From the NCBI GenBank assembly GCA_964035575.1, contig OZ037833.1:868001-932000 (forward strand): DNA of 64,000 nucleotides. Direction: 5' to 3'. The stretch is from Rhynchopus sp. YZ270_cl-10 (taxonomy: Eukaryota). The notes under the pieces were generated by a model. That model was given only the letters and a program-made list of their open reading frames with translations, did no database searches and was not told where the DNA came from. This document shows, piece by piece, positions 1-64,000 of this stretch (its first letter is position 1; the number at the start of each line of letters is the position of its first letter). The position numbers were made by a program, and so were the translations under genes.

Positions 1-1364
1 ACATCAGGGTACTTTGTTGTATGATTTTCTGAGTTGCGCGAGAAAATCCGCACCATAGCCTGGCTCGCACCCGGCTTCTTTGAATAGTGAATCTGCGCAC
101 GTTCCCCATCATATTTGTATTCACAGGTAAAGTCTCCGTCGGTGAAGCGCTTCAGAATATGCGACACCCCCTTCGTCGGCTTGGCCAGCATAGGTTTGAC
201 GGGGAGGTTCAGCGTTAAGGTGACCTGCTCTAATGCTGCGAGACCACCGCTGATGAGATTGGGAATGATGTAGTCGAAGGAGGGCATTTCGTTGAAGGCC
301 TGCTTCAAGCGGTCGGAGGTTGTGTTCATGAGGGATTGTGCCTTTGCGTCGGAGAGCTTTGTTAGATCCACTTCGACTGCAAGAAATGCATGTGCCACAG
401 CCATCAGAACCGTCATTTCAGCCAACCCAATCCGCATCTTACCCTGCAAACACCGAATCAAAAAATTCGCCTCAATAGGCTGAGAACTTCTCATCATTTT
501 TGATATCCAATCGGACCGTCTCTTCTGTACCTCCTTTCCACTCTCCATCGCAACCTGCTTCAATGTAGCAAACACATGAGTGATCGTTAACGGCTTTGGT
601 TTCAAAAGCATCTGCTGGTTTGACTTCGTATTCTGTGCAATCTCCGCCAGATCTCCCCCTTTTTTATATTTCTCCCGGATTTTCGCTTCGCTCAACCCAC
701 CTCCTGCGGCAATGCATTTAATCAAGAAGGCGTCTCCGATGCCTAGCTCAACTCCCTCTACGGCAGGTGCAAGCTTGTTGAGGGAAAGGTAGACTGCAGG
801 GAGAACAGCTTCGGGGGCAGTTTCGATGAGGGTGATCAAACATTGTGTCATGAGTGTGGAAACCTCTAGTCTCGCGGATACCGCCGACACCTCTGTCAAT
901 GTGTCCGCAAGATAGAAATACGGAACCGGATTCCCTGCCTCCCACGACATCTTTTTCGGGTTTTTCACCGCATTTTTCAGCATTTTTGCGTGATTCAGAG
1001 CAACCGGGAGTTTGTCCTCCGCAACCTTCGCAACATCCAAAAACTTCGGTTTTGGTGATAATTTCTTAAACGCATCGCGTTTTTCTTTGCGAAATGCTGT
1101 TCTCACCGTATCAGGGTTTTCTGTAGGGGAACGTGCCCTTTTGGTTCCCTTCGGGGGTGATGCGGTTGAAGCGTTAGGTGATGCAGTAGGTTCGGGGGCT
1201 GGCGGGGGAGTTTCTAGAGTAGGCACAACAGCGTCGGCAGCAACGAGAAGTGCTTCTGTTTCGGTCTGTTTACGTCCAGGTGAGGCAGGTTTCGGTGCAG
1301 GTTTGGCTCCAGCTCCTTTAGCAGCCTTCTTAAACATGCCCGCCAGCGAGAGTTGGCGGCTCAT
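1..1364 (-). CDS. LIG1: ATP-dependent DNA ligase I (CDC9/LIG1), C-terminal part beyond the window edge
   Basis: ATG at 1364 (MSRQLSLAGMFKK...) is in frame with ligase motif I FTCEYKYDGERAQIH (about 83-130), VKPMLAKPTKG and IFSRNSEN. It is absent from the ORF track because it runs off the window. Confidence 0.93.
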   Translation of the reverse strand, partial: MSRQLSLAGMFKKAAKGAGAKPAPKPASPGRKQTETEALLVAADAVVPTLETPPPAPEPTASPNASTASPPKGTKRARSPTENPDTVRTAFRKEKRDAFKKLSPKPKFLDVAKVAEDKLPVALNHAKMLKNAVKNPKKMSWEAGNPVPYFYLADTLTEVSAVSARLEVSTLMTQCLITLIETAPEAVLPAVYLSLNKLAPAVEGVELGIGDAFLIKCIAAGGGLSEAKIREKYKKGGDLAEIAQNTKSNQQMLLKPKPLTITHVFATLKQVAMESGKEVQKRRSDWISKMMRSSQPIEANFLIRCLQGKMRIGLAEMTVLMAVAHAFLAVEVDLTKLSDAKAQSLMNTTSDRLKQAFNEMPSFDYIIPNLISGGLAALEQVTLTLNLPVKPMLAKPTKGVSHILKRFTDGDFTCEYKYDGERAQIHYSKKPGASQAMVRIFSRNSENHTTKYPD

Positions 1365-1784
1365 GACAAAAGCCTTTTAAATTTTGTTTTTCTGTGGTTA
1401 AGATTTTTTTTGAAATTTGGAGGGGGGGAAAAGGGGGTGGGAGGGAGGAAAAAAATAAGCTGCTTTTTATATCTCGAGACAATAGGTATTGTTTTGTTTT
1501 TTTGTTTGCTTTTTTTTAAAATACAGTTCTTTCCGGGAAGTGATTCACATAGAATATTAGATAACCGGTTTCATGTGAATGCAACAGGGGGGTAGAGGGG
1601 GAGAAATTTCTTTTTTGGGAGGTCATAAAAATAATGGGCTTAAAACACACAAAAAGCTTATCAGATGAATCTAAGCACCCCTCTTGTGTTTAGTCATCCT
1701 CAAAAAAAAAAGGTGGGGGGGAAAGGTAGTCGTTAATGAACACCCTCCTTAATGAGTGAAGCTCAATAAGGATTGAGACGGATA

Positions 1785-2726
1785 CAGGCCTAATGCTAAC
1801 TTTGGGGGAGGGGGGAAAAAAGTGAACCGACGGAAAAAAAAAAAAAAACGAAAAAAAAAAATTCCTCCCCTCCTCCGGGAAGGGGTCCAGGGTTTTCGCT
1901 TATCTTCATGAAAAAAAATTTTCCCCAAAATCGTGAAGATATGTCCAAAAAGGGGTCAAAAATTTTTTTTTCGCGCTCCGCGCGAAAAGGTCCGTTCATT
2001 TCGCGTAAATACGTGATGACGTGGGATGGTAACGTACATCAAGAACCAAACCAACCCTTTTCTCACGTTTTTCCACGTCAAGCCCTCGCATTAGGTTCTC
2101 TCTAGTGAACGAAACCTTCCCTCAGGACAAGAAGAAACGGCGGTTGATATCAAAACTTTCTGGCGAAGCCACGGTACGCAACATTTCAAAATTTGTGACC
2201 TAAAACCGAACATTTTTACAGCCAAACTATGGTAGAGGTCTGTGGGCTGCCAGTTTTTGAGCTGCGCCGCAGGCGCACGGTACGCTACTTTTTTAATTTT
2301 TGCCGGCAAGGGGGGGTGCATCATTGAGTCCCTGAAACAAGTCTCCATCGTCACCGCCATCGCAATCGCCATCTTCGCTTTCCTCTTTAACATCAACAGA
2401 TGCAACACTGCTCTCTGTATCTTCAGAGATCAGAACTTCTCCAACACTCGATGTCTCGTCGACTGACAGACCCTCCTCCTCCTCGAACCCAGTGGTGGGG
2501 CCGCAGTATGCACTGCTGTGTCCTTCTTTTAATCTCCCTTCCTCCTGAAGATGCGGGCGCAGGTGCCCACATCTCCAGGACCAAGGTACCCACGGCATAC
2601 CACAGGCAGAGAACCCCCCATCCCAAAAAACCCCCATTTTTAAGGGTGAACCGACGAACCAACGGATAAATAAAAAAAATAATAAATAAACGTGAACCGA
2701 CGAACCAACGGTTAGCATTAGGCCTG
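1785..2726. mobile_element. Non-autonomous hAT-like DNA transposon
   Basis: Perfect 16-bp TIR CAGGCCTAATGCTAAC. 8-bp TSD GACGGATA (1777-1784 and 2727-2734). Subterminal GAACCGACG repeats. Acidic ORF fragment inside. Confidence 0.9.
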
Positions 2727-2894
2727 GACGGATACACAGCCAAAAAAAAAAAAATAATAATAATACAGCGAGAGATGTACATCAAGCAAACAGAAATTTT
2801 TCGAAGAGAGGAGGGAAAAAAAAAAAGAGAAAAAAAAAACGTCAACGAGAAAGGAGAACTACCTCCCGATACCTGATAAAAAGTATTTCAAATA

Positions 2895-3175
2895 CTGTAT
2901 TCGTACAAAAGTATCGACCGTAAAAAAAAAAGAAAAGTTTATAAGATGATCCTAAGCCTCTCGTGCTTAGTCACCTTATCATATTCGCTATCGCACAGCA
3001 TCAGCGGCGCTGGCTTCCACAAGTTTGTTGTCAGGGATGATGTCATTTCCCCAGCCGGAGTTCGTAATTTTGGCACGTACGATGACGTGTTCGAGCAAAA
3101 AAAAGGTCGAACTTCCAAAAAAAAATTTCTGAAAAGGTCGAACATTATTACGGTCGACAATATTCCCGATTACGG
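2895..3175. mobile_element. TA-flanked Tc1/mariner (pogo/Tc2-like) MITE, degenerate copy
   Basis: 3095-3177 matches the MITE at 26502-26606. Ends are TA|CTGTATTCG ... CGATTACGG|TA. A family-A micro-element is nested at 2932-2977. Confidence 0.55.
2932..2977 (-). repeat. Hairpin micro-element family A (representative copy)
   Basis: Plus-strand consensus GAAAAGTTTATAAGATGAACCTAAGCCTCTCGTGCTTAGTCACCTT. Full or partial copies near 1662, 2943, 3762, 4008, 4108, 4706, 9647, 13276, 13536, 14218, 16254, 16750, 25709, 30461, 31318, 32328, 32429, 37118, 37450, 38258, 41288, 44103, 44963, 48545 and 49028. Confidence 0.9.
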
Positions 3176-3864
3176 TATTAAAAAAAAAGCGTGTTATAAC
3201 AGGGGTGTGTACACTTGGCAAGAAAGAAAGAAAAAAAAGTTCAGAGATGAGCATGCCTCACGTACCTACACATCTAAAAGAAAACTGCAGTTGGGGCGAC
3301 TAAGCCCCGGGGCAATTTTACCCCCTCAAAAAAAAAAAAAGCTTTGTTCGGGTACGATGAAAATGTAAGTGGCAATGCCAAGGCACAAAATTTGCGCTCT
3401 CACTACATTCCCACTACATTCGGTTTTCACTTATGTTATGACGACACTATTTTTTTTCATTATTTCTCCTGACTTGGGGGTGGGAGCTTTTTTATTTTCT
3501 ACCCAAAAATTTCAGGAAACAACAGAGGACAAGCTTTGAAAGATGAATGGAACACTGCACTTGGTTTGAAGAAAGATTATTGAAAAAAAAAGGGGGGAGG
3601 GGTGAAGTTCGTCGCACTTTCCTATCGTTTGTTGCAAATCTCCTTGGTGATTTTTGTGCGGGCAAAGAATGGAGGAAAAAAAAAAACATGCGACGTTAAG
3701 TTGAAAGTGCAAACGCCTCTGGGACGCAGGCACTGACACTCCGCGGGGGAAAAGGTTTTATAAGATGACCTTAATCATCTCGGTGCTTAGTCACTTTGAT
3801 CACAAAATCGTTATCGTACAGCATTAAACCCAACAAAAGCAGGAGGGGTCAAAGAGAAAAAAGA

Positions 3865-3912
3865 GAAGTTGAAAAGTGCAAACGCCTCACCGTTCATAGG
3901 TGGACGCAGGCA
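3865..3912 (-). repeat. Hairpin micro-element family C (representative copy)
   Basis: Plus-strand consensus GAAGTTGAAAGTGCAAACGCCTCACCGTTCATCGGCGGACGCAGGCACTGA. Copies near 3699, 3865, 13466, 16014, 34173, 37169 and 42234. One inverted copy at 35978-36020 lies inside a DNA transposon. Confidence 0.85.
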
Positions 3913-4463
3913 AAAAATATATATACAGTGAACCACCTCCGTGCTGTGCTCCAGGACAAAGAAATCGACTGTTTTGTGGTGTCAAACGAAGAACAGTTTT
4001 TTTTTATAAGATGACCCTAAGTAAGCCTCTCGGTGCTTAGTCTGATTAGATTATTCTTTGGTTTATTCATCAGTCATTTGTTTTTTTTTATGTTTTTTTT
4101 TGTCTCTAGGTGACTAAGCCTCTCGGTGCTCAGTCACCTAAATAAAATGCCCTCGCGCAAGCCTTGCTGCGTGCGTCCCACCCTTTTTTTTTTTTTTTTC
4201 TTCTTTTTCGCAGTCGCTCCCTAAAAATTCTCTTGACAATGGAACAAGAGGAACCCCGGGTGGATAAGTTACTAAACAAAGAGAAAACTGAACGTGCAAA
4301 AAAAAAAAAAAAACCGCCTCACCGTGCATCGACGGATACGGGCACAAACAACTTATTTAAAAAAGAGAAAAAAGGAGAACAGGAAAAAAAGGAAAGTACA
4401 GAGAGTATCATAAGAGACTTACACGAGCAAAGCAGCAAATACGGACAAAAAAAAAGGGGGGGG

Positions 4464-4504
4464 GTTGACTTGAAATACAAAGCCCTCTCGTGAACAATGT
4501 ACCT
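4464..4504 (-). repeat. Hairpin micro-element family B (representative copy)
   Basis: Plus-strand consensus AAAGTTGACTTGAAATACAAAGCCCTCTCGTGACAGTGTACCT. Copies near 4464, 4934, 6094, 7421, 30398, 31253 and 45011. Confidence 0.85.
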
Positions 4505-5701
4505 TTGGTACAATGACCGGCTGTACAGGGGGTCCTACAATCCATTTCGTGGTTTACATCTGAGAAAAAGTGAAGATGTTGTGCAAAGTGCAAAACCCTT
4601 TGCGGCCCCAAAGAGTGCACCGCAAGGACAATCGTGATCTGCCCCCTTTTTTTGTAACATCAACAAAAAAACCACCCCAAAAAACCGAAAGAAAAAAAGG
4701 TTCGCAAGATGAACCTAAGCCATGCTTTGAGTCACCTAAAAAAAATTTTTTTTTGCTTTAAAAAACGTGTGTTCTGCCCCACTAGCTCCCCGTTCTTATG
4801 TTCGTTTTGTTTTTGTTTTTTTGTTAAAAAATACAGACACTCATTTACCCGAGCGCCATTGGAGGCTAGGTTGTGTTCACAGAAAGAAAAAGGTGTTCCA
4901 TGTATGGTTTAGTTGCAAAAATAAAAATAAAAATGTGACTTGAAATAATAAAGCCCTCTCATGACAGTACGCCTGAAGAAAGCTTGTCAGATGCCTCTCG
5001 TGGCACACATACACACAGTGTCACACACACCTCGGAGCATATTCTGCGCAAGAATTACCCCCCTATTAGTTATCAAACACATCTTTTTACCACTATGGTT
5101 ATCGTGCAAACAGAACACAGAAAAGAGAAAAAAAAAAAATTTTTTTTTTTTGATAAATTGTTTTGGAGTAGTGTAGTTGCCTTGGTTGTGTTGCCACAGT
5201 TGTGCAATCTCCACTTTCCTTTTTTTTTTTGTGAGATAAGTCGGAAGTTTAGTGCTGAGTCAGCTAATAATAATAATAATAATAAACAGAGCTGCTTTTC
5301 ATGAGTGACAGAGACGGACAAAGGGGCAGGCATGTTGGACCATGCAGGGAAACACTTTTATATAAGGCAAAAATAGTGACTCTGATAGGTAAAAGGAAAA
5401 AGGCTTTTCTTTCCGTTGATTGCTCAAATTATTTACAGAGGTGATTAAGCGACCGTATCTGAGGAACCCTCTTCTCCTTTAAGCTACGCTTGTAGGTACA
5501 AAAAAAAAAGAAGAAGAAAAAGAAAGGTTTTGTGGTCTGAAAGGGGCTGATTCGCACTGTTCCCCGCACTTTTTCCGCCCCCCGATTCAGCCACACCATT
5601 AATTTTTTTTAAAAATACACTTGGTATCCCTTTGCATGTCCACCCACCCTCTTTCTCTCTCCCTCTGTTCATATGACTCGAGTGGAAAAGGTAAAAGCGC
5701 T

Positions 5702-5850
5702 GGAAACTTTTAACTTGTTGTTTAGAAGATGACCTGCCCGAAGACAGGCTTCTGTACACACTGTATTGGGTTGTTTTGTTTTGTTTTGCTTTTTTTTGAA
5801 AACTTGGTTTTGTATTAGTGTAGACACCCCCAAGGATGGGCTCCACTATA
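5702..5850 (-). repeat. Composite of a UUCG-hairpin element (family H) and a family-D element
   Basis: AACTTTTAACTTGTTGTTTAGA..ACCTGCCCGAAGACAGGCTTCTGTACACA.TGTATTGGGTTGTTTTGTT followed by a family-D copy. The same arrangement recurs at 40933-41054. Confidence 0.85.
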
Positions 5851-6522
5851 CAAATTAAACACGCTTTTTAAGCAACTGATGAACACACGAAGATTTCTTT
5901 TCTTTTCTTTTCTTTCCTTTTCTTTACTGTTCGTTTCATTTGCTATTCAAAATCCGGGACCAAAAATGACAGAGGTCTGTTGTGGACCTTCAAACAAACT
6001 AATCAATAATGCAGTACCCTACCTACAACATAACTAACGAATACAAAAAAAAAAACAAAAAAGTACGGGGGAAAAAACAAAGAGAAAAAATTTTGGCTTG
6101 AAATGTAAAGTCCTCTCGCGACAGTGTACAAAAAAAAGAAAAAGAAAAATATGAATACTAGCTACACTGTCCTTCCCCACCCCAACCCCTTTTTTTTGTT
6201 AGAACATTGCTGAAAAGTGTTTTTTTGGGAGTGTTGCTCTATTTAGGTTGGTACCCCACACCCCCATTTTTTTTTAAATATTACCTGATACCCTGGATAC
6301 CATAAAAGTTGCTGTGACGATTCCACTCTATGAGTTGGGCCGGAAAATCGCCAATACTGTGAGAACGTTCTCACATTTTTTTTTCTTCTTCTTTTCTTTT
6401 GCTTTTTATTATTTACCGTACAGAAGTGTGCGAACGTGAGGTAGCGGTGTTGGTGGTCTTCTTCGTTCCTGTTTTCGGCTTCGAAGACGCTCTGTGTGTA
6501 GGGCGTTGGTTTGAATGGAATA

Positions 6523-7258
6523 CAGTGCTCCCGCTAAGACAGAACCTCAAATACCCCGTGACCCAAGCTAATTATGTCAGGAACGCAGCCACATAGGGGT
6601 GCGAACGGCGAACCGCCGGGGAAAAAAAAAAACCTTGTCAGCTAATGCTTTCTTTCGGTGGCGCTCCCAGTGGTGGAAACTATTTTGCCCATCCAGCGAG
6701 TCAGGGTGATGGGATTGAGGCTCAATGAACTGAACGCAAAGTTCAGTCTTGGTGTCCGTTTTGGTAACGGCACCAGCTACGAGGACCTACCCGCGAGAAG
6801 GGCGAAGCTGAGGGAGGCGATCACAGCGGCAAAGGAAGCGTTACGGGAGCAAGAGAGCTCGAGGATGGAGTTGCAGGACCGTGCAGAGAGCACTCTGCTT
6901 TTTGGAGAAGGGGCCGGCGTCACCAGCAACGCTTCCCAGCCTGCCGACACCACCAACGACAGCGACACCGGCAACAACACCGCAATCAGCACCGGAGTCG
7001 TTGAAGAGTTGACCCGCGCACAGCGATGGACTGCGTTGTGTGAGAACCTCTCCGGATTCGGTGTACACGCCAAATCCCAATTTGAACTATTTCCTTATGT
7101 GTTTTTGGTGAAGTGCTTCCAGAGTGGAAGGGGTTTTCTATCCCGATTGCGCTTAAAGTGCGACAATGGATGCACCCCGCATCTTGCAACGAGTCGGGAG
7201 GGCGGCGAGTGTTCGCCTTGAGATAGCCAGGCTCAAACCGGCCTTAGCGGGAGCACTG
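6523..7258. mobile_element. Non-autonomous hAT-like element carrying an ORF
   Basis: Perfect 16-bp TIR CAGTGCTCCCGCTAAG. 8-bp TSD ATGGAATA/ATGGGATA (7 of 8 match). Confidence 0.85.
6658..7221 (+). pseudogene. 187-aa ORF inside the hAT-like element (transposase remnant or captured gene fragment)
   Basis: GC-rich open frame with a coiled-coil-like stretch, confined within the TIRs and opposite in orientation to all host genes. No recognisable domain. Confidence 0.35.
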
Positions 7259-7378
7259 ATGGGATAATATAAAAAAAAAAATTGCATCAGCAATCACTTC
7301 ACATGATATAAAGCTGCGCTTGGGAGTGGTTTACAGGGAAACTGTAAGCAGGTATACAGTCATTACCATCAAAAACAA

Positions 7379-10300
7379 CTACAAGAAGGAATGGCAACTA
7401 CTGACACTACAAAAAAAAAAGTTGATTTGAAATACAAAGCCCGCCCCCCTACCTTGAAAAACACACACATACCGAGGAGACATCGTACGCACCAGCTTCG
7501 CACGGCCTGGGGTGAGTGGACTCACGGACCTGCGCCCATTAAGGTTTGGCGACGCACTGCGTGTCTGGTTCGGCGAAACATTCCTTTTGAAGGTGCGTGG
7601 GGTGGGGCTGGCCTGCTGGGTGAGCACGGGGGGGTCTGAGTGGTAGGGCGCTTTGTCTGCTTCTGTGAAGACGTCGTCACGCTCACCTTTGTAAGGTGGT
7701 GGGGAGCAGGAGCGTTGGGGGCGGGGGAGTGTGGGGCACTTCAGTCCGTCCATGACGACGTGCAGCTTCTGGTCTTCGTCGTAGATGCGTTCAGGGGAGG
7801 TGCTCCGCACGATGTCTTCCCCTAGCATCTGACGCATGCGCTCTGCACCTTTCCTTGCAGGGTCGGCACGCAGCATTTGGCGGAGCTTTTCTTTGTTGGG
7901 ACGGTTGCTGACGTAGCGCATTTTGAATTCGGAGAAGGCGCGCACCGCGTCGCGGACGTCCTGCATTGTCCAGTCTTTGGGGAGGTTGCCGTCGCTTGCG
8001 TGGATGAGCTCGAGGAGCAGTTTGACGTCGTCGAAGACGTTTGAGTATTCTTCCTCCTTGCGTTCCAAGTTGGAGAGAGTATACCGGAGGGACTCCTTGT
8101 CGTGCATTGCGTCTTTGAGGAGTTCGCCGTTGGTTCTGATTGCTTCCTCTGCAGTGGTCTTCTCGTGCCCGACGCGGTGGAGGCGTGCTTCGTATTGGCG
8201 AATGGAAAGGGCGTGGGCGTCGCGTTCGTTTTGCAGTTCGGTGCATTTGGCTACCAGCTCGGAGTCGTGTCGGCGGATTTTGCGGTGCGCCTGGTCAAGC
8301 TCCTGTTGAAGCCGTTCAATGTCTTTGTGATGAAGGCGTTGCTTGTAGGTGGCGTCGTTCTCGACAGCGCGGAGGTCAGACTTCATGTTGTTTTTGTCGG
8401 CCTCTCGCTCAATGTGGAGGCGTTGGATCTGCAGTTGGTACTCCTTCGCCATGTCTTCTGATTCTTGTACGATGGCGCCAAGCTCGCGGTCGTGGTGTTC
8501 GCTGGTGTGTTGCTTCTCGAGTTGGTGTTCTGCGAGGATGTCGGACATTTGTTGGCTTAGTTCGTTGATGCGCTCGGTCATCGCTTGTTGATGTTGGTCG
8601 GAACGTTGTTGGTTGGAGAGGGCACGCTCGCGTTCGACGCGAAGGGCAGAGTCGAGGTCGCCTGCACGTCGTGACATATCGTCTTCTTTGAGCTTCATCA
8701 AATCCTTCTCGCGTTTCAAGCTGTCGACCAGCTCGCGGTGATCTGCTAGATCGTGTTTCAACGCTTTCGCTGCAGTTGCTGCCGCCTCTGCTTCGGTCTT
8801 TTTTGATTCGATCTCGTCGTGCGCGGTTTTTAACCTCGCCTTTGCAAGACCAATCACCACTGCACTCTTGAATGCCTGAGCTACCTGCCGTTCCTTCGTC
8901 TTCTCAAGCTGTGCTTTGATCACTTCAGCGTCTTCTACTGCCTTTGAGAAGCGGGACTCCATTTGCCGTTTGTCGTTGACTGCCACTTCGAGGTCGGTTT
9001 TGACGACTTCAAGCTCCTCTTGGGAGGCTTTGCCTTCCATGTCGTCCATTGCCTTTTGTGCGTCGATGATACGCTTTTCCATGTCGGCGAGGAGCTTGCT
9101 GGTGTCGTCCTCGTTGACCTGCAGGTTGTTTACAATGGAGCGGGCACGCATCGCGTATTCCAGCGTACGGAAGGATTCATAAGCATTGCAGTGGTGTGGG
9201 CTGACTGTTGCAAGCATATACGTCTTCGCGTTGCCTCCCAAGTCCTGGCGGAGGAGCCACGTCAGCGTGCTGTCTCTGTAAGGCACCACAATACCCGGTT
9301 TCTGCTCAATAAGCGCGTCAATGACACGCCGCAACGTCGTCAGCGACAGATTGATCTTCTGAGCCTCGAGGAGGGTGCTGCCTTGCGCGCCGCTGCGTTT
9401 GACGTTCTCGCTTCCAGCAAGGTCGACAAGGTTGATATTCGCACGGCGCACGCTTGTGAGCTGAGAGGGGGGTGGAGGTGGAAGTAGTGGCGATGTGACA
9501 AAGGGATAACATACCGTTTTAGGCCCTCCGATGCCCACCCGTTCTTGCCGGAGAACTGTTGTTTGCGTGAGGGATATCTGTTAGGTTTGGTTTATTTTGT
9601 TGGGGGAAAAGAGACGACGCAGATCTTGATAGTATAGAAAAGCTTTAGATGAACCTAAGCCTCTCGCCTCGTTGCTCCCTTAGTCTGATTAGATTATTCT
9701 TTGGTTTATTCAGCACCTTGGATATGACATACTCTGAACATAGCATGGGAACGTGACGACCTATCATTCAGCTTTGTCTGCGCAATGCTACGTGCCTGGT
9801 TGCCTGCTGTCACAAGAGCGATCATGTCTTTGTAGCTCTTCGGCTTGAACACCGTTGTGCCATGGACGTATGGCCCGGAGACAGGGTGTTCACGCACTTT
9901 GAGGTCGTCGCTGTCGAGGGGCTTGCCCACCTTAGCGGCATCGTGCTCGCGCATGCTTTCACATCCTTCTACACGCGCCTCTGCCAGCAGATCCCTAACC
10001 TTTTCGTTGTAGATCTCGAGGAAGCGCACCTCGACCTCGCTTTGCTTGGTGAAGCCGGTCTTCATGCTTTGCTCCTGCCAGAGCTCCATATCCGTGAACA
10101 GCGCGCGGCAGAGCCGTGGGATCACCCCCATCGCTTCTTCTGGACAATCTGGGTCGGTGATCTGAGCAGGATCCCCCATCATGGTATGGGTCTTCCCGGA
10201 CCCTGTCTGTCCGTAGGCGAAAACGCAGGAGTTAATCCCTTCCCAGGCGGTTTCGAGGCAAGGCGCTCCGGTAGCTTCGTAGACCTCGCTTTGCGAGGCA

Positions 10301-10674
10301 AATGGCACGTCCGTGTTTTTTTCTTGCGTGCAGGACCAGAACACTTTGTCAAAGTTGAACCCAGTTTTGGTGGTATAGTCGTTCTGGTGGTCGAGGAAGA
10401 GGACCTGGTCGATCCGGGGCATGTTGATGACCGACTGGAGGTAGCTGTTGTCTTCAGTGGCCTCTTTGATTTCATAGTCCCCGAAGGGACGGACGCGGAC
10501 CATGACCTGAACAGAGTCGGATGAGTCCTTCTTCCCCTTCTTCGCCCCTCCCGGAACACTCGACCCTCCCACCGTTCTTGTTTTTTCATACGAGCTTTTC
10601 AGCTGTTCCGTAGTAGGCAACGCAGCTTTCCGTTTCATTTTCCCTGCGCTTGGGTCATACTTCTGAGCCCCCAT
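7379..10674 (-). CDS. Kinesin motor protein (kinesin-3-like head, long coiled-coil stalk), spliced
   Basis: Motifs GQTGSGKT, VREHP..GPYV, SSRSH, LVDLAGSE and PYRDSTLTWLL..LGGN. Exons are 10674-9733, 9577-9515 (ISLTQTTVLRQERVGIGGPKT) and 9460-7473. Introns 9732-9578 and 9514-9461 are GTATGT..CAG. A further GTATGT donor at 7472 makes the true 3' end uncertain. Confidence 0.92.
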
Positions 10675-11407
10675 TTCTCAGAATTTCTCAGACCAAAACA
10701 AAAAACAAAAAAAAAAACAAAACAAAAGTGGGTTTTGTTAAGAAACTCTAAGGGAGGGAAAGAAGGGAAAGGGGGGAACCTTAAAAACAATCTACTGCAG
10801 CTTAAATGTCTATCAGAGGATGGTGTAAATACAAAGGGGGGGGGATGGGGGTGGGGTGGGATTCGGGATGGGGTGGGGGATGTGTAGGGTGTGTACCCCC
10901 TGGGTTGTGTGGTGAAGGGAGAGGGGATTTTTGATAAATAAATATTTTTTTTGAATAGATAAAAGCAATAAATTACTTTTTATTTAAAACAAAAGGCACT
11001 CCGTATCCAAAACAGGGGGGCAGTCTGGGGACAAAAACAGATTTCTGTATTGGGGAGGGTGGGAGTGTTTTTCGCTAAAAGGTAGGATTAAAAGTAAAAG
11101 AAAATGATGTAAAACATCGGGTAGTCGGGTCCACTTGGAAAAGGAAGGGAGAGGGGAGAGGGGAAAATGGAAACAAAAAAAAATGAAGGAAGCTTTTTTG
11201 CGTTTTTTTATTTATTTTTTTATCTGCTGCGTTTTTTTTTGCATGAATGGTGGATATTTCCCTTCTGATTTGTGGTTGTTTTTTATCTCTCCGGATTGTC
11301 CTCTGTGTTCATCTTTTATTCCAAGGTGTTGGAAGCAATATGCATCTCTACTGCAATCACACCCTATGAGTGAAACACTAAGGAGTTTCCCATGAATCGA
11401 TACGTGC

Positions 11408-11557
11408 TGGTGTGTTTTCAGGGGATCGAAAAAATACAAAAAAAAAATTTTCATTTCAATTCACAATTTTTTACAAACTCTTCACAAAAAAAAATATGGC
11501 CATATACCTGTGAAAAGTTGTGAAGATGTGTGAAGTCCCATACCCCAGAACACACCA
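11408..11557. mobile_element. Miniature TG..CA element with 5-bp TSD
   Basis: Ends TGGTGTGTT ... AACACACCA. TSD CGTGC at 11403-11407 and 11558-11562. Internal inverted TTCACA/TGTGAA motifs. Confidence 0.85.
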
Positions 11558-12189
11558 CGTGCCATGCATAATTCCGAAGAATTAAAAAGAGTCTGACACA
11601 GTCCGAATTACTCCTTCCCAGGCAGTACACCAACGAAGCGATATGAGAATTGGATGTGCGAACAGAAGAGAGCAAGAAACAAACTAAGAGAGAAACAACA
11701 CAAAGCAGAAGGGAAGAAAAAAACGGCAAATGAGAGGGTTGACAGTGTCAACCGCATTTGCATATTTTCAAAAATAAAAAAACCGCCAAACAAGAACTTA
11801 ACAGCAGCAGCTGTGAAAAAAAAAAAGAAAAAAGCTGCAAAAAAGAAAAAGAAAAAAGAAGAAAAAAAAAAACGAAATCTTTGACAGATGAATGGACCAT
11901 AAGGGGGGAAGGGGAAACAGGACACATCTTGAAAATAAAATATTGATGGTTTTATTTTTTTCTTCTTATTTTGCGAAAAACGTTTCAGTCTATATTGAGC
12001 ATTTTGTTTTGTGCGATAAACTTCTTTGTGTAGTGGTGTGGGTATAGATGTGGGTGTGTGAAAAGAAACAAGTATTTAAAAAAAAAGCGAAAAAGCTGCA
12101 ATAAAAACAAAAATCAACATAAAAAATGAAAAGAGAAAAAAAAACATTACCAACCCTAGCATTGTATGCGCAAAAGAAAAAAAAAAAAA

Positions 12190-12795
12190 TGGTGTGGCTG
12201 AAGGGGTCTGATTCGCACTTTTCCGCACTTTCTCGCACTTTTTCCGCACCTATTCGCACTTTTTCCGCACTTTTTGAGCACTTTTTCCGCACTTGTTCGC
12301 ACTTTTAGCTTGTAGGCTTGCTGACTGTCTTTGCCAAATACACAGGCACACAGGTACACAGGTACAGGTACGGTAGGTACCCACAGAATACCGTGTACCT
12401 ACACAGGTACACAGACACAGTCAGCAAGCCAACATTGTAAAAGTGCGAATAAGTGCGGAAAAAGTGCGAAAACCGTACCTACAGTACCTACAGTACCTAC
12501 AGTACCTACAGTACCTACAGTACCTACAGTACCTACAGTACCTACAGTACCTACAGTACCTACAGTACCTACAGTACCTACAGTACCTACAGTACCTACA
12601 GTACCTACAGTACCTACAGTACCTACAGTACCTACAGTACCACAGTACACAGTGTTCAACTTTTACAAGGTGGGGAAAATTTTTTTGGGGGCTGATTCGC
12701 ACTTTTTCCGCACTTTTTCCGCACCTATTCGCACTTTTTCCGCACTTTTTCAGCACTTTTCCGCACTTTATGCTCCCCCCCGTTCAGCCACACCA
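12190..12795. mobile_element. TG..CA element carrying minisatellites
   Basis: TIR TGGTGTGGCTGAA / TTCAGCCACACCA flanked by AAAAA. Internal TTTTCCGCAC arrays in both orientations. A short degenerate relative lies at about 5529-5598. Confidence 0.8.
12475..12648. repeat. 9-bp tandem repeat (ACAGTACCT) x about 18
   Basis: Perfect array read directly from the sequence. Confidence 0.97.
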
Positions 12796-12935
12796 AAAAA
12801 GCAAAAGAAAAAGAAAAAAGAAGAAATACAAATCCCCATATTCCATGATCTCTAGGACCATATCTCACTTTAGATCAACTCCCTCATCCCGGTATCAGTT
12901 TGTTTTGTTTTGTTTGTTTGTTTGTTTGTTTGTTT

Positions 12936-12988
12936 TTGATAAATTGTTTGGAGCAGTGTAGTTGCCACGGTTTGTGCAAATCCCCACT
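12936..12988 (-). repeat. Hairpin micro-element family E (representative copy)
   Basis: Plus-strand consensus (T)nGATAAATTGTTGGAGTAGTGTAGTTGCC..TGCAATCTCCACTTTCC. Copies near 5150, 12936, 16580 and 17489. Confidence 0.85.
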
Positions 12989-13031
12989 GTTGTTATTTGA
13001 AAAATTGACAACGCGTAGACACACCACCTGT

Positions 13032-13136
13032 TGGTGCTACGGGGGGGGGGGCGGAGTTTCACAACTTTTCACACCCACATAGGTGCGAATTAGTTGTGAA
13101 AAGTCGTGAAAACCCCCACCTCCCCGTATGGCACCA
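13032..13136. mobile_element. Miniature TG..CA element
   Basis: Ends TGGTGCTACGGGG ... CCCCGTATGGCACCA. Imperfect flanks CCTGT/CCTTG. Shares internal TTCACA/TGTGAAAAGT motifs with 11408-11557. Confidence 0.65.
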
Positions 13137-13590
13137 CCTTGTGTGTTGAATGAAATTCCACGCATTAAAAATACTATTCCGCAACTCTCTTGTTTGAAGA
13201 GCACATTACCCCGCAAAATATCCCCTGAATGACGAAGGGTATCTCTGTGTAGAAAAAAGAAAAGAAAAAGTTTATAAGATGACCCTAAGCCTCTCGTGCT
13301 TAGTCACCTTAAAATGGTTAAATTCTATTGCAACAAACGGAAGTAAAAAAAATGGGAGTCTTTCTTAAAACTGCAAAGAGTGTCTCAAGTAATGAGCAAG
13401 CTTGACAATGTAAATATTTAAAAAAAAAGTAAAAGAAAATGAAATGGCACAAAAAAAAAGGGGGAAAGTTGAAAGTGAAAACGTCTCACCGTAGGCGGAC
13501 GCAGACACCGGCTACTCCGCAAAAAAGAAATATATAAGATGTACATCAGCCTCTCGTGCTTGGTCACCTTAAACTAAGAAAGAGAAAGCT

Positions 13591-13624
13591 GTTAAGATGA
13601 ACGTGCCTCCCGTTCACACATCTT
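13591..13624 (-). repeat. Hairpin micro-element family F (representative copy)
   Basis: Plus-strand consensus AAGATGAACGTGCCTCACGTACACACATCT. Copies near 3244, 13594 and 36845, plus a probable split copy at 45333-45344/47018-47041. Confidence 0.7.
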
Positions 13625-13700
13625 TAAAGAAAGAAAAGTTGAAAGACGAATGTACCTGTGCATTCGCATCTTACAAAAGAATAGCTATTTTTTTACGGAC

Positions 13701-13774
13701 CAGAAAAGTCGTTTTCTTGATTCGTGATGTCTGAGTGTGCAGACATTACGAATCAAGAGAAAAACGACTTTCTG
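13701..13774. repeat. Foldback palindrome (arms about 33 bp, 6-nt loop)
   Basis: CAGAAAAGTCGTTTTCTTGATTCGTGATGTCTG-agtgtg-CAGACATTACGAATCAAGAGAAAAACGACTTTCTG. Confidence 0.85.
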
Positions 13775-13865
13775 AGGTGAAAACATAGTTTTGTTGAATT
13801 TTTCCAACGTTGAGGCATTTTTGCACGCGCAGAATGTCATGTTGTCAAACAACGCCAAAAGTCCC

Positions 13866-14010
13866 CTGTACCTGTGTACCTGTGTACCTGTGTACCTGTG
13901 TACCTGTGTACCTGTGTACCTGTGTACCTGTGTACCTGTGTACCTGTGTACCTGTGTACCTGTGTACCTGTGTACCTGTGTACCTGTGTACCTGTGTACC
14001 TGTGTACCTG
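13866..14010. repeat. 8-bp tandem repeat (GTGTACCT) x about 18
   Basis: Perfect array, bracketed by imperfect inverted repeats at about 13790-13807 and 14051-14068. Confidence 0.97.
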
Positions 14011-15259
14011 GGTGACCAGAAAAGGAAAAGTGAAAAAAAGTGCAGAAAAATTGGAAATTTTCAACAAATGGTTGGTATTGATGCAGGCACCTCTGACTGA
14101 CCCACCGACAGAAGGTGTGAAAGGAACCCTAATGACCTTGCCCGCACCGTAGTGAACCGGGGGTCCACCTTCTTCCGAAGAGTTGCAGAACAAAACAAAA
14201 AACAGAAAAACGTTAGCAAGGTGATCCTAAGCCCCGCCTCTGCAACGATGCTGGCTTAGGCATCACCTCACCCAGTTAAGTCACAAAAAGAAGTGCATGC
14301 ATTCTTTTCTTAAGCCAGATTCATAAAGAAAACTTACTCGGGGGGGGGGTTTCGTGGGGGTTGCTTAATGGGTTGGAGTAGGGGACATGACAAAATATGG
14401 GTTTTTTATCGAAACCGAGACTTTAAGGGATATTTAGTACACAAAAAAAAAGGGGGATTTGAAATACCGTCAGGCACATGCATCTTTCAAGTTTTATTTC
14501 AATCAAGTATTGTGCCTCTCGTGCATACAAACAAAAAAAAAATAGAAAACGACTTCAGGATATGACAGTTAAATGAAATAAAGAAAACACTTTTTCATTT
14601 ATCGCACCGCAAAAGGATTGTGTTTTTCACTGATGAATGTGAGTGATGTTAGTGGAAAAACAATACGCTAAAGCGGGCACGCACCATCCGTCGTTTTCCA
14701 TTTCTATTCGTCAATGCTTGATAACACAAAAAAAAAAACATCAAAAAGAGGGGAAAATAAAAACTGCTATCTGAGTTTAAGCTAGTCTGATAAAGAAAGA
14801 AACGAAATCAGAAAAAGAATTTTTCGTTGATCGCACCGGATTTTTGTGGAGTGTGTAGGGACAAAAACCAAAAAAACTTTTCTGTGGATAAGTTGTGTCG
14901 TGTTTACATCGCTCACACCAAAAATTCGGGCACAACTCAGATATGTTTTCATTTCCTCCCCTACCTTTGCAAGGCAGTTGTCTCAAAAAAAAAAAAAAAA
15001 TGAAACACCTGAAAGACTCGAAAGACGAATGAGCCTTTCGTGCAGACATTGAAATAAAAATATGGGCGAAGGGTTGCCTCTCTCAGGCCAACCGTCCACA
15101 CAATCAAATGGACCCAGTGGACCTCCTAAATGGGGTCCTTTTCATGTAGGGGCAATAGCATTGCCGTGGTTGTTAAAGTTGTTCCCTTTCTTCTGTTATG
15201 TAAAAAAAAAAATGGGTTATTTCTCTCCTTATCCTGTAAAAGAGAAAAGAAAAAGAGAA

Positions 15260-15393
15260 CGGTGTGATCACCCAAACGGATTCTCCGTGGTTCTCCCGAA
15301 GGTGCTCCGCAAATATTAATATAGCCCGAAACAGTTCTCCGTGGTTCCCCCGTGGTTCTTCCGTGGGTTGTCCGTACCCCCTGAATCACACCA
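15260..15393. mobile_element. Miniature TG..CA element with 5-bp TSD
   Basis: Ends (C)GGTGTGATC ... GAATCACACCA. TSD GAGAA on both sides. Near-identical to 25365-25485, with a truncated copy at about 40659-40710. Confidence 0.88.
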
Positions 15394-17722
15394 GAGAATA
15401 TACATTCTTTTCTTTACGACACAAAAAAGAATGCAAAGAGGGTGCAAAACATGTACCCTTGCTTTTAAAAAAAAAAAAAAGAGAAGAAGAAAAACGTAAA
15501 GATGAAAGCTCCTCTCACTACACAAACATCGGAGATAGTATAGCTTCATGAACACCCAGGAGTGACGCTTTGGGCTCTTTGTTTGCTCTTATCTCAGATC
15601 GCCTAAGTAAGAGGAACCTCATCTCTTTTCGAGAAATAATAATAATAATAAAATTTTGTGTTGATAATCTGTTAGTGTAGCTTTCACTAACTCTTTTTCC
15701 CTTTTTCTTGAAAACCTGTCATTTTTTTTTTTTTTTGTTCAGGCTTTCTTTTTTTCGTTGCAATTGACAAAAAACGTTGGGCGTACTTATGTTCACAAAT
15801 CTAATGATATAAACCTTGCTCTTCTGGCATCAGCGACAACAAAATGTCACCCCCAGATAGAAAAAAAAAACAAAAAGGTAGAGGGCCTCGTAGCACAGCA
15901 TCCTCTTCGCAAGCATTTCAACATATGCAATCAATACATTGATAGCATAGGGAGGAGGGGATCAATAAAAATGATTCCCAGCTTTCTTGCAAGAAAAAAA
16001 AAAAAAAAAATGAGAAGTTGAAAAGTGCAAAACGCTTTTCACCATTCATCGGCGGACGCAGGCGCTGCTTCTCAAAAGAAAAAAAGAGGAAAAAAAAAAA
16101 CACCACAAATCACCACCCTAAATCTATCGTTTGTTTTTTCCCTCGCTGAGGAAGCTGGGAAAGGAAAGGGAAATAATTTTTTTTTTTTGATTGAATAAAT
16201 TGAAAACTGTAGCAGGAGGGGGGTGGGGGGGGGAAAAAAAATGTCAGGTGGGATAAGGTGAACCTAAGTCTTGCGTTTATAACTCTCGTGCTTTAGTCAC
16301 CTTTGGGGGGAAAAAATGGGGAAAATGCCAAGGCACTGTCCTATACGTTGTCGGTTCCCCACTACAGTCTCCATATTTATTTATTTTTTTTTTTCTCTGA
16401 AGATTTTTCGTTTTGGTAATGTTTGTATGGTATCATTAGATGCAATGCACTTTGATAGCACACATAAAAAATCACACAAAAAAATCACGATATATTTTTT
16501 TTTTTAAATTGTTTTGACGTTTGGCATACGTTGTGAATACTGTACTGTTGTTCCTTGCTTTTTTTTTTTTTTTTTATTTTGATAAAATTGTTGGAGTAGT
16601 GTAGTTGCCGTCGCATGCAATCTCCACTTTTTCCAAATTTTTTTGAAAATATTTTGTAGGCGTCTGGGGTCATCTGAAAAGGGCTACCTGATAGGGGGGG
16701 AGAGACGCTGTGAGAAAAAATAGGAGGTGAAACAGACGTTTCATAAGATAGATGAACTTAAGCCTCTCGTGCTTAGCCATCTTGAAAAAAAAGACAGACA
16801 GAGAAATAGAGGGGAGGAAAATGGGCTGTAAGACCATAATTGTCTTTTAAAAAAAAGGGAAGCTTTTTTGCGTCTGTGAAGAGTGGAGAGAAAGGGCCCT
16901 GTTCTTTTAAAAAGAAGAGAAAAAAAAAATCAGGATATTTCGTGTCATTACGTCGACATCACTCACGTAAAGACACCTGTCAGGGCCTTCCAGGGCCACC
17001 GTGTATCTTGTGCGTCTCTCGTGCACACATTTTTTTATTTTATTTTTGAATCGCACACTCGCTCATGGCTACAAATAAAGCTTGAAAACAAAAAAACAAA
17101 AATAAAACAAATGGGAAGGGAGGGGAGGGGGACGGTGATTACACGTTTGTCACTCACTTTTTTTTTTTTTTTTTTGTATTGATGACATACTTTCCCCTGC
17201 GTTGTGTTATTTCCTCAAATCCCCATCAGCTTCGTGAATCATGCTTTTAAGGAAAAGAGCCAAAAAGAAAAGAAAAAGAAAAAAGAAAAAAAAACCGTAT
17301 GAAGACGTTACCCACCCCCCACACATACGTTATTTTCTTTCTCGGATACGTTGGGTTGTGTGTTTTTTTGTTTTTGTTTTTGTTTTTGTTTTTGTTTTTT
17401 TGTTTGTTCGATTATCTGTGTTGTGTATATGTCTCGTTGTTGTTGTTTCTTTTTTTTCTTTTGGTTTTGTATTTTTTTTTTTTTTTTTTGATAAATTGCT
17501 TGGCATAGTGTAGTTTCCTCGGCTGTGTTGCCACAGTTGTGCAAATCTCCACTTTCCACAAAGTTCGTCTTTTTTAAGACCCCTGGTTTTGAGTGTCCCA
17601 ACAAAGGCCTAAAACCGACAGCTCGCTGATAGGTTTTGTGGAACACCACTGGGTTGTTTTTATTTGTTGCTGTATTTTTTTCCCCCCCTTTCTTAATTTT
17701 TTTTTTGCAAATATGTATTTAA

Positions 17723-17825
17723 AGGGGGCCCGTCGACTATTTACCTTGTGCATTATTTACCTTTTTAATGCCGAATATTGTATTATTTACCTTTTCAAAA
17801 GGTAAAGAATCGACGGGGCCCCCTT
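17723..17825. mobile_element. TTAA-flanked MITE (Kolobok-like termini)
   Basis: TTAA|AGGGGGCCCGTCGA ... TCGACGGGGCCCCCTT|TTAA. Internal TATTTACCTT repeats. Confidence 0.7.
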
Positions 17826-18318
17826 TTAATCACACTTAGCTATCTTTAATACACCCCCAGATCAAAAATCGTTTTCCTTCAACCGATCTTTCTTTGACTT
17901 TCTCTTTTCTCCGCGCGAAATACATAATCTTGTCAGACGATGTGGACTTTGGCCGGTTTTGTTTCTTTTCACCATCTTTCCAAGATGTTTGTATTTGCAG
18001 GGTTTAAAAAAAAAAGGATCTTATACATTCCGTGTTTCTGAGGTTGATTTGGAAAAAAAAAAAAAAAGGGAAAAAAAAAAGGTCAAAAATACATTTTTTT
18101 TTTTTTTTGTATTTCATCAAAATTGCAGGATTATTTTTTTTCTCTTCGGTCGACGTTGTTTTTTTTTTTCTTTTTTTTATATCAAAATCTCCTTTTTTTA
18201 CGGCTTTTTTTTTTTTTCGTTGATAATTTTAGTGGAGCTGCCATACAGACAGTTTTCACTATCACTCTTTTTTTTTTTGCTTTTTTTTTCTTGGGGATGA
18301 AAATGAAAGCGGAAAACC

Positions 18319-20161
18319 TTAAGACATGCCTTGTGTGTCCCTTCCACCTCCTTTTTGTCCCCAGCCAGCGCCGACACCTGGAGTTCCCTGCATATTCCAC
18401 CAGAGGTTGTTGCCACCACCACCTCCTCCTCCTCCTCCACCTCCTCCGTTACCACCCCAGTAACCGCCACCACCACCGCCACCACCACCACCAGCATCAC
18501 TGTTGCTGCCACCTCCGGCTCCGGCTCCTGCCGCACTGTTGCCTCCAGGTGTGGGTGCGGCGACGCCATCGACAGCACGGCCAGGGTCCAGCAGCTGCGG
18601 GAAGTTCTGCTGCACGTAGTCGGCGATCTGCAAAAAGGGGGGGGTTTATTGGTCAGATAAAGGCTGATAAATGTTAGCAAAATAGAAAAAACCCAGCGCG
18701 TAAGAAAAATAAGGGGTCTGAAAGCGGTGTTTACGGTTTGGGTACAGGGGTGGAGAATAAAATCTGAGAAAAGAAACGCGATCTTATTGTTTTATCTTGT
18801 TCAAAAAAATTGCATACGCTTTCCGGCAGCAGCTCCGTCGGAACAGGACCTTCGTCTGTGTAGAGAGGGATCCCCTTGACCTCACCTCCACCCATCAGGT
18901 CTGCCCCTGTTGCGCCCATGTTCTGTTCGTTCCCGAGGTCGAAGCCGGCCATTCCTCCCATGCCTTGCATGCCAAGGGGCTGCATGTTCCCCATGTTGCC
19001 CATATTGCCCATGCCGAGGTTCAGGGAGTTCATGCTGTCCTGCAGGGAGCCCAGTTCAAAGCCCCCTGCAGCGGGAGTCTGGTTGATGGAGTGCGGGTTG
19101 AGCACGTTGACGTACAGTGCGTAGAACTCTCTGCAGATGTGGATGTTGGCACAGCCCTTCTCGAAGGGGCACTTCCCCTCGAGGAACATCCTGCAGGCAC
19201 GGTTCGCGTTGAAGACCTGAAAAGGAAGAGGTAGGGGAAGAGGGACGTCACTCATCCCCAACAATACCAATTCCAACATACCAGAAGCTTAGAAGGCGGT
19301 GCCACCAACTCTCGCAGCCCACGCGTCTCAGTGATCTTTTCGAGGGCCAGCTGGCATCTGAGGGGGATTTTTTTGGTCTTAACAAACCCCTCAATATCAC
19401 CCACTCCTGACATACCGTTGTCCGTGTCTGTTTACCATAAAAATGCGTCCGCGGGGGAAGGAGAAGGGCATGACATTGTCCCCATGGAAGGCACAGCAGG
19501 CGCGTGGACGTTTGAGGAACTGCAGGAAGTCCAGCTGTGCGTGGATGTCTTCGCAGAAGGTGGGGTCGCTGTTGAGGCACATCCCGTTCTGGATGAGGCC
19601 AGGGCAGATGCGGAAGTGGGGTGCGTTCGTCTGCATGTCCAGCGGCTGCTTCTGCAGCTCCAGGTACCGCCGTCTGCCCTCCGAATCCGTTGTCTTCGTA
19701 TACGGAATGACAACCTTCGAGTTGCTGTTGGACGGATCCGCGACAATCACCTCAAGCAAACGCTGGTCTGTGTGTGGCTCCACCTCGCTTGCCTCGAATT
19801 TGTTTCGTCTGCTCGACACGAACACCCTGTCGGCATGGATCTGGTTGCATTTCATATGGCTTTTGCACCGCTTCTTCTGGTAAAGCATGCACAGATAGCT
19901 CTCCCTCCGGCGAGGTTTGTGTTTGTTGTCAAAGTAAAGCCTGAGGCCGTTGGTGTGCGACATCATCGTCAGAGGGACCTCGAGACGCATCTTCGTCGCG
20001 GGGTCAATGATCTCCGCCATGGTGGTCTCCTTCACCCAGTCGGGGTAGCAGCCCCTGTGGAGTGCCTGCAGCACGTCGAAGCCCTGTGTGCTCCCGTCGT
20101 CCCCCATCATATGCTGTGCATCGTCAACCTTGCCCAGGTTGACGTTGGTATTATACGCCAT
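18319..20161 (-). CDS. Multi-CCCH zinc-finger RNA-binding protein (kinetoplastid ZC3H-type) with Gly-rich tail, four exons
   Basis: Fingers CMLYQKKRCKSHMKCNQIH, CPGLIQNGMC..CEDIH and CRMFLEGKCPFEKGCANIH, each preceded by a P/L...T.G unit. Exons 20161-19416, 19357-19282, 19216-18818 and 18627-18319 join in frame through GTATG(T/C)..CAG introns. Confidence 0.85.
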
Positions 20162-20195
20162 GGGGACTAGGGGAGGGGGGAGGAGAAGAGGAGGG
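20162..20195 (-). promoter_or_regulatory. Polypyrimidine tract plus AG acceptor just upstream of the ATG (candidate spliced-leader addition site)
   Basis: The minus strand reads CTCTTCTCCTCCCCCCTCCCCTAG-TCCCC-ATG. Similar pyrimidine tract/AG/ATG spacing precedes EXO1 (30325-30345). Confidence 0.45.
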
Positions 20196-20216
20196 CGGTC
20201 TTATTTTGTACTGTAG

Positions 20217-20287
20217 GGGGTGGGGTAGTTGGTGGGGTAGTTGGTGGGGTAGTTGGTGGGGTAGTTGGTGGGGTAGTTGGTGGGGTA
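20217..20287. repeat. 12-bp G-rich tandem repeat (GGGGTAGTTGGT) x about 5.5
   Basis: Read directly. Repeated G4 runs give G-quadruplex potential on the template strand. Confidence 0.9.
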
Positions 20288-20873
20288 TACACGACGGGAC
20301 CCAGTGGCAAGTGACAAGTGAAAATGGTTTCATATACTATTCTACTGAATAGATGGTATAATAGGGTGCACTAAATGTACCCAAACATTTTTTTAAAATA
20401 AATGACAAGTGAACGACAAGTGAAAAAGGTGCCACCATTAGGTGTGGGGTGGGGTTGTTACCATCTGAATCGAGCAGGTTTTCATTAGCGCGACTTTCGC
20501 ATAGTAGGAATTATTTGTCATCTGGGGTCCCTTTGTGGAATAGACGAAATGTGTCGTAGAACAGCGTTGCTATCCCTAGGCAAACATGGCATGCGAAGGT
20601 TCTTTTGTTTGAAAAAAGTGGGGGAGGATTTCCTTTGGTGTATATCAGCAAAACAGATGGCAGAGGGCAAAAGTGTAACAAAAAAAAGGGGTAATTATCC
20701 CACCCTTTTGGATAAAAGGGGTTAGAAAAAAGCAAAAAAAAATGTAAATGAGGCTTTTGGTTCAAAGTTTGTAGAATGAATTTTCCTTTCGTTGCACATC
20801 TTTCATCGCTTTTTTTATCATACTGTAATATGCTTTTTGGGTTTGAAAAATATAAAAAAGCACAAAAATCCTC

Positions 20874-23800
20874 TCATGTTTCCCCCCTCGCCCTTGCGAG
20901 ATCGCTCTGAAGCTGGAGCTTTTCGCGTTGTAGGATTTCCAGTTTGGAGAGGGTGCTGGTTTCGAGGTCTTGAAGCTCTGCTTCTGCTCGGAGGGCGCGC
21001 GACTTATACTCCTCTAGCTCTCTGAGCGTTGTGCGGTGGGTGCCTTCGAGGAAGGTTTTGAAGGATCCCTGCTGCACTGCTCCTCCACCCCCTGCACCTC
21101 CTCCTCCTCCACCGCCACCCCCAGTCAAGGCATTCCCGCTCCTTCCCCTCACCAGACCCGCCATAGACGAACGGCGTTCCTTCTGCAGATCTTCCTCCAA
21201 GGCAAGAATCTGTTTGGAATGATGTGCCTGGATTTGCACTATATCGGTTTTCCCATTCGCACCCCGCACCTCTACTGCCATTTCCACCAGGGTGTCGACA
21301 GCGACGGACATAGTGTCCCCACAGAGCTCGGGGTGGCGGGCAGCTTCGCGAAGCTGTTTGATGTGCGCGGCTTGCTGGCGGAGTTCTCTTTCCTTGATGG
21401 TTTGGAGCTCTCTACGGAGAAGGGTTTGGTCTCCGTTAGCGGAGAGGCTCTCGGCTTTGAGGGTGTTGATCTGCTGTTGTAATACTTCATTTTCTGATGC
21501 TAAATTCGGCTGTTCCATCCCCGCATTTCTCATCGCAACCAACTCCGCCTCCATCCCCCTGATCTGCCCTATATGCTGCAATCTCACCTCCAACTCCGCC
21601 ATAACCGAGGCTTCAGGGTCACCCAAATCCACCTCTCCGGTTTCCCTATAGCGGAACCCTACCATAGCTTCAATGGCATTACACGCAGTTTCCTTCCCTG
21701 CAGGGGAAATGCAACCCTTTGGAAGGTCCATCAACGCGCTTTGCAGCTTATTCTTTTTTAGGTGCACCACCTCCGCGTCGTCCCCACAGAGCATCCGAGA
21801 GGTAAGGTCTTCCACTGCTAGGATAACGTCCGATGTGATGTCGCCACCTTCAGAAAGCAAGGTAGTTATCCCCAAGGCACGTTGTTGAAGGAGAAGCGAG
21901 GTTTGGTGGGATGCGTCTTGAAGTGCCTGGGAGATGGCAGCTTCTGAAGCGTCTGCGAGACCGCGGAGGGTGTTGATTTCATGGTCAGATTTGTCTTTGT
22001 CATCGAGAGTACGGACCAAACCTTGCAATTCAGAGATAACACGAAGCCCGCCTCGCCGAATATGCCGTTCTGGTGACCGCTCCAACACAAAAACTGCGTA
22101 TCGTTTGAGCAATGCCTGCAGCGCAGCTGCCTTCTTATTTCTCATAAGCTCCACCGTCCCTCCTCTTGCCCGAGATGTGTCGAAGATTTGTGTATACGCA
22201 TATGTCCCTGCCCCACCTTCCTTTCCGCCAAAGGCGGGAGGTGCTTTGCTAAAGAATGGATGCGCTTCCATGTGATTCGCCGCAACATCAATACAATTCT
22301 GCACCGCCCTTCTCCATTCTTGCTGCGGTCCATCTTCCTCCTCCTCTTCTGGTACCGGTTTGCTTGGGGAAGATGGGTCTTGCCCTAGCCCTGCTTCCTC
22401 ACATTTTGAAAGAAAATTTTGAAATGCAGAATCAACGAGAGATCGGTCATCTTCATGCCCTACTTTACACGATGCAACAAACCGTTGAATTTCTGCAACG
22501 CACAAAGCAATAGGAGGCGCTCCGGTATGTGTTGATGAGAGCACTGCTTGGGATAAAATGAGGCCTTGGTTTTGATGTTCCGGGAGAACCGTTTTTGCGA
22601 GCACATTGGCCACATCGCGTTGAAGCGCAGCCAGCTCTGCTGTCCCTGCATCAGAAATCCGCGGCTTTGTAGTTTGCCCATCCAATCTCATAGACAAAAA
22701 GTCACACACCAACCGCGTCAAGCCTTCTATCGCATTAAGCAGTGCTGTAGTACCTACTGTAGGAGGAGCTTTTAATGCGGCTTTCAAATCATGGATATGA
22801 CTGTCCTGCATATTGAGGGCACGCGATTGGAGGTTGCTTAGAGTATGTGTCAGCATAGTGGCATCCGATTCGTAGCGAGAAATGAGAAGTTGGAGTCGTG
22901 TAATCTCCTCCCACTGCCGTTTTGAGGCGATCTGCAGCTCGATCTGCTGGTCTGGGGTGAGGAATTGCTCTGCCTCCAAGTGTCCTCGCAGTGCAGATAA
23001 CTCATCTTCTCGTGTTTTTAGTGTGGCGTGGTGCGTCGCTTGAACCGCGTTCAAATCGTCAATAGTCTTTTGCAACGCCACCACTGCCTTGAGATGCCTT
23101 GCTTCTACCTCCACAGTCGCTGGATTCTCGTCGTTTTTCTCGGTTTCTGGTGCGACCATGTTGACGCAATGTTCTGCTAGTGTGTCTGCTGCTAGGAGGA
23201 GGGTGGTATGTGCGTCAGGGTCACCTCCTAGTAGTCGTTTGACGTCGCGTACATGGTCTGCTTGTTGTGTGATGACAGTTTTTTTGAGAAATGCGGTTTC
23301 TTCTGCTAATGAGGCCTTCAGCTCGCGGAGCTGTTTGGCTTCGTTGCTTGCGGTGAGGTAGTTGGCGCGGAGGTTGACGAATTCGTCGCGCAGTGCGTCC
23401 CGCTCGTTGACAATCTTTTCGTTGGCTGCGTCTGCCTGCGTCGCCTCCGCCTTGACCTTCTCCAACTCCCGCGCGATCGTCCCAAGATGCTGATTCACCT
23501 CAGACGACTGATGTTCCTGCGCACTCTTCGACAGCCCCACCTTCTCCTTCAGCTCCTCCACCTGGAGATACAGCATCTGCTTCTGCCTCTCACAGTCAAT
23601 AAGCTCCAGCTCCAACGCGCGCAGACGCTCTGAGAGCAGCAGCAGCTTTGCCCGCATGCGTTCCCCTTCGATTTCGTAGCGGTGATTTGAGGTTTCGTGC
23701 TCTTGAATCGGTATGGCACGACCTCCTTGGGTACAGATATGTCGTAGGGTAACTAACGCATTTTGCTGTCTCGTTGTGTAGAGTAACGTTGGTGCGTCGT

Positions 23801-24884
23801 TCAGGAGAGGGGAGCTTAGGAGTGAAGCTAATGCGGAGGTGTGTTGTAGAAGGCGTGCTGTGCTTGCTTGGTCTAACCCAGCGCGTTCTTCGAAGAAGAG
23901 AACGACTTCGGACATACAGTTCCCCCCAAGGAGACCTTCGCCTGCAATGATTTCAGTTACGGTGTCGGTTTTGTCGGCAGGGAGGGTGTTGACAGTGGCA
24001 CGGCCGTTGTGTTGGCATTCTTTCGCGACTTCGGCGGACATAAAGAACTTTGTGAGTCCTTCACCTAATCCTACTCCACTGTAGGAAGGCATGTCAACCA
24101 CAAAGAGTTTCGAGTACAGCAGCACGTCGTCCTCGCTTTTGGGTTCCTGTCTGCACTCAAGGCAGAAGATGGTGGTCGCGTCTTCAAGACGGTGGTCGGT
24201 GTTCTGTGAATGGTCGGTGGCGACTTTGTGTTTGAGGTTGTGCGTTCCGAGGACATACGCATTCACTCCATCCTCCGGGGTATATATCGCAATGGATTTT
24301 GCGTTGTGAAACACCATGTCAAATGTTGAGAATGGTGCGTATTCTGAGGCAGCTTCGTTGTTGTCGTTTGGGTCGCGGAGGAGGTCGTAACACTTTCCCC
24401 CCAATCCTGCCATAGCGGGAGGTAGCGCAGAGTGACCAGCTGGGGGCCGTCCAAGACACGCAACCATTTGACACCTGAGTGTTACATTGTGATGCATATA
24501 TTGTCGTTTGCTTTCAAGGACAATGTGTTTGAACACCTTAGCCAGCCAGCCATCGAGAACCGGGTGTGGATTAACCTTCATAGAATCATGGGAAATCATG
24601 AAGAAGGCGACATTTACCCCAACGAGGAGCTGTTTGAGGGTGCGCTTCTGCTCGCTAAAGAGAGGAGACTCTTGGTCGTAGTGGATTCTGCTGATGGCTT
24701 CGTGCACGGAGTCGTACTGGAAGGGCACGGCCTGGGGTGGGGCAATGAGCAGAGCTGTCGTCCGCTGGTCCAGGGTCACGTAGCACTCCCCCTGCGAATG
24801 CACGTTTCGCACCAACTGTAAACGAGACTTAACACTATCTCGACACCCATCTGGTATTGGAAACGCGACATTGTCGGTGCTCAT
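20874..24884 (-). CDS. 1336-aa coiled-coil protein, CCDC78-like, with a degenerate kinesin-like N-terminal domain
   Basis: Long uninterrupted ORF. SKLFVVDM and LLGGNC motifs are spaced as in a kinesin head, but there is no P-loop. YEIEGERMRAKLLLLSERLRALELEL, DEFVNLRANYL and ELEEYKSRALRAEAELQDL resemble CCDC78 segments as recalled. The ORF is secure; the identity is tentative. Confidence 0.7.
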   Translation of the reverse strand: MSTDNVAFPIPDGCRDSVKSRLQLVRNVHSQGECYVTLDQRTTALLIAPPQAVPFQYDSVHEAISRIHYDQESPLFSEQKRTLKQLLVGVNVAFFMISHDSMKVNPHPVLDGWLAKVFKHIVLESKRQYMHHNVTLRCQMVACLGRPPAGHSALPPAMAGLGGKCYDLLRDPNDNNEAASEYAPFSTFDMVFHNAKSIAIYTPEDGVNAYVLGTHNLKHKVATDHSQNTDHRLEDATTIFCLECRQEPKSEDDVLLYSKLFVVDMPSYSGVGLGEGLTKFFMSAEVAKECQHNGRATVNTLPADKTDTVTEIIAGEGLLGGNCMSEVVLFFEERAGLDQASTARLLQHTSALASLLSSPLLNDAPTLLYTTRQQNALVTLRHICTQGGRAIPIQEHETSNHRYEIEGERMRAKLLLLSERLRALELELIDCERQKQMLYLQVEELKEKVGLSKSAQEHQSSEVNQHLGTIARELEKVKAEATQADAANEKIVNERDALRDEFVNLRANYLTASNEAKQLRELKASLAEETAFLKKTVITQQADHVRDVKRLLGGDPDAHTTLLLAADTLAEHCVNMVAPETEKNDENPATVEVEARHLKAVVALQKTIDDLNAVQATHHATLKTREDELSALRGHLEAEQFLTPDQQIELQIASKRQWEEITRLQLLISRYESDATMLTHTLSNLQSRALNMQDSHIHDLKAALKAPPTVGTTALLNAIEGLTRLVCDFLSMRLDGQTTKPRISDAGTAELAALQRDVANVLAKTVLPEHQNQGLILSQAVLSSTHTGAPPIALCVAEIQRFVASCKVGHEDDRSLVDSAFQNFLSKCEEAGLGQDPSSPSKPVPEEEEEDGPQQEWRRAVQNCIDVAANHMEAHPFFSKAPPAFGGKEGGAGTYAYTQIFDTSRARGGTVELMRNKKAAALQALLKRYAVFVLERSPERHIRRGGLRVISELQGLVRTLDDKDKSDHEINTLRGLADASEAAISQALQDASHQTSLLLQQRALGITTLLSEGGDITSDVILAVEDLTSRMLCGDDAEVVHLKKNKLQSALMDLPKGCISPAGKETACNAIEAMVGFRYRETGEVDLGDPEASVMAELEVRLQHIGQIRGMEAELVAMRNAGMEQPNLASENEVLQQQINTLKAESLSANGDQTLLRRELQTIKERELRQQAAHIKQLREAARHPELCGDTMSVAVDTLVEMAVEVRGANGKTDIVQIQAHHSKQILALEEDLQKERRSSMAGLVRGRSGNALTGGGGGGGGGAGGGGAVQQGSFKTFLEGTHRTTLRELEEYKSRALRAEAELQDLETSTLSKLEILQREKLQLQSDLARARGET

Positions 24885-25344
24885 AGTATGGGCTTTTCTT
24901 TTTTGCTGTTAATGGAAGTGAGTGAAACCAAAAAAGAGTAAAATTGAGATATCTGGTCACCTTTGATCACAATCGCTGTGCGACTTTGCACAAAATGGTG
25001 GGGATGGATAGTGGTGTATACGGATAGTATGTGAATACGTAAAGAATACATAAGTCATATGCAGATCTCACAGACATCCGTGAGGTATGCAGCGGCAGGC
25101 GTGATGCCTTTCGTAAGTGCATGTCAAGCTTGTTTGAATTGGTGCAAGCGATCCGAAGGTACTGAAGGTGTGGGTTGTTGGAGGAAAAAGGGGGTTTTTT
25201 TATGCAAAGGATAAGAGGGTGCGGGGATTGTCTTATGTGGTGGGTAGAGAACCCAAATAGAGAGAAGAAGTGGAGTTGAAAGCCCCGGTTCCCACCTCAG
25301 TTACAGCTTGCATTTTTTGTTTTGTTTTTTGAAGAGAATCTGAA

Positions 25345-25591
25345 CCATGGATGTACAACGTACTTGGTGTGATCACCCAAACGGATTCTCCGTGGTTCCC
25401 CCGAAGGTGCTCCGCAAATCTTAATATAGCCCGAAACAGTTCTCCGTGGTTCCCCCGTGGGTTGTCGGTACCTTGAATCACACCAGTACTTGAATAGAAA
25501 AACTATCCCATCAAGCACAAATGCAGAAAGTACTCGAAAGTAGGAAGAAAAAAAAAATCAAAAAAAAGTGAAGTACGTTGTACATCCATGG
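25345..25591. mobile_element. MITE with CCATGGATGT termini
   Basis: TIR CCATGGATGTACAACGTACTT / AAGTACGTTGTACATCCATGG. Flanks are TGAA (or 6-bp CTGAAC/GTGAAC). The left TIR is interrupted by the TG..CA element. Confidence 0.8.
25365..25485. mobile_element. Miniature TG..CA element with 5-bp TSD, nested
   Basis: Ends TGGTGTGATC ... GAATCACACCA. TSD GTACT at 25360-25364 and 25486-25490. Confidence 0.9.
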
Positions 25592-26501
25592 TGAACAAAA
25601 AATGCAATATTTTTTTTTGAATTTTTTTGTGCTGAAAACAAAAAAAAGGCGGACCGGGCCGCACAGTACAGTTCACACACAAAAAGGAATGACGTTTGAA
25701 AGTTTTATAAGATGAACCTAAGCCGCTCTTGCTTAGTCACCTAGAAAAAAAATAGCATCTAAAAAGGGGGTGGTCGAAAAGAGAAATGATTGTAGAACGG
25801 ATGCAGGCATGAGCTCCATTGTATGTGTGGGTTTTTGTTTGTGCGTAAAGTGTGTAATAAACATTCTGTGTTGATATTATTACTACAATACGCCTCCCAC
25901 TGAGTACCTTACCCTGTGAAGAGGAAACCTCTTTGAGGCCAAAAAATAAAAAAAAAAATGCAACAAAACGTCACGACGGACGCAGTAACCATTGCTTCCA
26001 TTGCGGCTATTCGCCCCCATCCCTCCCTTCCCCATATGTCAAGGGAGGGAGTAGAGAGATGTGTTTTTTGTTGTTGTCGACAATCATTCCTTTTTTTGTT
26101 TTTGAAAACTTGGTTGTATTAGTGTAGACACCCGAGAATGAGCTCCACTATATTTTTTTTTGTTGCCGACAATAACGCAGTAGTCGTTAGGAGGATAGAA
26201 GGGGAGATGCATGCAATCAAATCATTTGTGTAGAAAAGAGTTCGAGGCTGTAGGGTTTCATTATCCCCCCATTTAATAAAATGGAGGAAGCGGGTTTTTT
26301 GAATCTAGTGGAGGGGGTTTTTAAGCAAAAAAACACGACCTCGCCCTACCCTATATTGAGACCTTCGAACCCAACACAAGAAACCTTCAGCAGCATTTTT
26401 TAATACCCCACACAAAAAAATACACAAAGAACAGGGTCCAATTCTGTCCTCTGGAAAAAATTTTTTTTATTGTGTATTGCATCCTCTCTTTCTTTGCATT
26501 A

Positions 26502-26606
26502 CCGTAATCGTAAAATGTTCGTAAAAAAAAAAAGGTCGAACTTCCAGAAAAAAATCCTGAAAAGGTTGAACATTATTACGGTCAATAATTTTTTTTACGA
26601 TCACGG
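26502..26606. mobile_element. Tc1/mariner (pogo/Tc2-like) MITE
   Basis: TA|CCGTAATCGTAAAA ... TTTTACGATCACGG|TA. Second copy at 2895-3175. Confidence 0.75.
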
Positions 26607-26652
26607 TATTTTGTTGTATTGACAATATCCTAATTTCCTACCTTAGTATATA

Positions 26653-27997
26653 CATAGCGCTCCAATTAGAGTGTTAGGGTATAATTAGAGTCTGGGATTT
26701 TGGGTCAAGTCAGTTAGAGTCCAGTTAGAGTATAATTAGAGTCGCTTTTCTTCAATTAGACTATAATTAGAGCGCAGTTAGAGCATAATTAGACTCTAAC
26801 TACACTCTAATTATAGTCTAATTAGAGTAAAACAACAGGCTTCTTGTAGGTGCAAACGCCTTAAGGAACTGGTTCCCCTAAGGTTCCTCTGTAGGACCCA
26901 GGTGTCCAGGTGCCCACATAGCTGAGAATAAGACTTGGGGACCCGGGACCCGGTTATTCTCAGCCGGACTGGGACACAACTATGTGAAGGCGCTGTGGGT
27001 CCGCCTGAAAGCGGGTCGGGGACCCGGTCGCGGGAGGGTGGGGGCCTAGTCCAAGTCCTACTGTACCTAGTACCCGGGACTCGGGACCCGGCTTATTCTC
27101 AGCTATGGGTACCCGGACCCGCAGTGGCACATGCCCTCAAGTGTGAGTGACCCACACATGAGGGAATGCGACACCGCAAAAACTCTTCGTGCACCTTCGG
27201 GTGCAATGCCGCAGACAGGCCAAACAGCGTTGGACTCAGAGGAATTCCTGCTGTGCAGGTAACAAACATGAGAACCAACTCCCAGTAACAAGGGGCGCCT
27301 TTTGGCGGGCGTTATTGAGGATGTTTGGGGTGCAAAGTTTTCCACAATTTTGATGCGCGGGTACAGAAGTGTTGTCTTGTTCTTTCATCTCTAGGAATGT
27401 AAATGTCAATCGAGTTTAACTACCACTAAGGGGTCGAAGGGGATAATCCCAGTATCAAAGGTTGTGTCGACGGGAAATCTATGAGTATACGTTCATTTCA
27501 TCCGCAGAAATAACTACTTATGAACCCAGGAGAGATCCAAGCCTCGCGCTAAACCACCACCCGCGATTGACTTAGATGTTATAACAAAGAGAATTCATAA
27601 CAAACAACACCCTACCCCATGCACACTAAAGTGCCATGCTTCAAGTGATCATGCCCTGGGCCAAAATTCCTGTGCTAAAAAGGCAACAAGACCAGTGTGA
27701 ATTGTGCACTGGTTTTCTGGGGGAACAAACAATATTTTCTTGTATCTAGTCCTCTGCAAGCAGAAAACAGACGTTCTGGATTACAAAATCGAATTTCTTG
27801 CACTGGCTATGCTCCCTGGGTTTATGGCTATAGCATTGGTTGATGTGCCCCTCTTATTGACCCTATTATAAGACTCTAATTAGAGTCTAATTAGAGTCCA
27901 GTTAGAGTATTAGAGTTCAGTTAGAGTTTTAAAGACTCTAATTATACTCTAACTGCCGACTCTAATTATCTAGTTGGAGTCTAATTAGAGCGCTATG
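26653..27997. mobile_element. Non-autonomous DNA element with TAATTAGAG subterminal arrays
   Basis: TIR CATAGCGCTC(C/T)AATTAGA, flanked by TATA on both sides. Many TAATTAGAG/CTCTAATTA units at both ends. An internal inverted pair CATAGCTGAGAATAAG (about 26917) / CTTATTCTCAGCTATG (about 27092) suggests a nested MITE. Confidence 0.8.
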
Positions 27998-28152
27998 TAT
28001 ATTAGTAGGTAACTAGAGTTCTGTACTCAATGCCTACCAAAACCTTTACAATCACATTACCATATTTCCGTTTAAAAACAGAAAAAAAAAACCACATTTT
28101 TTTTTTTTTTGAGAGTAGCCCATTCCCCCCACCCCCCTCTTCACATCACCAT

Positions 28153-30324
28153 TCATTGAAAACAGGACGTCAAAAACAGTCGCTTCCGCTTCTCTGCTGG
28201 CGGAACGCCTTGCTTCTGTATCTGGGCCTGCTGTAAGGCCTGCGCGCTAGACTCACTGAGACCACTCCACGGTCGCCCCACACCCCCCACCACCCCCTCG
28301 GTCTCCACCCTTGGTATTACCGGGGGAAGCATTCTCCTGGGCGCACTTCCACCACCACCTTCCTTTGGTTTCACGAGGTTCGCGAGATGGGTGGGGTCTA
28401 CTCTCACACGGTCGTTTCCTGCGTTTTGCACACTGCGAAGTCGGTTTAACGCTTCCTCTGTTGGGCGCATTGCTGGTTGCGGTGGTGGCACCTCATCACA
28501 CCCTTCAGAGTCCGCATCCTCAATGCATTCCTCTAACCCCATTTGCGTGGCCTGCTGTCTAAGACAATCCATACTGAATATACTATGCGCGACATCGCAG
28601 ACCCCATGTGGACACGCAGGTTTTGAAATTGGTGGAGAAGAAGAGTCATCAAAACTGACACCTCGCTTGCGTTTTCTCTGTTCAGGTGCCTTATCGGAGG
28701 ACCGCATTCTTTTGAGGATCGGTGGGGGTGCAGGGCCATTTGGTTCGGAGGTCTGCACTGCAGGGGTTGCTGGGGTTGGTTGAAGTGGTGTGATCGGTGA
28801 GTCTTCCGCTGGAGGAAGAGGAAGAGGAGGAGGAGGAGGAGGAGGAGGAGGAGGAGGGGACGACTCCTCAGGCTCTTGATAGTAGGTCGCTCTCTCCATG
28901 ATCTGTTTCAACGCTGTGTGTGTTGTGTCCTGCTTCGGCTTAGGTTGTGAGGGCTTCCCCCGCCCTTTTTTCACAAGAGTTTTCGTGCCCCCCAACGGAA
29001 CCCCTAAGCAACAGAGCTGTGGAGGTGACAGCTTGAGGGTCACCCCTGAGGGTTTGTCCGTTTCTGGTGTAAGCGTGGTGGTTGGGGTAGGGGTGGTGAC
29101 GTTGGGTGTTGGTGTTGTCATTGTGGTGGTGGTGGTGGTGGCTGTCTCCAGCTGCCAGGAATGCTTGCCAAACGCAGCTGCGGGCTTCCCTCTGAGACGC
29201 TGCACCGACAGCATTTTGGCAACATTTTGAAGATACGTCTCAGCATTCCGCAACGTAGCCTTAACCTGTTCATTTTTCTGCGATTTCTCATGATACGATT
29301 CTAGAGTAACAGGACAAAGGGTGTGGTTGAGACACATTGCCACAGATGTCTCTTTATCCCTCACTTTTCCTAGCACTGATTCTACCCAGGTAGGGTCCAA
29401 AGGGACGGAAGGGTTTACAGCTCGAAAATGCCTCATTTCTGCCTTCCGTGGGTCAAAAACTATGTGATGTTTGAACGCAAAAAACGCACGAAGAAACTCA
29501 TATTCGTATGAAGCAAGACCATCTGTTCCTCTTGCAGCGTATTTCGCGTCGCTCCGCAGTGCCTCCAAAATCTTTGGTAATGTTTTGTGCTCTGCGACCA
29601 ACCGATTCGCCTTTTTAATGCCGATCCCTTTGAGGGACTGACTGTAGTCGCACCCCGCGAGCACCAGATTCGTGAGAAGCATGTCTTCGCTGAAGCTTCC
29701 TAATGGGAGGTCTGTGTTGTCTGCGAGACGGCTTGCTTGGATGAGGATTCCCTTCCCTCCGTGGTCCACTTTAAAGAGAACGGAGGGCGTCAGATATGCG
29801 ATGAGATCGCTGTCTTCGGTGATCACAACGTCAATGTAGGAGGAGTGTGCCAGGTATGCTAGCTGCGCATCAGCCTCGTAGGGTGCTACTATGCATTCAA
29901 CGTTCATCTGCTTCAGAACCATGATAAGTGACTGCGCTATAGCAGGGGTGACCTCAAGGGCAATTGAATATTCGTTGTTTGCGTCAACACTGCGGTTTTG
30001 CTGATCCAACGCGGCGGCGCGTTGCAACGCTGCCTGGCGTTTTACATGGCGTTGGCTGTTCGTCCCCGCCTTTAACGGCAAATCACTCCCATCAAACACC
30101 ATAACAATCTCAACCCCAAAAGAAAGATACATCTGCACCCTCTGCACTATATTCTGTATGTACTGTGTGCACGCAGCTCCGGTGGTCAGTTCCCTTGCAT
30201 TGCATCGAGCCATCTTATGAAGCCAACAATATGTGTCAACTCCAACACGTTTTCCCTTCAACGAAGAGATATGACATGGTTCTTCAATACTTCTTAAACA
30301 CGGTAGCAACCCTGCAATACCCAT
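28153..30324 (-). CDS. EXO1: Exonuclease 1 (XPG/RAD2 family)
   Basis: MGIAGLLP, GVDTYCWLH, VFDG, VAPYEADAQLAYL, ITEDSDL and LAGCDY..GIGIKKA (H3TH) motifs, followed by a low-complexity C-terminus. Confidence 0.95.
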   Translation of the reverse strand: MGIAGLLPCLRSIEEPCHISSLKGKRVGVDTYCWLHKMARCNARELTTGAACTQYIQNIVQRVQMYLSFGVEIVMVFDGSDLPLKAGTNSQRHVKRQAALQRAAALDQQNRSVDANNEYSIALEVTPAIAQSLIMVLKQMNVECIVAPYEADAQLAYLAHSSYIDVVITEDSDLIAYLTPSVLFKVDHGGKGILIQASRLADNTDLPLGSFSEDMLLTNLVLAGCDYSQSLKGIGIKKANRLVAEHKTLPKILEALRSDAKYAARGTDGLASYEYEFLRAFFAFKHHIVFDPRKAEMRHFRAVNPSVPLDPTWVESVLGKVRDKETSVAMCLNHTLCPVTLESYHEKSQKNEQVKATLRNAETYLQNVAKMLSVQRLRGKPAAAFGKHSWQLETATTTTTTMTTPTPNVTTPTPTTTLTPETDKPSGVTLKLSPPQLCCLGVPLGGTKTLVKKGRGKPSQPKPKQDTTHTALKQIMERATYYQEPEESSPPPPPPPPPPPLPLPPAEDSPITPLQPTPATPAVQTSEPNGPAPPPILKRMRSSDKAPEQRKRKRGVSFDDSSSPPISKPACPHGVCDVAHSIFSMDCLRQQATQMGLEECIEDADSEGCDEVPPPQPAMRPTEEALNRLRSVQNAGNDRVRVDPTHLANLVKPKEGGGGSAPRRMLPPVIPRVETEGVVGGVGRPWSGLSESSAQALQQAQIQKQGVPPAEKRKRLFLTSCFQ

Positions 30325-31431
30325 TTCTCAAGGAAAAAAAAAAGAGAAGGAAAAAAAGGGGGTGGTTCAAACCACCATAAGGGAAAAGAAAAGAAAGGTG
30401 ACTTTGAAATGCAAAGCCCTCTCGTGAACAGTGTACCTAAATAATCTAAAAAAGTATTACAAGATGAACCCAAGTCTCTCTTTGTGCTCAGTCACCTGGT
30501 GAGGGGAGGGGAGGTTATTTTAGTGAATTGTGAAATCAAAAAAAAGAGAGAGAGAAAAAAGAGGGTATTGTGTGTTGTTGTTTGGGTCCTTAGAAAGGGG
30601 GGGTCACCTCTGTGTGTTGGTATCTCTTTGGGGAAAGAGGGGGGGGAGGCAAGCATGATTACTGAAGAGAAAATTTTTTTGACCTTTTTTTGTTATCAGT
30701 GTTTGTTTTTTTTTGTTTGTTTCGGTCAGAGAATACGTGTGTGTGGGGGGAGAGAGAAAGAGAGAGAGCGTGGGGATTTTTCTTATGTTTTTGTTTTTGT
30801 TTTTTTGTGAAGAAAAGAAGAAGAAAATCACACAGACGAACACATAATTGTTTGTCCCTGGTTGAGAGAGATTTGGGGGGGTGTGTTTTGGGTGACCTTT
30901 TTTTTTTTGCTGGCGATAATAACTTCGTGTTTTCCTAAAAAGCGTGGAGCTCACACAAGAACAAAGCGAGGTGTCTACACGTTATCAATTATTCATTGCA
31001 ATTTCAAAAAAAAACAATAATAAAAACCCTGTTCATCTTTTTAGTTGGTACGTTACCCGCATCATACGCTTATGGAACAACATGCCCTTAGTAGGGAGGG
31101 GAGGGGGAAAGCACAGAAACATAACGAACCTCAGAGATTGTAACCAGACGTCTTGCCTCCCTCCCCCCCCTTTGGCGCACTCAACAAATAGAGAGAAAGG
31201 CATCTAGGGTAAAGGACCCTACTACTCCTCAGTTTTTTTTGGGGGGAAAAGGTTTGACTTGAAATACAAAGCCCTCTTGTGACAGTGTACCTAAAAAAAA
31301 GTTTTGTTTTTTTTTATAGATGATTCTAAGCCATCATTTTGCTAACTTAAAGAGGAATACTAGAAATGCACCGGGGAATCCACCTGATTTTTTTCCCCCT
31401 AAAATTTGGCGGAGTTGGTATTTAAATACCA

Positions 31432-31553
31432 CACGGTGCAGTCTGTCCTGGAAAATGTCGGACCCTTTTGTCGGACTCCGAGGGGGTCCGACTGTCGGAC
31501 TCAGGGGGTAAGTCCGTTATTTACACACTCCAAGCAGGACAGACTGCACCGTG
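31432..31553. mobile_element. MITE with CAC..GTG termini (CACTA/CMC-like)
   Basis: Perfect 19-bp TIR CACGGTGCAGTCTGTCCTG. 2-bp flank CA/CA. Internal TGTCGGAC/GTCCGAC motifs. Confidence 0.8.
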
Positions 31554-31749
31554 CACTATATATTAAAAAAAAAAATATAATGAAACTCCATCAAACTCTC
31601 AGGCAAAACTCAGATGGGGAATGCAAAAAGAAACTGGGATACGCAACGTATGTGTATTCACGCGACTGGGATGGGTCATCTGGTTTGCACCAGAAAAAGG
31701 GGGGATTTTTTTTTGTGCGTTTCACCACCTCTCCCTTTTGTTTTTATTG

Positions 31750-31801
31750 TTTTGAAAACTTGGTTGTATTAGTGTAGACACCCAAGGATGAACTCCACTA
31801 T
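31750..31801 (-). repeat. Hairpin micro-element family D (representative copy)
   Basis: Plus-strand consensus (T)nGAAAACTTGGTTGTATTAGTGTAGACACCCRAGGATGARCTCCACTAT. Copies near 5797, 26103, 31753, 33902, 34525 (split by two insertions), 37647, 41015, 42944 and 48356. Confidence 0.9.
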
Positions 31802-32573
31802 GTTTTTTTTTATTGCGGGGGGATGGGGGAAACACAAAGAAAAAATTAGGAGTGCGGTTTCAATTTTAATAAGACCCCAAGCCTCATGTGCTCGAAGTCG
31901 AGGAGCATATATGGGGAGGTGACTGTACCCAATTACTGAGCAGAACCAATCGCCTGATTACTCTCACAATCTTTTTTTTTCTCCCAAAAAAAGAGAAAAA
32001 AACAGGAGAATAACTACCCAACTTAACTAGCCATTTTGTCGTTGTTTAGTTGCCACAGAAAAAGGCTTGTTAAGATTCATTTCCCCTGCCCCTGCTCGCA
32101 CAGAAAAAAAAACACACACATTTTTAAAAGGGTGAGAAAGAGGAAAAAAAAGACAAATGGCGTTAGCTTAATATGCCAGGTTATCAGAGGGTGTTTGTAA
32201 CCTGACGCGTCGGTCGGTGTATGGACCATCACCGTCACCCCCCCTGCCAAAGAGAGAATCGTGTTGGCGAAAAATATCGGGTTGTTTGTGCGTTCAAAGC
32301 CGGGGCGAAAAGAAAAGAAAAGTTTATAGGATGACCCTAAGCCTCTCGTGCTTGGTCACCTTGGGAAAAATAAAGGGGGTTGTAGACACGTTGATGTATA
32401 CACCAATCTGTAAAGAAAGAAAAGTTTATGAGATGAACCTAAGCCAAGAAAGAAAAAGGTATTTTTTTTTTGTGAGAACGCCTCACAGCCCCACGTTTTT
32501 TTTTTTCACCACCTAGCATGAGGGTGTTGTTGGAAAGATGGTTTTGCCTGTTTAAACAAAAAACAGACAGCTG

Positions 32574-33259
32574 CAGGGTTTCCGCCAAGGGGGACCGGGG
32601 GGGACCATGGACCCCCCCAATATTTTTCCCAGAAAAATCCGGATTTTTACAGGGGTTTGGGGGGGACCATGGTCCCCCCCAAGAAAAATGGGGTTTTGGA
32701 GGTTGTAGATGATCCCCCGTGGTCATGCGACCCCACCGTGCAGAGCATTTGGCTCGCTGTGCCAGAAGAAGTGGAAGAAAAAGGGGGTGGTGCAATCTTT
32801 TTAAAAAAGGGTACCGTGCGCCTGCGGCGCTGTGTTGCTAGCTATGTGATATTGATATACTTCCATCGATACTTCCGTGCATTGCCCCTTTTTCTAAGGA
32901 AGCTTCGGTGCAAGCGACGGGTAGTTATTACATGTTCCCACTGCAGCACTGTAATGACTGTAGCACCATACAATAGAAAAAGCAAACGCCATCCCCTTCC
33001 ACTCTCACAGGAACCCTTACCTTGTTAAGCTTCCACCCCCGACCTCCAAACAAACCACCTCTACCAGACACACAGCTGTGAAGCTTGACATGGCTGCTAT
33101 CAAACCTGGTGCACCCTTCGCCTCTCCACTCTGTGGCCTGCAGGGAGGCGCGCGCGAAGCGCGCGACGACCGCTTTTGCGGGGGGAAAAATTTTTTTTGG
33201 GGGATCTTTTTGATGGTCCCCCCCAATTCCTGAAACCCCAAATCCTGGCGGAAACCCTG
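32574..33259. mobile_element. Non-autonomous hAT-like element with 5-bp TSD
   Basis: TIR CAGGGTTTCCGCCA / TGGCGGAAACCCTG. TSD AGCTG within the palindromic target GACAGCTGTC. Subterminal GGGGGGACCAT motifs. Confidence 0.85.
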
Positions 33260-33305
33260 AGCTGTCAAAAAAAAAAAAAAAAAAAAAAATGACACAACCG
33301 TTATC

Positions 33306-33735
33306 CATGGATGTCCAAAGTACTTGAAGTATATCAAGTACTTGATCCCCCAAAAAACCCAATACTTGATACTTGAAGTACTTGACACCCTATTTTTTTT
33401 TCTAGTACTTTTTTACTTGTTCTCCCTCTGTCAAGTACTTTTTTCACAAAAAAAAACATCAAGTACTTGATCAAGTACAAAAAAAAGTGGGTACTTGATC
33501 AAGTACTTGACGTTTTTTTGCGAAAACAAGTACTTGACAGACTCTGCCTTAGGGTAAAAAAGTAAAAAAGTACGAGAAAAAAAAATAGGGTATCAAGTAC
33601 TTGATTTATGTCAAGTACTTGATCCATCTTCAAGTACTTGACTGTCATTTTGAGAGGAAAAAAAAGGGGGGGTCAAGTACTTCAAGTGCCATAAAAAATC
33701 CGAAAAAAGTACTTCAAGTACTTTGGACACCCATG
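33306..33735. mobile_element. MITE built of CAAGTACTTG palindromes
   Basis: TIR of about 26 bp, CATGGRTGTCCAAAGTACTTGAAGTA. TSD is GTTATC (or TTAT if the termini are CCATGG). More than 15 AAGTACTT-type units inside. Confidence 0.88.
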
Positions 33736-34329
33736 GTTATCGTGCAGCATCGAACAAAGAGAAGGTGATACTGGGAACAAAAAAAAACAACAAAAACAAC
33801 AAAACGACACATATCGAACCTTTACAAAGGTGCCATACACACAAACGCTAGGTAATGTTTTCGCTCTATGAAAAACTACCCACATTTGCCTTTTTTTTTT
33901 TTGAAAACTTGGTTGTATCAGTGTAGCCACCCTAGAGTGTGCTCACTATACTTTTTTTTATTTTTTTCAAACACATCCATCGTGTGGCTACTTTCACACC
34001 TCTTTTTCTACATCTTCTTTCAAAAAAATACTTATGTAACTACTCCTTTAGTTTCATTCCCCTACCAAGACAGAGTGCCTGCTGGACCTTTTTTTTACAA
34101 CCAGCCTGAAGAAGGATAGAGTCAGGCTAAGCTATCACCACTTTACACAACCAGAGGGTCGGGGTGAGGGGTGCTGAAAGTGCAAACGCCTCGACGGACG
34201 TAGACAATCAAGAATAAGAATGGTTGATGCAAGGCACCTCCGACTGACCCACGCCACCTGTACGATGTCAGACCTCGTAGCCAGTCTCTCGTTAAACAAA
34301 GAAACAATATGGTTCACGTACATCTTTAA

Positions 34330-34443
34330 AAATAGTAGGATCGGTAGGTAAGTAAAGTTGTTTTCGTTGATTGCACAATCATCCTGTTTGAGGGATGATT
34401 GGCAATACTATTTCTCCTTTAGAGCAAACTCCGTAGGAATAAA
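34330..34443. repeat. Dispersed repeat of about 110 bp (family G)
   Basis: AAATAGTAGGATCGGTAGGTAA...AATACTATTTCTCCTTTARAGCAARCTYCGTAGGAATAAA. A second copy at 41901-42118 is interrupted by a foldback. Confidence 0.75.
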
Positions 34444-34561
34444 GAAAAAACAGAGTAGTCAAAACACCAATAGAAGAACTTACGAACTAAATCAGCGCTT
34501 TTTTTTAACTCATTTTTTTTAAATTGAAAACGTGGCTGTGTTAGTGTAGATCCCGAGGATG

Positions 34562-35486
34562 CAGGGTCCTAGCTCAGTAGAACGGAAAAGGTGGCCCACC
34601 TTTTCCGTTGTTTTTTTTTTTTTTTTTTTGGGATTTTTTTTTGGGTTTTTTTTACACGGTGCAAAAAACCGGTTGGCCAAGGAGGTCCTCAGTGTCGTCA
34701 GCCAGTCCCCTTTGCTGTTAAAAACAGCGACTTGGCGTGGTCAATTTTTCCGCGCGAACAGGGATTACGCTCCACGTGTGGAACGTATGGAAATCCATAC
34801 GTGAATTGTTTTTGAAAAGGTGGAATCCATACGTGTCCATACGTAGGTAATTTGGGTTTTGGATTGGTGCTGGGGTGGGGTAGGTGAGGAGTGGGGCTCC
34901 GCCCCCACCTCTCACCTACCCCCTACAGAATTCTATTTGTAGGAGACAATTTTCTATTTTACCGGAAAAGGAGCATGCAGCATGGCGAAAGAAAAAAGTA
35001 GCGTACCGTGCGCCTGCGGCGCTAGATTGTAATACACCCTTCCCATGACATAATAGGCAATTTTAAGCGCAATTTTTAGAAATGTTGCGTACCGTGGCTT
35101 CGCCAGAAACTTTCGTTTTAGCAAAATATGGAAGTAAAGTTTACGGAACTGGACCATAGTTACCAACGAAAGTGCCATTTTATTTCAAGATTTTTTAAAA
35201 ATGTTGCGTACCGTGGCTTCGCCAGGAACATTTGGATGCCATGACTGATGATTTCTCCAGTTCTTCGAACTTTCACAACCCTTCTCAACCAACTTTGCCA
35301 GGGAGAGCGCGCGCGAAGCGCGCGCGGTTTTTAATTGTTTTTGCTTAGAATTGTACGTGTTGAAAATCCATACGTACTTTTTTTATTTTTGGGGGAGCTG
35401 CGTAATCCCTGCGCGCGAAGCGCAAAAAATTTTTTTTTGAGCCACCTTTTCCATTTTTTTTTTTTTTCTTCTGAGCTAGAACCCTG
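34562..35486. mobile_element. Non-autonomous CAGGG-ended element with 7-bp TSD
   Basis: TIR CAGGGTYCTAGCTCAG. TSD GAGGATG at 34555-34561 and 35487-35493. Inserted in a family-D micro-element. Confidence 0.9.
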
Positions 35487-35501
35487 GAGGATGGCCTCCA
35501 C

Positions 35502-36387
35502 CAGGGTTGTTCCTTGTTCTCGGAAAAAACAGCAAAATTCTGGATTTATGTTCCCGTTTTTTTCCTTTTTTTGGGTGGGGTTTTTTGCCCTTTTTCGGGC
35601 TTTCCGAGCTCTACCCTCACTGTAGTGGGGTCATTTCGAGAAAATGGACAAGTTCTTGATTGATACAAATTTTGGTTACGACCACTAGTGAGTTGCTCAC
35701 AATGCTAAATGAGTGTCAGAACTGTGATTCTGGGCCCACTTTAACCGCCCTTCGAAATTCAAAAAGGGGTCCCAAACCCGGGCGCGCTACACTCGCGCGG
35801 AACTTTTTGCAGCTTTGGTCTAGTTGCATTTTTGGCTGCAAAATGCAAGGGGACCCCCAAAGACGTTGGGAATATTATTTGGATGGGGCAGTGATTTTGT
35901 ACCTGCATACACGCTCCCTCGCGGTAACCGCGTGCATGCCAATGAAGTGCTCTCTGGGGTTCGATAACCCGTGGAACCAGTGCTTCCGCCGATGAACGGT
36001 GAGGCGTTGCACTTCTCTTTTTGCGGAGCAAAAAATAATATAAATGGCGCCGCAGGCAAAAAATTTTGAGTACAGTGTAAAAATCTAGCTTCCGGCGAAC
36101 CCTTTTTTGCAGAGCAAAAAATGAAAAATGGCGCCGCAGGCAAAAAAAAATTGGGGGTACAGCCCTGACGGTGCAGGATTTTGTTGTCAATTTTTTTTTT
36201 CTTGCCCCCTGAAAACTCTTGCTTTTGAGAGTTTCGACCATTTCACCACACTGGTGGTGTGTCACCCACAGTGAAACCCACTAGAAACCACAAGAAAGCC
36301 CCCCAAGGAAAAAAAGGAAAAAAAAAAAGGAAAAAAAAACTAAAATCCAGAATTTCATGTTCTCGGTCCCACTTAGGAACTTCCCTG
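35502..36387. mobile_element. Non-autonomous hAT-like element with 8-bp TSD
   Basis: TIR CAGGG(TT/AA)GTTCCT. TSD GCCTCCAC at 35494-35501 and 36388-36395. Confidence 0.88.
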
Positions 36388-38292
36388 GCCTCCACATTTT
36401 TTTTTTTTTTTTGCACTTCGCCTTGTAAAGTAAGGCTGGTATATTTTACACACTAAAAAAATGTTGTTGCGGTTTTAAAAAAACCGCATTTTTGTTTTCA
36501 CCTCGCGAGCAAAATGGAACTCAAATCTAAAGAAGAAAAAAAAGAAGGAAAGAAAAAGCTGAAAAGATAAATAGACCCACACGCATTATGAAGATCTTTA
36601 CCACTAACGTTATTGTGAGAAGGAAAAACAAAAAAGGATTGTTTCATACATATTCTTTTCTAAACGAAAAGAAGGCAAAGAGGGCGAGAAAAAATGTACC
36701 CTAAAAAATAGAAGAAAACTTGAGGGATAAATATGCTTCAAAAGATGCACATCAAAAAGGAAAAAGATTGTTTCATATACTAACTATTCTACTGAATAGA
36801 AGGTATAATAGGGTGCACTAAATAAAAAGAAAAAGAAGAAATCATTGAACGTGCCTCACGTGACACACACACACATCTAAAACGATGTGAGACACTAACA
36901 CATAGTTCTTTCTCCCTCTTTTTCTCTCTTGTATCCACTACGATACCGTAAGCTCCCTTTTAACGCCCTCTGCTGTTCACGCATTACCGAGGTATGGTCA
37001 ACTAATTTTGGGGTCGTTTTTTTTTTTTTTTTTCTCAGGAAGCCTTCATTGTGCAATCAAACAGAAGACAGAATCGTTGTTCACGAAGTTTGTCTTTAAA
37101 AAAAGGTAGATGTTTATAAGATGAACCTAAGCATCTCGTGTTTTAGTCACCTTGGTTAAAAAAAAGAGAAGTTGAAATGTGCAAACACCTCGCCGTACAC
37201 CGGCGGACGCAGACACTGAGGGGGGGTGGGGAAAAAAAATGAACGCGAGACGAATACAAACGTATTTTATTTGCATAAGAAATGGGGTATGGAAATGTGA
37301 AGTACTTTTTTTTTGGAAAGTTTGGATAACAAAAAAAGAAGAAAAAGGGGGAGTGAAAAAAACATAAATCTTATCATACCAGACAAATATTCCTTCCGAT
37401 CAAATCTCAAAAAAAAAAGAAAGCAAAAAAAAAAACCAAAAACTTTATTAGATGAACCTAAGCAAGTTCTTCTTCCCCCCATCCCCTCCCCTTTTGCCCC
37501 CTTTATTTTTCCGTCGCATTTTGCATAAAGATTCGCTATTCGAGTGGTATCGGGGTTTGTGTGTAGAGAGAGGGGTAAATTATGTTCCACATATTTGGGG
37601 GTTTTTTTTGGCCGTTTCTCTCCGCACCAAATATATTTCTCTTTCTTGAAAACTTGGTTGTATTAGTGTAGACACCCGAGGATGAACTCCACTATACTTT
37701 TTTTAAATACGACGGCATTCAGATACCCAATCCCCACAACACACACGCCCTTTTTTGGGGCCATATTCTGCGCAAGAATTACCCCCCTATTAGTTATCAA
37801 AAAGACACACAAAAGCCCTTTCATCGCTGCTGACACAGAATGGCACTCACGGCTCCTCCCTTCCTCCCTTCCTCGCTTGCTGCCATCATGATGCACAGGT
37901 TACCTGTTCATACACATCGCACTGCTCGCGAATGGTCTGCAAGAGGCCACGTGCAGCCTCAGACGGCACAGAGGCAGTGTCCACTTTGAGGTGCACATTC
38001 AGCAGGCCTTCAGAGTGGGGTGATGTCACCCATCGGCTCGCACCCTGTTTTTGTGTAGTGGTTTATTTATCATAAAAACAAAAGTGAAGTTATTAATGCG
38101 CCTCCCGCTGACCCATGCCAGCTGGATGAAAGCACTACCCATGCGGCCAACAACAGGAGATGTAAAAGGAAACCTAAGCAGACCTACCCCGTACCGTAAG
38201 AGAACGGTACACACAACCTGCTCTCTCGTCAGCCGGCAAAACAAAAAAAAAGTTTATAAGATGAACCCTAAGTCACCCCTTCATCACATTCG

Positions 38293-40233
38293 TTATCGCA
38301 CATTAGCTGCATAGGCTTCCACAAATTTGTTTGGGATGATGCCATAACAAAAAATAATACAATAATGGAAGCTCTCTCTGAGGTACAAAAAAACATGCAC
38401 TTCCTCGACCTCCACTTTCGCTATCGAAACCCTCCCTCCTCCCTCCCTCCCTCTCCTCCATACCCTCATCCCCGACAACGCAACACCGACACTGTTGACT
38501 AACGTTGTAAACGTCTGCGGAATTTCTCGCACCATCTTCACCAATTCCTCCTGCAGGTCAACCTCTGCCGTCTGCACATGCGCACCTCCACGACGCGACG
38601 GCGCCACACCCGCACCCGCACGCACACCACCCCTACCACCACACCCCCTCTCACTCTCCTCCTTGTAGATGCGCGCAAACTCACTCTCCAGCTCTTTGGT
38701 GTAGTGGTGCAGATCGTGCCCCGGAGGGTTAAACCGCTTGCAGTTATCCCAGACCTGCTGCACATCTGCCAGTACCGTTTCGCCCGCTGTATAAAGGTTG
38801 TTTCTCAACAGCGCTACTACGGTACCCAAATCCATTGGTCGCTTAATCACTGCGAGATAGCCAGGGGCACGGTCGCGGACGGGGTCGACTGGGCGGAGGA
38901 AGAGGAAGAGATCGTCGTCAAAACGGCGCTGTTTCAGGAAGCGGTGCAACGCATGCGCAGCCAGACGCACATCATCCGGAATCTGTTTTGCCAGAACCGC
39001 CGGCGCGATGTCAGCTATGCTTGCCAACGAGAAATCACTGCTCTCCGCAAAAGGGGATGGATACGTTCCCCTCAATGCATCAGGGCAGAACCCTTCTGAG
39101 GACGACCCCGATCCATCCGAAGACGCAACGCTAGGAGACCCATTCACCACACGCACGCATCTGAAACTCAATGTCTGCGGGCACTCCCCAGCCTCCACCA
39201 ACCCTAGGTCCTCCCCTACAACCCCAGCACCCCCGAGAGACACCCCACTAGGCTTCCTCCCACAGCTTTTCACCTCCCCATCGAGAATCAACACATTTTC
39301 AGCTTCAGGAGGCGGCAACGTCAAAATCTGCGGCGTCGCGCACGACAACGCAGGAAGCGGACGTCCGATACTGCGAACAACACTATGCGGGAGGTGGCGG
39401 GGTTGGAAGGAGAACGAAACCTCAAGAGCTGTCCTGGTAAGTTTTCCATTACCGGGAGCGGTGAGGTTGTCAAGCATTGAGGCAGACGCAGTGACTATAT
39501 CCTCCGAGGTGGTTACAGAGTACGAACCCAGATCTGATGAGATCTGCTGCAATCTACTGCCGATAAAGGGCAAAAACTGGGCATCTCCTGCAGACAGCAG
39601 GACTGCGCCGCTAAATCGCAGCCCAAATACAAGCTGCGGCACCCCTCCGACCTCACACGGCACCTCAACGGAGACGATACGTTGTGCACCCCCACATACA
39701 CACCCCAGATCCGACGAAATCAAACACGCACACCCACCACGCCGCTTCCTTTTCAATACGGCACTCAACGATGTGGTCTGCGCCTGGCAAGCCTCTGCTG
39801 TCTCCTCAAAGACACGCCGTGCTGCGTTTACTACCGTGGAAGGCGTTCCTTTGCGGGTCGATTTTGCGGCAGATGCGAGTCGTGGTCGGGTAGATGACGA
39901 CATGGTCTGAATAGCCGAACGCATCGCTTCAAGCGATTCGGTTCCAGTAAAGGGGCTGCAGAAGGGTTCCCAGGTACGTTGCGACGCCCAGGCTGCGCGA
40001 ACGGCAGCAGTCGCCGTTTCGTCGCTATGAGAGAGGAGGAAGGCGGCGTCGCTCAGATCTGTCGGAGCTGCCTCGGGGTTCGCCAACGGAGAAGGTGAAG
40101 GCCCCTCGGCGTACTCTGTCAAATGCTTCTCACGCCGATGCACTTCCGCCCCTTCCCCATACACCAATCCCACCTCCTCATCCCCCAACCGAAAGCAAGC
40201 CGGGACACTCACCCCCAAATCTTTTCCGACCAT
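38293..40233 (-). CDS. Bromodomain-containing protein, possibly with a spliced ET-like C-terminus
   Basis: FLRPVDP...PGYLAVIKRPMDLGTV...DVQQVWDNCKRFN with the conserved Asn. Likely ATG at 40233. A GTATGG donor at 38463 suggests the annotated ORF end is intronic. Confidence 0.85.
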   Translation of the reverse strand: MVGKDLGVSVPACFRLGDEEVGLVYGEGAEVHRREKHLTEYAEGPSPSPLANPEAAPTDLSDAAFLLSHSDETATAAVRAAWASQRTWEPFCSPFTGTESLEAMRSAIQTMSSSTRPRLASAAKSTRKGTPSTVVNAARRVFEETAEACQAQTTSLSAVLKRKRRGGCACLISSDLGCVCGGAQRIVSVEVPCEVGGVPQLVFGLRFSGAVLLSAGDAQFLPFIGSRLQQISSDLGSYSVTTSEDIVTASASMLDNLTAPGNGKLTRTALEVSFSFQPRHLPHSVVRSIGRPLPALSCATPQILTLPPPEAENVLILDGEVKSCGRKPSGVSLGGAGVVGEDLGLVEAGECPQTLSFRCVRVVNGSPSVASSDGSGSSSEGFCPDALRGTYPSPFAESSDFSLASIADIAPAVLAKQIPDDVRLAAHALHRFLKQRRFDDDLFLFLRPVDPVRDRAPGYLAVIKRPMDLGTVVALLRNNLYTAGETVLADVQQVWDNCKRFNPPGHDLHHYTKELESEFARIYKEESERGCGGRGGVRAGAGVAPSRRGGAHVQTAEVDLQEELVKMVREIPQTFTTLVNSVGVALSGMRVWRRGREGGGRVSIAKVEVEEVHVFLYLRESFHYCIIFCYGIIPNKFVEAYAANVR

Positions 40234-41980
40234 TTGAAGGAGGGGGGGGGAGGGGAGGGGGAGGGAGGAGAAAAGAGTGTAGTAAAAAGGCCTCCCCCCG
40301 CCCTCAAGCTGTCTGATAGACAAGAAGGTGTTCTGGTGCTGCACCCATATAGTAGGGGGAGTGGAGGCGATGGGAGTGGAAGAAAGTGTGTAGATAGAGT
40401 TAAGAGGAACCCGCCTGGTGAAGAGGTGGTGTGGGGTTTATGTGGAGGGGGGGGGGGAAAGGGGGGGGGCAAGAAATGCTTGTTTATCCCTCACAGAATG
40501 ATTAATTATTTTCAATCGAAAGATGGAGTTTTTTGTCCAAAAACAGAAGAACGTTTTTTGGCAACCTTTGGCGGCTGTCACCATGCAGCTCCACCCTCTC
40601 TGTTTATGCGCATTTCCCTACCAATGATGTACCGTCATTAAAAAAAAACATCAAAAAATGGTGTGATCACCAAACCGATTCTCCGTGGTTCACCCGAAGG
40701 TGCTCCAGTAAGGTATAACCCCTAGCAGTTCTAAAAAAAAAAAGAAGAAAAACAAGAAAAGGGGGGTTTGTATTGCTTTGTTTTTTTTTTTTGAATGTGG
40801 CAGTGGAGTCCACTATTGTTTTTTTTTCCTATTTTACGAAAAATTCTTCGCCTGGAATGGGGGGGGGTTGGGTAATGGGGTAATGAAGGGTATTTTGGAC
40901 AAATAAAAAAAAAACGAAATAATTAACACGATGGCAACTTTTAACTTGTTGTTTAGACGGTCACCTGCCCGAAGACAGGCTTCTGTACACAATGTATTGG
41001 GTTGTTTTGTTGTTTGAAAACTTGGTTTAGTGCAGACGAGGATGAACTACACTACATTGATTTTTTCCCCCCATTTTCTTCCAGACATGGTGTCATTGTA
41101 GTTGTAAGAGCGATTCGCTCGAAGGTTACCGACACCAAGGCTTGGATTTCTGTGAGGTGAAGAAAAAAAAAATTTTTTTTTTAAATGCGCGCCACATTTG
41201 TAGGTGCAGTGAGGGGGACTTCCAAATATGGGCGGGAGGGAGATGAGAAGTAAAAAGGGGGGGGGGAAAAAAGGTCAGGTGCGCCATCTAAGCCTCTCTC
41301 GTGCTTAGAGGTCTGGGAGGTGACAAATGGTGCCCAATACTGGGGCCGCATTTATCAACGTCAAAGAACAAGGGATAAGAAAAGCGAGAGAAAAAAAACT
41401 GGAAAAAAATTTTTTTTTGGGTGATGGGTTGGGTCGCGCAGGGGGACACACAACCAGCATCGGTTGAAAAAAAAAAGGGAAAAAAATAAAAAAAAGAGCG
41501 GCTAAAACGTGCTAAAAAAACGCATCTCAAAAAAAAATAAATAAATACAAAATGAGAAAAACGACATTGTGTCGATATCCGCTCCTTCAAAAAAAAAAAA
41601 AATCTTTTTTAAGCTGCCCTCCCACCACACCCTAGAGGTGGGGGATGTCTGAGACATAAGAAGAACGAAAGTATTTCAACATATGCAAATCAATAAATTG
41701 ATAGCATAGGAGAAACAAAGAATCGAAAAAAAAAAAAAAACACTTTTCTCCTTAATGCTTTGTATAATACACCCAAAAGGTGGAGGGGAAGGGGCACTGT
41801 ATGCTGCTTTGTTTATTTTAATTTTTTTTTCTCCTTCTACGTGCGGAGGGGTACCAAATGTCACTACAAGGGGTGTTAGCACTACGTAGGTAGGGTTTAG
41901 AAATAGTAGGATCGGTAGGTAAAGTTGTTTCGTTGTGATATTGGCAAACCCTACCCGGTAGATACAATGGGGTAATTATC

Positions 41981-42063
41981 ATAACACCCACGTTACTAAT
42001 ACCCATTTACGATAATACTCAGTGGGCATTATCGCAAATGGGTTTTAGTAACGCGGGTGTTAT
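41981..42063. repeat. Foldback palindrome (arms about 36 bp)
   Basis: ATAACACCCACGTTACTAATACCCATTTACGATAAT ... ATTATCGCAAATGGGTTTTAGTAACGCGGGTGTTAT. Confidence 0.88.
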
Positions 42064-43495
42064 AGTCATTTTCCCAAAAATACTATTTCTCCTTTAAAGC
42101 AAGCTTCGTAGGAATAAAAATTAAAAATAAAAAGCCATATCACGGTAAAACTAACTTTATAAAGTTAATCAGGATAAATCTTTTTAGTAAAGACGTGAAT
42201 GATGCTTTGTGACGAAAGAAAAAGGTACTGTTTTGAAAGGCTCAACGCCTGTGGGACGCAGGCATTGAAAAAAAAACCTCCCCTATCTTCGTTTTCGTTT
42301 TTTTTTTTTTTTTGTATTTTTTTTAAAAAACCCCTATTGTCGTGCTAGACCCCTTCTCCATCTTTGGATTTTGTACCCTGTACGATGTCGGTTTCTGAAA
42401 GGGGATGAAATACGAAAAAAAAAAATTAGGAAAAAAATGAAGAAAAAAAATGAAGGGGAAAATATAACGTAGCTGGAAGACACGCCAGATACGACAGTTC
42501 TAAAGAGAAGAAAAAAAGGTATTTTTTTTGGCAATAAAAATGTCCTCCTCTCGGAGGTCATCTTTATTTTAGAAAAAAAATAACTTATTTCGATACCCTT
42601 GATAGATTTTACGTGAAAAAAAGGCGGTTTATCTACTGTGACACACACGGCTTCCAAAAATATTACTTCGAGAGCGATCGGTCACAAAAACAGCGTCGGT
42701 TAAGGTGGGGAGAGGGGTATGGGGTGGGGGGAAAGATCAATGAGCCCTTCAGGTCTCATTGGTAAAGGAAAATCTTGAAAAGAAAAAGAAAAAAACGTGC
42801 CAGAGCACAACACAGATCAAGAAAAGAAAAAAAAAATATTCAAGAATTCTGGAGAGATGCGAGAAAAGGGAGGAATGGGAAGAAGGAAGAGGTTGGTTGA
42901 CACACGCAAACAATCTTGTGGTTTTTTTTTTTTTTTTTTTTTTTGAAAACTTGGTTGTATTAAGTGTAGCCACCCTAGAGTGTGCTCCACTATATACGTT
43001 TTTTTTTTCCTACCAACCCAGGGAAAAGAATATGGGGCCAAGGGGAGGGGGGGGAGAAAAAAAAAGGGGGGGAAACGTGAGGATGCATGTTAGAAGTAGT
43101 GTGTGCTGCTGTGCATTTGTATTAATTACTGCACGCAGTCTCTACTGTGACACACTGTCATCACTCTTCTTCTTTTTTCATTTGGTATCAACAATTCACT
43201 TTTAAACCAACTGGGCACAGTACTCTAAATGGGTTTTGGCGTAAAAAAAAAGCGCCCAAAAAAAAAATAAAATTCCCAAATTCGTCGAACTTATTTGTAC
43301 AATAAGTTTTCTTGGAAATCTGTATTTCTGTGCTCAATTGCAGGTCGAAACCTTACTCTAAACGTCGTCTTATCCTTAACCCTTTTTTTATGGTATCAAA
43401 CCATTCAAAAAAAAAAAGAATTTTTTTTGTTTGGTTTTTGACTACTATCACAAAAGGTAGCAGACGTTTTTTTTTTTTTTTTTTCTTCTCAGGAT

Positions 43496-44045
43496 CAGGG
43501 AAATAGCTTGGTTTTCTTCCAAAATCAGGAATTATGCGAAAACGAATTTTTTTTTCCGCCCGGTCGAAAGCGGTCGTTGCGCTTCGCGCAAGCCTCACTG
43601 AGTGGAGAGGCGAAAGGTCAATTTGCGAGATAACCAAAAACGGTATGTAATCCCTTATTACGGAGCTTGGTCTTGCACCTTACGTTCCACTAACCGTATG
43701 GAAAAAAATAAATGGCGCCGCAGGCGAAAAAAAATAGGGTACGGTGTAAAAATGCTGGTTTACAACCACACAGTCACTCAACAACCCTTTTTTGCGGAGC
43801 AAAAAAGGAAAATGGCGCCGCAGGCAAAAAAAAATTAAGGGGTACGGCACATCTGCAAGCGCAGCGAGCGAAAATTTTAAGGTTCCATCATTCCAGTCAT
43901 CTGGGAGATCTGGGGGTCCGCGGGCGAGGGTACCCCAAAAGTGCCCAAAAATCCCCTCTTTTTTTTTTTTTTTTTTTTTTTTTCCCCCAAAAAAATCCAG
44001 AATTATGCGATGTCGCATAATTCGGTATATGGAGCTATTTCCCTG
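43496..44045. mobile_element. Non-autonomous hAT-like element with 8-bp TSD
   Basis: Perfect 13-bp TIR CAGGGAAATAGCT. TSD CTCAGGAT at 43488-43495 and 44046-44053. Confidence 0.9.
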
Positions 44046-45344
44046 CTCAGGATCTTTAAAAAAGAGAGCAAACAGTACGTCTAGTAAAAAGGAAAAGTGT
44101 ATGAGATGAACCTAAGCCTCTCATGCTTAGTCACCTTTGACCAACCAATCAAAAAAAGGAAGAAGAGGTGGGGCCTTTGCCCTCAAAATCACCTGAAAAG
44201 TGAGCTGGTTTTTTGTCTTTGTTTAGAGATTCATCAATAAGGCATTTGCTTTCTTTCTCGAAATATATTTTTTTTTTCGTTTTCCAGTAGAAGTGGGGGG
44301 GGGGTGAGTAAAATCAAATGGCCGGTGAAGTAAAACCACAGTTAAGTCATTTACTGTAACCATCGTGAAAGAAAAAGCCCAATGGAATAATGAATGTGAC
44401 GGCTAAGGTAACATACATCAAACACAAAAGACCAACACTCCCACCATCCTAGTGTTTTTTTTTTTTTTTTTATCATTTCCTGGTAGGTCTTTTTTCTAAA
44501 CCCTTTTCTTACATTTAGAAACCTACTAAAAGGGAGGGGAGGTGGTGAGGGAATGGGAGATCACCTTGAGCAACAAAAAGAAAAAAGAAGAAAAAAAAAA
44601 ACTAGAAATTCTGAAATTTGAAACAAATGAGTGTGCTTCACGGGGGCACAGACACTGTAGAGGGTAACGAAAGTTTGACGTTTGACAAAAAAAGGGAAAT
44701 GGGGGGTGAAATTGGGGAGGAAATAAAAGTGCATTACAAAAAAAGCAAACAAAAAAAAAAAAAAACTGCGTTGTACGTGGATAGGTCAACTGTCCCAAAA
44801 TCCATTCAAGACACTCCCAAAGGAAAATTTGAGAATATTCGCACGGTTACCCCCTCACGTCGCAACAAAATGAAGAAAAAGAAATACAATGAAGATGCAC
44901 CACGCCTCTGCGTGGGTCATCTTCAATAAACGGCAACTATGAAAAGAAAAGAAAGGTATATTAAGATGCTCCTAAGCCTCTCGTTGCTTGGTCACCTTGA
45001 AGAAAATTTTTTGACTTGAAACACAAAAGCCCTTCTCGGCAAACGGTGCGTTGGTACGTAACCGGTGCACCGGTGCACCGAGAGTCGACCCCAATCATGC
45101 CATAGTCTTACATCCATTTCGAGGGTTACGCTTGAAGAAAGTGCGCAACACCATCCAACAATACAAAAAAACCTGAACGATTCCACTCTGTAAATTCTAA
45201 AAAAAATAAAAAAAATAAAAAAAATAAAAAAAAACGGGGGGAAGTATCAAAACGGACAAAATAGGGGGGACGAGGTTGATGACATGTTAAAACGCTTCCT
45301 CACCCCCCCAAAGATGACACACAGACCAGTTGTAAGATGAATCT

Positions 45345-47017
45345 GGGAGCGTCCGCGAAAGACCCCCCCCTAAAGCTAACATCCATGCTTATTGGTATTT
45401 CACTAATTAAAATTTTGGTATTTTATAAGATCTTTTTTTTTAAATGAACTCAGAGTTAAGTCAGAGTCCTAGCTTGCCTGGGTCAGTGGGTCAAGCTGAC
45501 CCAAGTGCCTGGGTCGCGACCCACGAAAAAAAAAAAAAAAGGGAATTAATTAATTTGGAATTGGGAAATTCTGATTTTTTCCCCTCTTTGGGGGGGCCCA
45601 CCACCTTTTCTGGGGTAAGAAAAAAAATATTGACAAAAAAATCCGGCACCGTCCAGGGCTGGACCCAATTTTTTTTGCCTGCGGCGCCATTTTTTCCTTT
45701 TTTGCTCCGCAAAAAAGGGTTCGTAGAGTGACTCTGTGGTGTAAAAAGCTACATTTTTACACCGTACCCTAATTTTTTTCGCCTGCGGCGCCATTTTATA
45801 TATTTTGTGTTGGGTGATCTATGAACGGGGAGTGATTTTTATGGTAAAAGTAGCGTTCCACTTAACGTTGTGAGCAACTCACTAGTCGTAGTGGCCAAAA
45901 TTTGTATCAGTCAAGAACTTGTCCATTTTTCTGAAATGACCCCACCACAGTGAGGGTAGAGCTCGGAAAACCCAAAAAAGCCAAGACAAGCCCCCCAAGG
46001 CCCAAAACCTCTGCTGACCCAAAAAAAAAATTCTGACCCAGATTTGGCATTTTTTTCCAAAACCAAGCTAGGACCCTGGTTAAGTTTCTGAGTTCATTAA
46101 AAAAAAACTCGGTGAAAAATTCCGAGTAGGTATTAATTTAGATAGGAAAAGCTATGTCAACAGCTATGTGTCCCCTTATTTTCCCTGTAAATACTAAGGA
46201 TATAGGAAGGAATTCACTAATATCTGTCTCTAACCCATTATCAAAAAGGGGGTAGGAAAGAAAGGGGTGGAGGCTTGTCGCCCCCTCCGAACACTCTAAA
46301 TAGAGCGCGAAAGAGCTTCACGCTCCGGGTCGTCTGCGGCGACGTCGACTTTCTCGCAGAAAACCCCCTTTTTTGAGTGACCCTATTGACCACCGTGATG
46401 AGTCTCTCCAAGAGTCCCAGACAATTGTCCGCCTGTTCCTCCTCTTCCTCCTCCGTCTCGCTGTCATTGTCCTCCTGGGGTGTCGCTGATGCAACTACAG
46501 GAGTAGTAAACGGCGGACACCCCTTTTCTCCTGGTGGTTCTCTTCTGCATATGGAGGGACATATGCTTCGAGCTACACACCTCGTGCATCCAGCTCCTCG
46601 CGTCCCACCCTTTGCCCCCCTGCCAGTGAACCCCTGCATACACCTGCAGCTCGGCGAAGTTTTTTAGGCCTCGGAAAGGCCGGGTTTTCAGCTCCTGAGC
46701 GAATGCTTTGGCTGCTGATTCCATTTCCCCCTGTTGTGTTGTTCTGTGGGTGGTTATATGGGTGTTTGTGAGGATTTCCTTGTATATCCTTAGTATTTAC
46801 AGGTAAAATAAGGGGACACATAGCTGTTGACATAGCTTTTCCTATCTAAATTAATACCTACTCGGAATTTTTCACCGATTTTTTTTTTAATGAACTCAGA
46901 AACTTAACTCTGAGTTCATTTTAAAAAAAAATCTTATAAAATACCAAAATTTTAATTAGTGAAATACCAATAAGCATGGATGTTAGCTTTAGGGGGGGGT
47001 CTTTCGCGGACGCTGCC
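45345..47017. mobile_element. DNA element with TIRs of about 235 bp and 4-bp TSD
   Basis: The left TIR (45345-45461 plus 46086-46204) matches the right TIR (46783-47017). Termini GGSAGCGTCCGCGAAAG. TSD ATCT. Broken ORF inside (46241-46724, minus strand). Confidence 0.9.
45462..46078. mobile_element. Nested CAG(A/G)G-ended element with 7-bp TSD
   Basis: TIR CAGRGTCCTAGCTTG. TSD GTTAAGT, confirmed by the empty site in the host element's right TIR (about 46894-46920). Confidence 0.92.
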
Positions 47018-47120
47018 ATCTACATTACGTGTATGCACATCATTTGCCAAATGTTCCGCCAACAAAACAAAAATTTTCACTGAAAAAAAAAAAAAAAAAA
47101 AAAAAAGTTTGCACCTCGTG

Positions 47121-47878
47121 CATACTTGTAGCTAACTAGCCGTGGTACGTGGCGATTTTGTTTCCCAAAAGAAAGAAAAAAATCGGCCGGAAAGAAATTT
47201 TTTTTACCCAGGAAAAAAATTTTTACCCAGGGAAATAAATTTCCCTCAGGCACTAAATTTGCCTCAGGAAATAAATTTCCGCCAGGAAATAAATTTGCCC
47301 CAGGAAATAAATTTACCTCAGGAAATAAATTTACCTCAGGCAATAAATTTGCCTCAGGAAATAAATTTCCCCCAGTAAATAAATTTCCCTCAGGCACTAA
47401 ATTTGCCTCAGGAAATAAATTTCCGCCAGGAAATAAATTTGCCCCAGGAAATAAATTTACCTCAGGAAATAAATTTACCTCAGGCAATAAATTTGCCTCA
47501 GGAAATAAATTTCCCCCAGGAAATAAATTTCCCTCAGGAAATAAATTTGCCTCGGGCAATAAATTTGCCCCAGGAAATAAATTTCCCTCAGGAAATAAAT
47601 TTCCCTCAGGCACTAAATTTCCCCCAGTAAATAAATTAACGCGCTGTTGCCCTGTTTCTCAGCAACAAGCGTCACAGATTCAAGAGAAAACGGAGGTGTT
47701 CCTGCTGATGGCGGAGGAGTTGGAAAACGTCGCTCCCCCCGTATTTGTTTCCGGAATTGAGCTTCTGAGGACCTTTTTCGCGCGAAGCGCGAAAATTTTT
47801 TTTTTGCCAAAAAGAAAGAAATTGGGCGTGGAATTCTAAAATTTTTCGGGAAAAACGGCATATTTAGCGATAAGTATG
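47121..47878. mobile_element. Non-autonomous hAT-like element with an 18-bp minisatellite
   Basis: Imperfect TIR CATACTT..GCTAA..GCCGT. Perfect 8-bp TSD ACCTCGTG at 47113-47120 and 47879-47886. Confidence 0.82.
47228..47636. repeat. 18-bp minisatellite (CAGGAAATAAATTTSCCT) x about 22
   Basis: Read directly. The unit is quasi-palindromic, and a higher-order block of about 7-8 units is repeated. Confidence 0.95.
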
Positions 47879-49080
47879 ACCTCGTGTGCAGTACCGTCTC
47901 CGCATCCCTCCATGAAATATGTGAGGGAGAGGCGAGGGGGGAAAAGGGGAAGTATGGGGTGGGGTGGAGAAGCAGCGAAGACTAAACCGATTCTGTTCCC
48001 AAGATGTATTGGAGACCACTGAGAAAGCATGAACATTCGTCTTCTAATTGTTTCGTTTTTTCCCCACCCCTGCCGCCATGGTTGTGGATAGAACAGAAAA
48101 AAAAAGAAAAAGAAAATAAAACTGAAAACTAACACTCCTGGTAGTCAGCGTCACGCCTACTACGGAAGGTTACAATGGAAAAAAAATACCTTTTCTGCAT
48201 TCGATATTTGGTAGGAACGCAACAATAATTCGATAAAAAAAAGGGAGAAAAATATGAGAAAGATGACATCCAAACCTGGGAGATGGCAGATTCAGCCAAA
48301 AGCCGGTTGCTTTATTTGTTTTTTGTCACCTTTTCTGGATAAATACTCCGTTTTATTGTATTAGTGCAAGGCTTAGCTCCACTATTATTTTTTTTTCTTC
48401 TGTTTTTTCCCGCTGTTGCTGGGGAGGGAATATGGCGACGTACAAGACAACTTCCAGAGGTGTATGCTATGTCTGAAAGAAACGTCTCATTTTGTCAAGG
48501 AAGACACAGTTTGGTAACAAGAAAGAAAGAAGAAGAAAGATTTGTGAGACGAACCAAAGCACCTCCAGTGCTTGGCCAGCTTGCAAAAAAAAAACAACCG
48601 TCGATTGCAAATCGACAACTTGACAAACAAACAAAAAAAAGAAAAACTCGCACTAGGGTAATCAAACCTTGTGTATCACGAGTCTGTGTTAGCCACTCAT
48701 CGACAGCCCCCCCTTTTACCCTCCATTGTCACTGGGTAAGGTGCGTCACATGTCACTACCTTTGCGTATCGTTGGCAAAGGTAAGAGTGCAACGCATGCC
48801 CACTGAACAGGGTTGGGACAATGGGGGGTGTGGTTCCACACCGTTGTTTGCTTGGCAATAAGATGAAATCGGGTGGGGTTCCCAGTGCACGCCTGAGGGG
48901 AAGAGGGAGGGGAAGGGGAAGGGGTGGGGTGGGGGGATGAATTCAGAAGTGTGTATGTGTTACCGGCAGGTTTAACTGGCGGTGAGACACTGTTGTGAGT
49001 TGATCAAAAGAAAAGTTTTGTAAAGAAAAGATGAACCGAAGCCTCACTGTGCTTCGGCCAAAAGTGGATGTGACAAAGAC

Positions 49081-52000
49081 TTAGATGTCGTCGCTGTCAT
49101 GTGAGTTGCGAGGGTTGGCAGACATCTCAAGAAGCGGCTCCTCAGTGCCTCCTGCTGCACTGCTCTGGGGCGAGCGTTCCGACTGTGGTGGTGTGTGGTG
49201 TGTGGGTGAGTGGGGGGGTGCGTCTCTACATACCATGCCGTAGTCGTCTTCGTTGTCGCCAACCTCAGCCTGGAACTGCTTGTTCCACTTGTTGTCGTCC
49301 GCGTTGTTCTGCTGCTGCTTCTGTCTGAAGCGGAACAGGAGGAAGGCAAGCAGGAGGCAGCAGCTCAGGAGGAGGAGGAGAAGCAGCCACCACCAGCACT
49401 CCCAGAAGGTGCAGTCGTCGTCGTCGTCCTCACCCTCGCCAATCGGACGTGCCGGGGCAGATGTGTTCCATTCCGGTGCCCCCCTGACGTAGTCGCAAAG
49501 GCCGTAGTAGCTCTCGTACACACACTCGGGTGCAGCTGTGCACTCCTCAGCACCCAGCGTCGCGCACACAACACCTGTGCACACTGCCGGTGCCGTCGTG
49601 GTCTTGTTCCCGGTGCCGCCCTTGCATGCGCACATCCAGTCACCCTCAACCGTGACGTCCGGGTCGTAGCAGTCCTGTCCGGCCTCCTTGCACACGTCCT
49701 GCTCGCACGTCTTGCACTCAGCCTGGCACTCGTCAATCCCACACTCCGCAGGGCCCATGAGCCCGTTCGTCCCTGTCTTCGGTGCCACACAGCTGCACAT
49801 CCAGGTCCCGTCCTGTGCCACGTCCGTGTCGACGCACGTCTGCTCCACTGCAATGCACACAGCTGCAATCTCCGGCCTGTCGCACTCCCCAACAAAGACG
49901 CACTCCGCAGGCTTCATCGTCGCACTTCCAATAGCAGGGGCCGGGCATCTGCAGATCCAGTCGTCTGTCGACTCTGCTGTTGTGTCAGGGTCGAAGCACA
50001 TCTGCCCCTTCTCGTGGCACAGCTGCATGTGTGCGTCCGTCAGACACTCGTTGATCTTGCACACTGCTGCGTGGCCAATGGCCGAACCCAGGGCAGGGCG
50101 CACGCAGTGGCACTCCCAGTCGTTCAGGCTTGTGTCGCTTGGGTGCAGGTCCACGCACTCCTGGCCCTTGTCTGTGCACTTCTGCAGGTTCTGTGTCTCG
50201 AGACACTCGTCCTGCACGCACACTGCGCGCTGCAGCACACCAGACCCAATAGCCGGGGTAAGGCACTTGCACATCCAGTCGCTGAGCTTGCTGGAGGACG
50301 GGTCGACACACTGCTGTCCCTCACAGGCGTAGCCGTGTCCGTCTCCCTTCCTTGCGCACGTCGGGCATGTCGCCAGGCACTCGTCAATCACACAGGTCGC
50401 AGCCTCGTTGAGCCCAATAGCCTTTTGCGTGAAAGGAGACATGCAGTGGCACACCCAGTCGCCCGCCAGCTCCGGGTCCTCGTCGTAGCAGTACTGTCCA
50501 GCCTTCAGGCAGGTCTGCTTGTTCGCCTCAATCTGGCACTCGTCGTGGCCGTCAAATTTGCAAACTGCGGGTGCCATGTCAGCCTTGCCTGACCCCGAGA
50601 GACACTGGCACTCCCAGTTGTCCTTCGAGAGTGCTTCCGTGTCTTTGTCAAAGCATGCCTGGCCGGCGGCAGAGCACACAGTCGTCTGCTTGCACTCATC
50701 CACAGCGCACTTTGCCGGGGAAAGAATATGGTAGTCCTCAGAGGTTGTGCAGTGGCACTCCCAGTCACCCTGCACACTTGGGTTGTGGTTAGGGTCGTAG
50801 CAACGCTGGCCAGCGGCAGCACAGATGTCGACAAACTCGCTCACAGGTGCGCCTGCAGGGGCAGGTGCACGCTCGTTCGCACACGTCTGCTGCTTGCTGA
50901 TAAGCGCACTGCAGACACCGCTCTTCTTGTTGAAGGCACTGTCGGCAACAATGCACCAGTCTCCCTCCTTTGCCTTGTCCGGGTTGCAGCATCCTGTGTT
51001 GCAGTTCTCGTCAAGGCCGGGGCCGCCGCCGTTGATGCCGCTGACCTTCCAGCCGCACGCACACTCGCAGCCGTCGTTCGTGTAGCGCTTGAAGTTGTCG
51101 CACTTGCGTGCACCTGTCATGGTGATGGCAAGGCACTCGTCCACAAGGCAGCTGTCAACAGCACGCGCAACGGCCGCTGTTGTCGACGGGGCCTGGCACA
51201 TGCACACCCAGTCACCCAGGCTCTGCACAGACAGGTTCGGGTCCTCGCAACGCTGGCCCGCACCCGCACAGACGTTGACAGCCTTCTCGTTTGTGCGCGC
51301 GCACGTTGCACAGATGTCCTCGCACTCGTCGATCATGCACTGTGCAGGGGCACGCACCCCAGCAGTGCCACGGTACGGCGGCATGCACCCACACCTGAAG
51401 TCGTCTGCCGACGAGTTCCCTGGGAAGCAGCGCTGGCCCGCGTCCGCGCACACGTCCAAGTTCGCAGCGTCCTGGCACGCCCCCGTGTACGTGCACGATG
51501 CAGGTCCGGCGTACATGTATCCCGACGAAGGTGCCGGGCAGTTGCACGTCCAGTCGTTCAGACTCGCCGCAGCAGTGTTCTGGTCAATGCACACCTGTCC
51601 CACCACTGTGCACTTCCCGCCGTACAGGTTGCACTCGTCAAGCAGGCATGTAGCAGGTCCGGCCACGGCCTTGCCAGCCGCAGGCGCAATGCACTGGCAC
51701 ACCCAGTCTCCGCTTGTCTCGGCATGCATGTCCGGGTCAACGCACTCCTGGCCCTTACCCTCGCACGTCACTCCGTTCAGCGTGCACTCGTCAACCATGC
51801 ACTCCGCCTTGTGGAGAGCAGCCTCTCCCTTCCCGACCTCGCACACGCACGACCAGTCGGAACGGCTGTCCGGTGACTTGTCGTGGTCCACGCACTTCTG
51901 CCCGGCCTGCGTGCACATGTGCACCGACCCCTGCTGCGCACACGTCGTGCACTCCGCCACGCACTCGTCCAGCACACAGGATGCTGCCTTCCCAGCAGCC

Positions 52001-55000
52001 TCACCCACGAAGGGCGGAATGCACCTGCACGACCACACGTCCTCCTTCTCCACGCACATCTCGAGCGGCCCGCATGCAGACCCGAACTGCGCACACAGTG
52101 TGTCCTGCTTGCAATCCGTCGACGGGGCACCCCTGTTCGGCTCCCCAGTACCGTCCGCACACTGGCACACCCAGTTCCCAAACTCCGACGCCACACCCTG
52201 CTGAGGGTCGAGGCAGGTCTGTCCCTTCGCCCCACACACCGCGTTTCCGTTCGGCTTCTTGCTCCACGTCTCTGGAGCCGTGCACTCGTCGACCACGCAC
52301 ACTGCCGCCTCACGCTGTCCCGCGGTTCCGTGGTACGGGTACATGCACTCGCACACCCAGTCCCCGGTCTTTGTGTAGTCCTTGTCCACACAGTGCTGCA
52401 CCTCCGCCCCTGTTGTGTCCTTCACACGCGAGCACGCCGCACGGTTCTCTGCGTTGTAGCACTCGTCCACGCTGCACACAGCCGCCGCACCCACCATCTC
52501 CCCAGACGCAGGCGCACGGCATGAACACTTCCAGTCCGCAATGCTTGTCGCTGCTGTGTCCGGGTCCATGCAGTCCTGCTCCGCAGACGCGCATGCGTGT
52601 GTCAGCGACCCTGGCTTCGTTGCACACGACGCGCACGTCGCACGGCACTCGTCCAGCATGCACACCGCCACTGCCCCCTTGGTGTGTGATCCTGCCTCGG
52701 GCGACACGCAGCGGCACTCCCAGTCGTCCGCCACAGCCGGGTTCGGGTCCACACAGGTCTGTCCTGCCTTCGTGCACACCTCTGCGATCTCCTGCTTCTC
52801 GCACTCCCCCGTGTACACACACGTCGCTGCCTTCGCAATAGCGAAGCCCTCTGCAGGCGCCACACAGCGGCACTCCCAGTCACCACGCACCTGTGCAGAC
52901 GTGTCCTTGTCGAAGCAGGTCTGCCCCAGCTTCGTGCACTCGCTTCCGGCGAACAGGCACTCGTCAAACTTGCAGTCCGCAGCCCCGAGCATCTTGCTCC
53001 CCGTCCAGGGCTCGTGGCATGCGCACATCCAGTCGTTCAGCGAGTCTCCGGCCGTGTTCTTGTCTGTGCACGTCTGTTCCGCAGCTGCGCACACCTTTGC
53101 CTTCTCGTCTGTGTCACACTCGTTCACGGTGCACACCGCCACTGCCGCCACCGCCGACATGTCCGACCCGGCACACTTGCAGCGCCAGTCTCCCTTCCCG
53201 GTCACAGGGTTCATGCTTCCCTCCTGGCACGTCTGTCCCGCCTTGTCGCACACGTTACCGGCACCGTGGTCGGCACACGTCGCACAAACCGCCGTGCACT
53301 CGTCGAGGATGCACACTGTTGCCGCTCCCACCTTCGTCGGCCCTGTCTGTGGCTCAATGCACGCGCACGAGCCGTCTTCCAGAATGCTGGCCGCGGGCAC
53401 GCACGCCTGTCCCAGGAACGTGCACGTGTCGCCGTGCTGCACGCACCACGAGCTCGGCGGCAGCACGCACTTTGCGGCCTTCCCCTTCGCCACCTTCGGT
53501 GTCTCACCCGGCTTCGCCGAGCACGCGCACGTCCAGTCTCCGGTGCTGCGTGCGTCCGTGTTCGGGTCCTGGCACGTCTGTCCTGCCGACGTGCACACCG
53601 CAGCCACGTCTGTCTCCAGGCACTCGTCACGCAGACACGTTGCAAGCTTCCCCGTCACACGCCCGATGCCCGGTGGCGGGCACACGCACTCCCAGTCGTT
53701 CAGCCCCCCAAGCACCGCCTTGTTCGGGTCGTTGCAGGTCTGCCCGGCCGCACCGCACAGCTGTGCCAGGCGTCCGTTGTTCATCTTGCACTCGTCCAGC
53801 GTGCACACGGCCACAGATGCCACAGACTCCCCAACGGCGTCTCCAACACACTTGCACATCCAGTCCTCAACGTCTGCCGGCGACGTCGACGACTCCACGC
53901 AGTGCTGTCCAGCCACATCGCACAGGTTTCCGAACCCCTTGTCCGCACACGTCGGGCACTCCGCCGTGCACTCGTCCAGCACACACGTCGCCGTCGTCAT
54001 GAGAGCAGGCACACCCGTCGCCGGGTCCACGCACTTGCACACCCAGTTCCCAGTCACAGCTGCGTCCGGGTCGTAGCACGTCTGCCCCATCTGCTCGCAC
54101 ACCTCCGCAATGCTTGCCGTCTCGCACTCACCCACGTACACGCACGTCGCAACCTTCCCGGTCGCAGACCCTGTCGCAGGCGACGGGCACACACACTCCC
54201 ACGTGTTCTCCGTCGCCTTGTCCGCGTCCTTGCACAGCTGTCCCGCCGCAGAGCACACCTGCCCGTTCTTCTCGCACTCGTCGATCATGCACGACCCAGC
54301 CTTCCCGACACTCGGGTCTCCGCTCGCTGGCGAAACGCACTCGCACCGCCAGTCACCAGAGCTCGTCGCACTCGTGTCCGGGTCGACGCACACCTGGCCC
54401 GCCTTCGTGCACAGGTTCTCCGGCTTCGCCGGCGCCACTCCCGACGCCAGCACCGCGCACGTCTGCACCATCTTCCCCGCAGTCACGAGGTCCTGGCACA
54501 CGGCCGTCGTCTGCACAGGCTCCAGCAGGCACCACGCCCCCGACGCCACGACGTTCGGGTTGCAGCACCCAGCCAGACAGCCCACCTCAATACCAGCACC
54601 GTGTGCCCCGGGGTACTGAGCCGCATCCTGCACCTGCCAGCCACACTGGCACGCACACCCGTCGACCGTCGTCCGCGGTGTGTCATGGCACGTGTGTGCA
54701 CCAAAGTTGCTTGGCTGCCAGCACTCGTCCACCTCGCACGTCGCAGGGCCACCAAGCGCAGCCTTCTCCCCTGCCGCACACTGGCACTTCCAGTCACGTG
54801 TGCTCTCCGGCGACGTGTTCGGGTCCGTGCAGAGCTGCCCGGCCTTCGCACACACGTTACCACCCCCGCTGTCCGCGCACGACGTGCACTGCTCCACACA
54901 CTCGTCCAGCACACAGACTGCTGCCGCCGCCACAGCAAAGGTCTTCCCCTGCGCGCAGTGGCACTCCCAGTCACCCTTGTTCGTCGGCTGCGGCTTAGGG

Positions 55001-58000
55001 TCAATGCACACCTGTCCCCCAGCAGTGCACGTCTTCACATTGTCGTCCACGAGACACTCGTTCTCGAAGCACACTGCCGCACTCGCCACCGCAATTCCAG
55101 ACGTCGGCGGCGGGCACGTGCACGTCCAGTCTCCCTCGGACGCCGCAAGCCTGTTCGCGTCAGCGCACGTCTGCCCATCCGCGCACTTGTGTGCGTTCTG
55201 CTCGCACTCGTCAATCAGGCACACCGGCACGCCCTGTGTCACACGTCCCAGGGCAGGTGCACGGCACACGCACTCCCAGTCTCCGGGCGAACGTGCGTCC
55301 TTGTTCGTGTCCTCACACTGCGTGCCTGCCGCAGTGCAGATGTCCGACGGGCAGCCGTCGCACACCGCAGCACACTCGTCCAGCTGGCACACCGCCACGC
55401 CCCCCTTCTTCGATCCTGTCGAGGGCGCCGCGCACGTGCACGTCCAGTCGTTCAGAGAGGCTGCATCCGTGTTCGCGTCTGTGCACGTCTGCCCCACTGC
55501 CGCGCACACTGACTTCCCGCATGTCGGGCACTCCTCCTCACACTCGTCGAGCACACACACCGTCGCCTCACCCTGCTTCTGCGGTCCTGTGGCAGGCGGC
55601 ACGCACTCGCACACCCAGTCGTTGTGCCCCTTCAGGTCCGGGTCGTAGCAGCCCTGGTTCGACGACGTGCACACCTCGCGGATTGCGTCAATTCTGCACT
55701 CGCTTGACGGCGGGTTGCAGTCTGCCAGTCCTCCCAGCTGCGACGCGTTCACGCCCGCGTGTGCGACACACTCGCACGCCCACGTCCCGTTCTCCGCACG
55801 GTTGCTGTCGACACACAGCTGACCGCCCGCTTGGCACACACCACCGTCGACCTTGCACTCATCGACCAGACACACTGCTACCGCCTGCATCCCCGTCCCA
55901 ATCGACGGCGGCACGCACACACACGTCCAGTCCCCTTCGTGACCAGGCTCCCAGTTCGGGTCCACACAGCGCTGCCCCTTGGCCGCACACACATCCTCTG
56001 TCGCAGGGTCCGCACACTCATCCATATCGCACGTCGCCACGTGTGCACGCGCAGTTCTGTTCCCCGGAGACGGGCACGTGCACGTCCAGTCCCCAGCAGA
56101 CGACGCGTTGTGGTTCGGGTCCTCGCACACCTGCCCAGCCTGCTCGCACAGGTTCACTGCGTTCCGGTCGTTCGACGGCATCGCAGACGGGGTGCTTGTG
56201 TTCGTCCATGTCGTGCACTCGTCGACAACGCAGTCCGCCACACCCATGTCACGCTTGAACTTCTCGTTCGGTGGCGGGCAGACACACTTCCAGAACCCTG
56301 CCATCCCGGGCTCCTCGTCAACACAGGTCTGTCCCGCAGCCGTGCACACGTGTCCGTACAGCTCACACTCGTCCACCAGGCACTTTGCCGCCGCACCCAC
56401 CTTGCTCCCCGAGTACGGTGCCACACATGTGCAGGTCCAGTCTCCAAGCGACTGCGCCGACAGGTCCGGGTCGTAGCACACCTGTCCCACGTCGGAACAC
56501 GTCTTCTCGTGGAAGTCGCACTCGTTCGTCGAGCACTTGGCCGCCCCCGCAGTTGCTGTCCCAGTCGACGGCTGCTTGCACTCGCAACGCCAGTCTCCCT
56601 TCGTTGTCGTCGACGGGTCGACGCAGTCCTGTCCCGCACCCGTGCAGGTCGACGCGTGCGACGAGCACTCGTCCTCCACACACACCGCCGCACCTGCGAC
56701 CTTCGACCCAGACGAGGGTGCAATGCACCTGCACTCCCATGTGTTCAGCCCAAGCACAGGGTCCTTGTTCTCATCCACGCACGTCTGTCCCGCTGCCTTG
56801 CACACGTCCTTCGCGCACGTCGAACACGAGTCCACACACTCGTCGAGGATGCAGAACGCCGGCCCTGCAACCTTCAGCAGACCGTGGCTCGGCGGCGTGC
56901 ACAGGCAGCGCCAGTCGTCCAGGATCGTCATGTCCGGGTCCTCGCAGATCTGCCCACGGCTCTCGCAGACACCAGCCTTCACAGGGTCCTTGCACTCTCC
57001 CTCGTGCACGCACTCAGCTGCTGCCGCCACTGCCGTCTGTGTGGCCGGGGGCTCGCAGTGGCACTCCCAGTCGTGCAGCACGTCCGCACTCTTGTCGGGG
57101 TCGACACACGTCTGTCCGTGTCCCGTGCACACGTGGCCGTGGTTCGTGCACTCGTCCACAGTGCATGCCGCCACGCCTGCAATTGCCGCCCCTGTCGCAG
57201 GTGTCAGGCAGTGGCACTCCCAGTCTCCAAGGCTTGCCGCCCCGTGGTCCGGGTCCACACACGACTGATGTGCGGCCTGGCACACGTAGCCTTTTCCCAC
57301 ACACTCGTCGACAGGGCACTCCGCCACAGACACCTTCGCAGTCACAGACGACGGCGCCGGGCACACACACTCCCAGTCGTTCTGGCTCCCAAACGCTGTG
57401 TTCGGGTCCACACAGGTCTGTCCTGCCCCTGTGCACAGGTCCTTCTCACACGTTGCGCACGTCGCCACGCACTCATCCAGCACACACGAGGCAGCAGCAG
57501 CCACAGCAGTTCCCGACGCCGGCGCCTGGCACCTGCACTCCCAGTCGTTGTCGCGGGTGCGGTCCACGTCGACACACTCCTGCGGCGGCGACGCACCCTC
57601 GCAGATGCGCCTGTTCTCCACACACTCGTCCACCTCGCACACAGCGGCCCCCATCAGCTGCGTGCTCGACGACGGCGGCGCGCACAGGCACTCCCAGTTG
57701 TTGTCCACCTTGGTGTCGATGTCCAGACAGGTCTGGTTTGCCCCCTTGCACACATCCTCGTGCAGCAGGCACTCGTCCTTCACACAGTCTGCAGGTGCTC
57801 CTGTCTTCGTTCCGTGGCGCGGTGGCGGGCACACGCAGTCAAAGTCGTTCAGCGTGTTGAGGTGCGAGTCGTGGCACAGCTGCCCGTTGTCCACACACAC
57901 AGCCCCGTTCACCTTCCCGCCCAGCGTGTCCGCACACTCGTCGACACTGCACACCGCCAGCCCAGCCTTCACAAACTTCTCCTCAAACGGCGGCGGGCAG

Positions 58001-61000
58001 CGGCACTCCCAGTCCCCCTTCGAGTCTGCCGCAGTGTTCACGTCCTTGCACGTCTGTCCCTCCTTCGTGCACAGGTTCCCACCTCCGGTGTCCGCACACG
58101 TCGGGCACGCCACAGCACACTCGTCAAGCACGCACAGCACAACGGGCTTCCCGACAGCCAGCCCAGTCCCCACCTTGCACTCGCAGTACCAGTCCCCGTC
58201 GTTGTGGATGTCCGGGTCCACGCAGGTCTGGTCCTGCTGTGTGCACACGTTCCCCTGGCCGTTGTCCTTGTCCGCACACCCGCTGCACTTGGTCGTGCAC
58301 TCGTTCAGCGAGCACTTCCCAACAGCCGCCTGTGCCGCCGACCCACTGTACGGTGCCGGGCACGAGCACTCCCAGGTTCCCTCCTCCTCCTGGTTCGTGT
58401 CCACACATAGCTGGTCCGTCCCGCACACGTCCTTGTTATCCGGTGCGCTGCACTCGTCGTACATGCACGTAACCACCGCCCCCGCAGTCATCGTGTTCGT
58501 CGACGGCGGGGCGCACTTGCACAGCCAGTCGCGCTTGTACTTCGGGTCCGTGTTCGGGTCCTCGCACAGCTGTCCCTTGTCCGAGCACGTCTTCTTTGCA
58601 CAGCTGTCGCAGTCCGCCACGCACTCGTCCAAAATGCAGTTTGCAGGTGCCGTCGCCCCGGGTGTGCCCGTCGCAGGCAGCACACAGACACAGCTCCAGT
58701 CGTTCAGCTTGTTGTGGTCCGGGTCCTCACATGTCTGCCCGTGCACCTCGCACAGAGGGGACGCAGAGGCAGTCTGCTTTGCACAACTCGGGCACACAGC
58801 TGTGCACTCGTCCAGCAGGCACTGTGCTGGCCCCTTCACCTTTGTGGCAGGCTTGAAGGGCGGGATGCAGTGGCACTCCCAGTCGTTCAGTGTTTTTGGG
58901 TTCGGGTCCACACAGTGCTGCCCAGCGTTGGAGCACACAAGGTTGTTCTTGCACTCCTCAGAAGGAAGGCACTCTGCAGGCTTTTGTGAGCCGGGTGTGC
59001 CCAGGTCAGGTGCAATACATTCGCAGATCCAACTGTTCACTGTCGTCTTGTCCAGGTCACGGCAGGTCTGCCCGGCACGCATGCACACCTCCTCGTGTTT
59101 CTTGCACTCGTCCTCCTCACACGTCGCGTTCCCCATGAGCTTGATCCCGGTTGCAGGCGCGATACACTCACACTGCCACGTGTTCGGCGCAGTCAGGTCA
59201 GGGTCGTAGCAGTGCTGCCCCAGCGTGCACACCTTCCCGTCGCACTCGTCAATCTCGCACGTCGCACGGTTCCCAATCGCCACCGTGTTCGACGGCGGCA
59301 GACACACACAACGCCAGTCGTTCGTCGACGTCGGCGACTGGTCCGGGTCCTCGCACGTCTGGTCCCCACACGCCCCCTTCGCGCATGTTGGGCAGGGCAC
59401 ACCTGGGGGCGGCTCCGCGCACTCGTCCAGCAGACACTTCGCCACAGGGCCGCCGACAGCGGTGCCCTGGCTCGGCGCGCGGCATGTGCACTTCCAGTCG
59501 TTCAGGCTCGTCCCGGCAGTGTTCGGGTCTGCACAGTCCTGCCCAGCCTCTGCGCACACATTGGTTCCGTTGTCGGTCGCACACGTCGGGCAGATCTCAA
59601 TGCACTCGTCAATCTCGCACACCGCAACGCCCTGCGCACCCGTCTTCGGGGGGCCCACAACACACTCGCACTGCCAGTTCATCATGGCACCCCGGTCGGC
59701 GTCAACACACTTCTGTCCAGCGTTCGTGCACACAGCCCCGTGCGTCACGCACTCGTCCTCCTCACACACCGCAGGGCTCTGCAGACCCTTCGGCCCGGTC
59801 TTCGGGAGCACGCACTCACACCACCAGTCCTTCTTCGTCTTCTCATCCGGGTCCACACACTTCTGCCCCACATCCGTGCACACGTTCGTCTGCCCGTTCG
59901 GGATTCCGGGAATCGGGTCGCGCAGCGGCCTGCCCCCGTCAGCCGGGACCTGGCCCGCAGACAGACAGAACTGCTTCGACTCCGCAACGCAGTGCGGCTT
60001 GTTCTTGTTGTAGTCGTCCGCCGTGTCCACAAGGCACCACGACGACTTCTCGTGCATCGGGTTGCAGCATCCGTCCGTGCACGGCTCCGTCTGCTTGAAC
60101 TCGTCGCTCGTCCATCCACACTGGCACAGACACCCGTCCAGCGAGTACCGCGGGGTGTGCTTGCACTGCACAGCGTCCGACCGCTCCACACACTCGTCAA
60201 ACCCGTCCCGACAATCTGCCACAGTCGTCGTCACCGCAGTCTTTGTGCTTGGCGGCGGGCACTTGCAGAGCCAGTCGTTCAGGTTCGTGTGTGTCGGCTG
60301 CGGGTCCTCGCAGAGCTGACCTGCAGCCGTGCACACGTTCCCGTTTGCGTTGTCCTTGTCGGCACACGTCGGGCACTTCACCGCACACTCGTCCAGCGAG
60401 CACGACGTCACCGCGTGCTGCGGCGCAGATCCGTGTGCAGGCGCCACGCAGTGGCACTCCCAGTTTCCGAGCGATTTGATGTCCGTGTCCACACAGACCT
60501 GGTGGCTGTCTTCGCACACCTTCTTGATGTCGGCCAGCGTGCACTCGTCCACCTCGCACACCGCCACACCAGCAACCTGTGTCGAGTTCGACGGCGGCGG
60601 GCACACACACTCCCACGACGCCGCAGCCTTGTGGTCCACATCCACACACGACTGTCCGGCCCCAACACAGATCTGCTCCCTCGTCCTGCACTCGTCCTCC
60701 TCGCAGTCCGCAACAGCCGTCAGTGCCGTCCCCACCTTCGGGTCCACGCAGTGGCACTCCCAGTCGCTCACCGTCGTCAGACTCTTCTCCACACACGTCT
60801 GCCCCTTCTCCTCGCAGAGGTTCTGCGTCCCCTGTGCCGTGCTCGCACACGTCGGGCACACAGCCTTGCACTCGTCCAGCTCGCACACTGCAGGTGCCGT
60901 CACCTTCGACCCCGTGTACGGCGTCCTGCACTTGCACTGCCAGTCCCCAAGTTTCAGGTGTCCCAGGTTCAGGTCCTCGCAGTCCTGTCCCGCCTCCTCG

Positions 61001-64000
61001 CACTTGTTCGTCGGCGATGAGTCAGTCTGTGCACACGTCGGGCACACAGCCTTGCACTCGTCAAGCTCGCACACTGCAGGCACGTGCTGTCCCGGTGTTC
61101 CGGTTGCTGGCGGAATGCACTCGCACACAACCTTCTTGTCATGCGCCGTCCCTGTCGTGCACGACTGCCCCGCAGCGTGGCAGATGTCCCCCAGCGTCTC
61201 ACAGTCGCCCGGCGGGTCCTTGCAGATAGCAGGCTTCCCGACCACCGGCGCTCCGGTCTGCGGCGGCACACACTCGCACTTCCACGAGTCCGGCTTCTCC
61301 TTCTCCGGGTCCACACACGTCTGTCCCACAGACTGGCACGTCATGCTGTACAGGCTGCACTCGTCAAACATGCAGTCCTTCGACGCCGCCCCCACAAGCG
61401 ACGCCGTGCTCGGTGGCGGGCACACACACTTCCAGTCACCTGCGTTCTGCTGGTTCGGGTCCACACACGTCTGTCCCGCATCCTCGCACACCTTCTTCGT
61501 CGCCGCATCCTCACACTCGTCCACTGGCGGCGCAGGTGTCGGCACAGCGGTCGGTGCAATTGTCGGTGGTGCCGGTGTCTCGGGCGCGTCTGTTGGCGGT
61601 GCAGGTGTTGGAGGCGCAGACGTTGCTGGCGGCTGTGTTGGCGGTGCTGCTGTCTCCGGCACAGGTGTCGGTGGCGCAAGCGTTGCTGGTGCCGGCGTCG
61701 GCGGCGCCGGTGTCAGCGGGATCAGCGTGCACTCATCCGGGGCGGTTGGTCCGGACCACATGCAGAGTGCGTTCGTGTCGCACTTCTCCTTCGTGCACAG
61801 GTCGTAGCACTCCGACTTCTGGCAGGTGGTGTCCCACACACATCCAGAGTCCTTGACACAGGTCGTTTGGTCTTTCAGGTCTGCGCACGTCGCAAGCGTC
61901 TTCGCAATGATCTTCCCAAACGTGCTCGACTTCTCGCACAGCTGGTCCAGCACATCAATCTTCAGCTTGTCCATCTCCACGTTCATGAAGTGCTCGTCAC
62001 GTGGGTCACTGATCAGAGGCTTCAGCTTCACCTCTGCGTTCTCGTCCGCAAACGTGTGTGAAGCGTAGCGACGCACAACCACACCGAACACAGTAACGTC
62101 CTCGTCACGCAGCTTTTGCTGGCCCTCCAGCAGCGAGTCCTTGTAGCGGCGCTTCCAGTTCCTGTCCTTCCCCCACCACCTCCCGCACCCGTTCGAGCAC
62201 GCGTCACCGTCGTAGTCCGTCAGTCCTCCGTCCGCAATGATCACAACAACGTGGGTTCTGTACGCCGGGCTCTGTGTATCAAGGAAGGTGTGGTCTGCCA
62301 CGTCGTTCAGTGCGTCGTGCAGGTACGTCCAGTGTGCCTGGTAGTGTGCCTCGTGCCAGTCCAGGTCCCCAAACAGCTCGTCACGACGTCCCGAGAGCAG
62401 CCCGTCCGTGCAGGCACCAATGGCGCAGCCTGACGGGTGGTCCTCGTCCGGGCGTGCGTCTGCCTTCGCGAACTGGATGAAGGTCACACGCATTCCGGGT
62501 GTGTTCTGCGGGATGGTTGCACCCACAGTGTGGTCGGTGCCCGTCAGCGGCACAGTCTTGACCCAGTCACGCATCATCTCAATCAGCCCGTAGAAGCCGT
62601 GTGCGTGTGAACCAAACCTGCGCCGCATCGAACCAGACCCGTCAATGAGGAAGGCAATGTCCATGTCCGGGCACGCGTCAAAGTGTGGCGACGTGCACGC
62701 AGACTGCGCACCGGCGTGGTGCCAGGCACAGTCGGGGTCCTCCTGGCAGTCGCACCGTGCACCGTGCTTCTCACATGTCTTCGGCACACACACGTTGGCG
62801 GCGTTGAACATGCACTTCGCATCGGCGTCACACGGCATCTGTGTGTCCCACTTCGCACACTCGGTCTTCTTGCACTTCTCTGGCACCGTCGACGTGTCCA
62901 TGTGGCACTTCGGGTTTGCGTCGCACTCCTTCTCGTCGGGAAGCTTCACACACTCGTCCTCAATGCACACGCCGTTCTTCCACTCACACACGTCGTCCTT
63001 CTCACACACATCCTGGTTCGTGTGGAGGCACTCCTTCGGCTTGCAGAAGCCCACCAGAGTGGCGGGAGGGCCTGTGGGGAGAATGCCACTTGCTGGTTTC
63101 CACTCGCAGTCCTTTTCGGCTTCACACTTGCCCTTGGCGTCGTGCAGACACTTCTGCACGGTGCAGGTGTCGTTCTTCGAGAAGAGGCAGACGTCCAGCT
63201 TGCAGTAGTCTGGGTCTGATGCTGGCGGTGTGCATGGTGTCGGCACTGTCACGTCCACATCGTGGCATGCGTCTGCCCCCGTCTTGTCCACACACGGGTT
63301 GTCGACACAGGCGTCCTTCCCCCACACAACGTCCCACAGACAGTTCTTGTCGTCCTTGCACTTGGCCAGGTCCTTCTCTCTGCAGGTCTCCTTCTCCGTG
63401 CACACGGAGTCTGTCGACGACCACGTGCACGTGGGGTCCGTCTTGCAGGTGTTCTCTTCGCAGTTCGCGTAGCACTTCGAGTCGACACACGCGCTTGACT
63501 CCCAGTTGCACCCCTTGTCCAACTTGCAGGCCTGCTTGTTGTCAAACTGCTTGCACCCAGTCTCGCGCTTCACGGCCTTCCCGAAGATGCTGTTCGGGTC
63601 GCATATAGTCTTCAGCATCTTGTTCTGGATGTCGTCAAGCATCAGGTTCATGAAGTGCTCGGATGCGGGCTCCGTCACAAGCGGTGTCAGCTTCGTCTGC
63701 GCGTTGTCGTCCTGGAAGGTGTGCTTTGCGTAGCGGCGGATCACCACCCCAAGCACGAGCACGTTCTCTGCGCGGAGCTTCTTCTGTGCTTCGTCAAGCG
63801 ACGTTCTGTACGCAGAGCGCCAGCTTCTGTCGCGGCACCACCCGTTGCAGGCTCCACCGCAGCACGCATCACCGTCGTAGTCCGTCAGCCCTCCGTCCGC
63901 AAAGATAATCACAACGTGGTCCCTCCACGACGGGCTGTTTGCTGGGAGGAATGTCGTGTCCGCCACGTCGTTCAGTGCGTCGTGCAGGTACGTCCAGTGG
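49081..64000 (-). CDS. Giant (>4,900 aa) Cys-rich type I membrane protein: vWA domains, Pro/Thr linker, many EGF-like repeats, TM helix; N-terminus outside the window
   Basis: vWA MIDAS motif DIAFLIDGSGSM plus a second partial vWA. Repeats of about 42 aa, DEC..C..GQ.C.DP...DW.C.C..P..G...A.C. TM segment WWWLLLLLLLSCCLLLAFLLF then RFRQK. The frame stays open to the window edge. Probable in-frame 51-nt intron at 49233-49183 (GTATGT..CAG). Confidence 0.93.
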   Translation of the reverse strand, partial: HWTYLHDALNDVADTTFLPANSPSWRDHVVIIFADGGLTDYDGDACCGGACNGWCRDRSWRSAYRTSLDEAQKKLRAENVLVLGVVIRRYAKHTFQDDNAQTKLTPLVTEPASEHFMNLMLDDIQNKMLKTICDPNSIFGKAVKRETGCKQFDNKQACKLDKGCNWESSACVDSKCYANCEENTCKTDPTCTWSSTDSVCTEKETCREKDLAKCKDDKNCLWDVVWGKDACVDNPCVDKTGADACHDVDVTVPTPCTPPASDPDYCKLDVCLFSKNDTCTVQKCLHDAKGKCEAEKDCEWKPASGILPTGPPATLVGFCKPKECLHTNQDVCEKDDVCEWKNGVCIEDECVKLPDEKECDANPKCHMDTSTVPEKCKKTECAKWDTQMPCDADAKCMFNAANVCVPKTCEKHGARCDCQEDPDCAWHHAGAQSACTSPHFDACPDMDIAFLIDGSGSMRRRFGSHAHGFYGLIEMMRDWVKTVPLTGTDHTVGATIPQNTPGMRVTFIQFAKADARPDEDHPSGCAIGACTDGLLSGRRDELFGDLDWHEAHYQAHWTYLHDALNDVADHTFLDTQSPAYRTHVVVIIADGGLTDYDGDACSNGCGRWWGKDRNWKRRYKDSLLEGQQKLRDEDVTVFGVVVRRYASHTFADENAEVKLKPLISDPRDEHFMNVEMDKLKIDVLDQLCEKSSTFGKIIAKTLATCADLKDQTTCVKDSGCVWDTTCQKSECYDLCTKEKCDTNALCMWSGPTAPDECTLIPLTPAPPTPAPATLAPPTPVPETAAPPTQPPATSAPPTPAPPTDAPETPAPPTIAPTAVPTPAPPVDECEDAATKKVCEDAGQTCVDPNQQNAGDWKCVCPPPSTASLVGAASKDCMFDECSLYSMTCQSVGQTCVDPEKEKPDSWKCECVPPQTGAPVVGKPAICKDPPGDCETLGDICHAAGQSCTTGTAHDKKVVCECIPPATGTPGQHVPAVCELDECKAVCPTCAQTDSSPTNKCEEAGQDCEDLNLGHLKLGDWQCKCRTPYTGSKVTAPAVCELDECKAVCPTCASTAQGTQNLCEEKGQTCVEKSLTTVSDWECHCVDPKVGTALTAVADCEEDECRTREQICVGAGQSCVDVDHKAAASWECVCPPPSNSTQVAGVAVCEVDECTLADIKKVCEDSHQVCVDTDIKSLGNWECHCVAPAHGSAPQHAVTSCSLDECAVKCPTCADKDNANGNVCTAAGQLCEDPQPTHTNLNDWLCKCPPPSTKTAVTTTVADCRDGFDECVERSDAVQCKHTPRYSLDGCLCQCGWTSDEFKQTEPCTDGCCNPMHEKSSWCLVDTADDYNKNKPHCVAESKQFCLSAGQVPADGGRPLRDPIPGIPNGQTNVCTDVGQKCVDPDEKTKKDWWCECVLPKTGPKGLQSPAVCEEDECVTHGAVCTNAGQKCVDADRGAMMNWQCECVVGPPKTGAQGVAVCEIDECIEICPTCATDNGTNVCAEAGQDCADPNTAGTSLNDWKCTCRAPSQGTAVGGPVAKCLLDECAEPPPGVPCPTCAKGACGDQTCEDPDQSPTSTNDWRCVCLPPSNTVAIGNRATCEIDECDGKVCTLGQHCYDPDLTAPNTWQCECIAPATGIKLMGNATCEEDECKKHEEVCMRAGQTCRDLDKTTVNSWICECIAPDLGTPGSQKPAECLPSEECKNNLVCSNAGQHCVDPNPKTLNDWECHCIPPFKPATKVKGPAQCLLDECTAVCPSCAKQTASASPLCEVHGQTCEDPDHNKLNDWSCVCVLPATGTPGATAPANCILDECVADCDSCAKKTCSDKGQLCEDPNTDPKYKRDWLCKCAPPSTNTMTAGAVVTCMYDECSAPDNKDVCGTDQLCVDTNQEEEGTWECSCPAPYSGSAAQAAVGKCSLNECTTKCSGCADKDNGQGNVCTQQDQTCVDPDIHNDGDWYCECKVGTGLAVGKPVVLCVLDECAVACPTCADTGGGNLCTKEGQTCKDVNTAADSKGDWECRCPPPFEEKFVKAGLAVCSVDECADTLGGKVNGAVCVDNGQLCHDSHLNTLNDFDCVCPPPRHGTKTGAPADCVKDECLLHEDVCKGANQTCLDIDTKVDNNWECLCAPPSSSTQLMGAAVCEVDECVENRRICEGASPPQECVDVDRTRDNDWECRCQAPASGTAVAAAASCVLDECVATCATCEKDLCTGAGQTCVDPNTAFGSQNDWECVCPAPSSVTAKVSVAECPVDECVGKGYVCQAAHQSCVDPDHGAASLGDWECHCLTPATGAAIAGVAACTVDECTNHGHVCTGHGQTCVDPDKSADVLHDWECHCEPPATQTAVAAAAECVHEGECKDPVKAGVCESRGQICEDPDMTILDDWRCLCTPPSHGLLKVAGPAFCILDECVDSCSTCAKDVCKAAGQTCVDENKDPVLGLNTWECRCIAPSSGSKVAGAAVCVEDECSSHASTCTGAGQDCVDPSTTTKGDWRCECKQPSTGTATAGAAKCSTNECDFHEKTCSDVGQVCYDPDLSAQSLGDWTCTCVAPYSGSKVGAAAKCLVDECELYGHVCTAAGQTCVDEEPGMAGFWKCVCPPPNEKFKRDMGVADCVVDECTTWTNTSTPSAMPSNDRNAVNLCEQAGQVCEDPNHNASSAGDWTCTCPSPGNRTARAHVATCDMDECADPATEDVCAAKGQRCVDPNWEPGHEGDWTCVCVPPSIGTGMQAVAVCLVDECKVDGGVCQAGGQLCVDSNRAENGTWACECVAHAGVNASQLGGLADCNPPSSECRIDAIREVCTSSNQGCYDPDLKGHNDWVCECVPPATGPQKQGEATVCVLDECEEECPTCGKSVCAAVGQTCTDANTDAASLNDWTCTCAAPSTGSKKGGVAVCQLDECAAVCDGCPSDICTAAGTQCEDTNKDARSPGDWECVCRAPALGRVTQGVPVCLIDECEQNAHKCADGQTCADANRLAASEGDWTCTCPPPTSGIAVASAAVCFENECLVDDNVKTCTAGGQVCIDPKPQPTNKGDWECHCAQGKTFAVAAAAVCVLDECVEQCTSCADSGGGNVCAKAGQLCTDPNTSPESTRDWKCQCAAGEKAALGGPATCEVDECWQPSNFGAHTCHDTPRTTVDGCACQCGWQVQDAAQYPGAHGAGIEVGCLAGCCNPNVVASGAWCLLEPVQTTAVCQDLVTAGKMVQTCAVLASGVAPAKPENLCTKAGQVCVDPDTSATSSGDWRCECVSPASGDPSVGKAGSCMIDECEKNGQVCSAAGQLCKDADKATENTWECVCPSPATGSATGKVATCVYVGECETASIAEVCEQMGQTCYDPDAAVTGNWVCKCVDPATGVPALMTTATCVLDECTAECPTCADKGFGNLCDVAGQHCVESSTSPADVEDWMCKCVGDAVGESVASVAVCTLDECKMNNGRLAQLCGAAGQTCNDPNKAVLGGLNDWECVCPPPGIGRVTGKLATCLRDECLETDVAAVCTSAGQTCQDPNTDARSTGDWTCACSAKPGETPKVAKGKAAKCVLPPSSWCVQHGDTCTFLGQACVPAASILEDGSCACIEPQTGPTKVGAATVCILDECTAVCATCADHGAGNVCDKAGQTCQEGSMNPVTGKGDWRCKCAGSDMSAVAAVAVCTVNECDTDEKAKVCAAAEQTCTDKNTAGDSLNDWMCACHEPWTGSKMLGAADCKFDECLFAGSECTKLGQTCFDKDTSAQVRGDWECRCVAPAEGFAIAKAATCVYTGECEKQEIAEVCTKAGQTCVDPNPAVADDWECRCVSPEAGSHTKGAVAVCMLDECRATCASCATKPGSLTHACASAEQDCMDPDTAATSIADWKCSCRAPASGEMVGAAAVCSVDECYNAENRAACSRVKDTTGAEVQHCVDKDYTKTGDWVCECMYPYHGTAGQREAAVCVVDECTAPETWSKKPNGNAVCGAKGQTCLDPQQGVASEFGNWVCQCADGTGEPNRGAPSTDCKQDTLCAQFGSACGPLEMCVEKEDVWSCRCIPPFVGEAAGKAASCVLDECVAECTTCAQQGSVHMCTQAGQKCVDHDKSPDSRSDWSCVCEVGKGEAALHKAECMVDECTLNGVTCEGKGQECVDPDMHAETSGDWVCQCIAPAAGKAVAGPATCLLDECNLYGGKCTVVGQVCIDQNTAAASLNDWTCNCPAPSSGYMYAGPASCTYTGACQDAANLDVCADAGQRCFPGNSSADDFRCGCMPPYRGTAGVRAPAQCMIDECEDICATCARTNEKAVNVCAGAGQRCEDPNLSVQSLGDWVCMCQAPSTTAAVARAVDSCLVDECLAITMTGARKCDNFKRYTNDGCECACGWKVSGINGGGPGLDENCNTGCCNPDKAKEGDWCIVADSAFNKKSGVCSALISKQQTCANERAPAPAGAPVSEFVDICAAAGQRCYDPNHNPSVQGDWECHCTTSEDYHILSPAKCAVDECKQTTVCSAAGQACFDKDTEALSKDNWECQCLSGSGKADMAPAVCKFDGHDECQIEANKQTCLKAGQYCYDEDPELAGDWVCHCMSPFTQKAIGLNEAATCVIDECLATCPTCARKGDGHGYACEGQQCVDPSSSKLSDWMCKCLTPAIGSGVLQRAVCVQDECLETQNLQKCTDKGQECVDLHPSDTSLNDWECHCVRPALGSAIGHAAVCKINECLTDAHMQLCHEKGQMCFDPDTTAESTDDWICRCPAPAIGSATMKPAECVFVGECDRPEIAAVCIAVEQTCVDTDVAQDGTWMCSCVAPKTGTNGLMGPAECGIDECQAECKTCEQDVCKEAGQDCYDPDVTVEGDWMCACKGGTGNKTTTAPAVCTGVVCATLGAEECTAAPECVYESYYGLCDYVRGAPEWNTSAPARPIGEGEDDDDDCTFWECWWWLLLLLLLSCCLLLAFLLFRFRQKQQQNNADDNKWNKQFQAEVGDNEDDYGMVCRDAPPHSPTHHTPPQSERSPQSSAAGGTEEPLLEMSANPRNSHDSDDI

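Follow-up and report, generated by a model that had tools for sequence, protein, structure and literature searches.

Given that the window analysed here (64,000 nt of the diplonemid Rhynchopus sp. YZ270_cl-10, contig OZ037833.1) is crowded with short hairpin-bearing repeats, the question arises of what these repeats are and how they came to lie where they do. A preliminary description recognized a dense population of at least seven families and about 50 copies, nearly all pointing in the direction of the genes, and read them either as minimal retroposons or as a processing and stability code. Searches with nhmmer profiles on both strands (E<0.01) bear out this census: 58 matches in seven families span positions 1656 to 49059 (A 23, B 6, C 9, D 8, E 4, F 3, and five matches of H at three loci), none of them falls in coding sequence, and 57 of the 58, over all families, lie on the same strand. 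Families A to F reach a density of 1.5 per kb (53 hits in 35,076 non-coding bases), and 52 of the 53 are sense to the genes of the one gene cluster covered, the lone antisense copy being the long C copy within a TIR element (35535-36355). Target availability does not explain this bias. Two placements reported earlier were also recovered, one copy (9641..9715) lying inside a GT-AG intron of the kinesin gene (9732-9578) that is removed in one spliced contig, and another (49017) beginning about 20 nt beyond the stop codon at 49081-49083.

Repeat copies and associated LINE sequences in the window, by family
Position	Strand	Feature	Source
2988..3095	-	LINE-A ORF 3' end (P0128 residues 1416-1450), stop 2990-2988	
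2937..2978	-	A hairpin and spacer, 10 nt 3' of LINE-A stop; U-rich tail to ~2922	
38293..38345	-	LINE-A ORF tail no. 2, two 3-nt indels	
38252..38290	-	A, internal deletion, 3' of ORF tail 38293..38345	nhmmer
3756..3824	-	A, preceded by short LINE-A ORF tail ending ..AVR (stop at 3813)	
1656..1700	-	A, begins at hairpin base	nhmmer
4002..4072	-	A, foreign 5' extension shared with 9641 copy	
4094..4141	-	A, arms a perfect palindrome	nhmmer
4700..4739	-	A	nhmmer
9641..9715	-	A, 5' extension as in 4002; in kinesin intron	nhmmer
13270..13311	-	A	nhmmer
13530..13571	-	A, GACC variant	nhmmer
14212..14270	-	A-like, longer apical part	nhmmer
16251..16303	-	A, with insertion	nhmmer
16739..16784	-	A	nhmmer
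25703..25744	-	A	nhmmer
30455..30499	-	A	nhmmer
32322..32363	-	A, GACC variant	nhmmer
32424..32446	-	A, truncated within hairpin, 3' end retained	nhmmer
37112..37154	-	A	nhmmer
37443..37486	-	A, truncated within hairpin, 3' end retained	nhmmer
44097..44137	-	A	nhmmer
44957..44999	-	A, GACC variant	nhmmer
48540..48583	-	A, diverged	nhmmer
49017..49059	-	A, past stop of giant Cys-rich ORF	nhmmer
35881..36021	+	Long C, diverged LINE-C ORF tail and hairpin; in TIR element	
7314..7367	-	LINE-C ORF tail fragment (P0156 residues 1318-1335), adjoining hairpin lost	
3698..3747	-	C with LINE-C 3' UTR extension	nhmmer
3867..3912	-	C	nhmmer
4285..4344	-	C	nhmmer
13466..13507	-	C	nhmmer
16016..16064	-	C	nhmmer
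34172..34206	-	C	nhmmer
37170..37215	-	C	nhmmer
42231..42264	-	C	nhmmer
4465..4504	-	B, U-tailed	nhmmer
4935..4974	-	B	nhmmer
6093..6131	-	B	nhmmer
7422..7448	-	B, 3' part alone	nhmmer
30399..30438	-	B	nhmmer
31254..31292	-	B	nhmmer
5795..5850	-	D, A-tailed; 5' half of composite with 5698-5790	nhmmer
26101..26152	-	D; best TSD-like flanking repeat (13/14 nt)	nhmmer
31751..31802	-	D	nhmmer
33900..33950	-	D, subfamily 2	nhmmer
34523..34573	-	D, diverged	nhmmer
37645..37696	-	D	nhmmer
41013..41056	-	D, 5' half of second D+J composite	nhmmer
42942..42994	-	D, subfamily 2	nhmmer
5150..5217	-	E, A-tailed, D-related	nhmmer
12936..12990	-	E	nhmmer
16579..16630	-	E	nhmmer
17488..17555	-	E	nhmmer
3240..3276	-	F, U-tailed; 3' TCATCT anchor as in A	nhmmer
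13590..13626	-	F	nhmmer
36822..36879	-	F	nhmmer
5698..5790	-	J hairpin element, C(UUCG)G loop, A-like 3' anchor; 3' half of D+J	
40929..41012	-	J, second copy, 3' half of D+J	
15261..15392	.	H, TIR-bounded, MITE-like	
25366..25484	.	H, second TIR-bounded copy	
40660..40707	.	H, single TIR	

We consider it probable that A and C represent the 3' termini of two LINE families of this diplonemid, that B, D, E and F are likely of the same kind, and that all of them were likely inserted by TPRT. As far as sequence can tell, these two APE-RT LINE families have very short 3' UTRs, which A and C constitute; the whole predicted 3' UTR comprises no more than a spacer of 10-13 nt, a single bulged hairpin and a tail rich in U. 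In the long A copies the ORF tail runs in register with the C-terminus of a 1450-aa APE+RT LINE protein and is followed by the stop codon, 10 nt, the A hairpin and the U-rich tail. The peptide encoded at 2991-3113 matches P0124 (1347 aa, 44 cluster members) at 87% identity (E 1.8e-11) and ends on its last residue, and three frameshifted proteins from other loci (P0126, P0378 and P0379) read through the LINE-A ORF end into the A hairpin. Likewise, P0156 (1340 aa, 37 members) matches the window at 7367-7314 and 35881-35964, P0283 continues beyond the end of the LINE-C ORF and into the hairpin of C (E 2e-8), and the long C copy is laid out as LINE-C stop codon (35965-35967), 13-nt spacer and C hairpin. 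Contigs linking position 3747 to 7315 occur in two sequencing runs (four in X3, three in X5). The C-terminus is reached by 30 of the 33 LINE-A proteins and 12 of the 14 LINE-C proteins examined. The earlier statement that no coding partner is evident was wrong, because LINE ORF tails adjoin the A and C hairpins in the window itself; whether hairpin and tail end an RT-encoding element can be answered positively for A and C, from the read-through proteins and ORF tails; for B, D, E and F no such element turned up among the RT proteins searched. The ORF-hairpin link is drawn from window copies and read-through proteins rather than from full-length LINE DNA, and identities of 87-100% suggest that the partner proteins come from the same organism as the window. 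The stop codon of the second LINE-A ORF tail also terminates an unspliced bromodomain ORF.

The partner proteins P0124, P0128 and P0156 carry RVT_1 and Exo_endo_phos, with APE endonuclease and RT present, and these two are the only Pfam domains of P0124. The best solved-structure match is human L1 ORF2p, and a CCHC-like motif lies C-terminally and a 2A-like motif N-terminally (GDIHPHPGP in P0128, with a similar motif in 12 of 120 proteins). In a 29-row RT tree built without reference clade sequences, P0128, P0156 and P0155 form one supported group (99/98).

The boundaries of the copies bear on their mode of insertion. LINE-A proteins with foreign N-termini have junctions scattered over residues of about 920-1425, and Phe makes up 34% of the residues before LINE junctions (32 of 93) against 2.5% within the LINE, which corresponds to T-runs. 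Homopolymer runs flank the copies on both sides; tails are U-rich in A, B, C and F and A-rich in D and E, and the upstream flanks agree with the tail, T making up 56% of them in the 29 U-tailed copies and A 65% in the 11 A-tailed ones (p 1.6e-5). The LINE-A ORF end at 2988..3095 has its 5' junction within the T-run of an older repeat, and the paralogous repeat at 26516-26610 contains one T-run at the place that is occupied, in the copy at 3088-3179, by two T-runs with the LINE end between them, the downstream likeness of the two being modest (1.3% of random segments score equally). As the preliminary description held, no TSD is found beyond the homopolymer (40 copies, p 0.14; U-tailed copies, p 0.48); an excess among A-tailed copies stems mostly from one copy and equals the local background, and the family A value (p 0.005) disappears after run collapsing. 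Partial A and B copies keep their 3' end in six of the eight partial hits listed, and in 15 of the 23 A copies the sequence sets in at the hairpin base, with no more than 2 nt of agreement with the LINE UTR beyond that point. Ordinary 5'-truncated LINE copies of random length, the deflating reading named earlier, thus account for A and C in part; what withstands it is the non-random excess of copies beginning at the base of the hairpin, together with an orientation that is sense almost throughout. The retroposon kind of the first proposal stands, with A and C being LINE ends, but since the short copies grade into 5'-truncated LINE copies, they do not stand out as independent minimal elements.

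On this evidence, an ORF2-like protein would bind the hairpin (stringent 3'-end recognition), the tail would anneal to a matching run at the nick and prime the cDNA, and synthesis would mostly stop after the hairpin to leave a 40-60-nt insert with a run on either side, a minority of cDNAs extending further and taking in part of the ORF. In every case the cDNA would correspond to the template strand of transcription, through a preference of nicking or priming for this strand or through the purging of antisense insertions; both fit equally here.

Contigs of several sequencing runs were compared over 10.4 kb of the window. We take X5 to be an RNA run because one of its contigs lacks two GT-AG introns and carries 21 foreign letters at its AG start. 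Seven copies are covered by contigs of this spliced run, so templates exist for a second-generation origin in which the short copies would mostly be promoter-less minimal retroposons using the LINE protein in trans, hairpin and tail units in host mRNAs being re-copied and an upstream homopolymer fixing, through microhomology, where each copy begins. The earlier idea takes its strongest form here; it is compatible with an origin from LINE 3' ends, and we regard it as possible though rather doubtful. It would suit the sharp hairpin-base boundary and the loose contig ends there (contigs depart from the window sequence at 2977 into an A-run, 209 in X3, 228 in X5, 35 in X6 and 7 in X8, which also favours the LINE-end origin), the identical foreign 5' extension of the A copies at 4002 and 9641, and the constant spacing at which A is joined to B, to C or to another A in the contigs of two runs. 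The D+J repeat, which recurs at 5698 and 40929, and other two-locus composites may be a sign that other transcripts were the source from which some of the short copies were made again. However, the variants of the short copies are met with in copies that have an ORF as well (GGAT and GGGT forms in P0126 and P0379, GACC at 24955), so no short-only subfamily emerges, a hairpin internal to an mRNA would require a 3' end at its own tail, and the copies are unclustered in the window (9 close pairs against 10.4 expected). X5 cover is absent in the bin 6852-7198. Summed contig depth of X3 at family A lies about four orders above coding bins, and the ORF-extended share of A contigs is 2-12% (X3, X6), both values being sums and not copy numbers and, like the X5 gap, carrying no weight in the argument. 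The comparison of empty sites between strains proposed earlier yielded none among the 15 joints listed (771 further).

The hairpins themselves were re-evaluated by folding. On the gene strand AC(GNRA)G is counted 30 times, against 10 on the other strand and 9.0+-2.7 in shuffles, in line with the GNRA loops described earlier; the C(CUYG)G loop shows no enrichment (16 against 17.8 expected). The gene strand gives the stabler fold in 42 of the 58 matches, which are not independent copies, and random 45-mers split 292 to 293. Strong hairpins were found in A alone, which clearly beats shuffles (median z -1.97, best -5.6 to -7.7), the remaining families being weak (B +0.24, C -0.72, D -0.71, E -1.5, F -0.2), with the opposite strand of E folding better as RNA in four of four copies. 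The three GCTTGG copies of A, thought to pair better on the plus strand, are as whole copies stabler on the gene strand (-9.7/-5.6, -13.6/-12.2 and -9.9/-7.1, gene/other strand). RNAalifold gives no consensus pairs for B or D/E, and the covariation suggested as a check is not significant among 15 A copies (75 of 500 shuffles).

These folds bear on a code dedicated to the processing or stability of polycistronic pre-mRNAs and maintained by selection locus by locus, a reading that we judge very improbable. The 52 sense copies, the 12 copies at 3328-6780 downstream of the kinesin gene with partial spliced-run cover, the lower variation of paired columns (12% against 23% of unpaired ones, p 0.001) and the precedent of Leishmania SIDERs, co-opted retroposons in 3' UTRs as described in PMC2689281, would all agree with such a code. 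Its support as an origin fails because one copy lies within a spliced-out intron, the pairs decay and no fixed place relative to genes is kept; among non-Watson-Crick stem positions, G-U (9) and A-C (13) occur as in neutral decay, and A and C stem from LINE ends. Some copies may have been co-opted later.

As to the remaining families, the hairpin-tail architecture ascribed to all of them comes with two kinds of tail and does not extend to H, which is a TIR-bounded MITE-like element of about 120-130 nt, unrelated to the hairpin and tail families, with GGTGTGAT arms at both ends in two of the three loci and with neither a transposase partner nor a TSD recognized. B, D, E and F are likely the 3' ends of further LINEs. 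A search through 119 RT relatives and those members of ten further clusters that were listed, for which the window provided no long ORF-bearing copy as query, yielded no parent for them; a 7-residue match beside the D copy at 5795 falls at a mid-RT position and is treated as chance. Helitron and Helentron ends carry CTRR, and their partner is RepHel. That B, D, E and F are ends of such rolling-circle or other ssDNA transposons, inserting into T-runs without TSD, seems very improbable, even though TSDs are absent, homopolymer lies on both sides, the gene strand of D and E folds better under DNA parameters and Helitron-like ORFs are reported from Diplonema papillatum (PMC10161547). The apical motif or the 3' anchor of the LINE-derived A and C recurs in B and F, partial copies are 3'-anchored, no RepHel partner was seen and the partners found are RT elements, and the alignments lack a CTRR end and finish in U- or A-rich tails.

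Other element classes were also considered. No tRNA gene was found in the window, and Rfam gave 24 weak matches, none at gathering score and none on a family copy; a SINE, with its tRNA-, 7SL- or 5S-derived head and pol III promoter, was rejected on these grounds, and the tRNA B-box-like GGTTCGATAA in the long C copy was dropped because it is coding sequence of LINE-C (codons G-V-R-stop). By eye, an HDV-like ribozyme on the plus strand (P1.1/P4 parts missing), an H/ACA RNA (too short and without box) and an IS200/605-type TCAA end were discarded. Exact-pattern scans of metagenome and viral contigs returned 0 matches, and P0128 has no match among phages.

These repeats can be compared with known systems. 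Stringent APE-type LINEs (eel UnaL2, SART1 and plant L1/SINE pairs), as described in PMC3747384, are alike in the 3' stem-loop and repeat tail, the 3'-anchored truncation and the APE and RT partner, whereas here the 3' UTR is just about 50 nt, most copies end at the hairpin base, and U-rich tails, T-run targets, near-total sense orientation and the high density are combined. RTE-clade LINEs and the Au, Sauria SINE and AFROSINE retroposons, according to PMC6007223, likewise have a 3' hairpin, T- and A-type tails and a target that correlates with the tail letter; the present copies differ in having no pol III head and no clear TSD, and their partner in its CCHC-like and 2A-like motifs, the likeness being one of features. 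The trypanosomatid ingi/L1Tc, SIDER, RIME and NARTc elements (PMC2689281, PMC12278014, PMC3708506) share the Euglenozoan host with its polycistronic genes, the single-ORF APE-RT, perhaps with a comparable 2A-like N-terminus (GD(V/I)ExNPGP in ingi, such motifs being described in six clades; PMC3708506) and short, sense-biased derivatives abundant near 3' UTRs. However, as these sources describe them, SIDERs measure hundreds of nt, keep a 5' signature (the 77-nt promoter/ribozyme of the ingi group) and a poly(A) end and are about 4:1 sense and antisense-enriched in spacers, whereas the present copies of 40-60 nt retain the 3' end alone at 52:1 (p 1e-4 against 4:1); the ingi clade has an RNase H domain (PMC12278014), and the partner here is intact without a Pfam RNase H match; and the ingi/SIDER tail is poly(A) where A and C tails are U-rich. 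The closest named relatives of the partner RT, with 43-49% identity among the top hits, are RT ORFs of D. papillatum (annotated as R2, X-element and jockey polyproteins), whose 3' ends and short copies do not figure in the available part of PMC10161547. The literature search, conducted outside the main supplement of that paper (repeat and UTR sections), returned no account of these elements. The kind of sequence is known; what sets it apart here is that, unusually, most A copies stop at the hairpin base and that orientation is almost entirely sense.

A puzzling repeat population is thereby probably resolved into LINE 3' ends, and two intact partner proteins can be named. The spike at the hairpin base delimits a candidate recognition element of about 35 nt, with many natural variants, of a compact LINE targeting T-runs, and the sense bias, alike in U- and A-tailed families, makes it testable whether the orientation of retrotransposons in polycistronic genomes is set at insertion or by selection. 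It can be speculated, although we think it unlikely, that promoter-free hairpin and tail retroposons re-amplify from polycistronic mRNAs by template-strand priming and so build 3' UTRs and sense-only protein-binding hairpins; if true, the long 3' UTRs of diplonemids would be built by several LINE families that differ in their hairpins and end in U- or A-tails. The 3' UTR median of D. papillatum is about 800 nt (PMC10161547, section 7), and the density of the repeats may help account for the unusually long 3' UTRs of diplonemids.

Self-comparison of the window followed by iterated nhmmer profiles on both strands (E<0.01) returned 58 matches, namely 23 for family A, six for B, nine for C, eight for D, four for E, three for F and five, at three loci, for H. 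The preliminary description of sense-oriented repeat families was borne out, as 57 of the 58 matches lie on one strand. The minus strand carries every long ORF of the window, and all 53 matches of A-F are non-coding, at a density of 1.5 per kb. The nearest named relatives of the EXO1 ORF are labelled Sulcionema (54%) and Hemistasia (45%), so the host is a diplonemid. The AC(GNRA)G motif occurs 30 times on the gene strand versus 10 on the other, with 9.0 expected, and the 3' anchor motifs are distributed 15 vs 1, 10 vs 0 and 10 vs 0, a few of these occurrences lying outside the elements. The C(CUYG)G loop attributed earlier to one family is a motif without enrichment in the window, and H, taken for a hairpin-plus-tail family, proved to be a TIR-bounded element at two of its three loci.

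The fold is stabler on the gene strand in 42 of 58 matches. Of the families described as sharing a hairpin architecture, only A forms a strong hairpin, B-F having median z between +0.24 and -1.5; all four E copies fold better as RNA on the opposite strand. RNAalifold gave a consensus of five pairs for C and zero for B and for D/E. Across 15 A copies 85% of pairs are kept, the departures being nine G-U and 13 A-C, and paired columns vary less than unpaired ones; a covariation check of these 15 copies gave nothing significant. Searches of the window with Rfam, at gathering score, and with ARAGORN were negative. The palindromic A copy (see table) suggests fold-back copying at the hairpin, the small co-oriented dispersed repeats may be more LINE ends, and the sub-threshold single hairpins are probably additional families.

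Features of the window outside the main census, with selected element copies
Feature	Coordinates	Strand	Remarks
DNA ligase I-like ORF		minus	identified by eye
Kinesin gene region	6780-10900	minus	long ORF; trans-splice-like acceptor at 10901/10900; additional donor, GTATGT, at 7472; last exon probably near 6807; the 3.4 kb downstream contain 12 elements
EXO1		minus	long ORF
Bromodomain protein	38293-40437	minus	long unspliced ORF whose stop codon is that of a LINE-A fragment
Giant Cys-rich ORF	49081-64000	minus	long, intron-less; >4900 codons inside the window, continues past its end; ~50-residue repeats, transmembrane-like end
Palindromic A copy	4094-4141		both arms together form a perfect palindrome
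Matches to P0156	7367-7314; 35881-35964		LINE-C protein
Further small repeats	14078-14151; 34224-34252; 38147-38198		co-oriented within family
Further small repeat pairs	20321-20376/36764-36823; 5038-5077/37762-37801; 15908-15951/41666-41710		co-oriented
Single sub-threshold hairpins	14504-14533; 15002-15053; 15497-15530; 17000-17040; 41285-41308; 42540-42570; 44605-44658; 48260-48290	gene strand	C(GNRA)G apex or TCATCT anchor
High-copy dispersed repeat	1931-2300; 32800-32831; 34660-35460	both	
Nested MITE-like elements	12230-12770; 25344-25592; 26639-28011; 33299-33742; 35535-36355; 43469-44072; 45344-47018		TIR-bounded or palindromic
TIR arms	46079-46213/46774-46908		135 nt, 96%
Tandem arrays	12472-12645; 13867-14012; 47143-47714		units of 9, 8 and 18 nt, respectively; perfect or near-perfect

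Three A copies carry on the gene strand a 5' extension that translates as the terminal part of an ORF; two of these copies differ by two indels, each of 3 nt. The extension peptide matches, at 87% identity and to its last residue, P0124, a 1347-aa protein that contains both an APE endonuclease and an RT domain; P0128 (1450 aa) is the full-length form, with identical sequences on several contigs. The LINE-A stop is followed after 10 nt by the A hairpin, and in frameshifted proteins from other loci (P0126, P0378, P0379) the ORF end continues into the translated hairpin. The C-terminus is reached by 30 of 33 LINE-A related proteins. In LINE proteins with foreign N-termini the junctions are scattered along the LINE and preceded by stretches rich in Phe (32 of 93 residues for LINE-A and LINE-C pooled, vs 2.5%), the signature of T-runs. 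The long A copy of the window is embedded in a T-run belonging to an older repeat; a paralog of this repeat has a single T-run, the downstream likeness being modest. Family C presents a comparable picture. P0156, a second LINE protein (54% identity in RT, 37 members), matches the window twice, the stop at 35965 precedes the C hairpin by 13 nt, P0283 from the same cluster reads through into that hairpin, and 3747 is joined to 7315 in contigs of two runs. A LINE origin is demonstrated for both A and C. No parent was identified for B, D, E and F among RT relatives and listed cluster members; B and F have motifs in common with A and C.

An RT tree of 29 rows without reference clades unites P0128, P0156 and P0155 with support, and the named relatives of the partner RT are D. 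papillatum RT ORFs. The N-terminus of P0128 is 2A-like, and such motifs are present in Ingi and five other clades according to the sections consulted of PMC3708506. At the N-terminus, P0128 (residues 5-17) and 11 relatives among diplonemid LINE proteins carry variants of the 2A-like motif with His for Glu/Asn (GDIHPHPGP, GDVHPNPGP), and an OTU-family domain (PF02338) is found in P0189, P0203, P0246 and P0252. In P0122 a translated C hairpin and tail leads directly into a LINE-A fragment; here one element has gone into another's T-tail. Host-like P0126 (KH domain) and P0127 (adenylate/guanylate cyclase) end C-terminally in the LINE-A peptide that also closes the bromodomain ORF; such ends are either LINE tails turned into exons or the product of gene calls that read through introns.

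Fifteen of the 23 A copies begin at the hairpin base, with at most 2 nt in common with the LINE UTR upstream; the remainder comprise three with the ORF tail, two with another shared extension and three without the 5' arm. At this same hairpin base, contigs that derive from other loci depart from the window sequence (209, 228, 35 and 7 in sequencing runs X3, X5, X6 and X8). The U-tailed families A, B, C and F have T-rich upstream flanks and the A-tailed D and E A-rich ones (p 1.6e-5), and no target-site duplication beyond the homopolymer run was detectable at the window copies. A comparable tail-target correlation is described for RTE-related retroposons in the portion consulted of PMC6007223. 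Sense copies make up 40 of 41 U-tailed and all 12 A-tailed elements, vs 59% and 41% expected from strand run counts. The sole antisense copy is a long diverged C within an 820-nt TIR element, which may have carried it; TIR-type repeats of the window occur in both orientations. The 15 joints of neighbouring elements listed for other loci are all same-strand (771 more stand outside this list). In Leishmania, SIDERs show a sense bias of about 4:1 (PMC2689281). Also established are the anchoring at the 3' end, the targeting of runs, the spike of copies starting at the hairpin base and, for this window, the sense bias.

One X5 contig aligns in two blocks, 10900-9733 and 9460-7473, which are separated by 63 letters, and of four solutions for this stretch the only stop-free one has two GT-AG introns, 9732-9578 and 9514-9461. 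The first 21 letters of the same contig are foreign, and the join lies at an AG preceded by a pyrimidine tract. Given the two missing introns and the foreign start, X5 behaves as spliced RNA. The intronic A copy reported earlier is confirmed, as the 9641 copy lies inside the former of these kinesin introns. Other X5 contigs span seven copies, at 1426-1813 and within 3328-6372, and we infer that a single long kinesin 3' UTR contains those in the latter interval; 3' UTRs of D. papillatum reach several kb (PMC10161547). For the high-copy repeat, summed X5 contig depth is 0.2-1.4% of X3, vs 17-119% for the hairpin families; contig depth is not expression, and this difference is only a lead.

Set against SINEs and Helitrons, the elements fall outside both by the tests of either class, and A and C differ from SIDER/ingi in that the partner has no RNase H match and the tails no poly(A). 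We found no description of such elements in the literature searched: seven supplements of PMC10161547 gave no match, and the sections consulted of PMC12621601, PMC12278014 and PMC13598402 make no mention of them. According to PMC10161547, a rigorous survey of elements has yet to be made. A and C are 5'-truncated LINE copies that would belong to, and work like, the stringent kind. By analogy with stringent LINEs, as covered in part of PMC3747384, the LINE protein would bind the 3' hairpin, the tail would anneal to a run where the target is nicked, and copying into cDNA would mostly stop once past the hairpin. The sense bias would be set either at insertion or through purging. Short copies may come straight from LINE RNA, in favour of which short and long copies have variants in common, or may be re-copied from host mRNAs, and composites that recur at more than one place speak for some re-copying.

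What the first reader, a model, noticed from the sequence alone, without database searches (positions are those of the whole stretch)
2932..4504. Families A, B and F share a bulged-A plus GNRA cap; A, B, C and F end in AAC-(U)n
Seen in sequence: A and B have unrelated stems but the same apical ACGAGAG, and F has ACGUGAG. B and C share a CU/UU internal loop. A, B and C run into ...AAC plus U-rich or (CUUUU)n tails, and F ends similarly. Inference: a single protein may recognise a structural signature across families with different sequences. A U-tail rather than an A-tail would be unusual for retroposons and could point to uridylated or Pol III-like templates, or to T-targeting rolling-circle (Helentron-like) ends.
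Basis: partly seen in the sequence, partly recalled or inferred. Interest (0 to 1): 0.7.

Follow-up and report, generated by a model that had tools for sequence, protein, structure and literature searches.

The report
U-tailed LINE retrotransposon end hairpins
Two of these four short hairpin repeats in a marine flagellate genome are the chopped-off tail ends of two LINE-type jumping genes, and the other two likely are too; unusually they end in T-rich rather than A-rich tails, sit in T-runs facing the same way as the genes, and were likely pasted in by reverse transcription primed through that U-rich tail.

Summary
A and B share ACGAGAG on different stems, F has AC-GNRA-G, and C lacks the cap. 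The motif scores 11 sense against 1 antisense and 1.1 in shuffles. T-tracts follow 36 of 40 copies.

The long A copy (2937-3096) encodes the exact C-terminus of a 1450-aa APE-endonuclease/reverse-transcriptase LINE protein. C is the 3' end of a second LINE, 41% identical to the first, and a third relative ends at 35967. So A and C are 5'-truncated LINE 3' UTR hairpins, not Helentrons or Pol III RNAs. Partners of B and F were not found.

Unusual features: U-rich/(CUUUU)n tails, T-runs on both flanks, no detectable target duplication, 39 of 40 copies sense-oriented, and most copies cut at the hairpin foot (about 41 nt).

'One protein reads one signature' is only partly supported: several related proteins exist, and the cap is no better kept than the stems within A. 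Verdict: new variant of a known kind.

The parts
2922..2936 (-). U-rich 3' tail / T-run (one CTTTT unit plus T10) of the long A copy
   Evidence: sequence; contig loose ends at 2922-2924 are A-runs on +
2937..2977 (-). Family A terminal hairpin with bulged A, C(GAGA)G cap (2958-2964) and AAC end; 2977 is the common 5' end of short copies
   Evidence: fold z -4.1; 290/206/208/35 contigs end loose at 2977 in four runs
2978..2990 (-). Short 3' UTR spacer and stop codon (2988-2990) of LINE-A
   Evidence: the majority variant at 2988 turns TAG into TAA, still a stop
2991..3098 (-). Last 35-36 codons of the LINE-A APE-RT ORF (5'-truncated insertion; the element starts at about 3096)
   Evidence: 92-97% identical to the C-terminus of P0126/P0130 and cluster members
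3097..3104 (-). Upstream T8 run; the insertion splits the T-run of a small palindromic repeat whose unsplit paralog is at about 26490-26610
3239..3275 (-). Family F hairpin, AC-GUGA-G cap, related to A; partner not found
3699..3747 (-). Family C short-loop hairpin with 3' UTR spacer = 3' end of LINE-C (P0158/P0225)
   Evidence: frameshifted member P0234 reads from the ORF into this stretch, E 6e-10; loose-end consensus at 3747 reads H-S-G-V-R-stop by eye
3756..3826 (-). Diverged A copy with the last ORF codons (N-A-V-R-stop)
3868..3912 (-). Family C long-loop hairpin with CU/UU loop, no ACGAGAG cap, ends CAAC plus T-rich tail
4002..4139 (-). Two A variants in tandem (4002-4044 and 4105-4139), both with an extra C in the cap
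4289..4339 (-). Degenerate C copy with an internal T-run expansion
4464..4565 (-). Family B hairpin (4464-4504, cap 4485-4491) with a 5' extension of about 60 nt; partner not found
   Evidence: the extension is repeated in other contigs and resembles 45105-45143
7314..7367 (-). Fragment of the LINE-C ORF C-terminus
   Evidence: 89% identical over 18 aa to P0158
35881..36016 (+). 3' end of a third related LINE (ORF ending ...SGVR-stop, then a C-type hairpin and T tail); the only antisense copy
38252..38349 (-). Diverged long A copy keeping frame and stop, cap deleted

Best explanation
Families A and C are the 3'-terminal hairpins of two related single-ORF LINE retrotransposons (APE endonuclease plus reverse transcriptase), B and F are likely ends of further members or dependants of the same group, and the copies likely arose by target-primed reverse transcription in which a U-rich RNA tail would pair with the A-rich strand of a genomic T-run. 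SHOWN: ORF end, stop, short spacer, hairpin, AAC and T-rich tail are contiguous; 5' ends vary in long copies; T-runs lie on both flanks; orientation is almost always gene-sense. INFERRED: the protein binds the hairpin in cis; the endonuclease nicks the A-rich (transcription-template) strand; the RT starts in the U tail and slips to give (CTTTT)n; it usually stops or jumps to the target at the foot of the stem, giving the copies of about 41 nt; second-strand joining inside the run leaves no duplication other than possibly T's. The cap shared by A, B and F is most simply inherited within this LINE group; C's LINE has remodelled it.
For: The window peptide 2991-3095 finds P0126 (1347 aa, RT plus endonuclease, 44 members) as its C-terminus; 1450-aa full forms lie on several Mb contigs. 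Other loci read through from the ORF into the A hairpin (P0128, P0267, P0268; hairpin translated by eye) and into the C hairpin (P0234). LINE-A, LINE-C and P0157 form one RT clade (SH-aLRT 98, quick tree). Summed contig depth falls from the hairpin (3.58M at 2950) to 0.42M at 2988 and 0.18M at 3006 in run X2, with the same trend in X4, X5 and X6. 21 junctions of ORF calls (20 true truncations, reference aa 262-1425; one, P0229, is not; P0146 and P0150 may be one locus) have 30% Phe and 0.8% Lys just upstream, against 11% and 8% in translated non-coding DNA, i.e. T-rich 5' flanks. (CTTTT)n arrays sit at 3' ends. A G-U/A-U column pairs in 13 of 13 copies on this strand. Precedents: stem-loop recognition by stringent LINEs (PMC4176376, abstract); T-rich tail pairing with an A-rich bottom strand proposed for EhLINE1 (PMC1635306, passages).
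Against: No target-site duplication above permuted pairs in 23 copies (4.2 against 3.9+-0.5, p 0.23), whereas most LINEs make one. No partner ORF for B or F among the homolog C-termini tested. I never saw the DNA of a full element, only proteins, and that they come from this very genome is inferred from 92-97% identity. The sharp common 5' end at the stem foot is not typical of random truncation. The cap is not better conserved than the stems in A and there is no covariation. The folds of B and F are not beyond shuffles. How much of the tail is RNA-templated and how much is host T-run cannot be separated.
Confidence: 0.8

Rival explanations
1. The copies of about 41 nt are an independent minimal SINE. 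Hairpin-only RNAs cut out of host polycistronic transcripts are re-copied, and one RT (LINE-A) also moves B and F through the shared bulged-A/GNRA cap.
For: Fixed 5' end in hundreds of contigs; short forms dominate; A and B share the cap on unrelated stems; sense orientation means copies are co-transcribed; no B or F partner found.
Against: B has its own longer form that may end an ORF (weak); at least three related LINE ends exist, so each family may have its own protein; no promoter or processing site is shown.
Confidence: 0.3
2. The T tail is only the target. The RNA ends at AAC and primes by microhomology in existing polypyrimidine tracts.
For: T-runs on both sides; many copies sit in each other's tails (joints).
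Against: The filled site holds 18 run letters plus a CTTTT unit against 11 in the unsplit paralog; 6 of 7 (CTTTT)n arrays are at 3' ends; the 3' flank is richer in T than the 5' flank (60% against 48%).
Confidence: 0.15
3. Helentron/HINE or other HUH single-strand DNA elements inserting into T-runs.
For: No TSD, T's on both flanks and a 3' hairpin match HINE features (PMC4067079, passages).
Against: A and C are contiguous with APE-RT ORFs; there is no second subterminal inverted-repeat pair besides the hairpin; no Pfam hit in 49 non-coding frames. It remains formally open only for B and F.
Confidence: 0.03
4. Retrocopies of Pol III or uridylated small RNAs.
For: Hairpin plus U tail.
Against: No Rfam match at these places or at gathering score anywhere in 1300-49100; the upstream sequence is a LINE ORF.
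Confidence: 0.03
5. The sense-only orientation comes from selection (antisense copies removed, or sense copies kept as polypyrimidine/AG processing signals) rather than from the insertion mechanism.
For: The A-tailed family G is also 6 of 6 sense; Leishmania SIDERs are about 4-fold sense-biased (PMC2689281, passages).
Against: The bias here is near total, 39 of 40 against 58% expected from T-run supply (P about 1e-8, but nested copies are not independent); it also holds for a copy inside an intron (9647-9666).
Confidence: 0.35

Closest known systems
Stringent-type LINEs and partner SINEs (UnaL2, ZfL2-1/2; L2 clade)
   Same: APE-RT protein; 3' stem-loop followed by a short repeat tail; related families each with their own 3' end (PMC4176376, abstract).
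   Different: There the loop differs between families and gives specificity; here A, B and F share the loop and differ in stem. The tail is U-rich. Binding was not tested here.
EhLINE1/EhSINE1 of Entamoeba
   Same: T-rich 3' tail, T-rich flanks, proposed pairing to the A-rich bottom strand (PMC1635306, PMC2996970, passages).
   Different: EhLINE has a restriction-like endonuclease, makes TSDs (22 bp in the cited example) and its SINEs are about 450-680 bp. These elements have APE, no detectable TSD and mostly copies of about 41 nt.
Ingi/L1Tc/RIME/SIDER of trypanosomatids
   Same: Euglenozoan APE-RT retroposons, 2A-like N-terminus (P0130 has DIHPHPGP, relatives have canonical motifs), sense bias in gene clusters.
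   Different: Ingi has RNase H, a poly(A) tail and TSDs (PMC12278014, PMC2323293, passages); none was found here.
Diplonema papillatum 'R2/jockey'-labelled polyproteins
   Same: Closest named proteins, about 31-51% identical over the matched part, in the same RT group.
   Different: The names are automatic; their DNA ends are not described in the passages I could read (PMC10161547; its repeat supplement was too large to open).
Helentron HINE/DINE-1
   Same: T-run targets, no TSD, 3' hairpin.
   Different: No Rep/helicase link and no subTIR pair; an RT ORF lies directly upstream.

Membership tests
APE-type non-LTR retrotransposon (LINE) | RT domain with YADD-type motif in the parent ORF | tested here: met
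   PF00078 E 3e-24 in P0126; YADD at 831 of P0130; best PDB hits L1 ORF2p and R2
APE-type non-LTR retrotransposon (LINE) | N-terminal APE endonuclease and C-terminal CCHC knuckle | tested here: met
   PF03372 E 9e-10; CCHC at 1178
APE-type non-LTR retrotransposon (LINE) | Fixed 3' end with tail, variable 5' truncation | tested here: met
APE-type non-LTR retrotransposon (LINE) | Target-site duplication (common, not universal) | tested here: inconclusive
   No excess in 23 copies; a T-only duplication of up to 8 nt cannot be excluded
APE-type non-LTR retrotransposon (LINE) | Hairpin and tail needed for mobilisation | not testable with these tools
   needs an assay
APE-type LINE (families B and F) | Contiguity with an RT ORF | tested here: inconclusive
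   No match among the homolog C-termini; the search was limited to relatives of LINE-A
Ingi clade | RNase H domain | tested here: not met
   No RNase H hit to E 0.1 in P0126
Ingi clade | poly(A) tail and 11-13 bp TSD | tested here: not met
Ingi clade | 5' 77-79 nt signature | not testable with these tools
Named LINE clade (L1, RTE, L2, R1 and others) | RT phylogeny with reference clades | not tested
   The tree held no reference-clade sequences; the clade is unassigned
Helentron/HINE | Subterminal inverted repeats plus separate 3' palindrome; Rep/helicase partner | tested here: not met
   Single hairpin only; the partner is an RT ORF
Helentron/HINE | Insertion in T-runs without TSD | tested here: met
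Pol III SINE | tRNA/5S/7SL-derived head | tested here: not met
   No Rfam hit; short copies begin at the hairpin foot

The most novel reading that the evidence does not exclude
A diplonemid group of APE-type LINEs runs target-primed reverse transcription with mirror-image chemistry (U-tail on an A-rich primer, no duplication) and is coupled to host transcription, so it inserts only in the sense direction. Its bulged-A/GNRA hairpin of about 41 nt is a complete cis-signal that re-mobilises from polycistronic RNA as a minimal SINE, seeding very many polypyrimidine tracts and AG sites where trans-splicing signals lie.
Probability: 0.2. Interest if true: 0.75.

Novelty: new variant of a known kind. 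Interest (0 to 1): 0.5.

Why it matters
It explains a large class of tiny repeats in a poorly known, abundant marine lineage as LINE 3' ends and ties two of them to apparently intact proteins. That gives a matched panel (different stems with the same cap; related proteins with a changed cap) for asking how LINE proteins read their RNA and how tail chemistry sets target choice. U-tailed, T-run-seeking APE LINEs without visible duplications did not turn up in my paper searches (listings only; Repbase is not searchable here). If the hairpin plus U tail is sufficient, it is a very small cis-signal for RNA-templated insertion, and the sense-only pattern makes transcription-coupled targeting testable.

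Tried and rejected
No whole genome is held, so genome-wide statements rest on contig tables and protein records. No RNA holder was listed; this says nothing on expression.

Collection scans: the exact A core found 0 metagenome loci. A cap-plus-tail pattern gave 18 single-match loci, none matching the family profiles convincingly. 66 viral 15-mer hits had 0 element-like arms.

Library searches: Rfam gave only sub-threshold hits elsewhere. Pfam found nothing in 49 non-coding frames chosen from the 224 listed. The protein atlas gave only unnamed RVT_1 clusters. The earlier-findings index was empty four times.

No allelic empty site appeared among the joints shown (15 of 844). The systematic paralogous empty-site search gave only low-complexity pairs; the one usable site was spotted by eye and then tested (left flank score 35 against 22.6+-3.3). 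The careful tree did not finish; the quick tree used 59 of 69 rows (10 dropped for short RT coverage).

Resemblance of the cap to the rRNA sarcin-ricin loop, group II intron domains, IS200/REP ends and the spliced-leader intron (all recalled from memory, not tested) was set aside once the RT ORF link appeared. Supplement 1 of PMC10161547 (part 1 of 8 read) is a NUMT table; its repeat section could not be opened and may bear on novelty.

Full report
Setting. The window is from a diplonemid: its EXO1 gene's nearest named relatives carry EukProt labels Sspe and Hpha, which I read from memory as Sulcionema and Hemistasia, and the closest named relatives of the LINE are D. papillatum proteins. All genes with Pfam hits lie on the minus strand, so minus is the sense strand.

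Observation. Profiles built from window copies found 21 A, 7 B, 9 C and 3 F copies at E<=0.01, of which 39 of 40 are on the minus strand. The descriptor A-C-GNRA-G with two flanking pairs occurs 11 times on minus and once on plus, against 1.1+-1.1 in shuffles. With the cap deleted, A and B are unrelated while A and F are related. This is what neutrally decaying copies would show, so it neither proves nor excludes selection in the master elements. T-tracts follow 36 of 40 copies (background 39%) and AAC-then-T 17 of 40 (4.4%). 6 of 7 sense (CTTTT)2+ arrays follow A or B directly.

Genome-wide picture from contigs of four public runs. 290, 206, 208 and 35 contigs break loose exactly at 2977, the foot of the A stem, and continue (in sense reading) from C preceded by a T-run; the other end continues into a T-run. 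Joints place A's 5' end right behind the tails of B and C, so copies nest in each other's tails. Summed depth falls from 3.58M in the hairpin to 0.42M and 0.18M further 5' (unique DNA about 100). These sums are not copy numbers, but they show a very abundant short form and a graded minority of longer forms. In the window, 5' flanks are 48% T and 3' flanks 60% T (background 31%), and there is no duplication signal in 23 copies. The long A copy splits the T11 run of a small palindromic repeat whose unsplit paralog lies near 26.5 kb; the filled site has T8 before and CTTTT plus T10 after, and no other letters are duplicated.

The decisive step. The 5' extension of A is an open frame ending at a stop (2988-2990) that other copies keep through 3-nt indels. 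Searching with it found P0126, a 1347-aa protein with APE endonuclease and RT domains, whose last residues it matches; a profile-free search of cluster representatives returned 13 proteins, mostly the same end. The cluster has 44 members and 1450-aa forms on several megabase contigs, with YADD, a CCHC knuckle and a 2A-like N-terminal motif; no RNase H was found. Gene calls at other loci read through the stop into the A hairpin (P0128, P0267, P0268). A second family, P0158/P0225 (37 members, 41% identical to P0130), ends ...HSGVR. Its frameshifted member P0234 runs on into the translation of window 3746-3699, family C, and the contig consensus beyond 3747 reads H-S-G-V-R-stop by eye. A third relative ends at 35967 on the plus strand and is followed by a C-type hairpin. 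LINE-A and LINE-C are in one RT clade (SH-aLRT 98) inside a wider group with many D. papillatum elements (quick tree). Truncated gene calls join the LINE at residues 262-1425 and are preceded by Phe-rich, Lys-poor residues, i.e. T-rich DNA (gene calling may add some bias). No partner was found for B or F. That the proteins come from this same genome is inferred from 92-97% identity, not shown.

Mechanism. Shown: anatomy, linkage, truncation, flanks and orientation. Inferred from LINE biology: hairpin binding in cis (PMC4176376, abstract); a nick on the A-rich strand and pairing with the U-rich tail, as proposed for EhLINE1 (PMC1635306, passages); slippage making (CTTTT)n; and premature joining at the stem foot. 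The sense-only pattern (P about 1e-8 against T-run supply, overstated because of nesting) means the first nick would be on the transcription-template strand. Selection is the alternative, as an A-tailed family with A-runs on both flanks is also 6 of 6 sense and SIDERs show a weaker bias (PMC2689281, passages).

Comparison. It is a LINE by tested features. It is not Ingi (no RNase H, poly(A) or TSD; PMC12278014 and PMC2323293, passages) and not a HINE, despite sharing T-run targets and no TSD (PMC4067079, PMC11417382, PMC5148889, passages). 2A-like motifs occur in several APE clades (PMC3708506, abstract), so they do not assign a clade; the clade is unassigned. T-rich tails and flanks are known in Entamoeba RLE-type LINEs (PMC1635306, PMC2996970, passages). 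D. papillatum LINE-like ORFs are noted without description of their ends (PMC10161547, passages).

Verdict. The feature is real and largely explained: LINE 3' ends, with an unusual U-tail, T-run, sense-only, hairpin-only profile. New variant of a known kind; interest 0.5.

Noticed in passing
window 5790-5850, 26096-26152, 31750-31802, 33895-33950, 37640-37696, 42940-42994 (G); 5140-5220, 12926-12972, 16569-16630, 17477-17557 (E): Two related A-tailed hairpin families, all on the sense strand; G has A-runs on both flanks (67% and 89% A). They mirror the T-tailed families; partner unknown.
   Followed up: partly
window 5700-5780 and 40932-41011: Repeat with a C(UUCG)G-capped hairpin followed by an A-like TCATCT...AAAC end in one copy.
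   Followed up: no
window 15015-15055, 14505-14535, 4990-5010, 17000-17030: Further hairpins with ACGAGAG or ACGAAAG caps on other stems, sense strand; possibly more families of the group.
   Followed up: no
window 9559-9735: An A variant lies inside a canonical GT-AG intron of a kinesin gene (intron read by eye); it shares an insert of about 30 nt with the copy at 4002-4075.
   Followed up: partly
window 38293-40233: The bromodomain ORF as listed runs into and uses the LINE-A stop; host-gene calls elsewhere (P0128 KH domain, P0129 cyclase) also end in LINE-A sequence.
   Followed up: partly
window 46079-46908, 45337-47025, 26639-28011, 33369-33720: Nested long inverted-repeat elements (135 and 103 nt arms) and other palindromic repeats that look like non-autonomous DNA transposons; no Pfam hit in the internal frames tested.
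   Followed up: partly
window 12472-12642, 13867-14010, 47143-47714: Tandem arrays of 9, 8 and 18 nt units.
   Followed up: no
window 49081-64000: Intronless ORF of over 4800 aa with a weak VWA hit and dozens of Cys-rich repeats.
   Followed up: no
P0188, P0209, P0224 clusters: Further APE/RT families on similar long unnamed contigs, one with an OTU-family domain (PF02338); candidates for partners of B, F, E or G, but their C-termini did not match the window.
   Followed up: partly
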